Shown here: in pieces, positions 1-34,967 of the stretch | How the letters are laid out: the number at the start of each line of letters is the position of its first letter | Position numbering within the stretch: position 1 is the stretch's first letter | Source: a virus | UHGV virus genome: UHGV-0384159 | Length of the DNA stretch: 34,967 nt | Direction: 5' to 3' (one strand) | Position numbers and translations under genes: made by a program | Notes under the pieces: model-generated | Databases searched by the model: none | Seen by the model: the letters and a program-made list of their open reading frames with translations, nothing else | What the model was told of the DNA's origin: nothing

Positions 1-149
1 CCCCCCCCTCCGACGTGTGGGTATTCAGCGAGCGGCGGACCTGCGCCAAAAACGGGGATTTTTCCAAAACCGAAGGCGGCGCCATTGCCTACGCTTGGTT
101 TCACTGGGTCAAAGGATATAACAATCAAACTATTGTGAAGTGGTTATGA
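1..149 (+). CDS. 3' portion of a DNA methyltransferase ORF (C-terminal fragment; continues in frame from the ORF starting at 34514 if the molecule is circular); stop TGA 147-149
   Basis: Reading codons from position 3 gives PPSDVWVFSERRTCAKNGDFSKTEGGAIAYAWFHWVKGYNNQTIVKWL*, which is protein-like. Joining 34967 to 1 keeps the frame of the 34514 ORF (…RRRLFDV-A-PPSDVW…). Stop overlaps the next gene's ATG (ATGA). Confidence 0.45.
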   Translation, partial: PPSDVWVFSERRTCAKNGDFSKTEGGAIAYAWFHWVKGYNNQTIVKWL

Positions 150-931
150 AAGCCGTACTGCGATATTTAGGCGGTAAAAACCGCCTTGCCCCGTGGATTA
201 TCCGGCATTTCCCGGCTCACACTTGCTATGTGGAGCCATACAGCGGAAGCCTGGGTGTCTTGCTCAACAAGGCCCCGGCGCCGGTGGAAATCTGCAATGA
301 CAAAGACGGCGAGATTGTCAACCTGTTCCGCGTCCTCCGCAGTGAGGACGCCGGACGGCTGCTTGAGGCCGTCATGCTGACCCCATACAGCCGTGACGAG
401 CTCAACGACTCCGCCCCTGCAGGTGATGCCGTGGAGCGTGCCCGGCGTCTGCTAGTGCGCTCCTGGATGGGGATTGCAAGCGACTCTTTCAGGGATGGAC
501 GTTCCGGCTTACTCGTAAGCCGGAACAGGGTGCCTTCTCCGGCTACCGACTGGGACCGGCTGCCGGAAACTCTGCGGCTGGCCACCCAGCGGTTAAAGCA
601 CGTCCACGTGGAAAACCGGGACGCCCTTGACGTCTTACAGGCCCACGACGGGCCGGAAACACTCCACTACGTTGACCCGCCTTACATGCCAGCCACGCGC
701 ACCAGGACGGGGCGATACAGCCATGAGTACACGGAGGACGATCACCGGCGCTTGCTCAACGTCCTGGTCACGCTGCAGGGCAAGGTGGTGTTGTCCGGCT
801 ATGATAACGAGCTTTACAACTCCGCCCTGCAGGGCTGGCACAAGGACTCCATCAAGACCATTTCCAACATGAGCAGTCCACGTGTGGAATGCCTGTGGAT
901 TAACTACAACCCCCAACTGACGCTTTTTTGA
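146..931 (+). CDS. N6-adenine DNA methyltransferase, Dam-like (D12 class)
   Basis: N-terminal LRYLGGKNRLAPWI motif and DPPY motif IV (VDPPYMPATR). ATG 146 overlaps the upstream stop (ATGA); GTG 140 is an alternative start. Confidence 0.7.
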   Translation: MKAVLRYLGGKNRLAPWIIRHFPAHTCYVEPYSGSLGVLLNKAPAPVEICNDKDGEIVNLFRVLRSEDAGRLLEAVMLTPYSRDELNDSAPAGDAVERARRLLVRSWMGIASDSFRDGRSGLLVSRNRVPSPATDWDRLPETLRLATQRLKHVHVENRDALDVLQAHDGPETLHYVDPPYMPATRTRTGRYSHEYTEDDHRRLLNVLVTLQGKVVLSGYDNELYNSALQGWHKDSIKTISNMSSPRVECLWINYNPQLTLF

Positions 932-933
932 TT

Positions 934-1458
934 ATGGCGCGTAAACCAACATCTTTAATCCCGCGGACGCACCGGGAATTATGCGAAATTGCTGAACGCT
1001 GGCTCATGGGCTCTGCCCGTTGCCGGGTGGCGATCGCGGAACCGAACTGCATCGTTACGGACGAGCAGCCCGACGCTATAGGTTTCAAGGGATCGTATAG
1101 CATCCTCGTTGAGGCTAAAACCAGCCGGGCGGATTTTTTGGCAGACCTCAAAAAGCCGTTCCGCCTCCGTCCTCAAAAGGGTATGGGGTATTGCCGATAC
1201 TACATCTGTGAGCCGGGGATCATCACAGAAGATGACCTGCCGGAACGGTGGGGATTACTGTATGTCCTCCCTGGCGGACGGGTTCGGATAGTTCGGTACA
1301 GCAGACATTTCCGTGAGGCAAACTACGCCGCTGAAAGGAGCCTTTTGACCGCATGCCTGTACATCCAGAAGCCGCTAAAAATCAATACTGTTCAAGGCAG
1401 GAAAATACAGCTCTCACCTGCATTTGGCGCAGAAGCAAAAGAGAAGGAGGGGATATAG
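934..1458 (+). CDS. hypothetical protein, possible PD-(D/E)XK nuclease-like (MmcB-like)
   Basis: ORF with D…EAK motif (PDAIGF…ILVEAKTSRADF); ATG 3 nt after the Dam stop. Confidence 0.35.
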   Translation: MARKPTSLIPRTHRELCEIAERWLMGSARCRVAIAEPNCIVTDEQPDAIGFKGSYSILVEAKTSRADFLADLKKPFRLRPQKGMGYCRYYICEPGIITEDDLPERWGLLYVLPGGRVRIVRYSRHFREANYAAERSLLTACLYIQKPLKINTVQGRKIQLSPAFGAEAKEKEGI

Positions 1459-1463
1459 TATAT

Positions 1464-2219
1464 ATGGCCGGAGACTGGATAAAGGTTGAACACACAACAC
1501 CCGACAAGCCGGAAGTGGTGAAGTTGGCCGACATGCTCGGCATTGATCAGGATGCCGTGGTTGGAAAGCTGCTGCGCCTTTGGATTTGGGCTGATCAACA
1601 ATCCGTCTCTGGTAACGCTATCACCGTTACAAATTCGTTTCTCGACCGTCTCGTATTCTGCCCCGGTTTCGCCGCTGGGCTTGTCAAAGTCGGCTGGTTG
1701 AATGGACGCAATGGACTCCTTTCAATCCCCAATTTTGACCGCCATAATGGCCAAACCGCTAAGAATAGGGCCAATACGAACCGCCGAGTTGCGAATCACC
1801 GAAAAGGACGTAACGATGAAACCGTTACAGATGTAACGCCCGAACCGTTACAAAAACCGTTACCAGAGAAGAGAAGAGAAGATAATACTACTACACCAAC
1901 TACAACCGGGCGCGAAGTCTGCCAATTTCCGCAGGACGTGTCCGAAATTGACCGCTTCATGGCCGCTCAAGTGCTGCACCCGCTCGGAGACGAGCTTACC
2001 CGGTGCGCCGAACGGTTTTTTAACGAGCAAGCCGCCGTTGGCTGGAAAAACAAGCACGGCATCCCCCTGGCGGACTGGCGGCCCCTGGCCCGCCAATACG
2101 CCGCCACCTGGGCCCGCAACAACGCGGCCGAAGCTGGCTTAAAGCCCGCCAATGCCGCGGGAACCGCATCAAAATCAACACCTAAACCATCACGAAGAGA
2201 TGAACTCTGGACAGACTGA
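1464..2219 (+). CDS. phage replication protein (replisome organizer N-terminal-like domain)
   Basis: SD AAGGAGGGG upstream of ATG 1464. N-terminus MAGDWIKVEHTTPDKPEVVKLADMLGIDQDAVVGKLLRLWIWADQQ resembles the phage replisome organizer N-terminal region. Confidence 0.45.
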   Translation: MAGDWIKVEHTTPDKPEVVKLADMLGIDQDAVVGKLLRLWIWADQQSVSGNAITVTNSFLDRLVFCPGFAAGLVKVGWLNGRNGLLSIPNFDRHNGQTAKNRANTNRRVANHRKGRNDETVTDVTPEPLQKPLPEKRREDNTTTPTTTGREVCQFPQDVSEIDRFMAAQVLHPLGDELTRCAERFFNEQAAVGWKNKHGIPLADWRPLARQYAATWARNNAAEAGLKPANAAGTASKSTPKPSRRDELWTD

Positions 2220-2940
2220 CGACCCCATTGACGCCCGGCACGCCCTCAAAGGTGCCGACATTGAAAGCCTCTTGGCATCCATGACAGCGCTTGCCACGGA
2301 TGACGGAAGAAGCATTGAAGAACTGGAAGCGGAAGCGCTCGCCGCCGAGAAACAGCGGGAGGAAGAACGCAAGGCAACCTATGAACGCCTGGGCCTGGTT
2401 GACCGAGGCTTTCCTCGCCGGGCGATTGATTGCCTCGACGAAGTGACCGGAGAACCATGGAAGAAGGCCCTCCGTGATGCCTATCGCCTTGTTTTGACTC
2501 CTGGGAGTATCATTGTACTAAACGGACGCTACGGCACCGGGAAAACGGTTTTAAGCACGTTTCTTGCCCGCGTCATGTACCGGCGCAAGAAGCGCGTCCT
2601 CTATACCAAGGCCTATGATTACACGATGGCCCTGCGGGAGACGTTCAACGGCGGCGGCTCTGAATCCTCTGTCATGGCCCGCTACAAGTCGCCTTATCTG
2701 CTGGTCCTGGACGAGTATCACGAGGTAAAGGACACGGACTTTACAGGCCCGGCGCTGGAACGGCTCATTGACTACCGGCACCAGAACGGCAAGCCGACCA
2801 TCATCATTGCCAACTACAGCCCCGCCGCCCTGGAGGATCGCCTCGGCCCGGCCATTGTTTCACGCATCCATCTATGCGGCACCATCATCACGTGTGATTG
2901 GCAATCGTACCGTGAGATCAACTACAACCTCCGGGAATAG
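2152..2940 (+). CDS. DnaC/IstB-like AAA+ ATPase (replicative helicase loader)
   Basis: Walker A GRYGTGKT and Walker B LLVLDEYHE. Alternative start ATG 2200 overlaps the upstream gene. Confidence 0.65.
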   Translation: MPREPHQNQHLNHHEEMNSGQTDDPIDARHALKGADIESLLASMTALATDDGRSIEELEAEALAAEKQREEERKATYERLGLVDRGFPRRAIDCLDEVTGEPWKKALRDAYRLVLTPGSIIVLNGRYGTGKTVLSTFLARVMYRRKKRVLYTKAYDYTMALRETFNGGGSESSVMARYKSPYLLVLDEYHEVKDTDFTGPALERLIDYRHQNGKPTIIIANYSPAALEDRLGPAIVSRIHLCGTIITCDWQSYREINYNLRE

Positions 2941-2941
2941 C

Positions 2942-2976
2942 CCTGGAATCTCGTATACCCCCTGGAATCTCGTATA
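2942..2976. repeat. tandem direct repeat CCTGGAATCTCGTATA x2
   Basis: Exact 16-bp copies at 2942-2957 and 2961-2976 between convergent genes. Confidence 0.6.
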
Positions 2977-2990
2977 GGGGGCGCGTTTTT
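2958..2990 (+). terminator. putative intrinsic terminator (CCCCC…GGGGG stem, then CGCG TTTTT)
   Basis: 5-bp G/C stem with 14-nt loop followed by a T5 run, directly after the DnaC-like gene stop. Confidence 0.35.
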
Positions 2991-3002
2991 ATCTTGGAAA
3001 GA

Positions 3003-4307
3003 TCAAGATTGTTTCTTTGTAGACCGCCCCCTTGTATCAAACGCCGGGATATTTAATTTTCTCCTTGCTTTTCCGATAACTTGTATTGATTTGCCTGTTT
3101 TATTAGCGACTTCTTTATCAGTCATTGTGCCCAGCAGGGATTTAATGTATTCGTCCCCTTCTATTGTTTCTTGCAAGCTTTTTTCCTCACGTAATGCCGG
3201 AACATTCAATTTCTGTCTAATTCTTCTTACTGCCTCGTCATCAATATTAAATTTTTCGGCTATTACTCTATCATAAACTTTCCCAAGCATAGATAAGAGT
3301 TTTTTACGTTGGTCCGGTGAAAATCTTTCTAAAATGCTTTTACTGAAAGGCTTAATTTTGTTCTGTTCTCTAAATTTTTTAATTACATATACGCTGTACC
3401 CTGTTTTTTTTGCAATTTTTAAATCTGATACTCTTCCCAATAAATTAAGAATTATATCCTTGTCCGCATCCTTAATGGGAGAGTATGGAGCTGGAGCAAT
3501 TTTTAATTTTCTACGGTTCCGCGCTACAACATTAAGCGATATTCCAAGCCTTTCAGCAATTTCGCTATCAGGAACTTTCCCAAGCATGGATAGCATTTCT
3601 TCGCGTTTCTCTTCGGGGAATTTAGTATCAGATAATGATGGAATGCCCATCTTTTTTCTAATAAGCGCAATTCCTGCCTTGGAATAACCGAATTTTTTAG
3701 CAATTTCATCATCCGGGGTCTTTCCAAGCATGTTAATTAACTCTTCGGGATACTCTTTTTTCTTGTGTGGTTTATTTGGGTCTCGTGGCTGACGGGGTTT
3801 ACGCGGCCCCCTATATGACTTAATCCCTAATTTCTTTCTAAGGTAGGCTACTCTGGAATTTGAGTATCCAAACTTCTTGGCACACTCCGAGTCAGGAATT
3901 TTTCCGAGCACTGCAATAAGCTCTTCATCGTGTTGGATGCGGATTGCTTCAGGGCTGCAATACTTTTTGATACCTAATTTATAGCGTTCAGTCTGGACCG
4001 TGACGCGCGCTATTCCGAGTAGCTCGGCGATTTCCAGATCAGGTTTTTTGCCCAACATGGACCGCATTTCTTCACGCTGTTCGTGAGAAAGAATGCGGTG
4101 AAACCTCTTTTCTCGGTATTTTTCATGCAATAACTCCATGAGCAATTGCATGTATTCAGGCGTGGGATGTGGTTTTTTAGTATTTAGCCACTTCCAAACA
4201 GCATCTTCCGTCACCCGCATCATCTGCGCGGCCCTTTTTACAGCTTGGGTAGGATTTGGAAGATTGTTGGCAGTTTGAAGCCAGTCGATAAATTCTTGTG
4301 CGGTCAT
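3003..4307 (-). CDS. protein with about eight tandem helix-turn-helix repeats (resolvase/sigma-4-like HTH motif, roughly 45-aa period), in AT-rich island 1
   Basis: Repeated unit …EEMLSMLGK(V/T)PD(S/D)EIA(K/E)KFGYS…(I/V)…R(K/R)KLGI… about 8 times, plus an N-terminal AlpA-like segment (RVTEDAVWKWL). Strongly AT-rich compared with flanking DNA. Confidence 0.6.
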   Translation of the reverse strand: MTAQEFIDWLQTANNLPNPTQAVKRAAQMMRVTEDAVWKWLNTKKPHPTPEYMQLLMELLHEKYREKRFHRILSHEQREEMRSMLGKKPDLEIAELLGIARVTVQTERYKLGIKKYCSPEAIRIQHDEELIAVLGKIPDSECAKKFGYSNSRVAYLRKKLGIKSYRGPRKPRQPRDPNKPHKKKEYPEELINMLGKTPDDEIAKKFGYSKAGIALIRKKMGIPSLSDTKFPEEKREEMLSMLGKVPDSEIAERLGISLNVVARNRRKLKIAPAPYSPIKDADKDIILNLLGRVSDLKIAKKTGYSVYVIKKFREQNKIKPFSKSILERFSPDQRKKLLSMLGKVYDRVIAEKFNIDDEAVRRIRQKLNVPALREEKSLQETIEGDEYIKSLLGTMTDKEVANKTGKSIQVIGKARRKLNIPAFDTRGRSTKKQS

Positions 4308-4317
4308 AGTGAGAAAG

Positions 4318-4336
4318 GAGGGGCGGCTTTGCCGCC
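4318..4336. other. perfect hairpin GGGGCGGC-TTT-GCCGCCCC between the two island genes
   Basis: 8-bp G/C inverted repeat with 3-nt loop, 11 nt upstream of the 4307 start codon on the minus strand. On the minus strand it is followed by UCCUUUCUC, so it could be a terminator or attenuator. Confidence 0.4.
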
Positions 4337-4348
4337 CCTGGGGGTTAT

Positions 4349-4672
4349 TTAGTGAGCTTCAACGCGGGAAGCGTCCTGCGTCCAGTTGAGGTTTTCTCCT
4401 TCAATTTCTTCGCCCGTCATTTGTTCAAAGACCATGAAGATTTCAACCTTGTTCCCTTCTGCATCATAGCCGGGAGCAGACCATTCTTCCATATAGCTGC
4501 CGTCTTCGTATTTGTCCGCATAGGAGCCAGGGAAAACCCTGTTGGTGTATTCCATCTGGCGCGCTGCATAGTAGGTCTTGCCTTCAAACTTGTAGCTGCC
4601 AAATTCACGTTCAAGAGCGGTCAGGTTGATTTCTTCTCCGTCTTCCGTGGTGATGATTTTGTTATCGTTCAT
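4349..4672 (-). CDS. small, strongly acidic hypothetical protein
   Basis: 107-aa ORF rich in D/E (…EDGEEINLTALEREF…EEIEGENLNW…), in the AT-rich island. Confidence 0.45.
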   Translation of the reverse strand: MNDNKIITTEDGEEINLTALEREFGSYKFEGKTYYAARQMEYTNRVFPGSYADKYEDGSYMEEWSAPGYDAEGNKVEIFMVFEQMTGEEIEGENLNWTQDASRVEAH

Positions 4673-4746
4673 TGTCTTGTTCTTTCTAGTTTTGTTATTT
4701 GGATTATGTCTTCGTTCGGTCCCTTACCTCCCGTCAACAAAATTAA

Positions 4747-4769
4747 GTTACTATAAAATTTATAGTAAC
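4747..4769. promoter_or_regulatory. perfect 23-bp AT-rich palindrome GTTACTATAAA-A-TTTATAGTAAC (putative operator) upstream of the minus-strand island operon, next to phased A6 tracts (4776-4800)
   Basis: Exact inverted repeat read from the sequence, about 75-97 bp upstream of the 4672 start. Three A6 tracts follow at roughly 8-10 bp spacing. Confidence 0.45.
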
Positions 4770-4939
4770 GCAAGAGAAAAAATGAAAAAAGGTGAAAAAA
4801 GTTGTCATTCCGTTTTTGCTTGCGGCCTGGCGCAGAATATGAGAGAAGTAATTTGTTCTTTCTAGGAACACGTCAGCCCTCCGGGGCTGTGGATTAAAAC
4901 GATCACAAGATCAGCACGAGCGGAAACGCTCATTCCCTT

Positions 4940-4972
4940 AAAAAGGGCGGTTCTTCGGGGCTGCCCTTTTTT
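4940..4972. terminator. putative bidirectional intrinsic terminator (AAAAAGGGCGG…CTGCCCTTTTTT)
   Basis: G/C stem flanked by an A5 run on the left and a T6 run on the right, immediately downstream of the 4971..5489 minus-strand gene. Confidence 0.5.
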
Positions 4973-5489
4973 ATTCCTTCGGGACGGCAGGGGCGGCAAG
5001 TACCCGCCATCCGGCGCCGCTGCCATGTCCGCATTTGCGGAAGCGTTGTGCAGCACAAACCAGGAGCTTATAGACCTTTTTCCCCTTTTCTTCGCCGTAC
5101 CGGTCTATCATGTAGAGTTTGAGATTCCGAGCCGTGACTTTCTCTCCATCCGGGGATTCCAGCAGCCATATCTTTGCATGGCAATTTGTCTCAAATTTCC
5201 CTGTTCTGGGGTGCTTCCTGGGGCCGGGAACTCCCCGATGCTTGCAAGCCTCCTGAAAGGCTTCTGACGTGATTTTCCGCCCCTTCTGGGCTGCATTCGC
5301 GCAAGGATAAGAGCAATGTTTCCGCCGAAAGAGTTTTTTAGCGCGGAATTCCTTTCCGCACACGGGGCAGGTGATAGTTTCCCAGGCGGCGTCATAGTGT
5401 GCCTTGAGGCAAGCGCGGGAGCAGTATACGCTTTCCCGCGCTCCGTAGCGCGGCGGAACATCCTTGCCGCATATAGGACACTTTTTCAC
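4971..5489 (-). CDS. zinc-ribbon / Cys-rich hypothetical protein
   Basis: Several CxxC pairs (CPICGK…CSRAC; CPVCGKEF…CSYPC). Confidence 0.45.
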   Translation of the reverse strand: MKKCPICGKDVPPRYGARESVYCSRACLKAHYDAAWETITCPVCGKEFRAKKLFRRKHCSYPCANAAQKGRKITSEAFQEACKHRGVPGPRKHPRTGKFETNCHAKIWLLESPDGEKVTARNLKLYMIDRYGEEKGKKVYKLLVCAAQRFRKCGHGSGAGWRVLAAPAVPKE

Positions 5490-5594
5490 AAAATCTGTAT
5501 ATGTGAGAGGGTCAGATTTGTCAATGGGCCCAGAAAGGAATGAACAAACAGAGTGCTTGATTTGCTAGCTACTTGTCCTCTAGAGTAGACCTGC

Positions 5595-6110
5595 AGGAAA
5601 AAGAAGCAATCACCTACCGCCAACAAGAAAATAGGACGGCCCAGCCTCTATACGGAGGCATTAGCCGACGAGATAGCCTCCCGTTTAGCCAACGGGGAAA
5701 CGATGAAGTCCATTTGCTCGGACGATCACATGCCGGAGGTTTTAACTGTCTGGAGATGGAGGCACGAACGGGAAGAGTTTTGTAAACTCATTCAACGCGC
5801 GCGGGAAGCGCAGTCAGAAGCCATGCTCGACGAGTGTCAGTCTTTGTCAGATGCCGCTGCCCAGGTTGCCCTCGACCCCGAATGCGGATCCGCCTCCGTC
5901 GCTGCCAAGAAGCTCGCCATTGAAACGCGGCTGAAAGTTGCCGCCCGTTTTGCCCCCGAGAAATTCGGCGACCGAGTCCGGCAGGATGTAGCGGGCGTTC
6001 CCGGCGCTCCATTGGAACGCAAAATCACCCTGGACCCCGAGCAGCTTGCCCAGCTCCGGGAAGACGAGAAAACCGCGCTGGAAACCATTGCCGGCAAACT
6101 CCACCCTTAA
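5595..6110 (+). CDS. terS: terminase small subunit (N-terminal HTH GRPSLYTEALADEIASRLANGETMKSICSDDHMPEVLTVWRW); proposed AGG start
   Basis: The conserved TerS N-terminal HTH lies upstream of the first ATG (5703). The frame is open from 5589 with no ATG/GTG/TTG before 5703; in-frame AGG at 5595. C-terminal ARFAPEKFGDR motif. Confidence 0.55.
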   Translation, partial: RKKKQSPTANKKIGRPSLYTEALADEIASRLANGETMKSICSDDHMPEVLTVWRWRHEREEFCKLIQRAREAQSEAMLDECQSLSDAAAQVALDPECGSASVAAKKLAIETRLKVAARFAPEKFGDRVRQDVAGVPGAPLERKITLDPEQLAQLREDEKTALETIAGKLHP

Positions 6111-6116
6111 TCGAGC

Positions 6117-7490
6117 AGGAACCATCTCCCCGTCAGCTTCTTCCTCCGTCACATTCTCGGACTCGATCCTTATCCCTGGCAAATCGAGGCCATCAAGGCA
6201 TTGCTTCTTGGAAAGGTGAGGCTGGGAGGTCGAAGCGTGGCCATGGTTGCTCCGAACGGATCGGGAAAGACGAGCCTATCCATTGCGCCCGCAATCCTGT
6301 GTTTCCTTACCTATTTTCCTCGGGGTCAGGTGCCAGTCACGTCATCATCATGGATGCAGGTAGAAAAACAGCTCTTTCCCGCGCTTCGCCGCTATATGGA
6401 TAACCCTTTCTTTGACGGCTGGACATTCAACAAAACCGAAATCCGCACGCCGGAAGGAGGATTTGCCGTGGGATTCTCAACCGACAACGCGGGACGCGCA
6501 GAAGGGTGGCATCCGAAAATCTCGCCCGACGTGGATCCCGTCTTTTACGTCCTGGACGAAGCCAAGACCATTCCCGACTCCATCTTCACCGCTGTTTCCC
6601 GCTGCACGCTCTTCAACGCGTTCATCACCTCGTCGCCGGGTGCCGATTCCGGAACCTTTTACGACTGCTTCCACAAAAATTCATCCCTCTACTACAAAAT
6701 CCGCGTTAAATACGAGGATTGCCCGCACATCGAAATCAACGATCCAGGCAAGGCCGAACGCCTGAAAAAAGAATACGGCGAACAGTCCTCCTTCTACCGC
6801 TCGGCCATCCTCGGCGAATTCACGGACCTTGACGGGCAATCCGTCATTTCCCGCCGCGCCATCATGGAGCTGCTCAACAACCCGCCTCCCTTTTTGGACA
6901 CCGGGGAGACCTGCGGCGGCTTTGACTTCGCCGCCGGGGGTGATGAGAATGTCTTCGCGGCCGGACAGGGCAACCGTTTTTTCATCGCCGACCACTGGGC
7001 CGACCCAGACACTGTAGGAGCGCGCGGACGTTTCCGCCGAAAGGCCGCCGAACTCGGCATCTCTGCCGACCGCATCTTTGCCGACGGCGACGGACTGGGG
7101 CTTCCCATCATTGACGACTTCCGGGCTGAGGGTTTCCCCGTGCACTCCTACCGGGGAGGCTTCCCGGCAGATGACACACAAGCCTTTGTCAACCTCCGCG
7201 CCCAAGCATGGCGGGCTCTCGCCCGCGCCATCGAAGAAAAAGAACTCATCCTCGACATTGACGAGGATACGATTGAGCAGCTGGTTGCTCCACGACTCCA
7301 AACCGACGCAATAGGCCGCGTCCGCATTGAAAGCAAAGAAGATATGGCAAAGCGGGGCGTTCGTTCCCCAGACCGGGCCGACGCCCTTGTGATGGCCTGG
7401 CACGCGCGCCGGAACAGCGGACTGGCGCGGACGCTGGGAGCCTGGTACGCCCGTCCCGTGTCATCAAAACGCGCTTACGGGAGATATTAG
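6117..7490 (+). CDS. terL: terminase large subunit (ATPase); proposed AGG start
   Basis: Walker A VAMVAPNGSGKTS. The Q-motif-like LGLDPYPWQIEAI lies upstream of the first canonical start (TTG 6201). Same frame as terS, separated by one TAA; in-frame AGG at 6117. Confidence 0.6.
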   Translation, partial: RNHLPVSFFLRHILGLDPYPWQIEAIKALLLGKVRLGGRSVAMVAPNGSGKTSLSIAPAILCFLTYFPRGQVPVTSSSWMQVEKQLFPALRRYMDNPFFDGWTFNKTEIRTPEGGFAVGFSTDNAGRAEGWHPKISPDVDPVFYVLDEAKTIPDSIFTAVSRCTLFNAFITSSPGADSGTFYDCFHKNSSLYYKIRVKYEDCPHIEINDPGKAERLKKEYGEQSSFYRSAILGEFTDLDGQSVISRRAIMELLNNPPPFLDTGETCGGFDFAAGGDENVFAAGQGNRFFIADHWADPDTVGARGRFRRKAAELGISADRIFADGDGLGLPIIDDFRAEGFPVHSYRGGFPADDTQAFVNLRAQAWRALARAIEEKELILDIDEDTIEQLVAPRLQTDAIGRVRIESKEDMAKRGVRSPDRADALVMAWHARRNSGLARTLGAWYARPVSSKRAYGRY

Positions 7491-7492
7491 GG

Positions 7493-7521
7493 TTGACAAC
7501 ATATCAAGATATCAATATATG
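7493..7521 (+). promoter_or_regulatory. sigma70-like promoter (TTGACA -17- TATATG) upstream of the tRNA
   Basis: Consensus -35 TTGACA at 7493-7498; AT-rich -10 region at 7515-7521; tRNA 5' end at 7538. Confidence 0.4.
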
Positions 7522-7537
7522 ACGATATGTAAGCAAT

Positions 7538-7611
7538 CGCAGGGTGGTGAAACGGTATCACGCGGGGTTCCTGTCCCCGAATCGAAGGTCCAACTCCTTC
7601 CCCTGCAACCA
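7538..7611 (+). tRNA. initiator-like tRNA with anticodon CCU (Arg-type anticodon), CCA encoded
   Basis: Manual cloverleaf: acceptor CGCAGGG/CCCTGCA with C1xA72 mismatch, U8, D-stem GTGA/TCAC with loop AACGGTA, anticodon stem CGGGG/CCCCG with loop TTCCTGT (anticodon 7570-7572), variable loop AATC, T-stem GAAGG/CCTTC with loop TCCAACT, discriminator A, CCA 7609-7611. Confidence 0.7.
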
Positions 7612-7627
7612 CCTTTTCTTTAGCCTC

Positions 7628-8992
7628 AGGTTTAACGCCGTCAAAAATATCCTCAACGCCCCGAAGCTGGTAGCCCAACAGGAGACCAGAATCAAGGAGC
7701 TTGAAACGGACCTGGCCCGGCGAGCGTTGACGGAACAGAGCCGGAAGCCTAACCAGCCTCAATGGTACGAATATTGGGACCCGTTACAGGGCGCCGACCT
7801 GCAAACCCTGATTGACGCCCGGAACGAAGCGCGGCGTGGAGCCTTTGCCCGCCAAATGCTCATTTGGGACGAGGTCATCTACTCGGACGGCTTGATGGGC
7901 ATGCTCTATTCCCGGCTCATTGAAAGCGTCTCCATGCAGGGATGGAAGATTGACGCCGCGGACGACAGCCCGGAAGCCCAGCGTCAGCAGAACGCGCTGG
8001 AAGAATTCTATCACTCCGTCACCGGACTTCAACAGGCCTTTGGGCAGTTGGCCTCCGCTATGTTTTACGGGTACGCCCACCTCCAATACATCGAAGATTC
8101 CTGGGGCCGCCGCTTTGAATTCATCCCGCAGCGATACTGGGTGCGGCCCGGAGAGCTGAACGAATGGCAGTTTAATCCCCAGTGCTACATCGGGGTCGAC
8201 ACGGGCGAGAGCGTAGAGGAAGAAACGCTCGTGGTCATGGAGCACCGGAACCCCATTCTTTTTCCGGCAACCCGCGCCTCTTTTGAGCGGAATCACGCCA
8301 AAGTTACGTGGGACAACCATATGGACCGCTACGGGAGCGCCCCGGTCATCATCACGGCGCCCAAGGACGCGAGCGCCGCCGTCATGGACGCGCTGGAACG
8401 GGCCTGTGAGGAACTCAAATCGGGAGCCTCCATTGTGCTTCCTCCCGGCTGCACCGCCGAACCGTTGAAAGCCTCCAACATCAACGAAAACTATTTCCTA
8501 TCCCGAATCAACATGTCCGACAAGGACCAGGTGCGGTTTGTAATGGCCGGCACTCTGACCGTCCTGAATGAATCAGGATCCGGCACGCTGGCCGGGGGAG
8601 CGCACACGGACAGCTGGAATTCGGTCGTCTCCGCGGTCTGTTCCAAGGTCGCCGAAGCTTTTAACGCCGCCATCAGCCCGCTTGTCCTGGGAGACGGCGA
8701 ACCGCTGGCCCGCCTCCACATCACTTTTGACACCGTCCAGACCCCGCTGCAGAAAGCCGAGGAAATCGCCGCGCTTGCCGACGGAGGCGTCCGCCCCGAG
8801 AAGACCGAGATTGAAGAAAAGATCGGCATGTCGATCGAGGACACGCAGGACCCCGTTCCGGTGACGGCGGCGGCCAACAGGGAACCGGAAAAAGCACTCA
8901 TTCCGCCCGATGCTTATGAACAGCTTCAGCAAATGATTTACGCCGGACTCATGAAAGGATTTACCGATGATCAGCACGAAACAAATCAATGA
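7628..8992 (+). CDS. portal protein; proposed AGG start 17 nt after the tRNA
   Basis: Large ORF between terminase and protease. The track's GTG 7544 start would read through the tRNA gene. First in-frame AGG after the tRNA is at 7628; next canonical starts are TTG 7727 or ATG 7853. Confidence 0.5.
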   Translation, partial: RFNAVKNILNAPKLVAQQETRIKELETDLARRALTEQSRKPNQPQWYEYWDPLQGADLQTLIDARNEARRGAFARQMLIWDEVIYSDGLMGMLYSRLIESVSMQGWKIDAADDSPEAQRQQNALEEFYHSVTGLQQAFGQLASAMFYGYAHLQYIEDSWGRRFEFIPQRYWVRPGELNEWQFNPQCYIGVDTGESVEEETLVVMEHRNPILFPATRASFERNHAKVTWDNHMDRYGSAPVIITAPKDASAAVMDALERACEELKSGASIVLPPGCTAEPLKASNINENYFLSRINMSDKDQVRFVMAGTLTVLNESGSGTLAGGAHTDSWNSVVSAVCSKVAEAFNAAISPLVLGDGEPLARLHITFDTVQTPLQKAEEIAALADGGVRPEKTEIEEKIGMSIEDTQDPVPVTAAANREPEKALIPPDAYEQLQQMIYAGLMKGFTDDQHETNQ

Positions 8993-10079
8993 CCTGTCCC
9001 GACCCGCCAACGGCTGGTTCCACGTTGAGAAAAGCGGAGACCATGACGTTGACTACGGCGAGGGTCCCGCCGTGTTGCGCATCGACGAGCAGGCGATCCG
9101 GGACATGGTGGACGACTTCAACGCCCGCACCTTTGACGGCCCGGGCATGCTCATCGACGGCGACCACCTGAGCCACGACCTTTCCCGCGATACTCGGGCC
9201 CTCGGATGGCTCAAGAGGCTGGACACCTACCGCGACCCTTCCGGCACGCTGGAACTCTACGGGTTCATCGAATGGACGCCGCGCGGCCTGAAGATGCTGC
9301 AGGACAAGGAATACACGCAATCATCCACCGAATATGGCGAAGGCATGACTTTGACGGACGGCGTCTACCGCCCGTCGCGTCTGACCGGCTTCGCTCTGAC
9401 CAACCGGCCGCGCATCAAGGGAAAGCGGCCTCTGGTCAACCGACAGACTTCCCCCGCCTCCGACGAGGCCGGGGGCGACCCCAAAAGCCCCGAAGAGGGG
9501 GAAACAACCCAGAAAACCAATATGGAAAACGACGATAGAGAATATCCGTCCAAGGAGATGGACAAGGCCCAGCGGGCCCTGTTCGACTCCCTGCTTGACA
9601 AGCTGGATGTCGAATTTGACGGCACCGACGACATGAGCAGGGCGATCCTCGGACGCCTTGATGAACTGCTCTCGCTGGAAAAGCGTGAGAAAGACCACGT
9701 GAACGCCGAAGTGGACGACGCCGTCAGCACGTACGAAAACGCGCTGGACGAGGAAGAACGCGAGGAATTCACGGAAGAACGCCGGGAAGAGCTGAAAAAC
9801 TCTCTCCGGGAAAGCCCCGCCGCGCTGAACGCTTTTATCCGTGCGCTCAACCGCCAGACTCCGCCCAAAAAACCGGATCAGGAGGAAAAGAAGGAACTGC
9901 CGAAAAGGACGCCTCTGAACCGCCGCGCGACGCTGAATCCCCCTGACCCATTCCGCAAGAAGGAATCCATTGACGGATTCAACAACCGCGTCAACGAACT
10001 GATCAAGGACGGCATGAAGCGCTATGACGCCTACCAGAAAGCGACCGAAGAAGGCTTCATCGTCTCCGCCAACCGATAA
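8967..10079 (+). CDS. Mu I-like head maturation protease fused to an acidic scaffold-like C-terminal region
   Basis: ALGWLKRL…GTLELYGFIEWTPRG…GFALTNRPRI resembles Mu-like prophage protease I; the C-terminal half is D/E/K/R-rich and coiled-coil-like. Confidence 0.5.
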   Translation: MISTKQINDLSRPANGWFHVEKSGDHDVDYGEGPAVLRIDEQAIRDMVDDFNARTFDGPGMLIDGDHLSHDLSRDTRALGWLKRLDTYRDPSGTLELYGFIEWTPRGLKMLQDKEYTQSSTEYGEGMTLTDGVYRPSRLTGFALTNRPRIKGKRPLVNRQTSPASDEAGGDPKSPEEGETTQKTNMENDDREYPSKEMDKAQRALFDSLLDKLDVEFDGTDDMSRAILGRLDELLSLEKREKDHVNAEVDDAVSTYENALDEEEREEFTEERREELKNSLRESPAALNAFIRALNRQTPPKKPDQEEKKELPKRTPLNRRATLNPPDPFRKKESIDGFNNRVNELIKDGMKRYDAYQKATEEGFIVSANR

Positions 10080-10097
10080 CTTAACCCATATCAACCA

Positions 10098-10529
10098 ATG
10101 CCATCACTCAACGTAACCCAGAAAAACGCCATCGTCTATTTCAACGCCCCTGAAGGCGTTGACCTGTGCGGACAGGAAGGAACCGTCGTGGCGCTGACCG
10201 CCAATCCTGACATCCCCGAATTTGTCGGAACTCCGTTGTCCGCCATCCCCACGCAGACGCAGCTGCTCGGCGTCGTCCTGCAGGGACAGCCCAACAAGGG
10301 AACCTGCGTCGCCGCGCTCGTCGGAATGTATGCCGGCCTGATCAAGGCGGCTCTATCCGACACGCCCGGAACCATCAACGCCGGAACGCCCGTCACCATC
10401 ACGGCCAACGGGACATGGAAGGCCGCCGCCAGCGGCGACACCGTCTATGCCCGCGTTATTCATGCCCAGTGGGAACAGGGCCTTGTGGAAATCGGCTTCG
10501 TTCCGTCCTACCAGGTCGCCGCAGCCTAA
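10098..10529 (+). CDS. head decoration-like protein (DUF2190-like)
   Basis: 143-aa Gly/Ala/Val-rich ORF immediately upstream of the major capsid gene. Confidence 0.4.
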   Translation: MPSLNVTQKNAIVYFNAPEGVDLCGQEGTVVALTANPDIPEFVGTPLSAIPTQTQLLGVVLQGQPNKGTCVAALVGMYAGLIKAALSDTPGTINAGTPVTITANGTWKAAASGDTVYARVIHAQWEQGLVEIGFVPSYQVAAA

Positions 10530-10563
10530 CTATTAACCCCAACCAACAGAAAGACCAAGAACA

Positions 10564-11490
10564 AGGGCTACTCCATTTTGCTCCGCCGTTCAGTTCACCG
10601 ATGTCCTGACCTCCTATTCCGCGGGGTCCGGGAACACCGAAGAGAACTCCATCATCAGCCGCATCGCTCCGATCGTCCCGGTCTATGACCTGAATTTCCA
10701 GTACAAGGTCTGGGACACGGAATCGGCCTTCACCGTCCAGCCCATCCAGGTGGGACCGGGCGAACCTCCCCGCCAGACCGTCCTGCGCGGAAGAAACGAA
10801 ACCGACACCCTTCAGGGCTACGGCTTGACGCTGCCCATCCCTGACGCCTTGCTGGGCGTCAACCGGGAAAAGGCGCAGGCCATCACCCTGGCGGAATACA
10901 AACTCATCGAATCCCAGTTTGTGACGTCGTACGAATACGAACGCGCCAAGCTTCTGATGAGCCAGCTTCCGGCCGCTTCCGGGATGGGTGACTGGGCCAA
11001 CCAGCAGAAAAACCCGTTGGCGGATCTGGACCAGGCGATCCTGTCCATCAACGCCGCAACCGGACACATGCCGAACACGATTGTCTTCGGCATCAACGCA
11101 TGGCAGCTGCTTCGCTCCAACACGCTCGCGCGTCAGGTGGTTTCCTTCAACAGCGTCGGCCTGTTCAACGAAGACCTTCTTCGCATGGCTCTGATCCGGC
11201 CCATCCGGGATATTTACATCGCCTCCATGCCGTACCGCGACGCTTCCGGCGACGCGAAAACCATCATGGAAAACGAAGTCTATGTCCTGTACAAGGAAGA
11301 CTCCCCGACGCAGTTCGACGCCTCCGCCGTCAAGACCTTCGGTCTTTCCGGCAAGCTTCGCCGAGAAGTCATCACTGAATACAAGCCGACGCCGGCCTTG
11401 ACGCTCGTCACAAACCGCGTCTACTCGCTGACCAAGTTGACGAACCCCAGCGCCATCGTCCGCATCGACGCGACGGCCACCGGCGATTAA
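10564..11490 (+). CDS. major capsid protein (lambda gpE-like family); proposed AGG start
   Basis: TIVFGINAWQLLRSNTLARQVV resembles IIVFDPKGWALFRS of lambda E. Conserved N-terminal region (ISRIAPIVPVY…) lies upstream of the first canonical start (GTG 10750). Frame open from 10537; in-frame AGG 10564. Confidence 0.55.
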   Translation, partial: RATPFCSAVQFTDVLTSYSAGSGNTEENSIISRIAPIVPVYDLNFQYKVWDTESAFTVQPIQVGPGEPPRQTVLRGRNETDTLQGYGLTLPIPDALLGVNREKAQAITLAEYKLIESQFVTSYEYERAKLLMSQLPAASGMGDWANQQKNPLADLDQAILSINAATGHMPNTIVFGINAWQLLRSNTLARQVVSFNSVGLFNEDLLRMALIRPIRDIYIASMPYRDASGDAKTIMENEVYVLYKEDSPTQFDASAVKTFGLSGKLRREVITEYKPTPALTLVTNRVYSLTKLTNPSAIVRIDATATGD

Positions 11491-11509
11491 CCCCAACCCC
11501 GCCTCCATC

Positions 11510-11986
11510 ATGTCCGCCTTTCCTGCCTGGTCCACGATTTCCACCGACGAAGCCGATCGGCTGCTCGGTCTCAACACCGCCGAACGCGATGCCCTGGTAA
11601 CAGCCGGGGAACAGCGCAGCCTGGACTACCGGGATGTCATGATGGAGGCGGTCAACGATGTCTGCATGACCATCCGCGGGGCGCTGGCCAACAACCTCGC
11701 CCTGCGGCAATCGCTCCAGAACAGCGGCATGTACGACATTCCGCAAAGCATGCGGTCCCTGGCATGGCCGCTGATCATCCGGCAGCTCTACCTGCGCTAC
11801 CAGCTCAACCTGACCGAGACGCGCCAGAAGGCCGCCGAATCGGCGGACGCGATGCTGGCGCTCTACGCCAAAGGGGACATGCTGCCGGAAAGCGTGGACG
11901 GCTCCGCGCCCGCGGATCCCGCCTACATGATGCCGCGCTACACGCGCCGCCCCTGGTTCAACCCCATGCGAAGCACCTACCGATGA
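11510..11986 (+). CDS. hypothetical structural protein (head-tail connector region)
   Basis: ORF; stop overlaps the next ATG (ATGATGA). Confidence 0.4.
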   Translation: MSAFPAWSTISTDEADRLLGLNTAERDALVTAGEQRSLDYRDVMMEAVNDVCMTIRGALANNLALRQSLQNSGMYDIPQSMRSLAWPLIIRQLYLRYQLNLTETRQKAAESADAMLALYAKGDMLPESVDGSAPADPAYMMPRYTRRPWFNPMRSTYR

Positions 11987-13119
11987 TGACCGCCGCCCAG
12001 ATGGAGATGATCGCCAACGACTACGCCGAACGCGCCTTTTTCGTGTCCGGCGTGGAGCCCGGCGTTATCCTGTCCGACTTTGAGGAAAAGGCGGGGAAGG
12101 TCGCCTCCGGCGCCCTGAGCTATGAAGAGGCGCAGCAGTCCATCCGCGAAACCCTGCGCCAGCAGGGCTACCGACCGCCGGCAACGGGGCAGGGCGGCAT
12201 TCAGGATTTGTCATCCTGGCTCCGCATCCAGGTCGTCATGGAAACCAATGCGGCCATGGCGCACGGTTACCGGAACTGGTATAACTGGATGCAGGACGAA
12301 GACACGGCCGCCTTCAAATTTTACCGCTCCCAGGGGCGGGAAGACCCGCGCTATTGGGCCGAACGCTGGAACCGTGCCCGGGCCGGGCTGGAAGAAGAAG
12401 CCACGGAAGCGGTATCATCCGGCTTCATCCGCGGGGAAATCGTCGGCTATGCGCTGGCGGCCTCCGATATCTGGATCCGCCTTTCGCGCTTTGGCACGCC
12501 TTACCCGCCCTTTGACTACCTGTCCGGCATGAACATTGCCCCCGTGGGCGCCGAAGAAGCCCGCGCGGCCGGGCTGGCCGTGTCGCGCGTCCGTCCCGCT
12601 CCCCCCAGCTTCAACGCAACCTTGGAAAGCAACGCCAAAGGCGTGACGGAATCCAACAGGAACAAGATCCGCCGCATCCTGAAAGACGCCGTGCGCGTCA
12701 AGACCGGGAACGACGGCAATACCACCTTTGCCTACACGGACCCGAACGGCACGCGCCCTTACACGGACGCGGAACTGGCGGACGTCCTGTCCGGGGATTT
12801 CCCGGAAGAGATCCCCTTGCGCCAGGCCCAGGCCTTCAGCCTGGCGGCAGCCGGGGGAGCCGTGGCCGGAACGCTGGCGGCCCTCTACCTGGACCGTCTG
12901 CTGGACCGTCTGGCTTCCGAGCCGGAAGGTGATTGGTACGCCCGGCCCGCAGACGTGGCCGCCGCGTCCTCCCGCCAGTATATCCCCGTTTCCCCAAAGG
13001 AAGAGGGGGAATTCACCTATCCCATTACCTCCGGGCACGTCAGGAAAGTGGAAGACGTCGCCGGAGCCCTCAATGTGGAACTGTCAACCCCTTACGTTTT
13101 ACCCGTCAAATGGCTGTAA
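11983..13119 (+). CDS. hypothetical structural/morphogenesis protein
   Basis: ATG 11983 coupled to the upstream stop; 378 aa. Confidence 0.4.
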   Translation: MMTAAQMEMIANDYAERAFFVSGVEPGVILSDFEEKAGKVASGALSYEEAQQSIRETLRQQGYRPPATGQGGIQDLSSWLRIQVVMETNAAMAHGYRNWYNWMQDEDTAAFKFYRSQGREDPRYWAERWNRARAGLEEEATEAVSSGFIRGEIVGYALAASDIWIRLSRFGTPYPPFDYLSGMNIAPVGAEEARAAGLAVSRVRPAPPSFNATLESNAKGVTESNRNKIRRILKDAVRVKTGNDGNTTFAYTDPNGTRPYTDAELADVLSGDFPEEIPLRQAQAFSLAAAGGAVAGTLAALYLDRLLDRLASEPEGDWYARPADVAAASSRQYIPVSPKEEGEFTYPITSGHVRKVEDVAGALNVELSTPYVLPVKWL

Positions 13120-13775
13120 CCGTCCACATCGACCAATCCGCGATTAACCGCGCGTTTGCCGACATGGCGCCGTCCGCCGCCCTGCACAAGACCGCCATCC
13201 GCAAGGCGGGCGTTGCCCTCAGTCTGATGATTCAGCAAACCTTGCGCCAGCAGGGCAAGGACTACTACGACGCCGCGGCGGACGCCACCAGCATGGAAGA
13301 AACCGCCGAAGGCGTCAGCGTCTCCATTGCCTGGCGCGGCATCGGCCTGCACTGGATAGGCACGCAGGGCTACCTGGGCGGCCCGCTGCGGCCCACCGGA
13401 CGCACTTCGGAAGTCACCGGCAAGCCGATTCAGAACCTCGCCATCCCCACCATCAACGCGCCACGAGGGCATGGAGGGACCCGAAGCATTTACAGCGCAG
13501 GCTTCCGCAAAGAGGACTTGCAATTCATCCCCTCCAAAAATGGAGGACGGAATGGAAATGTAACCGGTGTCCTGATTCTCAAGACAGCCCAGTCCTCCAC
13601 CGGGAAGAAAGCGGCCCGCAAGCTTTTCAGCAAAGGAACGAAAACAGGAGACGTCCTCTATATCCTGTGCCGGGAAGTAACGATTGCTCCTACTCCTGGC
13701 ATCCTGCCGACGATGGACCAAATGGCGCAGCGCGCCGCGGAAACATACCTCACCCAAATCGGAAACGAATCATGA
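13110..13775 (+). CDS. hypothetical structural protein
   Basis: ATG 13110 overlapping the upstream gene. Confidence 0.4.
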   Translation: MAVTVHIDQSAINRAFADMAPSAALHKTAIRKAGVALSLMIQQTLRQQGKDYYDAAADATSMEETAEGVSVSIAWRGIGLHWIGTQGYLGGPLRPTGRTSEVTGKPIQNLAIPTINAPRGHGGTRSIYSAGFRKEDLQFIPSKNGGRNGNVTGVLILKTAQSSTGKKAARKLFSKGTKTGDVLYILCREVTIAPTPGILPTMDQMAQRAAETYLTQIGNES

Positions 13776-14302
13776 TCCCCTCCATTGACCAGACCATGAG
13801 CTGCCGCATCATTGAGCGGCTCAAAAGCAGCAAGGAATTGAGCTGCCACATCTTTGACGCGCCCTTTGATCCGGAGTATGCCGCCAATGACATCATCATG
13901 TCTGCAATGGGGAATAACGGCGTGGTGCTGGTGTGTCCCGGGGATGCGGATGAATACCAGGACGGACACGGGCAGACGGCGGAACCTACCATGTGGAGGC
14001 AGTATTTCATTATTGTAGCCATCTATCACAACGCTGCCCTGTTCCCGGAGGAATGCCTGACGCCGGCCTACTATTTGCGCGCCGTGGGCGACGTGATTGA
14101 GCATGCCCTGTGGAACTGGAATCCACTTCCGTTTCCCGCGCCCGCCATGATGAAGCCCAAGATCAAGGGGCGCTTTGCCTCTTCCGGGATTATCGACGGA
14201 GAGAAGAGGCAAATGAACGTCTTGACCGTGGACTACCGCGTCCCGATCAATATCAACATACGAACCAAAACGGAATTCCATGAGCAGAACGCCAAAAAAT
14301 AA
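13772..14302 (+). CDS. hypothetical neck/tail completion protein
   Basis: ATGA overlap with the upstream gene. Confidence 0.4.
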   Translation: MIPSIDQTMSCRIIERLKSSKELSCHIFDAPFDPEYAANDIIMSAMGNNGVVLVCPGDADEYQDGHGQTAEPTMWRQYFIIVAIYHNAALFPEECLTPAYYLRAVGDVIEHALWNWNPLPFPAPAMMKPKIKGRFASSGIIDGEKRQMNVLTVDYRVPININIRTKTEFHEQNAKK

Positions 14303-14477
14303 ACAGCAAAAAGACCAGGGGGATCACCAGGACAAGGTGACCGTCCGCGTCGTCAGCACGAAAACAGAACTGGATGGAGGGCTGGTCATCAGCCTCTTCA
14401 TGAAAACCGACACCCCGGAACTTCCCGCGACCATCGCGGAAGCTCTGGCAACCCTCAACCTTGTTGACATCAAATGA
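14280..14477 (+). CDS. small hypothetical protein
   Basis: ORF in the structural operon. Confidence 0.3.
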   Translation: MSRTPKNKQQKDQGDHQDKVTVRVVSTKTELDGGLVISLFMKTDTPELPATIAEALATLNLVDIK

Positions 14478-14671
14478 GCAAAGCAGCTGCAGCCAACACC
14501 GAACCGGAGAAGAAGACGGAGCAGGCCGCCGTCATCAACACGAACATCCTCATTCTGTCCAAAGAAGTGAGGATAGGGCGCTCAACGTTCTTGAAAGGAG
14601 CGCATATTCGTGTTACGAAAGAACTCGCCGATAAGCTGGAAGCCGACGGCAAGGCAACAATCATCTACTAA
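14474..14671 (+). CDS. small hypothetical protein
   Basis: ATGA overlap. Confidence 0.3.
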   Translation: MSKAAAANTEPEKKTEQAAVINTNILILSKEVRIGRSTFLKGAHIRVTKELADKLEADGKATIIY

Positions 14672-14685
14672 CCGTTTCAAGCACC

Positions 14686-15336
14686 AGGGCAACTACATAC
14701 GATCCCACATTCACGAACCGCAACGTCACGCCGCAGATTACCGGCGTTCTGGCTATTTTCCTCCCCGACGGCATCAAGGTGACCGAAGACGAGGGAGCTT
14801 CTTACGTCACCGGGCCGGACCAGTTTCCGACGCCTCCGACGTCTCCGCCAACGGATCCGACCGCCGGGCCTGAACAGCCCTGGGTGAGCTTCGGGCTGCT
14901 GGGAGCGTTCCAGTCCGTCGCCACCCAGGTCGAAGGGGAAGTGACGCGCTTTTACGGCGGTGCGCTGGGATATCGCCAGCAGCGCAAGAACACCACGACC
15001 GGCAAGCGGATGACCTTCACCACGCCGGACATGTCCCCCGAATGGTTCCAGCTTTCTTTCGCCTTGGGAGCGCCTCCCGCCAACGGCGAGGAATCGACCA
15101 CCGTCGGACATGGCGGCGACAATAAGATTGAGGGGTATCTTCACTTCTGGTATCAGAACGACGTGGGTACTATCTATCTGGTCGGAACGGCGCATGGCGC
15201 CTTGCGCCTCCTGCAGGATCCCGAACACACCACGGCGATTGCTTCACCCCAGTTCGAGTTCGAAATGGATTATCGCGGCAAGTACCAGTTCACGCCCTCC
15301 AATGTGCAGGACGTGACGCCGGCGCCGGGTTCCTGA
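14686..15336 (+). CDS. tail structural protein; proposed AGG start (MATTYDPTF…)
   Basis: Frame open upstream of GTG 14779 with protein-like sequence; in-frame AGG 14686; followed by a terminator. Confidence 0.4.
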   Translation, partial: RATTYDPTFTNRNVTPQITGVLAIFLPDGIKVTEDEGASYVTGPDQFPTPPTSPPTDPTAGPEQPWVSFGLLGAFQSVATQVEGEVTRFYGGALGYRQQRKNTTTGKRMTFTTPDMSPEWFQLSFALGAPPANGEESTTVGHGGDNKIEGYLHFWYQNDVGTIYLVGTAHGALRLLQDPEHTTAIASPQFEFEMDYRGKYQFTPSNVQDVTPAPGS

Positions 15337-15348
15337 CGCGTTTCACCA

Positions 15349-15381
15349 GGGGGCGCGCTGCGCCCCCGCATCCTCTTTTTT
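15349..15381 (+). terminator. intrinsic terminator GGGGGCG-CGCTG-CGCCCCC … TTTTTT
   Basis: 7-bp G/C stem with 5-nt loop and a T6 run 8 nt downstream, right after the 15336 stop. Confidence 0.5.
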
Positions 15382-15384
15382 CCC

Positions 15385-17505
15385 AGGCAGCAGGCAGGCA
15401 AATACGATATCCGGACCGTCACGGGGCTGAACCAGTCGCTGGTCGTCCGTGTGGTAGATTTTCAGGGGGATCCCGTCGACATGAGCGGCGTCACCCTCCG
15501 CGGCGCTGTCCGTCTCAAGACAGGCGTCGCCGAGTTCGGCTTTTCCCGCGACGATGAGGGTAACGGCGTGCTTTCCTGGGCTTCGGTGCCTGCGGGCAGG
15601 TGGTCCTACGACGTCTTCATGGACGACGGAAACGAGGAAAGACCGCTGCTCTACGGATGCTTTGTTTCTGCGGGCCGTGTAACGCCTGACTTGCCGGACG
15701 AACAGCAGGCCGTGGCGGGCGCGGTCGTCGTGCAGCTGCCGGAAGGAAGCGGATGCGTGCAGGTGGTGCTTGATAATGCGTCAAGCGCCGCCTGGTACGC
15801 GGAGCAGGCCAAGAAGTACGCCGAGAATTTCAATCTTTCGGTGGACCGGGTCACTACCGGCGAGCCTGGCACTCCTGCCGCAGCGGAAGCCGTGAAAGGC
15901 TCGGAAGCGGGCTCTTATCTGTTGTCGTTTACCATCCCCAAAGGAGACGCCGGTCCCGAAGGCCCACCAGGCCCGCAGGGGGAACCGGGCGAAACCGGCC
16001 CCGAAGGCCCTCAGGGTCCCAGGGGCGACGCAGGACCTCAAGGTCCTCAGGGAGCGACCGGAGAACAGGGACCAAGAGGCGACATTGGAGAAACCGGACC
16101 GCAGGGTCCTGCCGGCCCGCAAGGCCCCGAGGGGCCGGAGGGTCCCCAAGGACCCCGTGGCGAGAAAGGAGATACCGGGGATGTTAATCCGGACGGGTCT
16201 TATAACTGGACGCAGCCGCAGACCTACGACGCCACGATCACCGCAATCGAAGGAGTCCGTGTGCCGCTGCCCGCCACAGGGCAGAATGCCATTTCCTATG
16301 AGGGAATGATAACCATGACGGCTGCCGGCCAATGGAGCCGCACCAACTATTTTCTGGAATCCGTCATTCCGTCATGGGTGACCGCCTTGGTGGAAGCCCA
16401 GTCGTTGAACACAAGCTACGCAATTGCTACCGCTAACGCCTCCCTGAAGAAGGGAGTATTTAATAACGACTTGTGCGATATGGTATTAACCATGACGGCG
16501 GCCGGGGGTGTTTCTGTTATCGGCAAATCCACGGGATCATGGAAATTTGCCAATTACATGGGCAACAATAGAAATAACGAATATGCTGCCGCTTGCGCCT
16601 GGCGGATACTTGGCTCCGACAAGGTGTCGGTTCTCTTGGGCAGCACTGCCCAGGGGTACGCTACGACTGTCGATCCGCTGGCGTCCTGCTATTCACATCC
16701 TGTGCACTGGGTGGATTATGCCTGGGATAATGCAAATTACAGGTATCCGCAAAACAATACAGTCAATGGAGCGAGAGGGGGCGACAATGTGCCGGCGTAT
16801 CAGATCACTACCTACCCTATGGGGTATCTGGGGAGCAATAAGTCGGCCTTGATAAGGGGGACGTTTTACGGACCCCTCAAGGTAGATTCCCATTATGTTT
16901 GGGCATTGGCTCCGGCTTTTACCTACGTCTCCGCGGCCATGACGCCACCCAACCCCGATGACCAGGAGATTTACAATCGCTGGGCTTTGTTTGTGGACAA
17001 GCAATATGTAATGGATATGGCTTCCTCCTTTTGGGGCGCCGGCAACACAGCATGCCTTACAACCAAATTCAAGGCGCACGAAGTCAGCGGGACTTATCAG
17101 GCGGGCCTCCGGATGGGAGGAATGAGGATAGACAATGCACCCTCACTGGGCATAACCAACTCCTGGGTCCTCATGAAGGACACGGTAATGGAGGGCGTGA
17201 CACCTAAACCAGTTCCAGAAGTAACGGCTTCTGCTCAGGAAGTTCCGGCCTCTGGCGGCGAGGTGACATTGACGGCGTCTTCCACCCTCTCCGAGGCTAT
17301 CTATGTGCTGAACGATACCATGTGCGGACATGACCCCGCCGCTGTGTGGTGCACGCAATCCTCTGAAGAAATAGGGTCCGGCGGCGGCCAGGTTGTCCTG
17401 ACGCTGGCGGCAAACACGACTGGACAACCGCGGCAGGTGTGGGCGTTTGTCGGCCACCATTACGCCGAGGCCGCCGTTGTAGAAATCAACCAATTAGCGC
17501 AATAA
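15385..17505 (+). CDS. collagen-like (Gly-X-Y repeat) tail fibre protein; proposed AGG start
   Basis: About 77 uninterrupted GXY triplets ([34 protein letters not shown]…) followed by a roughly 430-aa C-terminal globular domain. Frame open from 15337; in-frame AGG 15385; GTG 15451 and ATG 15481 are alternatives. Confidence 0.6.
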
Positions 17506-17509
17506 CACC

Positions 17510-17920
17510 ATGCAAGAGATACATTTACAGTTCCCTAAGCCCGGACAGTGGAACGAATTTGTTATGACCGCCAGATTTCCAGACAATAACGGCTTTGTAC
17601 TCTCCCTCTGCTATACACAAGCGGATATACCCGCCGACCAAGCCCCGGCCTTGAAAGCAGCGGTGGCCGCGATCGCCGGCATGGACGAGGACTGGCAAGC
17701 GGTGCAGGTTTGGGTGCGGTGCAACTGGGTATTCCAGGCGCCGACTGGAGATGCAGACAATTACCAGTCCACAGAGGCGGTGATCCTTACGGTTGAGGCC
17801 GTCAATGCGGATGGTGGGCGCCGGACATTCACGTCTGCGGACTACCCGGAATTCATCATCACGGACCCCGCCGCCGTGGCATTTTTCAAATACTTCACCA
17901 ATAACAACATAATCATATGA
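17510..17920 (+). CDS. hypothetical protein (possible fibre assembly/accessory)
   Basis: ORF directly after the fibre gene. Confidence 0.35.
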   Translation: MQEIHLQFPKPGQWNEFVMTARFPDNNGFVLSLCYTQADIPADQAPALKAAVAAIAGMDEDWQAVQVWVRCNWVFQAPTGDADNYQSTEAVILTVEAVNADGGRRTFTSADYPEFIITDPAAVAFFKYFTNNNIII

Positions 17921-18372
17921 CTACTAATAATCAATGCAATCATGCCGAGGCGATAGCCAAGGAAATGTACAACATGTACCAATCCGCCATATCCCACGCC
18001 CCGAAAGAAACGGGCTGGGAAGATGAACCGGCCTATGTCAGGCAAGCGTGGTATCACGTCGCAGACCAGGCCCTCACCATCATCGGCAAGCACGCCGTTG
18101 AGGACATCAAAGACTATCTCGGCATCAAGGCTTCCGGGGCTTCCACCTGGTGGAAAAAAGCTCTCCTGGCTTTGGCTTCCGCCGCTGTGGGGATGCTCGG
18201 CTTATCTCTCTTCCAGGGCTGCGGGCACTCCGTAGACGTGACGCCAGGACGCACCGAGGTCTGCAAGGACGGTTCCTGCCTCGTCATTGAGCAGGGGCAT
18301 ATCTCCTATTCCCAGGCCCAGCCCAAGACGGAAGTTGAGCCCGTGGTGCAGGTAATCCCCAGCAAAAAATAA
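17917..18372 (+). CDS. hypothetical membrane protein (holin/spanin candidate)
   Basis: Central hydrophobic segment WWKKALLALASAAVGMLGLSLF. Confidence 0.35.
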   Translation: MTTNNQCNHAEAIAKEMYNMYQSAISHAPKETGWEDEPAYVRQAWYHVADQALTIIGKHAVEDIKDYLGIKASGASTWWKKALLALASAAVGMLGLSLFQGCGHSVDVTPGRTEVCKDGSCLVIEQGHISYSQAQPKTEVEPVVQVIPSKK

Positions 18373-18374
18373 CC

Positions 18375-18626
18375 ATGTGCAAACTCTCCGAAGTACCGGC
18401 GCGTTTCCTGGATTTTGCCAAGGCTTCACCCATGCTTGCCTGCGTCATGCTGTCGTTGGTCATTTGCGGCGGGGCGTGCTGGTACATCGGAGATGTCATG
18501 GGACATCACAACGACCGACTTTGCGATCTGATGACGATGCAGACGCAGGCCCAGGTAGAGACGGCAAAGGCTATTCAGCTTCTTGCCGTCAGAATAGAGA
18601 ATATCGAGCGGAAGCTTGAAAAATAG
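18375..18626 (+). CDS. small membrane protein with C-terminal coiled coil (holin/spanin candidate)
   Basis: N-terminal TM segment MLACVMLSLVICGGACWYIG, then a helical region. Confidence 0.35.
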   Translation: MCKLSEVPARFLDFAKASPMLACVMLSLVICGGACWYIGDVMGHHNDRLCDLMTMQTQAQVETAKAIQLLAVRIENIERKLEK

Positions 18627-18692
18627 TCAACTGTAAAGTTTTTCTTACAAGTTCATACATATTAATAACCAATCAATTAAAGGAGAATACCC

Positions 18693-19223
18693 AGGAAAAT
18701 AGCCATTGATATAGGCCATGCCAACAACACCGGAGCCCGTGGAAACAGGCTTGAAGAACACGCCGTAGCAGCGACGATTACGGAACGCCTCGCGCCTATG
18801 CTCAGAAAGCTGGGCGCCCAGGTGGACGTAATTGACTTTCCGGCCCAGAGCAACACGGACGACCTGAACGCCACCATCAAGGCCGCCAACGAAGGCGGCT
18901 ACGACTTCGGGATTTCCCTGCATTGTGACTCATCGGATAATGTGCAAGCTCACGGCGCCCATGTGTGCTTCTATCCCGGGAGCGTTAAGGGAAGCCGGCT
19001 TGCCATGTGCATCGCGGAACCTCTTGCCCGGCTGCTCCCAGGACGGGACTGCACGGTGTTGGCCCGTCCGGGGCTGGCCGTCCTGAAAAGGACGCGCTGC
19101 CCGTGGGTGCTGTGCGAATGCGGCTTTATCACCAATCCTGAAAATGCCGCCCTTATGAAGGACCATCCCGAAGCCATTGCGGAAGCCATTGCGGAAGGAG
19201 TGAAGGCCTATTCCAAGCTGTAG
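18693..19223 (+). CDS. N-acetylmuramoyl-L-alanine amidase (Amidase_3 family); proposed AGG start giving MKIAIDIGH…
   Basis: SD AAAGGAG at 18679-18685, 7-nt spacer, in-frame AGG 18693. The canonical N-terminus KIAIDIGHANNTGARG follows directly. First canonical start (ATG 18798) would remove the catalytic N-terminal motif. Confidence 0.6.
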   Translation, partial: RKIAIDIGHANNTGARGNRLEEHAVAATITERLAPMLRKLGAQVDVIDFPAQSNTDDLNATIKAANEGGYDFGISLHCDSSDNVQAHGAHVCFYPGSVKGSRLAMCIAEPLARLLPGRDCTVLARPGLAVLKRTRCPWVLCECGFITNPENAALMKDHPEAIAEAIAEGVKAYSKL

Positions 19224-19229
19224 ACGATC

Positions 19230-20453
19230 ATGATCTACGAGGCCCCATACTCCGCATGGTACGTTTCCGGAGCCGGAAACACGCTCCAACTCCTCAACCT
19301 CTGGGATGCCACGCCGGAGCCTCCCCGGTTCGGCGGAGACATAGAAGTCTTTGAAACGTCCCTGGTGGACGGCACGAGGGCTTTTGCGGAAGGATTGGGG
19401 TCTGCCGTAGAACACCGCACCTTTGCCTTTTACCGCTGGTTTAAGGACTACGAAGAAATGGCCAGGTATCAGGAAAACCTGGCTGTCTGGATGGCAACCA
19501 ACCAGAACGGCACTCTGTACATGCAGTTTGCCGACCAGCCTCAATGGAGATTCACGTCCGTCCTTGCCGGCTACCAATTTGAAACGGAGAACTTCATTCC
19601 TCCTCCGTCGCCGGAAGACGGTTATTTGTGCCTGCTGGTATCCATCAACATGACGCTCACGGACCGGGTTCCCGACAATTCAGCCTGGGTGTTCTCCGTG
19701 ACTCCTTCCTCGGTTTCCGTCCCGGCTGCCGGCGGACAATATGCGTTCTCCGTCGTCTCCTACTTCAACCCGGGCGAAATCGGGCAGGGCTGGAAAGCCT
19801 TTGAGAACGACGGCATCTCCATCTCCAACATCATCAACGGCAACAATGGCTCCTTCCGGGTTACAGTGCCTCCCAACGAAACTACGGAAGAAAAAAGCAT
19901 TTATCTGACAGTTTCCCAGGACGGAACCGGAATCGCTCCTCTCATTGAGATCACCCAGGCGGCAGCCACGCCCCAGGAGAAAACGGTGGGCTCTCCCGTC
20001 TTCCTGGAAGGGGATCCTGCCAAGATTGCCGCCTTGGGAACATTTAACTGGCGGCAATACCGGATGAAGTGGGGAGAACAGGTAGACGGTGATCCGCCGC
20101 CGGCAGCCTCCATCAAATCCGTCACCGTGGCCCGCGGGAGCGCCAACAACATCAGCGCTGCCCTTTCGCTGTACGTCCTCAATGAGGATGGGTCCACCAC
20201 AACGCTGCTGGCTACCAGCAACGCCGCGGTTAATGACGCCGCCAGCCAGCAGGCGACATTCACCTTCCCGGCGCCGCCCAAGGTGGAAGCCGGGATGCAG
20301 CTCATCTTCCAGCCCGGCGCCGTCGTATACACCAAAATTGAGAATATCACGGCCTACGATTGGGGCGGCATTGCCTATCGGCCTTATCCGGCCGCAATCA
20401 CCACGCCTGCCGTGATGCCGGCCATGTCGCTGGACGTCGAATACATCGGATAA
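19230..20453 (+). CDS. major tail protein with C-terminal Ig-like domain
   Basis: Sits just before the chaperone and tape measure. C-terminal half resembles Big/Ig-like (SVSVPAAGGQYAFSVVSY…VTVPPNETTEEKSIYLTVSQDG). Confidence 0.45.
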   Translation: MIYEAPYSAWYVSGAGNTLQLLNLWDATPEPPRFGGDIEVFETSLVDGTRAFAEGLGSAVEHRTFAFYRWFKDYEEMARYQENLAVWMATNQNGTLYMQFADQPQWRFTSVLAGYQFETENFIPPPSPEDGYLCLLVSINMTLTDRVPDNSAWVFSVTPSSVSVPAAGGQYAFSVVSYFNPGEIGQGWKAFENDGISISNIINGNNGSFRVTVPPNETTEEKSIYLTVSQDGTGIAPLIEITQAAATPQEKTVGSPVFLEGDPAKIAALGTFNWRQYRMKWGEQVDGDPPPAASIKSVTVARGSANNISAALSLYVLNEDGSTTTLLATSNAAVNDAASQQATFTFPAPPKVEAGMQLIFQPGAVVYTKIENITAYDWGGIAYRPYPAAITTPAVMPAMSLDVEYIG

Positions 20454-20480
20454 CAACACCTTTTCAACATACCACCAATC

Positions 20481-20771
20481 ATGACTGACCAATCCACTCA
20501 ACCTGAAAACGGCATGGAACGGCTTTTCGGAGAATTTGCCGAAGCCTGCCTCAAGAACCCCTCCCTGGACCAGGCGACGCGAGCCTTGCGGGAAAGCGTC
20601 TTTGCCGCTGCCGGACAAGCCGGCGTCAACCCCTCCGAAGCCTTCGGCATCATCTTCCGGGATATGATGATGCTTGAATACTTCCAAAAACGCGTGGACG
20701 ACGCCCGCGCCAGCCTCGCGGACGGGAAACTTCCTGCTTTCGCCATCGAAGAAGTCAACACTCAACGATAA
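20481..20771 (+). CDS. tail assembly chaperone (position-based)
   Basis: 96-aa ORF immediately upstream of the tape-measure-like gene. Confidence 0.35.
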   Translation: MTDQSTQPENGMERLFGEFAEACLKNPSLDQATRALRESVFAAAGQAGVNPSEAFGIIFRDMMMLEYFQKRVDDARASLADGKLPAFAIEEVNTQR

Positions 20772-20789
20772 CCCCTTATCAATTCCACC

Positions 20790-22640
20790 ATGGCTACCAA
20801 GAAAGAAATCGAAATCAAGCTCAAGTCCACGCTGGACGGAAAAGGCGTAGAAGAAGCAAAGCAGAAGATTGACTCCCTGAATAAATCCACAGACCAGCTC
20901 GACAAAGGCAGTCAAAAGGCGACCAAGAGCATCAAGAACATGGGGAAGGGCACCTTACAGGCGGCCTACTTCTTCGATGACCTGCAATACGGCATCAAGG
21001 GCATCCTGAACAATATTCCGGGCCTTGTAATAGGCTTCGGCGGCGGGGCGGGCCTAGCCGGCGCTCTCTCCCTCGCCACGCTTGCAGGCGCGAAGCTCTA
21101 CGAGTGGCTTTCCTCGACGGAAGAGAAGTCAGTTGATTTGACTAAAAAACTTGAAGAAGAAAGAGAGGCTTTCAAAAAGTTAAAAGAAGAAGTTGGTGAA
21201 ATTTCTCGGCAAAACAACAATGAACAAATATTACGGGCGGCAATAGATAGTGCAAAAAAAATAGCTGATTATCGTAAAGAAGAAGCTAACGCATTAAAAT
21301 ATTCTTTGGATTATCGTAAAGAGTTGATTGCTTTAGAATCTGGAATTAATGACGATGAAGCAGAGATCGCCCGCCTAAAAGTAGAGGAAGATTTTGCTAA
21401 TGGGAAATTAGGTGAAGGCGCCGAGGCTGAGCGTCGAAGAGCTCGCTTGTTAGAAGGCATCGAATTAGATAGCCGCGCAAGAAGGAGAAATGAAAGAGAA
21501 GAATCAGCAAAATTAGATGTGTCCGACGCAGTCAATAAGAGAATTGATGCAGCTCGTACCGCAAGAGAAGCTCAAGAGTCACTCCAAAATGCAAAATCTA
21601 ATTCTTACGATATCATGTCTCTTGAAGAAAGAAGGGCGTCAGAAGTTTCTTTAAGTGAAATGAGAAAATCTTTAATAAATGATTTATATGGAGCTTTAAA
21701 ATCGTATAGAGATAAAGAAAGAGATTCCGGAGCCTTACGATATAGGAATGTAAGTGATAAATCTATTTATGATACAGCTAATGAGTTTGTAAATGGAGAA
21801 GAAATTTCAAATAAATTGGTGTATGCATTGCTCGATAAATACCGACCTAGCGACGCAGAATCTAGAAGAGCAAAAATATTTGATATTCAAGGAAACATAG
21901 AGAGAAGTGACATTTCTCTTCAGGATAAAGGTTTTAATTTGGGTGATATGACTTTTGGAGATGGAGGTTATTTGAATGCCTATAAATCTTATGCTGAAAC
22001 CGTAGAAACTCTTGAAAAAGAATATGAAGAATCGGAAAAGTCTTTAATATCAGCAAAGAATGATGAAGAAATAGCAACGCGAAAGCTATCTGATGTAAAG
22101 AGAAAAAACGCCTCGGAAGCCGCTGTTGATATACAACGCGGTAGGACGTCTCAAGCTCAGGAGAGAAGGCAAATCCGTGAAGAAACAGAAAAAGAGGATA
22201 CCGAGAATGAAATCGAAGGCAGAAAAAAAGAAATAGAAACCAAAAAAGATGCTCTGAAGAAGAATAAGGATAATTTTTCTGCTGAACTGGAGCGTTTAGT
22301 TGTTGCTGCAGGGGAGTCTGCCAGTGAGCAACAGAAAGCGATGGTTAGAGCCGCTTCGGAGGCTATTCGGAATCAGGTTAAAAACGCCTCGGCAGATGGA
22401 ATAATTGACTCAGCAGAATATACACAAATAGGAGTTGCCTTTAGAGATGCTTTGAGGCAGCAAGGAATTCAAAACACCTCAATTCTGAATGGACTTACCA
22501 CAAATATGAAACAAGCTCTTTCCCTTGTTAATCAACAAGCGGCAGAATTAAGAGTTCAGCAGGCACGAATCGATCAGTTAACTCGAGAGCTAAAACAAGC
22601 TCAAAATAATATTGGAGGATTACGGCGCAGAAAACATTGA
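20790..22640 (+). CDS. tape-measure-like protein; the C-terminal roughly 500 aa are encoded by AT-rich DNA
   Basis: Glycine-rich hydrophobic N-terminal segment (GLVIGFGGGAGLAGALSLATLAGA) followed by a long K/E-rich predicted coiled coil. Nucleotide composition drops abruptly at about 21120. Confidence 0.45.
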   Translation: MATKKEIEIKLKSTLDGKGVEEAKQKIDSLNKSTDQLDKGSQKATKSIKNMGKGTLQAAYFFDDLQYGIKGILNNIPGLVIGFGGGAGLAGALSLATLAGAKLYEWLSSTEEKSVDLTKKLEEEREAFKKLKEEVGEISRQNNNEQILRAAIDSAKKIADYRKEEANALKYSLDYRKELIALESGINDDEAEIARLKVEEDFANGKLGEGAEAERRRARLLEGIELDSRARRRNEREESAKLDVSDAVNKRIDAARTAREAQESLQNAKSNSYDIMSLEERRASEVSLSEMRKSLINDLYGALKSYRDKERDSGALRYRNVSDKSIYDTANEFVNGEEISNKLVYALLDKYRPSDAESRRAKIFDIQGNIERSDISLQDKGFNLGDMTFGDGGYLNAYKSYAETVETLEKEYEESEKSLISAKNDEEIATRKLSDVKRKNASEAAVDIQRGRTSQAQERRQIREETEKEDTENEIEGRKKEIETKKDALKKNKDNFSAELERLVVAAGESASEQQKAMVRAASEAIRNQVKNASADGIIDSAEYTQIGVAFRDALRQQGIQNTSILNGLTTNMKQALSLVNQQAAELRVQQARIDQLTRELKQAQNNIGGLRRRKH

Positions 22641-22652
22641 AGAAAAATTATC

Positions 22653-23057
22653 ATGATGTATGATGTTGCCATGAAATATTTCTACTTCTGCGGGAATGTT
22701 GTCAAAGGCCCCATATCATTCAGGCAACTACAAATTTTAATTAAAAATCATGTCATAGGACCTGAAACATTAATTTGCGCAGAAGGAACAAATAAATGGT
22801 TCAAGGCTGATGAATTACTAAGGGAAAGCAATAAAACAACTTATTCTACTAAGAAACTTCCAAATCGCAAAGAAAGTAATTCTTTTCTTTCCACAGTCCT
22901 TATATTTCTCGCAACCCTATCGATAGGAGGGGGCTTCATTATGGGGATTGTAAGTTTTGAAGCAGGGTTAATTGGTATTGGAATGGGTTATATTCTGGGA
23001 GGTGCCGTAGTGGCTGTACTTTGGTACACGCTGTATATTTTACTTGCCAAAAAATAA
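22653..23057 (+). CDS. membrane protein with N-terminal DUF4339/GYF-like domain and two C-terminal TM helices
   Basis: YFYFCGNVVKGPISFRQLQILIKNHVIGPETLICAEGTNKWFKADEL motif; TM segments at the C-terminus; AT-rich. Confidence 0.45.
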   Translation: MMYDVAMKYFYFCGNVVKGPISFRQLQILIKNHVIGPETLICAEGTNKWFKADELLRESNKTTYSTKKLPNRKESNSFLSTVLIFLATLSIGGGFIMGIVSFEAGLIGIGMGYILGGAVVAVLWYTLYILLAKK

Positions 23058-23159
23058 ATAAAGCCGGGAAAAGAGATTGTCAAAGACAAGCAAAAAAAAC
23101 AGTAGCCTGAAACACAGACAGAAGAATATTGTCAACAACCAACCAAATTCTCAAGCAGC

Positions 23160-25337
23160 AGGAACCATAACATTACCATAGATGACTTGCTGGCTCTCAA
23201 GCCATCAAGCCTCACGCACGATCAACAGAGCTTCTCCACGTCCACCATTACGGCAGTTTACCCCGTCAGGACGCTTGGGGAAACTTTGCCGTACAAGCAA
23301 TTCGATACCGTCACCATCTCCCAAAACGGACAAGTCATCCTAGTGGGGCTGGTGTCCAATATTGAAAAAGTATACAGCGGCAGCCAGCGGTCCTGGAGGA
23401 TTGTTTTTTCCGACCCCTGGTATTACCTCGCTAATTGCTATGCCTTGGAAAATGGATGGCAGCCGACGTTCGGGCTTTTCCCCCGTAAAGGCGTAGAGGG
23501 TATTATTCCCAAGGTCAACCTGAGCGGCGCTTTGTCCAGCGTGCTTGACATGGCAAAGCACCACCCAGCCAGCTATGAGCTGCGCATCAGAGACGACAAG
23601 CAGCTGATACCGTGGAATGCATCCTGCGACACTCTTCAAAGTCTGCTGCAGTCCATCCGGCGCTGGTCTCCGCGTATGGTCAGTTATTATGACTATACGG
23701 GAGAGAAACCGAAACTCATCATTACGGACTACGATTCTCTCGACCCTATTTCCCTGCCGCTGCAACCCTCCGCCACAGTCAAAAGCATAGACGTATCACT
23801 GTCACCGCGAGGCGACCTTGTTCCCCCCTGTGTTGCGATTGTGGCAGAATCTACCGGCAGTTCAGGCTATCGCGTCTCCTACCTTTCCAAGTACCCGTCG
23901 GACGGCGACCCTACGCTGCCGCATTCGATCGTCTATCGCGTCTCCTCTGACTTTTATTTCTCCAATTACAATGAGTCAGGCGGTTCCGCTTCCGAACCCC
24001 AGCCCGTAAAGACTTCCAGATCCGGCAGCTTGGCTTATCAGAAGATGATTGTCAAAGGGCGCCGCATTGACGCTGCGGACATGATCAACAGCTTTTGGGC
24101 ACACCATTTCCCGTGGATGAAAGACATCCCGGCAGGGCAGCTTGTGACCTATTCCGACCGGGTCGTCACTCCCAAGGCATGGGAAGGCACGGAAGAGGAA
24201 AAACCCAAGGGGTACGACACCACGGCAACCGCATACGAACTTACAGACGGGCAGATTCACACAAAATCCCTGCGCCCTAAATGGTGCAATACCACCATCA
24301 AGCAGCGTCTAGCCATTCCGGAAAATGCCCCGGCCAAGTGGAGAGAAAAATTTAAGAACATCGGAGTAATTGGAGGAGGAGACACGCCTTGTTTCTGGCA
24401 GGAATTTTCCGTGGACCTGGTGACACTCGACCGCCCCAATGCTACCTATCCGATTGACGGCATTTATAACGGCGAACAGCCGTCAAACGATGAAGACGGA
24501 CCCTCTACCGGACCCAATGACGGAATACCTTATGCCGACATAGCAAGAACGGTGTGGGAATCCATGCAGGAACTTCCCTATGACGGGTCTATCTCCTTTG
24601 CGGCTCGCGGGGGGGCTCAATACTGGCAATACATGGGGCGCCGTGTTTCCTTGCTTGGCGGCAATCCGGAATGGGAAACTATCAATACCATGGTGCAGAC
24701 CGTAAGCCGTGACTTGCAGACCAACGTTATTGAACTTTCCTACGGCTCTCCGTCTCAACTTGGAATCGAAGATTTACTTGAGCTTAATGAAGTGAATGTT
24801 ATTTCAGATGCCTCTTCCGCGTTGGAAAACATGCAGGGAGCGCCGGAACCAATTGACCTGACCTACGACCCCAAGCCGGAATCTCCGACCATTGGACAAC
24901 AGATTACGACCGCCACCGGGTCTGAAGCTCCTGCGCCGGAATACGGCTTCCAGGTGCGCCTGACCAAGGACACAGAAGGAAACATCACCGATGCTCGCAT
25001 CAAACCCGGCGCTCTCTACCTCAACGGCTCTCTCTTGGGATTCTACCCGACCGGAGACGGCGGCTCCGGCTCCTCCTGGGTGAAACTCCCGATGACCAGC
25101 GGGGAGGTCTGGATAAATGTCCACTTCGACCAGGACGCCAAGTTAACCAGCGCGGAAATGTCAGGCATACCGGGAACGGTGTACCCGATCATGCTCGCCC
25201 AGGAAAAACCCGGCGTCAACTTTGACTATGCTTTTCAGGTTGCCGACATCAACGAAGACCAGGTCACGCAATACGCCCTGGGCATGATCCAGATCCCGGT
25301 CTTCGGAGGCACCTTCTACCCCTACGGACCAGCTTAA
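23160..25337 (+). CDS. large distal tail / host-interaction protein; possible AGG start (track start TTG 23187)
   Basis: 716-aa-plus ORF after the tape-measure-like gene. Frame open from 23106; in-frame AGG 23160 sits in the context GCAGGAACCAT, identical to the terL AGG context. Confidence 0.4.
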   Translation, partial: RNHNITIDDLLALKPSSLTHDQQSFSTSTITAVYPVRTLGETLPYKQFDTVTISQNGQVILVGLVSNIEKVYSGSQRSWRIVFSDPWYYLANCYALENGWQPTFGLFPRKGVEGIIPKVNLSGALSSVLDMAKHHPASYELRIRDDKQLIPWNASCDTLQSLLQSIRRWSPRMVSYYDYTGEKPKLIITDYDSLDPISLPLQPSATVKSIDVSLSPRGDLVPPCVAIVAESTGSSGYRVSYLSKYPSDGDPTLPHSIVYRVSSDFYFSNYNESGGSASEPQPVKTSRSGSLAYQKMIVKGRRIDAADMINSFWAHHFPWMKDIPAGQLVTYSDRVVTPKAWEGTEEEKPKGYDTTATAYELTDGQIHTKSLRPKWCNTTIKQRLAIPENAPAKWREKFKNIGVIGGGDTPCFWQEFSVDLVTLDRPNATYPIDGIYNGEQPSNDEDGPSTGPNDGIPYADIARTVWESMQELPYDGSISFAARGGAQYWQYMGRRVSLLGGNPEWETINTMVQTVSRDLQTNVIELSYGSPSQLGIEDLLELNEVNVISDASSALENMQGAPEPIDLTYDPKPESPTIGQQITTATGSEAPAPEYGFQVRLTKDTEGNITDARIKPGALYLNGSLLGFYPTGDGGSGSSWVKLPMTSGEVWINVHFDQDAKLTSAEMSGIPGTVYPIMLAQEKPGVNFDYAFQVADINEDQVTQYALGMIQIPVFGGTFYPYGPA

Positions 25338-25349
25338 CCAGACAATACG

Positions 25350-26075
25350 ATGATCAGAATCTATCTATTCACCTATGCCGGAGACGCGGATGAGGCGCAA
25401 GCCTGCGTCCGGTGCGCCTTGGCAGCCCTCCCTGAAGCCGTCATTACCGTGGCGGACGATGAGGCCGACCCCGTACCGGAACGCACCAGAAAGGCGCTTC
25501 TGGCAGCCGGAGCGCGGTATCGTCAAACCAGCTTCCCGCGCTACGGCAACCTGCGCGGTCCGGAATGCGTCCGGGGCATTATCTCCATGCTGGCCGGCGA
25601 AGCGGCGGACGATGACATCGTCGTCAAAATCGACTCGGATACGGCGCTGCTCAACGGAGCATGGATCAGGGACATGTCTGAAACGGGGGCTCACTGGTGC
25701 GCCTCGGGAGCAGATAGCCGGCAATTCTACGGTCTGTGTTATGCCATGACCGGACTGGCCGCCAAACGAGCCGCGGAAGTGCTGATGCAAGCAGATCTGC
25801 CGGACAACGCTCCGGAGGATCTTACCATCGGGCACACGGTCATTGAACTTTTTGGGGTCGGCAAGGGGAGAATTATCCCCCCCTGGACGCCCCAAAACAG
25901 GGCTGGCCGCTGGTCGGCATGGAACTGGTTCAGCATTTCGGTCGCCCCGGAAAAATATGTTGGGTTTGACGTTGTAACCGTGGGAAGCCCCCGTCCTCCC
26001 CATATTCCAAAAGCAAACCGGGCCCGCGTCATGGATGCCTTATTCCGCTGCCGTTTTCACCAGAAAGAAAATTGA
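25350..26075 (+). CDS. putative GT-A fold glycosyltransferase-like protein (DxD motif), possible lysogenic-conversion moron
   Basis: N-terminal beta-strand IYLFTYAGD and hydrophobic-DxD (DIVVKIDSDTALL). Located between the tail genes and attP/int. Contains a C7 run at 25867-25873. Confidence 0.3.
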   Translation: MIRIYLFTYAGDADEAQACVRCALAALPEAVITVADDEADPVPERTRKALLAAGARYRQTSFPRYGNLRGPECVRGIISMLAGEAADDDIVVKIDSDTALLNGAWIRDMSETGAHWCASGADSRQFYGLCYAMTGLAAKRAAEVLMQADLPDNAPEDLTIGHTVIELFGVGKGRIIPPWTPQNRAGRWSAWNWFSISVAPEKYVGFDVVTVGSPRPPHIPKANRARVMDALFRCRFHQKEN

Positions 26076-26330
26076 TCATCTTGTTGATATCAACAACATG
26101 ACCCTGAGGGTAGGAAAGGAACTGTACAAAAAGCTGAACATTATATTCATAAGTATATTTATAATCAATAAATATAATCCCTCCCGCTCCGCCACTTTTT
26201 TATTACGCTAGAGCACGGAAAGCCTGATTTTACAAGGTTTCCGTGCTTTTTTATTACGCTACATTACCACAGAAAACGGAAAGGTTGCTGTACAAGTGGC
26301 TGTACAAGTTTTAAAAATTGTACAGTTCAT
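26076..26330. other. putative attP / integrase control region with dense repeat architecture
   Basis: 16-bp palindrome TTGTTGATATCAACAA (26081-26096). CTGTACAA at 26122, 26288 and 26300 plus an inverted copy TTGTACAG at 26318. 15-bp direct repeat TTTTTTATTACGCTA at 26196-26210 and 26247-26261. AT-rich block 26141-26180. Confidence 0.4.
26212..26252 (+). terminator. intrinsic terminator AGCACGGAAA…TTTCCGTGCT + TTTTTT
   Basis: 10-bp stem with 16-nt loop followed by a T6 run, downstream of the GT-like gene. Confidence 0.5.
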
Positions 26331-27518
26331 ATGGCAGGAATTATCAAAAGAAGCAATAAATGGGTGGCCGTCTTCAAGACGCTGGACGGCAAAGAGGTCA
26401 GGAAAACCACTCGTATCGACGTGGTTCCAAAGGTTATTCCTCCCGGGGCAAACAAAAGAGCGGTCATAGCGCAAAACGAGGCCAGGGCTCGCCTTATTGC
26501 CGAAGAGCTTGAGCATGGACACAAGACCGGCTTTGTTGACTCGCAGCGGCTCAAAGCTATCGCTGGCGGAGATGTTCAGGCGGCCAGCCTTGGCAGAAAG
26601 GCCGTGAGCGTTGGAGCGTATCTCCATGAATGGCTGCAATCACGATCCGGCAAGATTCAGGCACACGAAAGAGACGGGAAGGCCATCAAGCAGTTTATTT
26701 TGTTCCTGGGGAATGATGGAGGGCAAGCCATAGCCTCCATCAACAAAGACACCGTGAGACGGTTTGCGGAGACAGAAATGGAGCGCGTGTCATCCGGTAC
26801 AGTATCAAGGTATCTCGAATCTCTTTCCTGCGCGTTCAATCAGGCTGTCGAAAAAGAATTGATCATCTCCAATCCTTTCAGGGGAGCCAGGCTGGACAAG
26901 AAAAAAAAGCAGGACGACAAACAGGAGCGCAACGCGTTCACCGTGGAAGAAGTCAAGAGGCTGGTAGAAATTTTACCGGGTGAATGGCCGGACATGATAC
27001 GGGTATGCCTTTATACGGGCGGCCAGCGTTTGGGCGATATTGCCACCCTCAGATGGGAGCAGGTCAACCTTGACGGTGGACTGATTGCCATGACCTCACA
27101 AAAAACCAAGCGGCGCATGAACAAGCCCATCATCCGACCGCTGAAAGAGATTTTGGAAGAGAGGGAGAGATATTCCATCAATGAATTTGTGTTCCCTTTG
27201 GCCGCCATGAAACACGCACAAGGCGGCGGGAAGTCCAGCAAGCTCTCTCTTGAGTTTACCGGACTTCTGAAAAAACACGGCATCATTTCTGCCGGGGAAA
27301 GGAAAGGGAAGGGAGACAAGCGCGTGCTGTCTGAAAAAAGCTTTCACAGCCTGAGGGCGACCGCGGTGACGATTTTGCGGTTGGCAGGGGTGCCGGCGGA
27401 CTTGTGCCGTTTTATTGTAGGGCATGACTCTGAAGAGATTGAACGGGTATATTTCCGGCCCGACTCGCAGGATGTCGTGCATGCAATAGAGGAAATATCC
27501 AGCAAGATTGTTTTGTAA
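26331..27518 (+). CDS. int: tyrosine site-specific integrase
   Basis: C-terminal catalytic motifs HSLRATAVT … VGHDSEEIERVYF (R…HxxR…Y). Confidence 0.7.
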   Translation: MAGIIKRSNKWVAVFKTLDGKEVRKTTRIDVVPKVIPPGANKRAVIAQNEARARLIAEELEHGHKTGFVDSQRLKAIAGGDVQAASLGRKAVSVGAYLHEWLQSRSGKIQAHERDGKAIKQFILFLGNDGGQAIASINKDTVRRFAETEMERVSSGTVSRYLESLSCAFNQAVEKELIISNPFRGARLDKKKKQDDKQERNAFTVEEVKRLVEILPGEWPDMIRVCLYTGGQRLGDIATLRWEQVNLDGGLIAMTSQKTKRRMNKPIIRPLKEILEERERYSINEFVFPLAAMKHAQGGGKSSKLSLEFTGLLKKHGIISAGERKGKGDKRVLSEKSFHSLRATAVTILRLAGVPADLCRFIVGHDSEEIERVYFRPDSQDVVHAIEEISSKIVL

Positions 27519-27615
27519 TCCTCTCGGGAGGAATTTGTCATCACGTGAACGGATAATCGATGACACAACGTCTTACCGGAGTCACAAGACATCAAATCTC
27601 ATGAAAAAACAGGAG

Positions 27616-27644
27616 TTTCTACCCCCCCCCCCCCGCATTATAAC
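27616..27644 (+). promoter_or_regulatory. candidate promoter whose spacer is a C13 homopolymer (TTTCTA - C13 GCAT - TATAAC)
   Basis: 13 consecutive C at 27622-27634, between a weak -35-like hexamer and a good -10-like TATAAC (27639-27644); 17-bp spacing; upstream of the 27700 small ORF. Confidence 0.35.
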
Positions 27645-27699
27645 GCTTTAAATGCTAGCGTGTTAGGAGAAAAAATATCAGCAAGAAAGGGTTACGTCC

Positions 27700-27846
27700 A
27701 TGTCAGGTAACGTGATGCTTGTGTTTTTCTTGCTGGCCGTCCTATTCGGGTTCACTTGTTTCCGACTCGGCATTATTGAAGGTTGCCGGAGAACCACGAA
27801 AAGGATCTTGGAGAATATCGCAAAAGGAATGAAGAAGGGGGAATAA
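27700..27846 (+). CDS. 48-aa small hydrophobic peptide (single TM, basic C-terminus)
   Basis: SD AAGAAAGGG 8 nt upstream of the ATG. MSGNVMLVFFLLAVLFGFTCFRLGIIEGCRRTTKRILENIAKGMKKGE. Its stop lies inside the terminator hairpin. Confidence 0.4.
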   Translation: MSGNVMLVFFLLAVLFGFTCFRLGIIEGCRRTTKRILENIAKGMKKGE

Positions 27847-27872
27847 GCTATTCCCCCTTTTTCTTCTCTTCC
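27837..27872. terminator. bidirectional intrinsic terminator GGGGGAATA-AGC-TATTCCCCC + T-rich tail
   Basis: Perfect 9-bp stem with 3-nt loop. Both convergent genes' stop codons (27844-27846 plus strand, 27848-27850 minus strand) fall within it. Confidence 0.55.
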
Positions 27873-28225
27873 TGTAAACGTTTTAAAAGGAGTTCTTTAT
27901 TGTCTCCTGCGTATTCCAGAACGTAAATAATCCAGTCCACGATATTCATTCCACAAGCTTTCGCGTAATTGTTGAATTCAAGGAATTTATCATGCGAAAC
28001 CTTGAGGTTGATGTCAAGATCAGCAATAGAGATTTGGTTATCATCAGCAGGTTTGGGTTGACTCATTAGCTTGTCAATAATGATCAGAGCCTTTTTAGGA
28101 ATCTCTCTGTTCTTGGACATCCAGTTATTGACCTGACCGTAAGACACTCCGCACTGCTCGGCTAACCATTTTCTATCCTTTTTGAGCGTTTTTAGCCACT
28201 GATCTATTTCTTGCTTCGTGTACAT
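27848..28225 (-). CDS. XRE-family HTH repressor (CI-like)
   Basis: HTH LAEQCGVSYGQVNNWMS. ATG at 28225 (the track's TTG 28261 is an alternative). Divergent from the antirepressor operon. Confidence 0.6.
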   Translation of the reverse strand: MYTKQEIDQWLKTLKKDRKWLAEQCGVSYGQVNNWMSKNREIPKKALIIIDKLMSQPKPADDNQISIADLDINLKVSHDKFLEFNNYAKACGMNIVDWIIYVLEYAGDNKELLLKRLQEEKKKGE

Positions 28226-28235
28226 GGACAAATAG

Positions 28236-28255
28236 TTATCAGCCGATGCTGATAA
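28236..28255. promoter_or_regulatory. operator O1: TTATCAGC-CGAT-GCTGATAA (8-bp inverted repeats)
   Basis: Perfect inverted repeat 11-30 bp upstream of the repressor ATG. Confidence 0.5.
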
Positions 28256-28294
28256 TTGCAAGGCGAAAATAATAACAGTATGCTGAAATATGTG

Positions 28295-28323
28295 TTGACG
28301 TATTCAGCGATTGCTGATAATTT
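28295..28323 (+). promoter_or_regulatory. rightward promoter (TTGACG…) overlapped by operator O2 TATTCAGC-GATT-GCTGATAA (28301-28320)
   Basis: Near-identical second copy of the inverted repeat. TTGACG at 28295-28300 with a TAATTT / GATAAT -10 candidate. Confidence 0.45.
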
Positions 28324-28355
28324 GAGCGCATCAACTGACAAAACATCACACACCC

Positions 28356-28547
28356 ATGATAGACAACATCCAAGTACCAATCAAAAAACTCGCTGGGTCT
28401 CCTAAGGCCAGCGCATCAGTAATGACCATCTCAGTCAGGGATAACTTGCCACTAAGCGAGGCCATTATTCAGACCCTCCGTATTTTGGCTCATGATGCTA
28501 CCGATAGCAAAACGCAGCCGAATAAAACCGAAACCGCCAACCGATAA
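28356..28547 (+). CDS. small hypothetical protein (first gene of the rightward operon)
   Basis: 63-aa ORF; no clear SD. Confidence 0.3.
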   Translation: MIDNIQVPIKKLAGSPKASASVMTISVRDNLPLSEAIIQTLRILAHDATDSKTQPNKTETANR

Positions 28548-28552
28548 ACAAC

Positions 28553-29344
28553 ATGAACAACAACATAGTACCATTCAACAACGCCGCTCTGGGCTGTTCT
28601 GTCAGGACAGTTATCATCAATGAAGAACCCTGGTTTGTTGCCAAGGATGTTTGTGATGCACTTGAAATTGGAAACTCCCGTCAAGCCGTCAGCTATCTAG
28701 ACGATGACGAAAAGGGTGTCACTACTAATGACACCCTTGGCGGAACTCAGCAAGTATCCATCATCAATGAATCCGGTCTCTACTCCCTGATTTTGCGTTC
28801 CCGAAAACCCGAAGCGAAGAAGTTCAAAAAATGGGTGACTGAAGAAGTATTACCAACGATACGCAAGCACGGCATCTATGCGACGGGCGAAAAACTTCTT
28901 GAGTTAATTTCCAAGCCGGAGAACGCCATCAAGGTATTTCAGACGCTCAAAGATGAGCAGGACAAAAGAAAAGCTCTTGAAGCCAAGATAGAAGAGGACG
29001 CTCCCTACACAGAATTTGGAAAGAGCGTGGAAGTCTCCGCCGGCTGCATGCTGATTGGAGAATTCGCCAAGGTGCTGGCACAGAACGGACGGGAAATCGG
29101 ACAGAACCGGCTTTTTGAGCTGCTGCGCAATGAAGGCATCCTTGGGAAGACAGGAAACCGCCGCAACGTGCCGTCCCAGGAACATGTGGAAGCCGGTCGT
29201 TTTCGGGTCAGTTACCGGATTATCCAGCACGCGAGCGGAAGAGCGGAAAGCAAAGCAACCCCGTATCTGACGCCTAAAGGTCAAGTATGGCTGTTGAAGC
29301 GGATGACGGGGAATAAAACCGAGCAGAAGGAGGTGAAGAAGTGA
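28553..29344 (+). CDS. BRO-N / KilA-C domain antirepressor
   Basis: FVAKDVCDALEIGNSRQAVSYLDDDEKG…NESGLYSLILRSRKPEAKKFKKWVTEEVLPTIRKHGIY is a classic Bro-N domain. Confidence 0.7.
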   Translation: MNNNIVPFNNAALGCSVRTVIINEEPWFVAKDVCDALEIGNSRQAVSYLDDDEKGVTTNDTLGGTQQVSIINESGLYSLILRSRKPEAKKFKKWVTEEVLPTIRKHGIYATGEKLLELISKPENAIKVFQTLKDEQDKRKALEAKIEEDAPYTEFGKSVEVSAGCMLIGEFAKVLAQNGREIGQNRLFELLRNEGILGKTGNRRNVPSQEHVEAGRFRVSYRIIQHASGRAESKATPYLTPKGQVWLLKRMTGNKTEQKEVKK

Positions 29345-29616
29345 AAGCGCTGGCTGCCCTCGTTTTGTCCGGGCTTGTTCTGTGCGCCTGTAACCCACGC
29401 CCTTATGACTGGATTTGGAAAGGGGAACGGGAATGGATTATTAAGATCGAACAGCCAGGTCTTCTCGATATTTCTTTTTCCACTAGTGACCCTGAGTGCG
29501 TGAAGGCAATAAGTGATTATAAAAAGGATATTTATGGCTATCTGGTCACTAAACCGGACGGTGAGGAACTCTTTATATCCGGCACCGCGAGAATAACACG
29601 AAAGGAGGCTAAATGA
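29341..29616 (+). CDS. small secreted/lipoprotein-like protein
   Basis: Signal-peptide-like MKALAALVLSGLVLCAC. SD AGAAGGAGG; GTGA overlap with the upstream gene. Confidence 0.4.
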   Translation: MKALAALVLSGLVLCACNPRPYDWIWKGEREWIIKIEQPGLLDISFSTSDPECVKAISDYKKDIYGYLVTKPDGEELFISGTARITRKEAK

Positions 29617-29717
29617 TGACTGACTGGCAATGCTTGGTAGCTTGGACGTTCATAACGACCTCTCTATCATTCGTTATGAACCTTATCATGGTTTTTACAA
29701 GGATAACAAAAGATTAA
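29613..29717 (+). CDS. 34-aa hydrophobic peptide (alternative to the 29630..29836 track ORF)
   Basis: SD AAAGGAGG 5 nt upstream of ATG 29613. ATGA overlap with the upstream stop. MMTDWQCLVAWTFITTSLSFVMNLIMVFTRITKD. Confidence 0.3.
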   Translation: MMTDWQCLVAWTFITTSLSFVMNLIMVFTRITKD

Positions 29718-29877
29718 CCGTGAAGAAGAAATACCCGAAAGTAATAATTAAAAACGGTCTATTGGCTATCGAAGAAGAACAATCAACAGAAATTAAAGTA
29801 ATCATGGATACAGAGAATAGGCTTAAACGGAAGTAGAGGCAATAGCGTTTACATCAAAGACAAACAAGAAAAAACAT

Positions 29878-30093
29878 ATGAATACACCATACATCACCAG
29901 CGAGGAACTACGCAAGACCCTGAACATTAGCAAGGGTTCTCTAGTTCGACTTAATAAGGAAGGTTGTCCCCGTGTTTATTTTTCCGGCGGGCTGGGAGGA
30001 AAAGGAACACACCCGCGTTACAAACTTGACGAAGTAACGGCGTGGCTTGAGAAAAGATCTCAAGAATTTTTGAAGAAAGGAGGGCGAAAATGA
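29878..30093 (+). CDS. AlpA/Xis-like HTH DNA-binding protein (excisionase candidate)
   Basis: LRKTLNISKGSLVRLNKEGCPRVYFSGG…YKLDEVTAWL. Confidence 0.5.
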   Translation: MNTPYITSEELRKTLNISKGSLVRLNKEGCPRVYFSGGLGGKGTHPRYKLDEVTAWLEKRSQEFLKKGGRK

Positions 30094-30278
30094 GCATCGA
30101 ATACGACGAAGAAGACCGCTGCATCCGTGTGGATGATGTAGCTGTGAGTCACGCAGATGCCGAACGGCTGATGAACGAACACGAAACCGCAGCCGCGGCC
30201 CTCGAAAACGCCCTGGTGCGGTACGAACGGGACCATGCCACGACGGACAACCCTGACGGACACAACGACGACTTTTGA
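30090..30278 (+). CDS. small hypothetical protein
   Basis: SD AAAGGAGGG upstream of the ATG. Confidence 0.35.
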   Translation: MSIEYDEEDRCIRVDDVAVSHADAERLMNEHETAAAALENALVRYERDHATTDNPDGHNDDF

Positions 30279-30286
30279 CCAAAGCC

Positions 30287-30628
30287 ATGAACGGGAACGA
30301 AAAAACGATAGCCAGCCTTGCGGATGCCTTGGAAGTGCTGTCCGGAGTGCTGAGGGAATTGGCGGACACTCCGGTTCCTTCCTCGGCTGAAGCGTCAAGC
30401 GTCGGAATGAATAATTTTGTTCCGGTAGATGAATTCGGAAGCGCAAAAGACTGCGCCGAACGGTTCCACTACTCCGTCAGTGGTATTACTCCTTATTTGT
30501 CGGAAGGGGTGAGGCTTGGGAAAATTACCAAGATGACGCCTATGAACAATCAACGGGGCAGGAAGGGCGAAGCACGCTTCAACATGCGCGAAGTCAGAGA
30601 TTTTCTCTCCAACCAATCAAAACAATGA
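30287..30628 (+). CDS. hypothetical protein with C-terminal Xis/MerR-like HTH
   Basis: …CAERFHYSVSGITPYLSEGVRLGKI…. Confidence 0.35.
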   Translation: MNGNEKTIASLADALEVLSGVLRELADTPVPSSAEASSVGMNNFVPVDEFGSAKDCAERFHYSVSGITPYLSEGVRLGKITKMTPMNNQRGRKGEARFNMREVRDFLSNQSKQ

Positions 30629-31008
30629 CCACACATCAACACATCATCGACCGGGGGCCCTACAAGGGCATGGTGGAAACACTCACCAACAACCCGCACC
30701 CCGCCAAAACGGCGCGCTGCTACATGTGCGCCGAACCGCTGAACGCCTCGTCTTCGTGGGTGTCCCTGGTAGGGGACCATCAGGACGGAGTCTTCTGCGC
30801 CCGCTATCTGTGTCGCCTGTGCGCCCGGGAGCGTCTCAACGGCATCCCTGACGAAGCGGAGCGCTGTTGGAACTACACCCAGGCCGCACAATCAAAAGAC
30901 CTCCTCTCCAAAATCCTCGCTTACCTGATTTTGTGGTGTGGAGTAATTGCCGCTGGAGGAGGATTTTTATTCTTAATTTTCCTCCTGCTCAAAACACTTT
31001 TTAACTGA
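30625..31008 (+). CDS. Cys-rich protein with C-terminal TM anchor
   Basis: CYMCAEP…CARYLCRLCARE and a C-terminal hydrophobic segment ILAYLILWCGVIAAGGGFLFLIFLLL. Confidence 0.35.
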   Translation: MTTHQHIIDRGPYKGMVETLTNNPHPAKTARCYMCAEPLNASSSWVSLVGDHQDGVFCARYLCRLCARERLNGIPDEAERCWNYTQAAQSKDLLSKILAYLILWCGVIAAGGGFLFLIFLLLKTLFN

Positions 31009-31040
31009 ACCCAATAGAACAAAAACACCATGCAAAGATT

Positions 31041-31988
31041 ATGAGTAACGCACCTACACATAAACTAGATTTGCCCCAGGCGCCAGTCCCGAAAAAGACA
31101 CTCCATGAAATTGTGATGTCGGAGGACATGAAGAGACACATTGCCCAGCTTGTAGAGGGCATGATGACGCCGGAACGCTGTATCAGTATCTTCTGGCACT
31201 GCTGCCAGAAAACCCCACTCCTTCAGCAATGCGCCCCTGTAACGCTGATTGCATCCCTGAAAAACCTGCTGATGATGCGTTGTGAGCCTGACGGCATCCA
31301 CGGCTATCTTGTTCCATTTTGGGCTAAAGACAAGGCAACCGGAAAGCCCGTGCTAACCTGCGTGCCGGTGCCCTCCGCCCGCGGCCTGATGCGTATGGCC
31401 CGCTCCAATGGCGTCACCAACCTCAACATTGGCATTGCACGTGAGGGAGAGCCGTTTTACTGGAATATCGAGGACGGGAAATTTGTCATGGGTCACACCC
31501 CCGGATGGGATGACGACAAGAAACCCATCAGGGGTTTTTACTGTATCTGGACAGACAAGGATAGCTACTTGCACGGGGAGCGGATGAGTCTGAAAGCCGT
31601 CAATGATATCATGGCCCGCTCCAACTCCCGTAACAAGAAGGGGGAAATCGTAGGACCCTGGAAAACCGATTTTGAACAAATGGGCTTGAAAACAGTGATC
31701 AAGCGCGCCTCCAAGCAATGGGATTTGCCCTTGTATATCCAGCAAGCCATGAGCGTCTCCGACGAACAGGAATTTGGAAGCGAAATGCGGAATGTAACCC
31801 CGGAAAAAACCGATGGACCCGCCGAAGGGGAAACCCCGTGGAACAACGCGCCAGCACCTGAAAAATTCCAGAACGACCAACCGGAAGCCCTGCCGGAACC
31901 GGAGCCGGAAAGACAGAATGACCTTATTCCCGGACTGAAGATGCCCACGCCGAAAGAACCCGTAACCATCAGCAGGGAGGACTATTGA
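31041..31988 (+). CDS. recT: RecT-family single-strand annealing protein
   Basis: …GEIVGPWKTDFEQMGLKTVIKRASKQWDLP… is characteristic of RecT. Followed by the cognate exonuclease. Confidence 0.6.
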   Translation: MSNAPTHKLDLPQAPVPKKTLHEIVMSEDMKRHIAQLVEGMMTPERCISIFWHCCQKTPLLQQCAPVTLIASLKNLLMMRCEPDGIHGYLVPFWAKDKATGKPVLTCVPVPSARGLMRMARSNGVTNLNIGIAREGEPFYWNIEDGKFVMGHTPGWDDDKKPIRGFYCIWTDKDSYLHGERMSLKAVNDIMARSNSRNKKGEIVGPWKTDFEQMGLKTVIKRASKQWDLPLYIQQAMSVSDEQEFGSEMRNVTPEKTDGPAEGETPWNNAPAPEKFQNDQPEALPEPEPERQNDLIPGLKMPTPKEPVTISREDY

Positions 31989-31989
31989 C

Positions 31990-32679
31990 ATGAGCCTATC
32001 ATCGAATTGTACCGTTTACGAGAACGTGCCGCAACGCTCGGAAGCGTGGTTCAAGCTGCGCTCCGGACGCCTGACAGCCAGCAATTTTGACAGGCTGCTT
32101 ACCCCTACAGGACGCAAACCCCAGCCCAAGAACAACAAAGAAAGGGGCCCGTGGGGCGCCCTGATTATTGAATTGTGCTGCTCTTTCCTCCGTCCTGATG
32201 AAATCCAATGGGAAGGAAACCGCCACACGGACCGGGGAGAAGAACTGGAACCGGAAGCCAGGGACGAATTCAGAAAAATAACCGGACTGACTGTCAAGGA
32301 AGTGGGGTTTGTCCTTTGCAAAGACGGCCCGGTTGGGTGCAGCCCTGACGGACTCATTGTTGATGCGTCTGGCGATTACATTGCCGGACTGGAAATCAAG
32401 TGCCCTCTCTCCAAGACACATGCTCTTTACCTGCTCAACGGCGTGCTGCCAGATGACTACCGGCAGCAAGTTCACGGCTCTATGGCCGTGACGGGGTTGC
32501 GGACATGGTATTTCATTTCCTACTGCCGGGGCCTGCGTCCGTTTGTCATCAAGGTGGAGTGGGATGAATACACGGACAAAATCAAGGAAGCCTTGGATGA
32601 ATTTAAAGCGGAATATCGGGATAAATACGATCTCATTATGCCGCGCATCCGCCCGGCTGCAGAAGGGAGGGCGGCATGA
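31990..32679 (+). CDS. YqaJ-like (lambda-exonuclease-type PD-(D/E)XK) recombination exonuclease
   Basis: GLEIKCP motif; directly downstream of recT. Confidence 0.6.
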   Translation: MSLSSNCTVYENVPQRSEAWFKLRSGRLTASNFDRLLTPTGRKPQPKNNKERGPWGALIIELCCSFLRPDEIQWEGNRHTDRGEELEPEARDEFRKITGLTVKEVGFVLCKDGPVGCSPDGLIVDASGDYIAGLEIKCPLSKTHALYLLNGVLPDDYRQQVHGSMAVTGLRTWYFISYCRGLRPFVIKVEWDEYTDKIKEALDEFKAEYRDKYDLIMPRIRPAAEGRAA

Positions 32680-33188
32680 ACAAGCGCATCTTAGGTCTTG
32701 ATCTGTCCCTTACCGCTACGGGGTGGGCTCTGGTGTGGGATGGTTCCCCGAAATGGGGCGTCATCAAATCCAAGCATAGAAGCGCTAAGCGTCTCTCTGA
32801 AATCCGCAATGAGGTACGAGTCATCATCTACCAAGAGCAGCCGTCACTTGCCGTCATTGAGGGCTATTCCTACGGCTCTCACCAAGGCATGGCCGGGCTG
32901 GCAGAACTGGGGGGCGTTGTTCGTCTCCTGCTGCTTGACATGGGGGTTCCCTTCATCGTCGTTCAGCCAACTACCAACAAGAAATTTGCCACCGGGAAGG
33001 GCAATGCGGAAAAGGATTTGATGCTCAAACGCGTTTTTCAGCATTGGGGCGCGGATATGAACAACAACAACGAGGCGGACGCCTTTGCCTTGGCCCAGTT
33101 TGGCCGCTGCTACCTCAACCCGGAAGGCTTTTGCGATTACCAAGTCGCGAGCGTGGAAACCTACAAAAGAAAGGAACTCGGCAAATGA
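32676..33188 (+). CDS. RuvC-like Holliday junction resolvase
   Basis: N-terminus ILGLDLSLTATGWALV; ATGA overlap with the upstream gene. Confidence 0.55.
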   Translation: MNKRILGLDLSLTATGWALVWDGSPKWGVIKSKHRSAKRLSEIRNEVRVIIYQEQPSLAVIEGYSYGSHQGMAGLAELGGVVRLLLLDMGVPFIVVQPTTNKKFATGKGNAEKDLMLKRVFQHWGADMNNNNEADAFALAQFGRCYLNPEGFCDYQVASVETYKRKELGK

Positions 33189-33520
33189 GCCCCGAAGAAA
33201 GAGAGAAAAAACGGCGCTGGATGATGGAGTACAACCGCAGGCGGAAAGCCTCTGCCGCCAAAGCCACGCAGCTCGATCTGGACGCCCTCAACGCCATCTA
33301 CGGCACCCGCTTCCGGCACGGTCAGCAAGTCATAGTTAGAGGACATAGATATACCGTTATCGGTGCAAAATGGGGCGCATGGCTACGGGTGAAGAACGAT
33401 AAAGGCAAGTTTGGCTGCCGTCCCTATGACGCCTACCCCGTGATCAATCTGTCCGGCACCGTCACTTTTGACGGCTGGACCATGGGGCCGAACGGAAAAC
33501 TTAAAATCAAGAAAGGATAA
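33185..33520 (+). CDS. hypothetical protein
   Basis: ATGA overlap with the RuvC-like stop. Confidence 0.35.
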   Translation: MSPEEREKKRRWMMEYNRRRKASAAKATQLDLDALNAIYGTRFRHGQQVIVRGHRYTVIGAKWGAWLRVKNDKGKFGCRPYDAYPVINLSGTVTFDGWTMGPNGKLKIKKG

Positions 33521-33527
33521 AATTAAA

Positions 33528-33779
33528 ATGAAAGATATTAAATGCCCGCTGTGCGGGAGATCGTTACAATTCTTCCCTGATTTGCATGAGATAGCAATGG
33601 GGCGCATCGGGTGTCCAAATTGCGATTGGACTACTCTTTTAGGATTCGAGGAAACCGTTTGGGAGGAAGCAGAAAAAATCGTCTCCAAGACGTGTATGGT
33701 GATGCAGATAGCTACTATCCTACCGGAATCAAGAAATGGCCCTGGGAACTTGAACAGAAAGGAGGCCAGCAATGATTAA
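33528..33779 (+). CDS. zinc-ribbon protein
   Basis: CPLCGR … CPNCDW. Confidence 0.35.
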   Translation: MKDIKCPLCGRSLQFFPDLHEIAMGRIGCPNCDWTTLLGFEETVWEEAEKIVSKTCMVMQIATILPESRNGPGNLNRKEASND

Positions 33780-34185
33780 CATCCTCTTATCCGTCAGGCG
33801 GCCTTTCTCCGGTAAAATTCTGTCCGGAGAAAAAACGTGGGAACTACGCAAGAACGCGCTGTGCATCCCACCGGAAAATCACGACGGCGTAACGCTCTGG
33901 CTCTACGAATCCGGCAAGGACGGGGAGCGGGCCATCATCGGCAAATGCCAGTTGTGGTGTTTTATTCCGTTGAGGCACATGCCAAATGAGTTGATGATCA
34001 AGGAAGCTTGCGTCTCGGTAGCTCATTTGCAGTCATATCTCCCCTGCCACGCCTGGGGAGTCATGGACCCCGTGAGGCTCCCCGCCGCCGTGCCGCTCTC
34101 TGCCATCGACATGACCCGTCCGCCGCAGTCCTGGCAGTACATCAGCCCGGAGCAGGCGGGCATTTTGGAAAGGAGGCTCGCATGA
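33772..34185 (+). CDS. ASCH-domain-like protein
   Basis: …LLSVRRPFSGKILSGEKTWELRKN… resembles the ASCH domain. Confidence 0.35.
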   Translation: MINILLSVRRPFSGKILSGEKTWELRKNALCIPPENHDGVTLWLYESGKDGERAIIGKCQLWCFIPLRHMPNELMIKEACVSVAHLQSYLPCHAWGVMDPVRLPAAVPLSAIDMTRPPQSWQYISPEQAGILERRLA

Positions 34186-34517
34186 AACTGACGCCTGAGC
34201 AGAAAGCCTGGTTTGAGTATGGGCGCTCCCGCGGCTGGCTTAAAGCCCACAGAAGCAAAAAGTATTTCGCGGATGTGCCCGATATGGGGCTTTATGCCTG
34301 GCATGTGGAGAGAGACATGCACGGACTGGATGCACTTATCCGCGACGCTTGGCAGAAGCGGGCCGCGTGCAGGGCGTGGCTGCCTTTAAAAGAGCGAAAT
34401 TGCAAAAATTGCATGCACCTTCATCGCGACATGAAATCTGGATCCCCTTGTTCTGATTGCCCAGGAATTGATGATGAAATACCTAGTAACTGGGAGCCGA
34501 GAAAGGAGGGAGAGTGA
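34182..34517 (+). CDS. hypothetical Cys-rich protein
   Basis: SD AAAGGAGG upstream of ATG 34182. Confidence 0.4.
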   Translation: MKLTPEQKAWFEYGRSRGWLKAHRSKKYFADVPDMGLYAWHVERDMHGLDALIRDAWQKRAACRAWLPLKERNCKNCMHLHRDMKSGSPCSDCPGIDDEIPSNWEPRKEGE

Positions 34518-34967
34518 AAGACTGGACAGGTAACAACCGGACTCTTGGCGCTACGCTGGGAGCATCCTACCTTGCCTCCGGCGAGCGCCCGCGGGAAGAC
34601 TACTACGCCACGCACCCTGACATGGTTCGGGATTTGCTCAACGCAGGGGCGCCTCTCCGGAAACGTGTATGGGAACCGGCCTGCGGTGCGGGGCATATCG
34701 TCAATGTCCTGCGGGAGCGGGGACATGAAGTGTACGCAACCGACATCGTTGACCGTGGATGTCCTGATTCCTGCGTACAAGATTTCTTGTGGGAGTTCGA
34801 CGATGGCGAGATAGGAGACGTGGATATTATGACCAATCCTCCCTACGCCACAGCCCTTGAATTTGTCGAGCGTGCGCTTGCCTGCGTCAAGGATGGAGCC
34901 AATGTCTGGATGCTTCTGCGTCTCCAGTTTTTAGAGGGCAAGGCCCGGCGCCGGTTGTTCGACGTTG
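34514..34967 (+). CDS. DNA methyltransferase, N-terminal part (motif I EPACGAGH, motif IV TNPPY); open at the window end
   Basis: Perfect SD GAAAGGAGGG upstream of GTG 34514. No stop before the window end. Continues in frame into positions 1-149 if circular. Confidence 0.55.
   Translation, partial: MKDWTGNNRTLGATLGASYLASGERPREDYYATHPDMVRDLLNAGAPLRKRVWEPACGAGHIVNVLRERGHEVYATDIVDRGCPDSCVQDFLWEFDDGEIGDVDIMTNPPYATALEFVERALACVKDGANVWMLLRLQFLEGKARRRLFDV

Follow-up and report, generated by a model that had tools for sequence, protein, structure and literature searches.

How does translation begin in a gene with no canonical start codon where its homologues set the N-terminus? The question is raised by the window analysed here, a stretch of 34,967 nucleotides from a temperate Akkermansia phage, in which eight late genes, involved in DNA packaging, capsid, tail and lysis, appear to begin with the arginine codon AGG. 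The preliminary description had drawn attention to these codons, and the present analysis confirms and extends that observation: the AGG codons at the positions given below are each correct and in frame with their ORF, and in all eight named genes an in-frame AGG, instead of ATG, GTG or TTG, occupies the site where homologues set the N-terminus. The features comprise:

5595..6110, + strand: terS, small terminase subunit (Sf6 type), putative AGG start at 5595
6117..7490, + strand: terL, large terminase subunit (phrog_2), putative AGG start at 6117
7493..7530, + strand: promoter-like TTGACA hexamer (7493-7498) and, after it, an imperfect inverted repeat with arms 7499-7512 and 7517-7530
7538..7611, + strand: initiator-type tRNA, anticodon CCU (ARAGORN, tRNA-Arg; Rfam tRNA, 52.7 bits)
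7628..8992, + strand: portal protein (Mu type; Portal_Mu), putative AGG start at 7628, 17 nt past the tRNA
10564..11490, + strand: major capsid protein (MCP), putative AGG start at 10564
14686..15336, + strand: 216-aa tail-region protein of unassigned function, putative AGG start at 14686
15385..17505, + strand: collagen-repeat tail fibre (collagen and tail-fibre families), putative AGG start at 15385
18693..19223, + strand: N-acetylmuramoyl-L-alanine amidase (endolysin), putative AGG start at 18693, with AAGGAG at 18680-18685
23160..25337, + strand: 725-aa late protein of unassigned function, putative AGG start at 23160

AGG codons at the N-termini of eight late genes

The first canonical start lies well inside most of these reading frames, at 36 codons past the AGG in terS (ATG 5703), 28 in terL (TTG 6201), 62 in the MCP gene (GTG 10750), 31 in the 216-aa protein gene (GTG 14779), 22 in the fibre gene (GTG 15451), 35 in the amidase gene (ATG 18798) and nine in the 725-aa protein gene (TTG 23187); for the portal, the sole in-frame GTG upstream, at 7544, falls within the tRNA gene. 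Initiation at the downstream canonical codons would cut off conserved N-termini, as Pfam and homologue alignments set the N-termini at the AGGs, well 5' of those codons. Counted from AGG 5595, the Sf6_terminase profile begins at residue 19, with ATG 5703 at residue 37, and terS homologues begin just ahead of the GRPSLY motif. The MCP homologues P0001, P0006 and P0048 place their Met exactly in the column of AGG 10564, and MCP residue 13 aligns to position 14 of the phrog_1005 profile; in the amidase, positions 1-173 of Amidase_3 match residues 3-171 numbered from AGG 18693. The 725-aa protein gene, previously offered only as a possible eighth case, joins the set: P0093 (MTHDITINDLLALK), from the L031-like contig L166, begins M-THDITINDLLALK exactly at the codon of AGG 23160. 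In the MCP and 216-aa protein ORFs, the start AGG is the only in-frame AGG.

The local context is heterogeneous. As described earlier, a C precedes seven of the eight AGGs, GCAGGAA is common to terS, terL and the 725-aa protein gene, and the amidase has a spaced Shine-Dalgarno (SD) sequence, AAGGAG, 7 nt upstream of its AGG; the remaining 16 late genes have ATG starts, often with ATGA overlaps. The C at -1 is not an AGG-specific signal, since it is also common before late-region ATG starts (10/17). Upstream of the fibre AGG, a G+C hairpin (15349-15367) is followed by a T-run at 15376-15381, and the sequence immediately 5' of the AGGs is highly diverse. Akkermansia is reported to be SD-scarce (PMC10783764): an SD is missing from most of the AGG sites, which is usual for this host, where start selection should therefore rest mainly on codon-anticodon pairing.

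Start codons and tRNA among related genomes

In the contigs L031, L032, L033 and L166 (MCP 82% identical, G+C 42-44%), the DNA covered, including the terL-portal spacer, contains no tRNA, and the starts are canonical: TTG in the portal gene and ATG in the MCP, tail protein, fibre, amidase and 725-aa protein genes. In these six genes, the ATG or TTG occupies the exact codon aligned to the AGG of the window, with terL two codons off and terS outside the comparison, the contigs giving no cover upstream of terL; the co-variation of tRNA and AGG comes from this single tRNA-less clade, from a lower-G+C host. The start of the tail protein reads AGG GCA ACT ACA in the window and ATG GCA ACT ACT in L031, and the aligned ATG of the L031 fibre gene lies at an equal distance from the YNIKTLTGL motif.

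The tRNA is present in 28 of 29 IMG/VR contigs, the remaining one (L024) stopping short of the terL-portal site, and in 47 of 50 closely related metagenome contigs, where two others (L190, L199) stop short of the site and the third (L212) keeps only the tRNA 3' end, with an element inserted. The tRNA is likewise encoded in CP084202, in a chromosome of A. muciniphila (CP048438) and in other Akkermansia assemblies. The tRNA-bearing contigs and assemblies show AGG at every covered terS, terL, portal, MCP, tail protein and fibre site, and across more than 80 independent tRNA-bearing contigs the sole change seen at the AGG starts is to ATG. Gene by gene, AGG is found (i) for terS, in 27/27 relatives, plus further clades; (ii) for terL, in 35/38, the exceptions being ATG at the same codon (L157), one codon downstream (L034) or two codons upstream (L031); (iii) for the portal, in 35/37, with TTG at the aligned codon in L031 and L032, both without the tRNA there; (iv) for the tail protein, in 26/30, with ATG in L031 and L032 and AGG one codon upstream in L155 and L156; and (v) for the fibre, in 27/27 tRNA-bearing relatives. 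The AGG of the 725-aa protein gene is kept in L001. Among close relatives, moreover, one and the same codon can be AGG or ATG: in the amidase gene (AGG in nine and ATG in five relatives, AGG in 19 and ATG in six further contigs, ATG in L031) and in the genes for MCP (ATG in L034 as in L031), terL (L157) and a g20790 homologue (L159).

Genes of the window that start with ATG remain ATG in up to 39/39 relatives. In L001, an 84%-identical phage, seven of the eight start AGGs are kept, the eighth being ATG, and seven of 30 internal in-frame AGGs are kept. In-frame AGG amounts to 0.67% of the codons in the phage genes (65/9639); that six exactly aligned orthologous start positions are all AGG has p of about 1e-13, and if AGG were a frame-independent motif the occurrence of all eight sites in frame would have p = (1/3)^8, excluding a chance origin of the pattern.

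A CCU tRNA of initiator type and its upstream element

The tRNA gene lies between terL and the portal gene. Its acceptor stem comprises a C1xA72 mismatch, G2:C71 and C3:G70, and the discriminator is A73. The gene encodes the CCA end, a property of most bacterial initiator genes (PMC5143459); the anticodon stem is CGGGG/CCCCG, with three G:C pairs, and the anticodon loop UUCCUGU. Phage initiator tRNAs with anticodon CAU share its D-arm and the CGCAGG...CTGCAACCA ends. Among 18 distinct variants of the CCU tRNA, the 20 stem pairs are all intact (100%), nine of them with compensatory changes, and position 1:72 is C x A in every variant, never a pair. From E. coli tRNA-fMet, the C1xA72 mismatch is an established elongation anti-determinant. 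Its invariance amid co-varying stem pairs indicates selected initiator hallmarks and upholds the earlier view of the tRNA as initiator-like. The molecule also has unusual features: U11:A24 without the A11:U24 typical of bacterial initiators, U32, G37 and U38 in the anticodon loop, C55 in the T-loop, and one of the three G:C pairs missing from the L009 and L023 variants.

The identity elements for arginine include C35 and U36, and that for MetRS is the CAU anticodon. With C35/U36 present and the MetRS element destroyed, the CCU tRNA would most likely be charged by ArgRS, although efficient charging is not assured, since position 20 is U and not A. The preliminary description had written the N-termini with an initial M; the start positions stand, but Met as first residue was an assumption, and Arg is at least as likely.

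The TTGACA element sits directly 5' of the tRNA and is kept in all tRNA-bearing clades shown, as TTTACA in L034; a similar element occurs in the L031 terL-portal spacer, which has no tRNA. The element at 7493..7530, on which a consensus promoter scan made no call, may act as promoter and operator or else form a leader of the pre-tRNA. Because terS and terL are located upstream of both the tRNA and this promoter-like element, a simple logic in which the late operon switches itself on is incomplete.

Readings of the AGG codon and known systems

Comparison among related genomes shows the start positions, the equivalence of AGG and ATG, the co-occurrence with the tRNA and the selection on its initiator features. 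As proposed earlier, AGG is very probably the start codon of the eight late genes, read by the phage's own CCU initiator tRNA, a reading supported by the orthologous ATG/TTG codons, the AGG/ATG interchange, the invariance of the start AGGs, the tRNA hallmarks and an engineered pair discussed below.

It is unlikely that assorted near-cognate starts (ATA, ATT, CTG, AGG) are instead read by the host tRNA(CAU), with the CCU tRNA as a rare-arginine elongator. An ATA does lie just ahead of GRPSLY in terS, the source annotation begins the orthologue P0050 at an ATA, an ATT precedes LGLDPYPWQ in terL, a single base separates AGG from AUG, and ARAGORN labels the tRNA Arg. However, no such codon is conserved or common to all eight genes, the terS ATA being CCG in L001; just AGG is invariant, exactly where relatives carry ATG or TTG, and the tRNA-less clade has no AGG starts. 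An elongator, moreover, would hardly retain the C1xA72 anti-determinant while all other stem pairs co-vary, and there is little demand for one because in-frame AGG makes up only 0.5% of late-gene codons.

Even less credible is initiation without a start codon, whether by reinitiation after termination or by 70S scanning out of the gene before, with AGG incidental. The terL AGG is two codons past the terS stop, 6 nt away, and several AGG genes closely follow the preceding gene, but the portal, fibre, amidase and 725-aa protein genes follow a tRNA gene, a hairpin or a 67-103 nt spacer. An initiator tRNA must still read a codon, and AGG invariance and the tRNA features are left unexplained. The probability is slighter still that AGG belongs to an upstream signal, such as an SD-like AGGA or a motif for transcription or processing, with translation beginning downstream: GCAGGAA at three sites is similar to an SD core and the amidase AAGGAG is genuine, but relatives swap precisely the in-frame AGG codon for ATG or TTG, no start codon follows the AGGs at SD spacing, the host is SD-scarce, and the residues between AGG and canonical start are conserved as protein, part of domains. 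Errors in sequencing or assembly, or decay in a defective prophage that has lost its late-gene starts, can be practically dismissed. Gene callers do shorten these genes in a manner resembling damage (MCP, for example, to 246 or 278 aa), but the same AGGs recur in over 80 independent assemblies drawn from different studies, among them a deposited phage genome and chromosomes of isolates; the ORFs remain intact, with protein-level conservation across 57-82% identical clades, and a T-to-G error would not repeat at just eight start codons.

With AGG as a start codon, the phage would encode a second, private initiator tRNA, in which the anticodon CCU replaces CAU on an initiator-type body (C1xA72 mismatch, G:C pairs at the anticodon-stem base, acceptor-stem formylation determinants). 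Pairing with AGG in the ribosomal P site would make this codon the start of the terS, terL, portal, MCP, tail-region protein, fibre, endolysin and 725-aa protein genes; the other late genes, many ATGA-coupled, and all early genes retain ATG or GTG. Since AGG should be a very poor codon for the host initiator tRNA(CAU), the eight genes would be efficiently translated only with the phage tRNA. Charging by a host synthetase, probably ArgRS, and formylation by the host enzyme would give (formyl-)Arg rather than Met as first residue. Our best guess at the purpose is an AND-gate shielding terminase, virion and lysis proteins from leaky lysogen expression or host-initiator competition.

Literature searches found no natural case in which a start codon has a second initiator tRNA dedicated to it. 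Of 12 orthogonal pairs compared in engineered E. coli, a metY-derived initiator tRNA(CCU) with an AGG start yielded the highest expression across strains (bioRxiv 10.64898/2026.04.16.719103). As proposed here, an initiator body with an anticodon other than CAU is there joined to a matching non-canonical start codon on chosen genes. That system is man-made, with a host-supplied tRNA, whereas the phage pair is natural, its tRNA carried by the phage within the late gene cluster, kept by selection across many lineages, and built on a body that differs from E. coli tRNA-fMet in U11:A24 and the loop UUCCUGU. Amber-initiator phage biocontainment similarly makes essential phage genes need a special initiator tRNA (bioRxiv 10.1101/2024.07.29.605542). 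In gut phages that recode stop codons with suppressor tRNAs (bioRxiv 10.1101/2021.08.26.457843), a phage tRNA likewise alters codon reading, and the affected codons concentrate in late, structural and lysis genes, suggesting translational gating of the lytic programme; there, in-frame stops are read as sense in elongation, whereas here initiation would be affected and a sense codon, AGG, re-purposed. No in-frame stops were found in the genes of the present phage.

Bacterial tRNA-fMet and the phage CAU copies (L075, L085, IMG/VR) share with the CCU tRNA the C1xA72 mismatch, G2:C71, C3:G70, A73, the encoded CCA and a G:C-rich anticodon stem, the D-arm and acceptor ends being as in the phage CAU initiators. 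The anticodon (CCU versus CAU), the loop (UUCCUGU versus CUCAUAA) and the 11:24 pair (U:A versus A:U) differ from tRNA-fMet, making the CCU tRNA an unlikely MetRS substrate. Natural non-AUG starts, such as GUG, UUG, AUU for infC and mitochondrial AUA/AUU, depend on a single CAU initiator and near-cognate pairing. The phage genes would resemble them in that the protein begins at a codon other than AUG, but a second-position change, to AGG, would here be served by a second, dedicated initiator whose anticodon is fully complementary to it.

Late genes of an Akkermansia phage with in-frame AGG codons

The window is a temperate Akkermansia phage; positions 5500-12000 share 84% identity with Akkermansia phage DTMo-2021a (CP084202, host A. 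muciniphila NBRC 114322), and Akkermansia chromosomes hold close relatives as prophages. The genome comprises, in order, (i) early genes encoding a Bro/ANT antirepressor, RecT, YqaJ, RuvC, a Dam methylase and an IstB-like ATPase; (ii) terS, terL, one tRNA, portal, a Mu-type protease/scaffold and the major capsid protein (MCP); and (iii) head and tail genes, a collagen fibre, an amidase, more late genes and then a tyrosine integrase. None of the 40 genes contains an internal stop under table 11, and the sole tRNA displays the anticodon CCU. The features considered are as follows.

2152, start of the IstB-like ATPase gene (ATG)
3003-4307 (-), 434-aa gene
5595, AGG of terS
6117, AGG of terL
7538-7611 (+), tRNA(CCU) gene
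7628, AGG of the portal gene
10564, AGG of the MCP gene
14686, AGG of the gene for a 216-aa tail-region protein
15349-15381, G+C-rich hairpin and T-run
15385, AGG of the collagen fibre gene
18693, AGG of the amidase gene
20790-23057, low-G+C island
23160, AGG of the gene for a 725-aa protein

The preliminary description placed the starts of seven late genes, and tentatively of an eighth, at these AGG codons. A stop-to-stop ORF scan and direct reading of the sequence confirm all eight positions, each in frame within a long ORF whose first ATG, GTG or TTG lies 9-62 codons downstream of the AGG; the sole GTG upstream in the portal ORF sits within the tRNA gene. In-frame AGG accounts for 0.67% of codons in the phage genes (65/9639), and in the MCP and tail-region ORFs the putative start is the only one. 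All early genes and the remaining 16 late genes start with ATG or GTG, frequently with ATGA overlaps, as had also been described. The AGG genes are mostly preceded by intergenic gaps, not overlaps, and a Shine-Dalgarno sequence is absent at most AGG and most ATG starts.

Alignment to homologues and profiles, the check named beforehand, places the N-termini at the AGGs and not at the downstream canonical starts, so that the stretch from each AGG to the first canonical start is, on alignment evidence, real coding sequence. Amidase_3 profile positions 1-173 align with residues 3-171 counted from AGG 18693, a match that has the IDIGH motif at its start; the Sf6_terminase profile sets in at residue 19 when counted from AGG 5595, ATG 5703 being residue 37, and the terS homologues have their N-termini immediately ahead of GRPSLY; in the MCP, PHROG profile position 14 aligns with residue 13. 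In public annotations, one terS homologue (P0050, L155/L156 10001) begins at an ATA 8 codons downstream of the AGG, and three MCP homologues (P0002, P0015 and P0033) are given 246 or 278 aa rather than 308; annotation errors by gene callers are therefore systematic in this phage group. A further in-frame codon, AGG 26235, was rejected as the integrase start, the integrase profile match beginning downstream and ATG 26331 fitting.

Several observations concern neighbouring regions. The low-G+C island (39% versus ~57% in its flanks) contains 616-aa and 134-aa genes with no Pfam or PHROG match and was probably acquired horizontally as a module; the 616-aa gene has a homologue in a satellite-like element. 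The 434-aa gene, with a G+C content of 39% and several weak helix-turn-helix and sigma-70 region 4-like matches, has a 535-aa version in relatives and may regulate the late genes or the promoter of the tRNA. The ATG of the IstB-like ATPase gene aligns with ATA in 8/16 relatives (including contigs L156 and L019), either a near-cognate start or a sign of another true start, unconnected with AGG. The hairpin (GGGGGCGCGCTGCGCCCCC), located between the tail-region and fibre genes, is followed by a T-run that ends 3 nt before the fibre AGG; it is terminator-like and kept in relatives, and was not called in a terminator scan because the T-run begins 8 nt beyond the stem.

Start codons in homologues and relatives

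In the MCP family, three homologues with a canonical start (P0001, P0006 and P0048; 82%, 67% and 57% identical) have their Met in the exact column of AGG 10564 (MPNNFCTAVQFTDV and MANLFYSAVQFTDV versus (AGG)ATPFCSAVQFTDV). P0001 derives from contigs L031-L033, which display a lower G+C content and no tRNA in the covered DNA, the terL-portal spacer included. In the clade comprising these contigs and L166, every called gene starts with ATG or TTG: the aligned codon is ATG in the MCP, tail-region, fibre and amidase genes and TTG in the portal gene, an ATG lies two codons upstream in terL, and terS lies outside the coverage. The 725-aa protein also has ATG at the aligned codon (P0093 on L166, MTHDITINDLLALK versus (AGG)NHNITIDDLLALK), which upholds the tentative eighth gene. 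AGG starts were found only in tRNA-carrying genomes, with none in this clade.

The tRNA is located between terL and portal in 28/29 IMG/VR contigs, the remaining one (L024) ending short of the site, and AGG occupies every covered position (terS 27/27, terL 29/29, portal 29/29, MCP 30/30, tail protein 23/23 and fibre 22/22, with contig L001 counted in). Fifty further close metagenome contigs likewise have AGG at all covered sites, and 47 of them carry the tRNA; L190 and L199 end short of it, and an inserted element in L212 leaves only its 3' end. More distant tRNA-bearing clades show a mosaic of AGG and ATG: L034 has AGG at terS, portal, tail protein and fibre, ATG at the MCP and a terL ATG one codon away, L157 has ATG at terL, and L035, L155 and L156 have six genes with AGG. 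The exchange extends to near-identical genomes, the amidase codon being AGG versus ATG in 9 versus 5 and 19 versus 6 members of two contig sets (...CTC ATG AAA ATA GCC... in L001 versus ...CCC AGG AAA ATA GCC... in the window), and to the gene starting at 20790, which has ATG in the window and AGG in its L159 homologue.

Compared with L001, the start AGG is kept in 7/8 genes, the eighth being ATG, and internal in-frame AGG in 7/30 cases; ATG is kept at the window's ATG-start genes in up to 39/39 relatives. The sequence immediately 5' of the AGGs is highly diverse, with 11 distinct contexts for terL. Taken together, the homologue starts, the AGG/ATG exchange and the conservation show a codon that, as far as comparison reaches, behaves as a start interchangeable with ATG, and only in tRNA-carrying genomes. 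The late mRNAs do not show the depletion of AGG trinucleotides that an avoidance of spurious starts would bring about (observed/expected 1.07). Fibre codon 72 (15598-15600), an internal in-frame AGG in the window, is ATG in 16, AGG in 8 and GCC in 3 relatives; it could be an internal start for a shorter isoform, but given the GCC variants it is probably an ordinary polymorphism.

The C at -1 previously noted before the AGG codons is present but not specific to them, since it also precedes 10/17 late ATG starts. A fourth pair between G37 of the tRNA and this C, resembling the A37:U-1 pair of E. coli (PMC10018350), is thus only suggestive; the L018-type tRNA has A37, yet C at -1 is kept at the AGG sites.

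An initiator-like tRNA with anticodon CCU

Bacterial initiator tRNAs are marked by (i) the lack of a 1:72 pair, (ii) a G:C-rich base of the anticodon stem, (iii) A11:U24, and (iv) the anticodon CAU. The tRNA of the window, called by ARAGORN (as tRNA-Arg) and Rfam and compared with 18 distinct variants, is indeed initiator-like, as first proposed, comprising C1xA72, G2:C71, C3:G70, A73, the stem CGGGG/CCCCG and an encoded CCA. Position 1:72 is C x A in the window and in 18/18 variants, never turned into a pair; pairing is retained at the six remaining acceptor positions, two of which show compensatory changes, and all 20 stem pairs are 100% paired across the variants, 9 with compensatory changes. 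The three G:C pairs 29-31:39-41 are present in the window and most variants, the exceptions being A29:U41 in the L009 and L023 types and U31:G39 in the L012 and L018 types. Among the formylation determinants, C3:G70 and A73 are invariant, and G2:C71 is replaced by G:U in two variants.

The departures from a canonical initiator include the anticodon, CCU instead of CAU in every copy, an invariant U11:A24 instead of A11:U24, the loop UUCCUGU and C55 in most copies; phage CAU initiators with the same D-arm likewise display U11:A24. Position 55 is a nearly universal U (pseudouridine) in tRNAs. The T-loop 7589-7595 reads UCCAACU (UUCAACU in a few variants), and in the D-loop 7551-7557 single contigs differ at the second base of GG (G, U, A or C); the tertiary contacts between the two loops seem relaxed. 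Use as an elongator by EF-Tu needs a Watson-Crick 1:72 pair, a position occupied here by the mismatch. Of the arginine identity elements established in E. coli, though not in Akkermansia (C35, U36 or G36, and A20), C35 and U36 are present and the D-loop AACGGUA gives U, not A, at position 20.

The D-arm and the CGCAGG...CTGCAACCA ends are common to tRNA(CCU) and to phage CAU initiator tRNAs (L075, L085 and others), which makes a phage initiator with an anticodon change from CAU to CCU the simplest putative origin. Among 185,579 species-representative genomes, the tRNA family was matched in one Akkermansia MAG only, so it is not a core host gene, and a scan of IMG/VR for E. coli-type initiator anticodon arms with C-B-T anticodons returned only elongator tRNA-Lys and non-tRNA sequences. 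Pfam and PHROGs scans of 37 phage proteins, a set that leaves aside several small ORFs, revealed neither an aminoacyl-tRNA synthetase nor a formyltransferase; host enzymes would therefore have to charge the tRNA and, presumably, formylate it.

A conserved TTGACA element and an inverted repeat lie directly 5' of the tRNA, with terS and terL located upstream of the element. Since a consensus sigma-70 scan upstream of the tRNA called no promoter, though TTGACA is conserved, and a similar element is present in the clade lacking the tRNA, it may be the promoter of the portal operon.

Some prophages contain a ~12.9-kb integrative element inside the tRNA(CCU) gene (L158 about 8480-20459 plus L212 1-7040; also L159). 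The insertion site corresponds to window 7611/7612, between the tRNA and portal, with a full copy of the tRNA towards terL and no more than its 3' end (TTCCCCTGCAACCA) next to portal. The element has a separate terS of the Sf6 type and codes for an integrase, a primase-like protein, an ERCC4 nuclease and a pRha protein. It further carries a second tRNA(CCU), diverged and preceded by a TTGACA element of its own, as well as at least one gene starting with AGG, and resembles a satellite that shares the private start codon.

Probable initiation at AGG and comparison with known systems

AGG is very probably a start codon read by tRNA(CCU). In the best-supported model, the tRNA would act as an initiator pairing with AGG in the P site, which is plausible because an E. 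coli initiator tRNA with the anticodon CCU initiates at AGG, this pair giving the largest fold-changes (35- to 402-fold) in 5/6 strains described (bioRxiv 10.64898/2026.04.16.719103), and because Akkermansia is reported to be Shine-Dalgarno-scarce (PMC10783764), which implies that the choice of start depends to a large part on codon-anticodon pairing. The first residue is, with moderate confidence, most likely (formyl-)Arg, since the change of CAU removes the identity element for MetRS and the arginine elements C35/U36 are present, A20 being missing. The genomic comparison suggests that expression of the target genes depends on the tRNA, and such a tie may insulate them against leaky translation in the lysogen or against competition for the host initiator.

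Among other explanations, reinitiation that requires no start codon would leave both the invariance of AGG and the genes that follow gaps unexplained. A host initiator reading near-cognate starts, with tRNA(CCU) as an elongator, fails on three grounds: no alternative codon is common to the genes or conserved, C1xA72 is invariant, and the clade lacking the tRNA has none of the AGG starts. The view of AGGA as a Shine-Dalgarno-like motif also fails, the AGG being in frame in 8/8 genes and replaced by ATG or TTG in relatives. Artefact or gene decay is excluded by >80 independent assemblies and by ORFs that are intact and conserved.

This is probably a case of natural, virus-encoded orthogonal initiation, in which a phage family and an apparent satellite use a second initiator tRNA and reassign AGG as the start of key packaging, virion and lysis genes, with proteins that probably begin with (formyl-)Arg, not Met, and a synthesis that would be gated by the tRNA. 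Bacteria and their viruses are taken to start translation at AUG or its near-cognates through a single initiator tRNA, of anticodon CAU; a second such tRNA in nature, serving a wholly different start codon, would add a new kind of variation to the genetic code. It would also account for the systematic truncation or loss of terminase, portal, capsid and lysin genes by gene callers in common human-gut (Akkermansia) prophages, bear on natural non-Met first residues in bacterial proteins, and offer a tractable system for how phages gate late-gene translation. Synthetic biology would gain a naturally optimised orthogonal pair, the same CCU/AGG that performs best in E. coli screens, and the finding suggests surveying tRNA genes for cases in which the anticodon conflicts with the body type.

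The closest known systems comprise (i) stop-codon recoding by phage suppressor tRNAs (bioRxiv 10.1101/2021.08.26.457843), of which the present system would be the start-codon counterpart, the window phage differing in that its late genes have no in-frame stops and its tRNA is no suppressor; (ii) phage-encoded CAU initiators, the ordinary counterpart; and (iii) engineered systems, including amber-initiator phage biocontainment (bioRxiv 10.1101/2024.07.29.605542) and orthogonal initiator tRNAs with the same CCU/AGG pair (bioRxiv 10.64898/2026.04.16.719103). No natural dedicated non-CAU initiator with matching start codons was found in the literature, an absence of evidence given incomplete coverage. 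An initiator body that bears a non-CAU anticodon and is matched by a complementary start in part of the genes, a combination known only from engineered pairs, is found in this phage, and the proposed mechanism has an engineered precedent.

Follow-up and report, generated by a model that had tools for sequence, protein, structure and literature searches.

To our knowledge, every natural initiator tRNA described carries the anticodon CAU, and starts beyond AUG, GUG, and UUG are regarded as rare near-cognate events. In bacterial initiators, the missing Watson-Crick pair at 1:72 is both a determinant of formylation and an anti-determinant for EF-Tu, while G2:C71, C3:G70, and A73 are determinants for the formyltransferase; C35 and U36 are identity elements for arginyl-tRNA synthetase (ArgRS). 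Phage suppressor tRNAs read TAG or TGA as sense in late genes, and other phages, such as Stenotrophomonas phage RAS14, encode an initiator-type tRNA-Met(CAU); we know of no AGG-start genes in the latter. Among the three G:C pairs of the initiator tRNA, G30:C40 is the sole essential one (PMC5389676). According to PMC11744186, engineered non-AUG initiators start at the complementary codon, and the new anticodon determines their amino acid. Here, we report an initiator-type tRNA with the anticodon CCU in a temperate phage of the gut bacterium Akkermansia (UHGV-0384159), analyzed as one stretch of 34,967 nt (the window), and at least eight late genes of the same window that appear to start at AGG.

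The phage tRNA resembles bacterial tRNAfMet (E. coli metY; 68% identity) in C1xA72, G2:C71, C3:G70, A73, the encoded CCA, and G29-31:C39-41, and departs from it in the anticodon (CCU for CAU), in pair 11:24 (U:A for A:U), in a D loop of 7 nt that contains U20, and, in many variants, in C55; it is presumably not charged with methionine. Like the laboratory anticodon mutants (amber CUA; engineered non-AUG), it joins an initiator body to a new anticodon, which in those mutants starts at the matching non-AUG codon, but they are man-made, whereas the phage tRNA is natural, kept in more than 70 contigs, and matched by seemingly co-evolved starts in at least eight genes. In phage tRNA-Met(CAU) (76% identity for RAS14), the anticodon is still CAU, but the variable loop is likewise short, 1x72 is likewise mismatched, and both the D arm (GUGA-AAYGGYA-UCAC) and A73-CCA recur. 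With stop-codon-recoded phages, the system would share a phage-made tRNA that alters codon meaning and late genes that depend on it, and the regulatory logic may match; stop-codon recoding concerns elongation and termination, whereas the AGG system would act at initiation and change the codon at which a protein begins. Elongator tRNA-Arg(CCU) (E. coli argW) has the same anticodon, including C35 and U36, but is only 53% identical to the phage tRNA, which lacks both a 1:72 pair and A20.

The tRNA gene, its variants, and its surroundings

The tRNA region of the window holds the following features:

7493..7530, + strand: promoter-like element of the tRNA (-35 TTGACA at 7493-7498, 17-nt spacer, -10-like TATATG at 7516-7521), from sequence reading and conservation
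7499-7530, + strand: inverted repeat ACATATC...GATATGT overlapping the promoter-like element, a possible operator, from a repeat search
7538..7611, + strand: initiator-type tRNA with anticodon CCU and encoded CCA, from ARAGORN, Rfam RF00005, minimum free energy (MFE) fold, and covariation
7570-7572, + strand: anticodon C34 C35 U36 of the tRNA
7612..7627, + strand: pyrimidine-rich non-coding spacer from CCA to the portal start, from length and sequence variation in relatives

ARAGORN called a single tRNA in the window (7538-7611, +; anticodon CCT; label, tRNA-Arg), and Rfam RF00005 matched it over the whole model (52.7 bits; gathering threshold, 29; E=1e-08). From 5' to 3', it reads CGCAGGG, UG, GUGA, D loop AACGGUA, UCAC, G, CGGGG, anticodon loop UUCCUGU, CCCCG, AAUC, GAAGG, UCCAACU, CCUUC, CCCUGCA, A, and CCA. 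ViennaRNA gave the cloverleaf as its MFE structure (-28.2 kcal/mol; z=-2.13), in which nucleotide 1 is left unpaired. An earlier reading of the letters (here, the sequence-only reading) had folded by eye a 74-nt cloverleaf with encoded CCA and an anticodon, CCU, that reads AGG; both programs called the tRNA, ARAGORN gave that anticodon, and the stable fold was the predicted one.

In an alignment of 16 distinct tRNA variants drawn from more than 70 independent contigs, 94.9% of cells were paired and nine pairs showed compensatory changes (0/500 shuffles as good). The tRNA at 7538-7611 is real and under structural selection. Position 1:72 was C x A in all 16 variants, never a Watson-Crick pair, and stayed fixed while the acceptor pairs 4:69, 6:67, and 7:66 varied with compensation; the mismatch recurs in the tRNA of relative L084, and the paired 1:72 needed for EF-Tu is thus missing throughout. 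G2:C71, C3:G70, and A73 were invariant columns. In the anticodon stem, the window tRNA has the full set G29-31:C39-41; among the variants, 30:40 was G:C in 16/16, 29:41 was A:U in two, and 31:39 was U.G in two. All variants carried U11:A24, which is of elongator type rather than the A11:U24 of initiators and is found in the phage CAU relatives too. Every copy had CCU in place of the CAU of tRNAfMet, with the ArgRS identity bases C35 and U36, and U20 was present in 16/16 variants, a position at which E. coli argW, like host tRNA-Arg(ACG), has the A expected of tRNA-Arg. The set of initiator determinants listed in the sequence-only reading (C1xA72, G2:C71, C3:G70, A73, and three anticodon-stem G:C pairs) was found complete in the window tRNA, and the U20 that it had flagged proved conserved. 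Its C55 in the T-loop is there in the window tRNA but is not conserved, several variants having U55.

By pairwise comparison (metY and argW sequences taken by coordinates), the phage tRNA was 76% identical to RAS14 tRNA-Met(CAU) and 68% to metY, against 53% for argW and 39% for host tRNA-Arg(ACG). Outside the Akkermansia phage record, all GenBank phage matches with tRNA coverage of 59% or more were annotated as tRNA-Met, and no GenBank phage BLAST match was annotated as tRNA-Arg; E. coli genomes gave no BLASTN match to the tRNA. The tRNA-Met of RAS14 has CAU and CCA together with C1xA72 and the three G:C pairs. About 25 contigs of environmental phages combine the D-arm and 3' end of the phage tRNA with CAU, and most of them have a 1x72 mismatch. 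The acceptor stem had been described as nearly identical to that of E. coli tRNAfMet, and the sole difference from metY (CGCGGGG/CCCCGCA) is indeed pair 4:69. Clustering with elongator tRNA-Arg, which would have spoken against the proposal, was not what we found: initiator-type tRNA-Met is closer (68-76% versus 39-53%), the GenBank matches point the same way, and by these sequence comparisons the phage tRNA groups with initiator-type tRNA-Met, not with tRNA-Arg.

Upstream, TTGACA and an AT-rich block were conserved in 34 variants of the region, and a simple sigma-70 consensus scan called neither the tRNA promoter nor that of the small terminase gene (terS, below); we infer both from the conserved TTGACA / TAnnnT spacing. 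Of the consensus promoter proposed earlier for the tRNA, the perfect, conserved -35 TTGACA stands, but the -10 is TATATG and drew no sigma-70 call. Downstream, the portal gene follows as the sequence-only reading had placed it, with its AGG at 7628-7630, 16 nt past CCA; among relatives, the spacer is 15, 16, 20, 22, or 23 nt long and variable in sequence, and the AGGTT that follows is invariant. On metagenome contig L199, an integrase module lies directly after the CCA of the tRNA. The tRNA as phage attachment site was considered and rejected, the att site being the 3' end of host tRNA-Ser(GCU).

Late genes with AGG at the predicted start

At least eight late genes of the window have no usable ATG, GTG, or TTG start, and each opens at a conserved in-frame AGG: terS, the large terminase gene (terL), portal, major capsid, two tail genes, an amidase, and a 725-aa protein. 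The early and lysogeny genes have ATG starts. The features are as follows:

5557..5594, + strand: terS promoter-like element (TTGATT at 5557-5562, 18 nt, TAGAGT at 5581-5586), from comparison of relatives
5595..6110, + strand: terS, small terminase gene, predicted start AGG at 5595-5597; Pfam Sf6_terminase, AGG in all relatives
6117..7490, + strand: terL, large terminase gene, predicted start AGG at 6117-6119; PHROG 2, AGG in 22 unique contexts
7628..8992, + strand: portal gene (Portal_Mu family), predicted start AGG at 7628-7630; Pfam PF06074, AGG in 25/25 unique contexts
10564..11490, + strand: major head protein gene, predicted start AGG at 10564-10566; PHROG 1005, swap in relatives
14686..15336, + strand: 216-aa late gene, predicted start AGG at 14686-14688; AGG in 19/19 unique contexts
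15385..17505, + strand: collagen-repeat tail fibre gene, predicted start AGG at 15385-15387; Pfam Collagen, PHROG tail-fibre, AGG in 14/14 unique contexts
18681..19223, + strand: endolysin (Amidase_3), Shine-Dalgarno AGGAGA at 18681-18686, 6-nt spacer, predicted start AGG at 18693-18695; Pfam Amidase_3
23160..25337, + strand: 725-aa late gene, probable start AGG at 23160-23162; AGG in 4 unique contexts

Wherever an AGG gene had profile HMM matches, these reached upstream of every canonical start. In terS, Sf6_terminase profile positions 1-105 correspond to residues 19-130, and the first ATG is residue 37; in terL, whose AGG lies 6 nt past the terS stop, the PHROG 2 match runs from residue 17, with TTG at residue 29 as the first canonical start. 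PHROG 1005 position 14 falls on residue 13 of the major head protein (first canonical start, GTG, at residue 63), and Amidase_3 positions 1-173 fall on residues 3-171 of the endolysin (first ATG at about residue 36). The portal gene shows coding-type substitutions from codon 2 on, and its first invariant ATG is codon 77. A portal start upstream of AGG is impossible because the spacer length varies among relatives; the candidate GTG inside the tRNA (7544) was rejected, its frame being broken by spacer indels, as was TTG at codon 34, which is CTG or TTA in relatives and preceded by codons under coding selection. The 725-aa gene has the weakest of the eight starts: AGG is probable there, with unrelated upstream sequences in its four contexts and coding-type substitutions directly after AGG, and a conserved TTG 9 codons 3' of AGG is the alternative. 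From gene position alone, the 216-aa product may be the major tail protein.

The terS promoter-like element ends 8 nt ahead of AGG in the window, implying a leaderless or near-leaderless mRNA; relatives have unrelated sequence upstream of terS, yet each retains a TTGAnn / TAnnnT pair whose end lies 6-8 nt ahead of AGG. Inside late genes, AGG accounts for 35 of 6629 codons (5.3 per 1000) and is rarer than in early genes, so there is no elongation demand for tRNA(CCU). A terminator-like hairpin with a T-run stands just 5' of the collagen-repeat tail fibre gene, and the region around 19230 is mosaic, only 5 relative loci being returned with that gene as the query.

Relatives without AGG have a canonical codon at or near the same place (tail-region relatives were gathered by portal query with 10-kb flanks). 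The capsid gene has ATG in contigs L031 and L082 exactly at the AGG codon of the window; at the terL position, L031/L074 reads ATT ATG, and L082 has ATG two codons away. Amidase relatives with the same Shine-Dalgarno sequence have AGG in 5 contexts and ATG in 6, at one codon, and gene 20790 shows an AGG/ATG swap at one codon in L199. In L082 (60% portal identity), ATG stands at the same codon in both the ortholog of the 216-aa gene (79% identity) and the tail fibre gene, and TTG at the portal AGG codon. All told, six L082 orthologs of AGG-start genes start with ATG or TTG, and the syntenic terL-portal gap holds no tRNA in the 13 kb of this 24.6-kb contig that were read. When 15 L082 gene starts were mapped on the window, six coincided with an ATG, five coincided with an AGG, three were 1-6 codons from an ATG, and one was 2 codons from an AGG. 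L084 (63% portal identity) has both the tRNA and a portal gene starting with AGG, and in these sequences AGG starts co-occur with the tRNA (L084 both, L082 neither in the part read).

Proposed role of the tRNA and competing readings

The genome thus combines a tRNA(CCU) with eight late open reading frames that have no canonical start and begin at AGG. Very probably, it is through the phage initiator tRNA that AGG serves as a start codon in late genes, as the sequence-only reading had suggested; support comes from relatedness, the eight AGG genes, the swaps, and co-occurrence, all of it computational. A single substitution (A35C) would have changed CAU to CCU in a phage initiator tRNA, and tRNA(CCU) would pair with AGG in the ribosomal P site, a use to which AGG at the start of at least eight genes, the AGG/ATG swaps, and co-occurrence with the tRNA lend strong computational support. 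By extension from established E. coli work, the host formyltransferase would recognize the acceptor end, the 1:72 mismatch would hold the tRNA off EF-Tu, and IF2, IF3, and the 30S subunit would accept it because codon and anticodon are fully complementary. U11:A24, of elongator type, and A29:U41 or U31.G39 in some variants speak against an initiator. The anticodon switch would move charging from MetRS to, most likely, ArgRS via C35 and U36, and AGG-start proteins would begin with (formyl-)arginine. Arginine is probably the charged amino acid; this is not settled because U20 is conserved, as opposed to A20 in host tRNA-Arg(ACG), and with U20 arginine charging may be poor. Basic amino acids on initiator tRNA are reportedly poor formylation substrates in E. 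coli (RajBhandary laboratory). The tRNA gene is part of the late operon and is preceded by a promoter-like element of its own, late output would depend on both mRNA and tRNA levels, and the tRNA might, speculatively, serve as a translational licence that curbs leaky late expression in lysogens. The fullest version, a first natural sense-to-start reassignment in which AGG starts about one-third of late genes, N-termini are (formyl-)arginine, and the licence keeps late mRNAs silent until the phage initiator is made, we put at somewhat below an even chance.

Other readings were weighed. An ordinary elongator tRNA-Arg(CCU), supplementing AGG decoding or replacing a host tRNA lost to an anticodon-nuclease defence, with the AGG starts unrelated, would agree with the ARAGORN label, with C35 and U36 as ArgRS identity elements, and with U11:A24, and PMC10264068 describes phage tRNAs whose altered anticodon loops let them escape host nucleases. 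It is nonetheless very improbable: all 16 variants retain C1xA72 despite compensated changes at three other acceptor pairs, A20 is missing, unlike in host tRNA-Arg(ACG), the GenBank phage matches at 59% coverage or more are all tRNA-Met and none tRNA-Arg, AGG is scarce inside late genes, and eight genes without canonical starts and the AGG/ATG swaps would be left unexplained. Confinement of AGG starts to tRNA carriers (L082, with no tRNA in the part read, uses ATG or TTG) and, in the viral collection, of initiator-type CCU tRNAs to the AGG-start phage group also argues against AGG being read inefficiently, as a near-cognate codon, by host fMet-tRNA(CAU) with the phage tRNA uninvolved. Low-level near-cognate starts do operate in E. 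coli (CUG, AUU, AUC, and AUA at 0.1-1%), but with AGG the mismatch falls on the middle anticodon base, where IF3 has little tolerance for one (both from PMC11744186), and AGG genes include those for the most abundant virion proteins (capsid and probable tail protein); we give this account very little credence.

Least credible is a main role of the gene at the DNA or RNA level, as a target for integration or as an RNase P/Z site releasing portal mRNA, with decoding secondary. Its location between terL and portal means that processing would cut the late transcript there, and L199 has its integrase module right after CCA, but the phage att site is the 3' end of host tRNA-Ser(GCU), a processing signal needs no invariant CCU, C1xA72, or G30:C40, and the distance to AGG-start genes reaches 15 kb. 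The tRNA might also initiate at AGG and retain methionine identity, or carry another non-arginine amino acid; in the fMet case, the codon alone would be reassigned. Descent from tRNA-Met-type sequences fits this, as do A73, G2:C71, and C3:G70 (common to tRNAfMet), a U20 that is unfavourable for ArgRS when host tRNA-Arg(ACG) has A20, and the better suitability of fMet for host formylase, deformylase, and IF2. However, E. coli MetRS reportedly needs all three CAU bases, and changing the Met-tRNA anticodon to an Arg anticodon is said to shift charging strongly to ArgRS (Schulman and Pelka); moreover, a Pfam search of 28 window proteins, which left aside 10 small products of late genes, brought up no phage synthetase or formylase. 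We regard retained methionine identity, or another non-arginine amino acid, as unlikely.

Occurrence elsewhere and significance

A pattern scan of a viral collection (IMG/VR) found initiator-type CCU tRNAs in the present phage group only; further matches for initiator-like tRNA(CCU) were chance matches, and the same collection yielded no initiator-like tRNAs with CGU or CUU. Among 185,579 species-representative genomes, no initiator-like tRNA(CCU) was found (23/23 matches were chance, none a tRNA), with a pattern that demands encoded CCA and GGG/CCC and under which absence is not proof. In a metagenome scan, two initiator-type CCU tRNAs lay on high-GC contigs (L203 and L236), each a single contig with an ordinary chromosomal context; they are possibly assembly errors. 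The literature searched, of incomplete coverage, gave no prior account of phage genes starting at AGG or of a natural initiator tRNA with an anticodon other than CAU.

If true, the proposed role of tRNA(CCU) would constitute a new class of genetic-code variation, at initiation rather than at elongation or termination, and would make private viral start codons that gate or protect late gene expression directly testable. For synthetic biology, it would offer a natural, evolved orthogonal initiation pair, and prophage control is of practical interest because Akkermansia muciniphila is under development as a probiotic. Gene callers would misannotate any genome with AGG starts. In public annotations of Akkermansia prophages, which are common in the human gut, the portal protein is given a length of 352-493 aa and a variety of false starts, and AGG starts would explain these errors.

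The tRNA gene, its relatedness and its conservation

ARAGORN called one tRNA in the window, the cloverleaf with anticodon CCT that had been folded by eye, and the Rfam tRNA model matched it at full length (52.7 bits, threshold 29; E=1e-08). The gene, here tRNA(CCU), lies between terL and the portal gene and is preceded by a promoter-like element.

7493-7498: -35 hexamer, TTGACA
7499-7530: inverted repeat ACATATC...GATATGT (ACATATCAAGATAT / ATATGACGATATGT)
7516-7521: -10 hexamer, TATATG
7538-7611 (+): tRNA(CCU)

At minimum energy (-28.2 kcal/mol, z=-2.13) the tRNA folds into the cloverleaf, leaving nucleotide 1 unpaired. The tRNA reads CGCAGGG UG GUGA AACGGUA UCAC G CGGGG UUCCUGU CCCCG AAUC GAAGG UCCAACU CCUUC CCCUGCA A CCA and carries the initiator determinants listed in the sequence-only reading (C1xA72, G2:C71, C3:G70, A73, encoded CCA, and G29-31:C39-41), together with U11:A24; its acceptor stem is, as claimed, nearly that of the E. 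coli initiator tRNA metY (CGCGGGG/CCCCGCA-A-CCA; 1 pair apart). U20 and C55, raised there as caveats, are both present; C55 is variable, with U55 in several tRNA variants, including that of L084, a distant relative from a metagenome-assembled genome (MAG). The proposed consensus promoter held for the -35 hexamer, which is perfect and conserved, and not for the -10, and a simple scan made no call. Overlapping this element is the inverted repeat, which relatives also retain; it may serve as an operator for tRNA(CCU) expression.

In an unbiased BLASTN search of 50,697 GenBank phage records, all matches outside Akkermansia phage that covered at least 59% of tRNA(CCU) were annotated as tRNA-Met (77 to 82% identity over 59 to 93% of the gene), and none of the matches was annotated as tRNA-Arg. 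The tRNA-Met of Stenotrophomonas phage RAS14 has C1xA72, G2:C71, C3:G70, three G:C pairs, CAU, and CCA.

Identity of other tRNAs to tRNA(CCU)
RAS14 tRNA-Met(CAU): 76%
E. coli metY (initiator): 68%
E. coli argW, tRNA-Arg(CCU): 53%
Host tRNA-Arg(ACG): 39%

The comparison with tRNAfMet and elongator tRNA-Arg(CCU) placed tRNA(CCU) nearer tRNA-Met (68 to 76% versus 53%), and its sequence belongs with initiator-type tRNA-Met rather than with tRNA-Arg. It lacks CAU and presumably Met, the defining features of tRNAfMet, as well as the A20 and paired 1:72 of tRNA-Arg; it would be initiator-like in working, yet in neither family. A pattern scan (same D arm and 3' end) identified about 25 environmental phage contigs with a tRNA bearing CAU in a CUCAUAA loop, in most of which a C, A, or G at position 1 faces A72. 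A tRNA(CAU) family in environmental IMG/VR phage contigs L139 to L176 (D arm GTGA-AACGGTA-TCAC; 3' end GCA-A-CCA; C, A, or G facing A72) appears to consist of phage-borne initiator-type tRNAs whose anticodon stem has only two G:C pairs at its lower end. The simplest history would derive tRNA(CCU) from a phage initiator-type tRNA(CAU) by the single substitution A35C; the change of start codon from ATG to AGG is likewise one substitution.

The tRNA lies between terL and portal in 38/38 related IMG/VR contigs (portal 81 to 100% identical), and in the same place in 32 further metagenome contigs and in L084 (portal 63% identical). Across 16 distinct tRNA sequences from relatives, 94.9% of cells were paired, and compensatory changes occurred in 9 pairs (equalled by 0/500 shuffles). 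Pairs 4:69, 6:67, and 7:66 vary with compensation, while C1xA72, G2:C71, C3:G70, and A73 are invariant; two sequences differ at 29:41 and two at 31:39, and G30:C40, the essential middle pair of the three G:C pairs (PMC5389676), is G:C in 16/16. This pattern is what would be expected under selection on the formylation determinants and the three-G:C feature.

In contig L199 (ULRR01030325.1; 565-638 and 450 nt downstream), terL and tRNA(CCU) lead directly into a gene whose integrase product (MAGLIKRKNSW...) is related to the integrase of the window, with TGTACA repeats present and portal absent there. This arrangement may stem from integration of a further element at the tRNA, from rearrangement, or from chimeric assembly.

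Predicted AGG starts of late genes

The suggestion that tRNA(CCU) could permit initiation at AGG is supported at the sequence level by conserved AGG starts in at least eight late genes, exchanges of AGG and ATG, and co-occurrence with the tRNA. The portal gene, just downstream of the tRNA, is predicted to start at AGG 7628-7630. Among relatives the spacer from CCA to AGG is 15, 16, 20, 22, or 23 nt with AGGTT invariant, and variation is of the coding type from the next codon onward (25 unique sequences), with third-position synonymous changes predominating and codons 5 and 6 showing L/V/I and K/R exchanges. No ATG is invariant before codon 77, and in place of the TTG at codon 34 relatives have CTG or TTA. 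A portal open reading frame (ORF) from a GTG inside the tRNA was rejected, because the spacer differs in length and sequence among relatives. The AGG start leads to systematic misannotation of portal: public gene calls (database matches P0001 to P0036) run from 352 to 493 aa in at least eight lengths, with several false starts, and some extend through the tRNA gene.

A stop-to-stop scan for ORFs with the first canonical start deep inside and an in-frame AGG just past the upstream stop predicted AGG starts for seven further late genes, that at 23160 being the least secure.

Late genes besides portal with predicted AGG starts (AGG = residue 1)
terS: AGG 5595; first canonical start ATG, residue 37; Pfam Sf6_terminase from residue 19
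terL: AGG 6117; first canonical start TTG, residue 29; PHROG match from residue 17
Major head: AGG 10564; first canonical start GTG, residue 63; PHROG profile position 14 at residue 13
216-aa gene: AGG 14686; first canonical start GTG, residue 32; AGG in 19/19 contexts
Collagen-like tail fibre: AGG 15385; first canonical start GTG, residue 23; AGG in 14/14 contexts
Amidase_3 endolysin: AGG 18693; first canonical start ATG, about residue 36; Pfam profile position 1 at residue 3
725-aa gene: AGG 23160; first canonical start TTG, residue 10, conserved; weakest of the eight

In these seven genes AGG is kept in relatives even with unrelated upstream sequence; ATG or another canonical codon starts 16 other late genes and all early and lysogeny genes. 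Upstream of terS (window 5550-5594 and the same place in related contigs L002 to L040), relatives carry unrelated replacement sequences. Every version contains a TTGAnn / 17-18 nt / TAnnnT pair ending 6 to 8 nt before AGG, which suggests a leaderless, AGG-starting terS mRNA. Between gene 14686 and the tail-fibre AGG (window 15340-15384) lies a terminator-like hairpin (GGGGGCGCGCTGCGCCCCC) with a T-run of variable length, its stem showing compensatory changes in relatives.

Exchange of AGG and ATG and co-occurrence with the tRNA

AGG and ATG interchange at one codon among relatives. The capsid gene begins ATG GCT AAT CTA TTT TAT in related contigs L031 and L074 versus AGG GCT AAT CTA TTT TAT in other relatives, and terL of the same two contigs has ATT ATG at the AGG site. 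In all relatives the amidase gene keeps the AAGGAGA Shine-Dalgarno sequence and its spacer; the codon that comes next is AGG in 5 unique contexts and ATG in 6. Gene 20790, which opens with ATG in the window, has AGG there in L199.

Relatives L082 and L083 (portal 60% identical) had no tRNA in the terL-portal gap or within the 13 kb read. When 15 called gene starts of L082 were mapped onto the window, 6 fell exactly on ATG, 3 within 1 to 6 codons of ATG, and 5 exactly on AGG (portal, capsid, 14686, 15385, and amidase); the remaining start, terL, was 2 codons from an AGG. We estimate the chance probability of 5/15 exact AGG matches at about 1e-8 (internal AGG, 0.53% of codons). In L084, the tRNA differs at three acceptor-stem pairs and keeps C1xA72 and three G:C pairs, and portal starts with AGG TTT 26 nt past CCA. 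AGG starts thus co-occur with tRNA(CCU). Internal AGG makes up 35/6629 codons in late genes (9% of Arg codons) and is rarer there than in early genes; there is no AGG elongation demand for tRNA(CCU) to meet.

Proposed mechanism and distribution

Judging from E. coli biochemistry, the acceptor-end determinants would allow formylation and exclude tRNA(CCU) from EF-Tu. With a fully complementary codon and anticodon and with G30:C40, it would pass IF3 and 30S scrutiny, as engineered anticodon-mutant initiators do (PMC11744186; PMC5389676). A35C would be expected to remove recognition by MetRS and, through C35 and U36, to bring recognition by ArgRS, which makes arginine the likeliest first residue of AGG-start proteins; this charging step is uncertain, since U20 is conserved where host tRNA-Arg(ACG) has A20. 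On a leaderless terS mRNA, start selection would depend mostly on the initiator tRNA. tRNA(CCU) appears to form part of the late operon, with a promoter-like element of its own and an operator-like inverted repeat in front; both late mRNA and this tRNA would then be required for late proteins to be made. The role we favour is licensing or prevention of leaky expression; a possible alternative is protection against host defences aimed at the host initiator tRNA.

Initiator-like tRNAs with CCU were found in IMG/VR only in this phage group (pattern scan); also allowing CGU or CUU anticodons added nothing. None was found in 185,579 species-representative genomes with a pattern requiring encoded CCA and GGG/CCC. 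Contigs L203 (SXGS01199901.1, 608-684) and L236 (JAABUY010018639.1, 4965-5039) hold canonical-looking bacterial initiator tRNAs (e.g., CGCGGGGTGGAGCAGCCAGGTAGCTCGTCGGGCTCCTAACCC...CCCCGCAACCA) with CCT for CAT in ordinary high-GC chromosomal contexts (rluB, scpAB, rpsT, and holA nearby in L203), which could be assembly errors or independent cases. In an unrelated phage contig, L101 (IMG/VR 3300014953_000015, 473-1115), a tRNA cluster contains a ROOL RNA (Rfam, 291 bits); immediately after the ROOL RNA comes a weak tRNA-like sequence (36 bits) whose anticodon is CCU and whose acceptor stem pairs poorly. The literature found on non-CAU initiators, incompletely covered, described only engineered systems. 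We know of no natural precedent for tRNA(CCU) among initiator tRNAs or phage tRNA-mediated recoding, the known kinds to which we assign it as a variant.

The window phage is temperate and shares 87% identity with Akkermansia phage DTMo-2021a, whose host is A. muciniphila. It encodes an integrase, an antirepressor, RecT/YqaJ, RuvC, a Dam methylase, and a DnaC-like loader, and a late module of terminase, Mu-type portal, protease, head, tail, and amidase genes. The chromosomal prophage site is the 3' end of host tRNA-Ser(GCU), downstream of recQ and close to a tmRNA gene and tRNA-Arg(ACG) (L271, 9772-9864); the att core (tRNA-Ser(GCU) 3' end, CCCTCCCGCTCCGCCA) lies at about 26176-26200 in the window, adjoining the integrase gene. 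Two islands are low in GC (about 39% versus about 57% elsewhere): 3003-4307 (-), encoding a 434-aa protein with several helix-turn-helix motifs, and 21000-23000, within the 616-aa late gene 20790-22640.

Follow-up and report, generated by a model that had tools for sequence, protein, structure and literature searches.

A phage-encoded, initiator-type tRNA with a CCU anticodon and the probable use of AGG as a start codon in late genes of an Akkermansia phage

How does translation of the lysis amidase of this phage begin, when the first canonical start codon of its reading frame lies well inside the enzyme domain? The window (the whole stretch of DNA that was analysed, 34,967 nucleotides) is the DNA of a temperate phage of Akkermansia; a 15-kb query matched Akkermansia phage DTMo-2021a (CP084202) over 80% of its length, at 84% identity. 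Direct reading of positions 18678-18695 (TAA AGG AGA ATA CCC AGG, followed by AAA ATA GCC ATT GAT ATA GGC CAT) bore out the layout described in an earlier note on this DNA, in which the Shine-Dalgarno sequence AAAGGAG (18679-18685) is separated by a 7-nt spacer from an AGG at 18693. An in-frame TAA (18678-18680) is located 4 codons upstream of this AGG. In the stop-to-stop open reading frame (18681-19223) the first ATG, GTG, or TTG is the ATG at 18798, 39 codons in, and the statement in that note that no such codon exists between the stop and 18798 was thus correct. The features of the amidase locus are as follows.

18679..18685, + strand: Shine-Dalgarno sequence AAAGGAG, with a 7-nt spacer to the AGG; kept in 17 of 17 related loci, whether of the ATG or the AGG type
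18693..18695, + strand: AGG, putative start codon of the amidase gene; relatives have ATG or AGG at the aligned position
18693..19223, + strand: coding sequence of an Amidase_3 endolysin, 176 aa from the AGG, with PF01520, PHROG 435, and PDB matches

The bare AAGGAG-N7-AGG pattern was weakly unusual (2 matches against 0.34 expected, with at least 2 in 4 of 100 shuffles), so the case for an AGG start of the amidase weighs mainly on comparative data.

The protein read from the AGG contains a full Amidase_3 domain. Pfam PF01520 matched over profile positions 1-173 of 174 (99.3 bits against a cut-off of 27, 3.3e-28), the match beginning at the Ile encoded by ATA 18699, and the endolysin family PHROG 435 matched at 2e-41. 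The endolysin structure 3qay aligned from the Lys at 18696, both 3qay and 4rn7 aligned over the full length, and the solved endolysins and amidases 3qay, 4rn7, 7tj4, 5emi, and 1jwq all aligned from residue 2 or 3. In the alignment with 3qay, DIGH is matched with TVGH, SLHCD with ELHLN, and LCECGF with LIESFF; the His of DIGH and the residues (Glu, His) of the SLHCD and LCECGF regions are what we take to be the Amidase_3 zinc ligands. Since the Pfam domain and the PDB alignments require the N-terminal residues (approximately 35), a start at 18798 would truncate the domain. The 141-aa product of ATG 18798 lacks about 33 domain residues, approximately one-third of Amidase_3, including the first zinc ligand; the motif, with the His of DIGH, is therefore lost from it, in agreement with the earlier note. 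The description of the amino terminus as that of a textbook amidase was slightly generous: the domain is complete, but the motif reads IDIGHAN and not DxGHGG.

The homologues placed the protein start at the same position. The amidase is 88% identical to a 176-aa protein (P0001), and most of the best 120 homologues are 173-197 aa long, beginning MKIAIDIGHANNTG or MNIALDIGHA. Some homologous proteins begin MKIAIDIGH, with Met at the AGG position, and the alignment to Amidase_3 homologues that the earlier note had proposed put the homologue Met exactly on AGG 18693. A second group of homologues is annotated as 141 or 158 aa, from a Met equivalent to 18798. The 141-aa gene-caller proteins include P0007 and P0012, and the cluster of P0012 has index entries in 86 collection blocks.

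We compared the amidase start in 17 related loci. The triplet aligned to 18693 is ATG in nine of them (L001, L010-L017) and AGG in eight (L002-L009), the AGG-type loci coming from different samples and different assemblers. The 5' regions are collinear, AAAGGAG is common to the ATG and AGG types, and C is found at -1 in all 17. The exchange of ATG and AGG at an aligned triplet within collinear DNA argues that the "141-aa" proteins are gene-caller truncations of AGG-type genes. When the segment from 18693 to 18798 (34 codons) was compared between the window and L002, both of the AGG type, 8 synonymous and 3 non-synonymous codon differences were found, and such coding-type differences within the AGG clade indicate that the N-terminal 34 codons are translated. 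The position of the homologue Met and the codon-like evolution of this segment support the proposal that AGG 18693 is likely the real start of the lysin. About half of the amidase relatives start with ATG, and at least one of these (L001) has the tRNA described below; an ATG-type amidase in a tRNA-bearing phage means that AGG is dispensable for the amidase gene.

The late module contains terS, terL, a tRNA, portal, protease, major head protein, connectors, a collagen-like fibre, a holin-like protein, and the amidase. Eight long late-gene frames have no canonical start near the 5' end and carry an in-frame AGG where homology or domain alignments place the protein start. Of 23 late genes, 8 have an AGG start, against none of the early genes that were examined; ATG opens the genes of the early and lysogeny part (integrase, Bro/ANT antirepressor, RecT, YqaJ, RuvC, D12 methyltransferase). 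Conservation of the AGG was counted across 58 related loci, with coverage that differs per gene. Besides the amidase, the genes are:

5595..6110, + strand: small terminase terS; AGG 5595 in 39 of 39 loci
6117..7490, + strand: large terminase terL; AGG 6117 in 40 of 41 loci, with a stop 2 codons upstream
7628..8992, + strand: portal (Portal_Mu); AGG 7628 in 39 of 39 loci, 16 nt after the tRNA
10564..11490, + strand: major head protein; AGG 10564 in 47 of 48 loci, the exception, L047, having ATG
14686..15336, + strand: 216-aa protein of the structural module; AGG 14686 in 40 of 40 loci
15385..17505, + strand: collagen-like tail fibre, with collagen and tail-fibre matches; AGG 15385 in 39 of 39 loci
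23160..25337, + strand: 725-aa protein with a probable AGG start; cAGG in 17 of 17 loci, a weaker case

The AGG of the 725-aa protein (23160) is the weaker case because a conserved TTG lies 9 codons downstream and offers an alternative start. In terS, the Pfam Sf6_terminase domain runs from residue 18 and the first ATG is residue 37; the subgroups share homology from AGG 5595 onward but not in the DNA before it. Residue 54 of the portal protein aligned with position 51 of the PHROG 113 profile. The major head protein aligned with PHROG 1005 from residue 12, and its first canonical start is codon 62.

From each AGG to its first canonical start, the variable columns fall mainly at third codon positions. 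The numbers of variable columns at the first, second, and third positions were 6/2/18 in terL before the first TTG, 15/10/54 in the portal gene over the 75 codons before ATG 7856, 11/12/45 in the major head protein gene from the AGG to the first canonical start, 1/4/22 in the 216-aa protein gene before the first GTG, and 2/0/14 in the tail fibre gene. No third-position bias was seen in the variation of the 60 nt upstream of each AGG. In-frame stops are found 2-8 codons upstream of the start AGGs in at least some loci; that of the 216-aa protein lies 5 codons upstream in 10 loci. A ninth AGG start, at 4944, was rejected, as the periodicity of variation was wrong for that frame.

We compared the start-site AGGs with AGG codons inside genes. 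The six well-covered start-site AGGs were 97.6-100% conserved (39-48 loci), whereas 12 internal in-frame AGG codons of similar coverage had a mean conservation of 39%, with none at 97.5%. All six outranked all 12, for which the exact rank probability is 1/18564 (hand calculation). The internal codons drift to CGG, AAG, CGT, and AGA, as Arg codons do; the only substitutions at the start sites are ATG and one AAG. In the most divergent member, L047, an ATG occupies exactly the AGG position of the major head protein gene, and in its terL an ATG is found two codons past the position aligned with AGG 6117. Distant terL relatives (31-43% identity) without the tRNA have ATG or GTG at the equivalent position. 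Toggling between AGG and ATG was considered as a genome-wide signal of starts and discarded, since toggles also occur at many non-start positions; it is conservation that is diagnostic. Internal AGG codons are used at 4.9 per 1000 codons in the phage versus 7.1 per 1000 in the host flanks, a small sample of 1261 codons.

ARAGORN detected one tRNA in the window, with anticodon CCT and the class tRNA-Arg. The Rfam tRNA model matched with 52.7 bits and flagged a non-standard pair at 1:72, and the predicted fold is a cloverleaf with position 1 unpaired. The gene and a speculative promoter in front of it are:

7538..7611, + strand: tRNA with a CCU anticodon, detected by ARAGORN and Rfam, folding as a cloverleaf and supported by covariation; initiator-type by its C1xA72 mismatch and anticodon-stem G-C pairs
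7493..7521, + strand: candidate tRNA promoter TTGACA-17 nt-TATATG, speculative; TTGACA nearly invariant in relatives

A promoter scan of the window did not flag the TTGACA-17-TATATG sequence. Wherever the contig of a close relative extends far enough, the tRNA gene follows immediately 3' of terL. It carries C1xA72, G2-C71, C3-G70, A73, and an encoded CCA, and in the window the anticodon stem has G-C pairs at 29:41, 30:40, and 31:39. The tRNAs of 39 loci comprise 16 distinct sequences, in all of which 20 of 20 stem pairs are kept, seven of the pairs with compensatory double changes. C1xA72, CCT, G30-C40, A73, and CCA are invariant in the 16 variants; C3-G70 is also present in 16 of 16, and G2-C71 in 15 (one G-U). 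The compensated stems, together with a C1xA72 that is never repaired, argue that selection maintains both the folded tRNA and the mismatch. The anticodon stem is GC/GC/GC in 12 of the 16 variants, au/GC/GC in two, and GC/GC/ug in two. The 1:72 mismatch with 2:71 and 3:70 constitutes the major formylase (Fmt) determinant, the three anticodon-stem G-C pairs license an initiator tRNA through initiation, G30-C40 being essential, and natural exceptions of the au/GC/GC and GC/GC/gu type are known (PMC5389676). The two rarer stem classes of the phage tRNA match these tolerated exceptions.

Other positions of the tRNA are less typical of an initiator. U11:A24 is found in 16 of 16 variants, position 37 is G in 15 and A in one, and the anticodon loop has U32 and U38. 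The variable loop has 4 nt, the T loop is UCCAACU with C55, and position 20 in the 7-nt D loop AACGGUA reads U, the numbering being ambiguous in so short a loop. A11:U24 is a D-stem feature of tRNAfMet, A37 is usual for ANN codons, and A20 is an ArgRS identity element in E. coli. MetRS needs CAU, and C35 and U36 are ArgRS determinants; on these grounds the amino acid carried by the tRNA is probably Arg. What appears to be U at position 20, in place of A20, leaves its charging in doubt. The formylase reportedly acts poorly on basic amino acids, and a paired 1:72 is needed for EF-Tu binding. The tRNA is not a tRNAfMet in the strict sense, given its CCU anticodon and its 11:24 pair, although its sequence suggests that it may act in the manner of one. 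It is also outside the class of elongator tRNA-Arg, as 1:72 is unpaired even though the CCU anticodon fits.

C is found at -1 at 7 of the 8 AGG sites, including all 39 portal loci. Extended pairing of this base with G37 of the tRNA was considered and found no support: C at -1 is also common before ATG starts, and four loci with an A37 tRNA still have cAGG everywhere. The genomes with the tRNA are all from a single phage family, and the co-occurrence of the tRNA with AGG starts therefore counts phylogenetically as a single event. In the anticodon-arm search GGGGTTCCTGTCCCC of IMG/VR, the 38 matches outside the family that were checked are chance matches, none of them containing a tRNA. An E. 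coli-type initiator arm with a mutated middle anticodon base (GTCGGGCTCBTAACCCGAAG) had no matches in the search for other phage groups. When siblings of the tRNA were sought in which the middle base of the anticodon is not C, the search returned ordinary tRNA-Thr genes and a tRNA-Met(CAU), L164, with G1xA72; the similarity of L164 to the phage tRNA (52-56 of 74 positions) is only marginally above that of the other tRNAs compared, and too weak for a claim of ancestry.

From these comparisons we think it likely that translation really does start at AGG 18693 and that the phage initiator-type tRNA reads this codon. The broader proposal, that by means of the tRNA(CCU) the phage has AGG as a start codon of its own for the late genes, seems to us equally probable. 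The earlier note had linked the AGG start to the tRNA at 7538-7611, and the initiator hallmarks and CCU anticodon of that tRNA, with the AGG arrangement at six or seven other late genes, speak in favor of the link. We favor, with somewhat less assurance, an interpretation as natural orthogonal initiation, in which a second initiator tRNA (CCU) would render the terminase, portal, capsid, fibre, and some lysins tRNA-dependent through AGG as a private start, with an N-terminal residue that is probably not Met (formyl-Arg or Arg).

One could envisage the mechanism as follows. The initiator anticodon would have been changed from CAU to CCU, and the 30S subunit, behind a normal Shine-Dalgarno sequence, would place the phage tRNA on AGG in the P site. 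C1xA72 with G2-C71 and C3-G70 would act as the formylase determinant and would also disfavor EF-Tu, while the G-C pairs of the anticodon stem would serve for P-site and IF3 licensing. AGG would be a start codon only with the phage tRNA present, and the device would be common to six other late genes (terS, terL, portal, major head protein, the 216-aa protein, and the fibre) and probably a seventh. Positioned inside the late operon, and maybe with its own promoter, the tRNA could make translation of the packaging, capsid, and fibre genes, and sometimes of those for lysis, dependent on late expression; we infer a likely translational lock in which the production of virion and lysis proteins would be tied to expression of the tRNA. 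Engineered anticodon mutants of tRNAfMet do initiate efficiently at complementary codons, and IF3 is described as checking codon-anticodon complementarity at the first two positions and not the identity of the codon (PMC11744186).

We consider it unlikely that AGG is a start codon misread by the host tRNAfMet(CAU) for deliberately weak initiation, the phage tRNA being an elongator tRNA-Arg(CCU) or an anticodon-nuclease-resistant version of one. Non-canonical codons do initiate measurably in E. coli, and for codons other than AUG/GUG/UUG/AUA/AUC/AUU/CUG the level is approximately 0.01-1% of that of AUG (10.1101/063800). Such a level is implausible for the portal and terminase, and is too low to supply the major head protein without a dedicated tRNA. 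A mismatch at the second position is, in addition, reportedly not tolerated by IF3 (PMC11744186). Phage tRNAs whose anticodon loops are altered so as to escape host nucleases are known (PMC10264068), and the unusual loop (U32, G37, U38) and the ARAGORN class of the phage tRNA would agree with an elongator or nuclease-resistant function. However, an elongator would be expected to have a paired 1:72, whereas C1xA72 is invariant in a tRNA whose other acceptor pairs are kept by compensation. Internal AGG codons are also rare in the phage, which makes codon supplementation a poor rationale for the tRNA.

It is very unlikely that the amidase starts at the near-cognate ATA 18699, ATT 18705, or ATA 18687 by means of host tRNAfMet, with the AGG being incidental. 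AUA and AUU initiate at approximately 1-2% of the AUG level in E. coli (10.1101/063800), ATA 18699 and ATT 18705 are in frame and upstream of the His motif, and in some relatives the starts of other genes (2152, 20481) read ATA or ATC. The Met of the homologues nevertheless falls on the AGG and not on the Ile codons, and the spacing from the Shine-Dalgarno sequence is poor, 13 nt to ATA 18699 and 19 nt to ATT 18705. Near-cognate initiation would fit the amidase alone, as the other AGG genes share no near-cognate codon beside the AGG, which is the conserved element. Least probable of all is a damaged gene or a sequencing error leaving the 141-aa product of ATG 18798 or none, for although ATG to AGG is a single-base change and gene callers give 141-aa proteins (P0007, P0012, and others), the AGG recurs in eight loci of independent assembly and in a cluster indexed in 86 collection blocks, the N-terminal segment is still under coding constraint within the AGG clade (recurrence and constraint together arguing against a pseudogene or an error to the point of exclusion), the shorter product would be without a third of the domain and the first zinc ligand, and the AGG device is also found in essential genes such as terL and that of the major head protein.

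Initiation at AGG by the phage tRNA, if true, would break the near-universal rule of one initiator tRNA with a CAU anticodon. A virus would have evolved the orthogonal start codon and tRNA that synthetic biologists have built, and would offer them a naturally optimized part. The prophages of Akkermansia muciniphila, which is of interest in medicine and as a probiotic, would also have an extra layer of control on the decision between lysis and lysogeny. Standard gene callers would then be making systematic errors in such genomes: public records have shortened versions of the lysin, major head protein, and terminase, and portal calls that extend across the tRNA gene. More cases could be sought by combining two simple criteria, a tRNA mismatched at 1:72 whose anticodon is not CAU and genes that have no start codon.

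A full-text literature search, with most subscription-journal papers outside its scope, turned up no natural case of an initiator tRNA whose anticodon is other than CAU, nor any work on the tRNAs of Akkermansia phages. A natural AGG-start system with a matching initiator-type tRNA, as proposed here, would thus appear to have no earlier report among the literature that we found, its precedents being engineered only.

The amidase itself resembles the Amidase_3 endolysin CD27L (3qay), which is likewise a single-domain N-acetylmuramoyl-L-alanine amidase with a zinc-ligand His a few residues from the N terminus; the start codon is the only difference from endolysins of this kind. The tRNA is most readily compared with E. 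coli tRNAfMet (the comparator was checked and is a tRNA-Met gene found at a median of four places per genome in 5,426 E. coli genomes). Acceptor positions 1-3 and 70-76 are identical in the two tRNAs, which have in common C1xA72, A73, and the G-C pairs at 29-31/39-41. They differ in the anticodon (CCU, not CAU), in U11:A24 (A11:U24 in E. coli), and in G37 (A37 in tRNAfMet), as well as in U32/U38, the short D and variable loops, C55, and the T loop UCCAACU of the phage tRNA.

Start codons other than AUG occur naturally, as in the AUU of infC, and such near-cognate codons are read by the normal tRNAfMet through a mismatch. A further example is the GTC of sigR (PMC5472188). Like the phage AGG, these are non-AUG starts with a possible regulatory role, but they involve single genes and a mismatched tRNAfMet, whereas the phage AGG would be used in many genes and read by a fully complementary, dedicated tRNA. 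Phage-encoded elongator tRNAs, which serve codon supplementation or the evasion of anticodon nucleases (PMC10264068), resemble the tRNA studied here in the arrangement of a single tRNA gene in a phage late region. The tRNA studied here differs from them in its invariant 1:72 mismatch, in the scarcity of internal AGG codons, and in the conserved AGG at gene starts.

Engineered initiator tRNAs (amber tRNAfMet-CUA, i-tRNA-AAC) use an orthogonal start codon, usually with a non-Met residue (PMC11744186, 10.1101/524249, 10.1101/2021.05.25.445580). They are the closest mechanistic analogue, since they also combine a 1:72 mismatch and anticodon-stem G-C pairs with a non-CAU anticodon. They are laboratory constructs, however, whereas the phage tRNA is natural, is conserved in about 40 independent loci, and is proposed to serve no fewer than seven genes; it also departs from tRNAfMet in the D stem, the T loop, and position 37. 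The closest natural analogue is the recoding of stop codons in phages, in which a phage-encoded tRNA likewise changes the meaning of a codon in late genes. Ivanova (2014) and Borges et al. (2022) are said to have found phage suppressor tRNAs, with stop-codon recoding concentrated in late, structural, and lysis genes, and this recoding has reportedly been read as a lock on when late genes are translated. Stop-codon recoding, however, involves the reading of a stop codon during elongation, whereas the AGG system would act on a sense Arg codon at initiation, and the window has no in-frame stops of that kind.

Public gene calls at the genes of the Akkermansia phage family for which AGG start codons are proposed contain systematic errors. 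The calls are wrong in the related phage loci L002-L017 and in the following stretches of the window:

10564-11490, at the major head protein gene
7523-8992, at the portal gene
18798-19223, at the amidase gene

The amidase is called at a length of 141 or 158 aa, and calls for the major head protein give 246-278 aa instead of 308 aa. Portal calls of 480-493 aa read through the tRNA gene (7538-7611). This gene is preceded, at 7493-7521, by an almost invariant TTGACA that a 17-nt spacer separates from TATATG. The segment ends 16 nt before the tRNA and may be a promoter dedicated to it; it was not flagged in the promoter scan.

A tRNA-Met(CAU) was observed on L164, an unrelated low-GC viral contig outside the family (895-968 of IMGVR_UViG_3300001487_000076). 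Its D arm and T loop are the same as those of the Akkermansia phage tRNA, acceptor positions 2-5 are identical, and 56 of 74 nucleotides match one variant of the phage tRNA. The anticodon stem is au/GC/GC and the mismatch is G1xA72. The L164 tRNA may be a relative of the phage tRNA with a CAU anticodon.

Codon 72 of the collagen-like tail fibre gene, an internal codon at 15598-15600, is AGG in the window and seven loci and ATG in 30 loci. The resulting Arg/Met polymorphism may reflect either ordinary substitution or an internal start. At the ATG gene starts at 2152 and 20481, the triplet in some relatives is ATA (in 6 of 14 loci) or ATC (in 3 of 14). Such triplets are possibly near-cognate starts, or the start may lie elsewhere in those relatives.

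In the integrated relatives (L004 and L010-L012), the integrase gene is located at the prophage end, and a host tRNA-Glu(TTC) adjoins the integrated phage (around 19000-19230). The integrase gene of the window (26331-27515, + strand) is in the middle of the sequence, and the window therefore looks like a circularised or permuted phage form. Upstream of this gene, at about 26200-26270, repeated copies of TTTTTTATTACGCTA are present on either side of a G+C hairpin, an arrangement that could be attP or a terminator. Another repeat, the 17-nt CCCTGGAATCTCGTATA, occurs as two direct copies at 2941-2977, just 3' of a gene ending at 2940. Islands of low G+C content (39-48%, compared with 55-63% elsewhere) cover 3000-5000, 21000-23000 and 26000-29000, and one of them includes the following gene:

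3006-4307, minus strand, 434-aa protein with several HTH domains

The right end of the relatives carries variable cargo (L002, 17616-20337; L003, 17605-19892; and L006-L008), consisting of a D12 methyltransferase and an AAA_15/AAA_21 ATPase, with an additional DUF4435 protein in L003. This cargo is similar to a PARIS-like defence pair.
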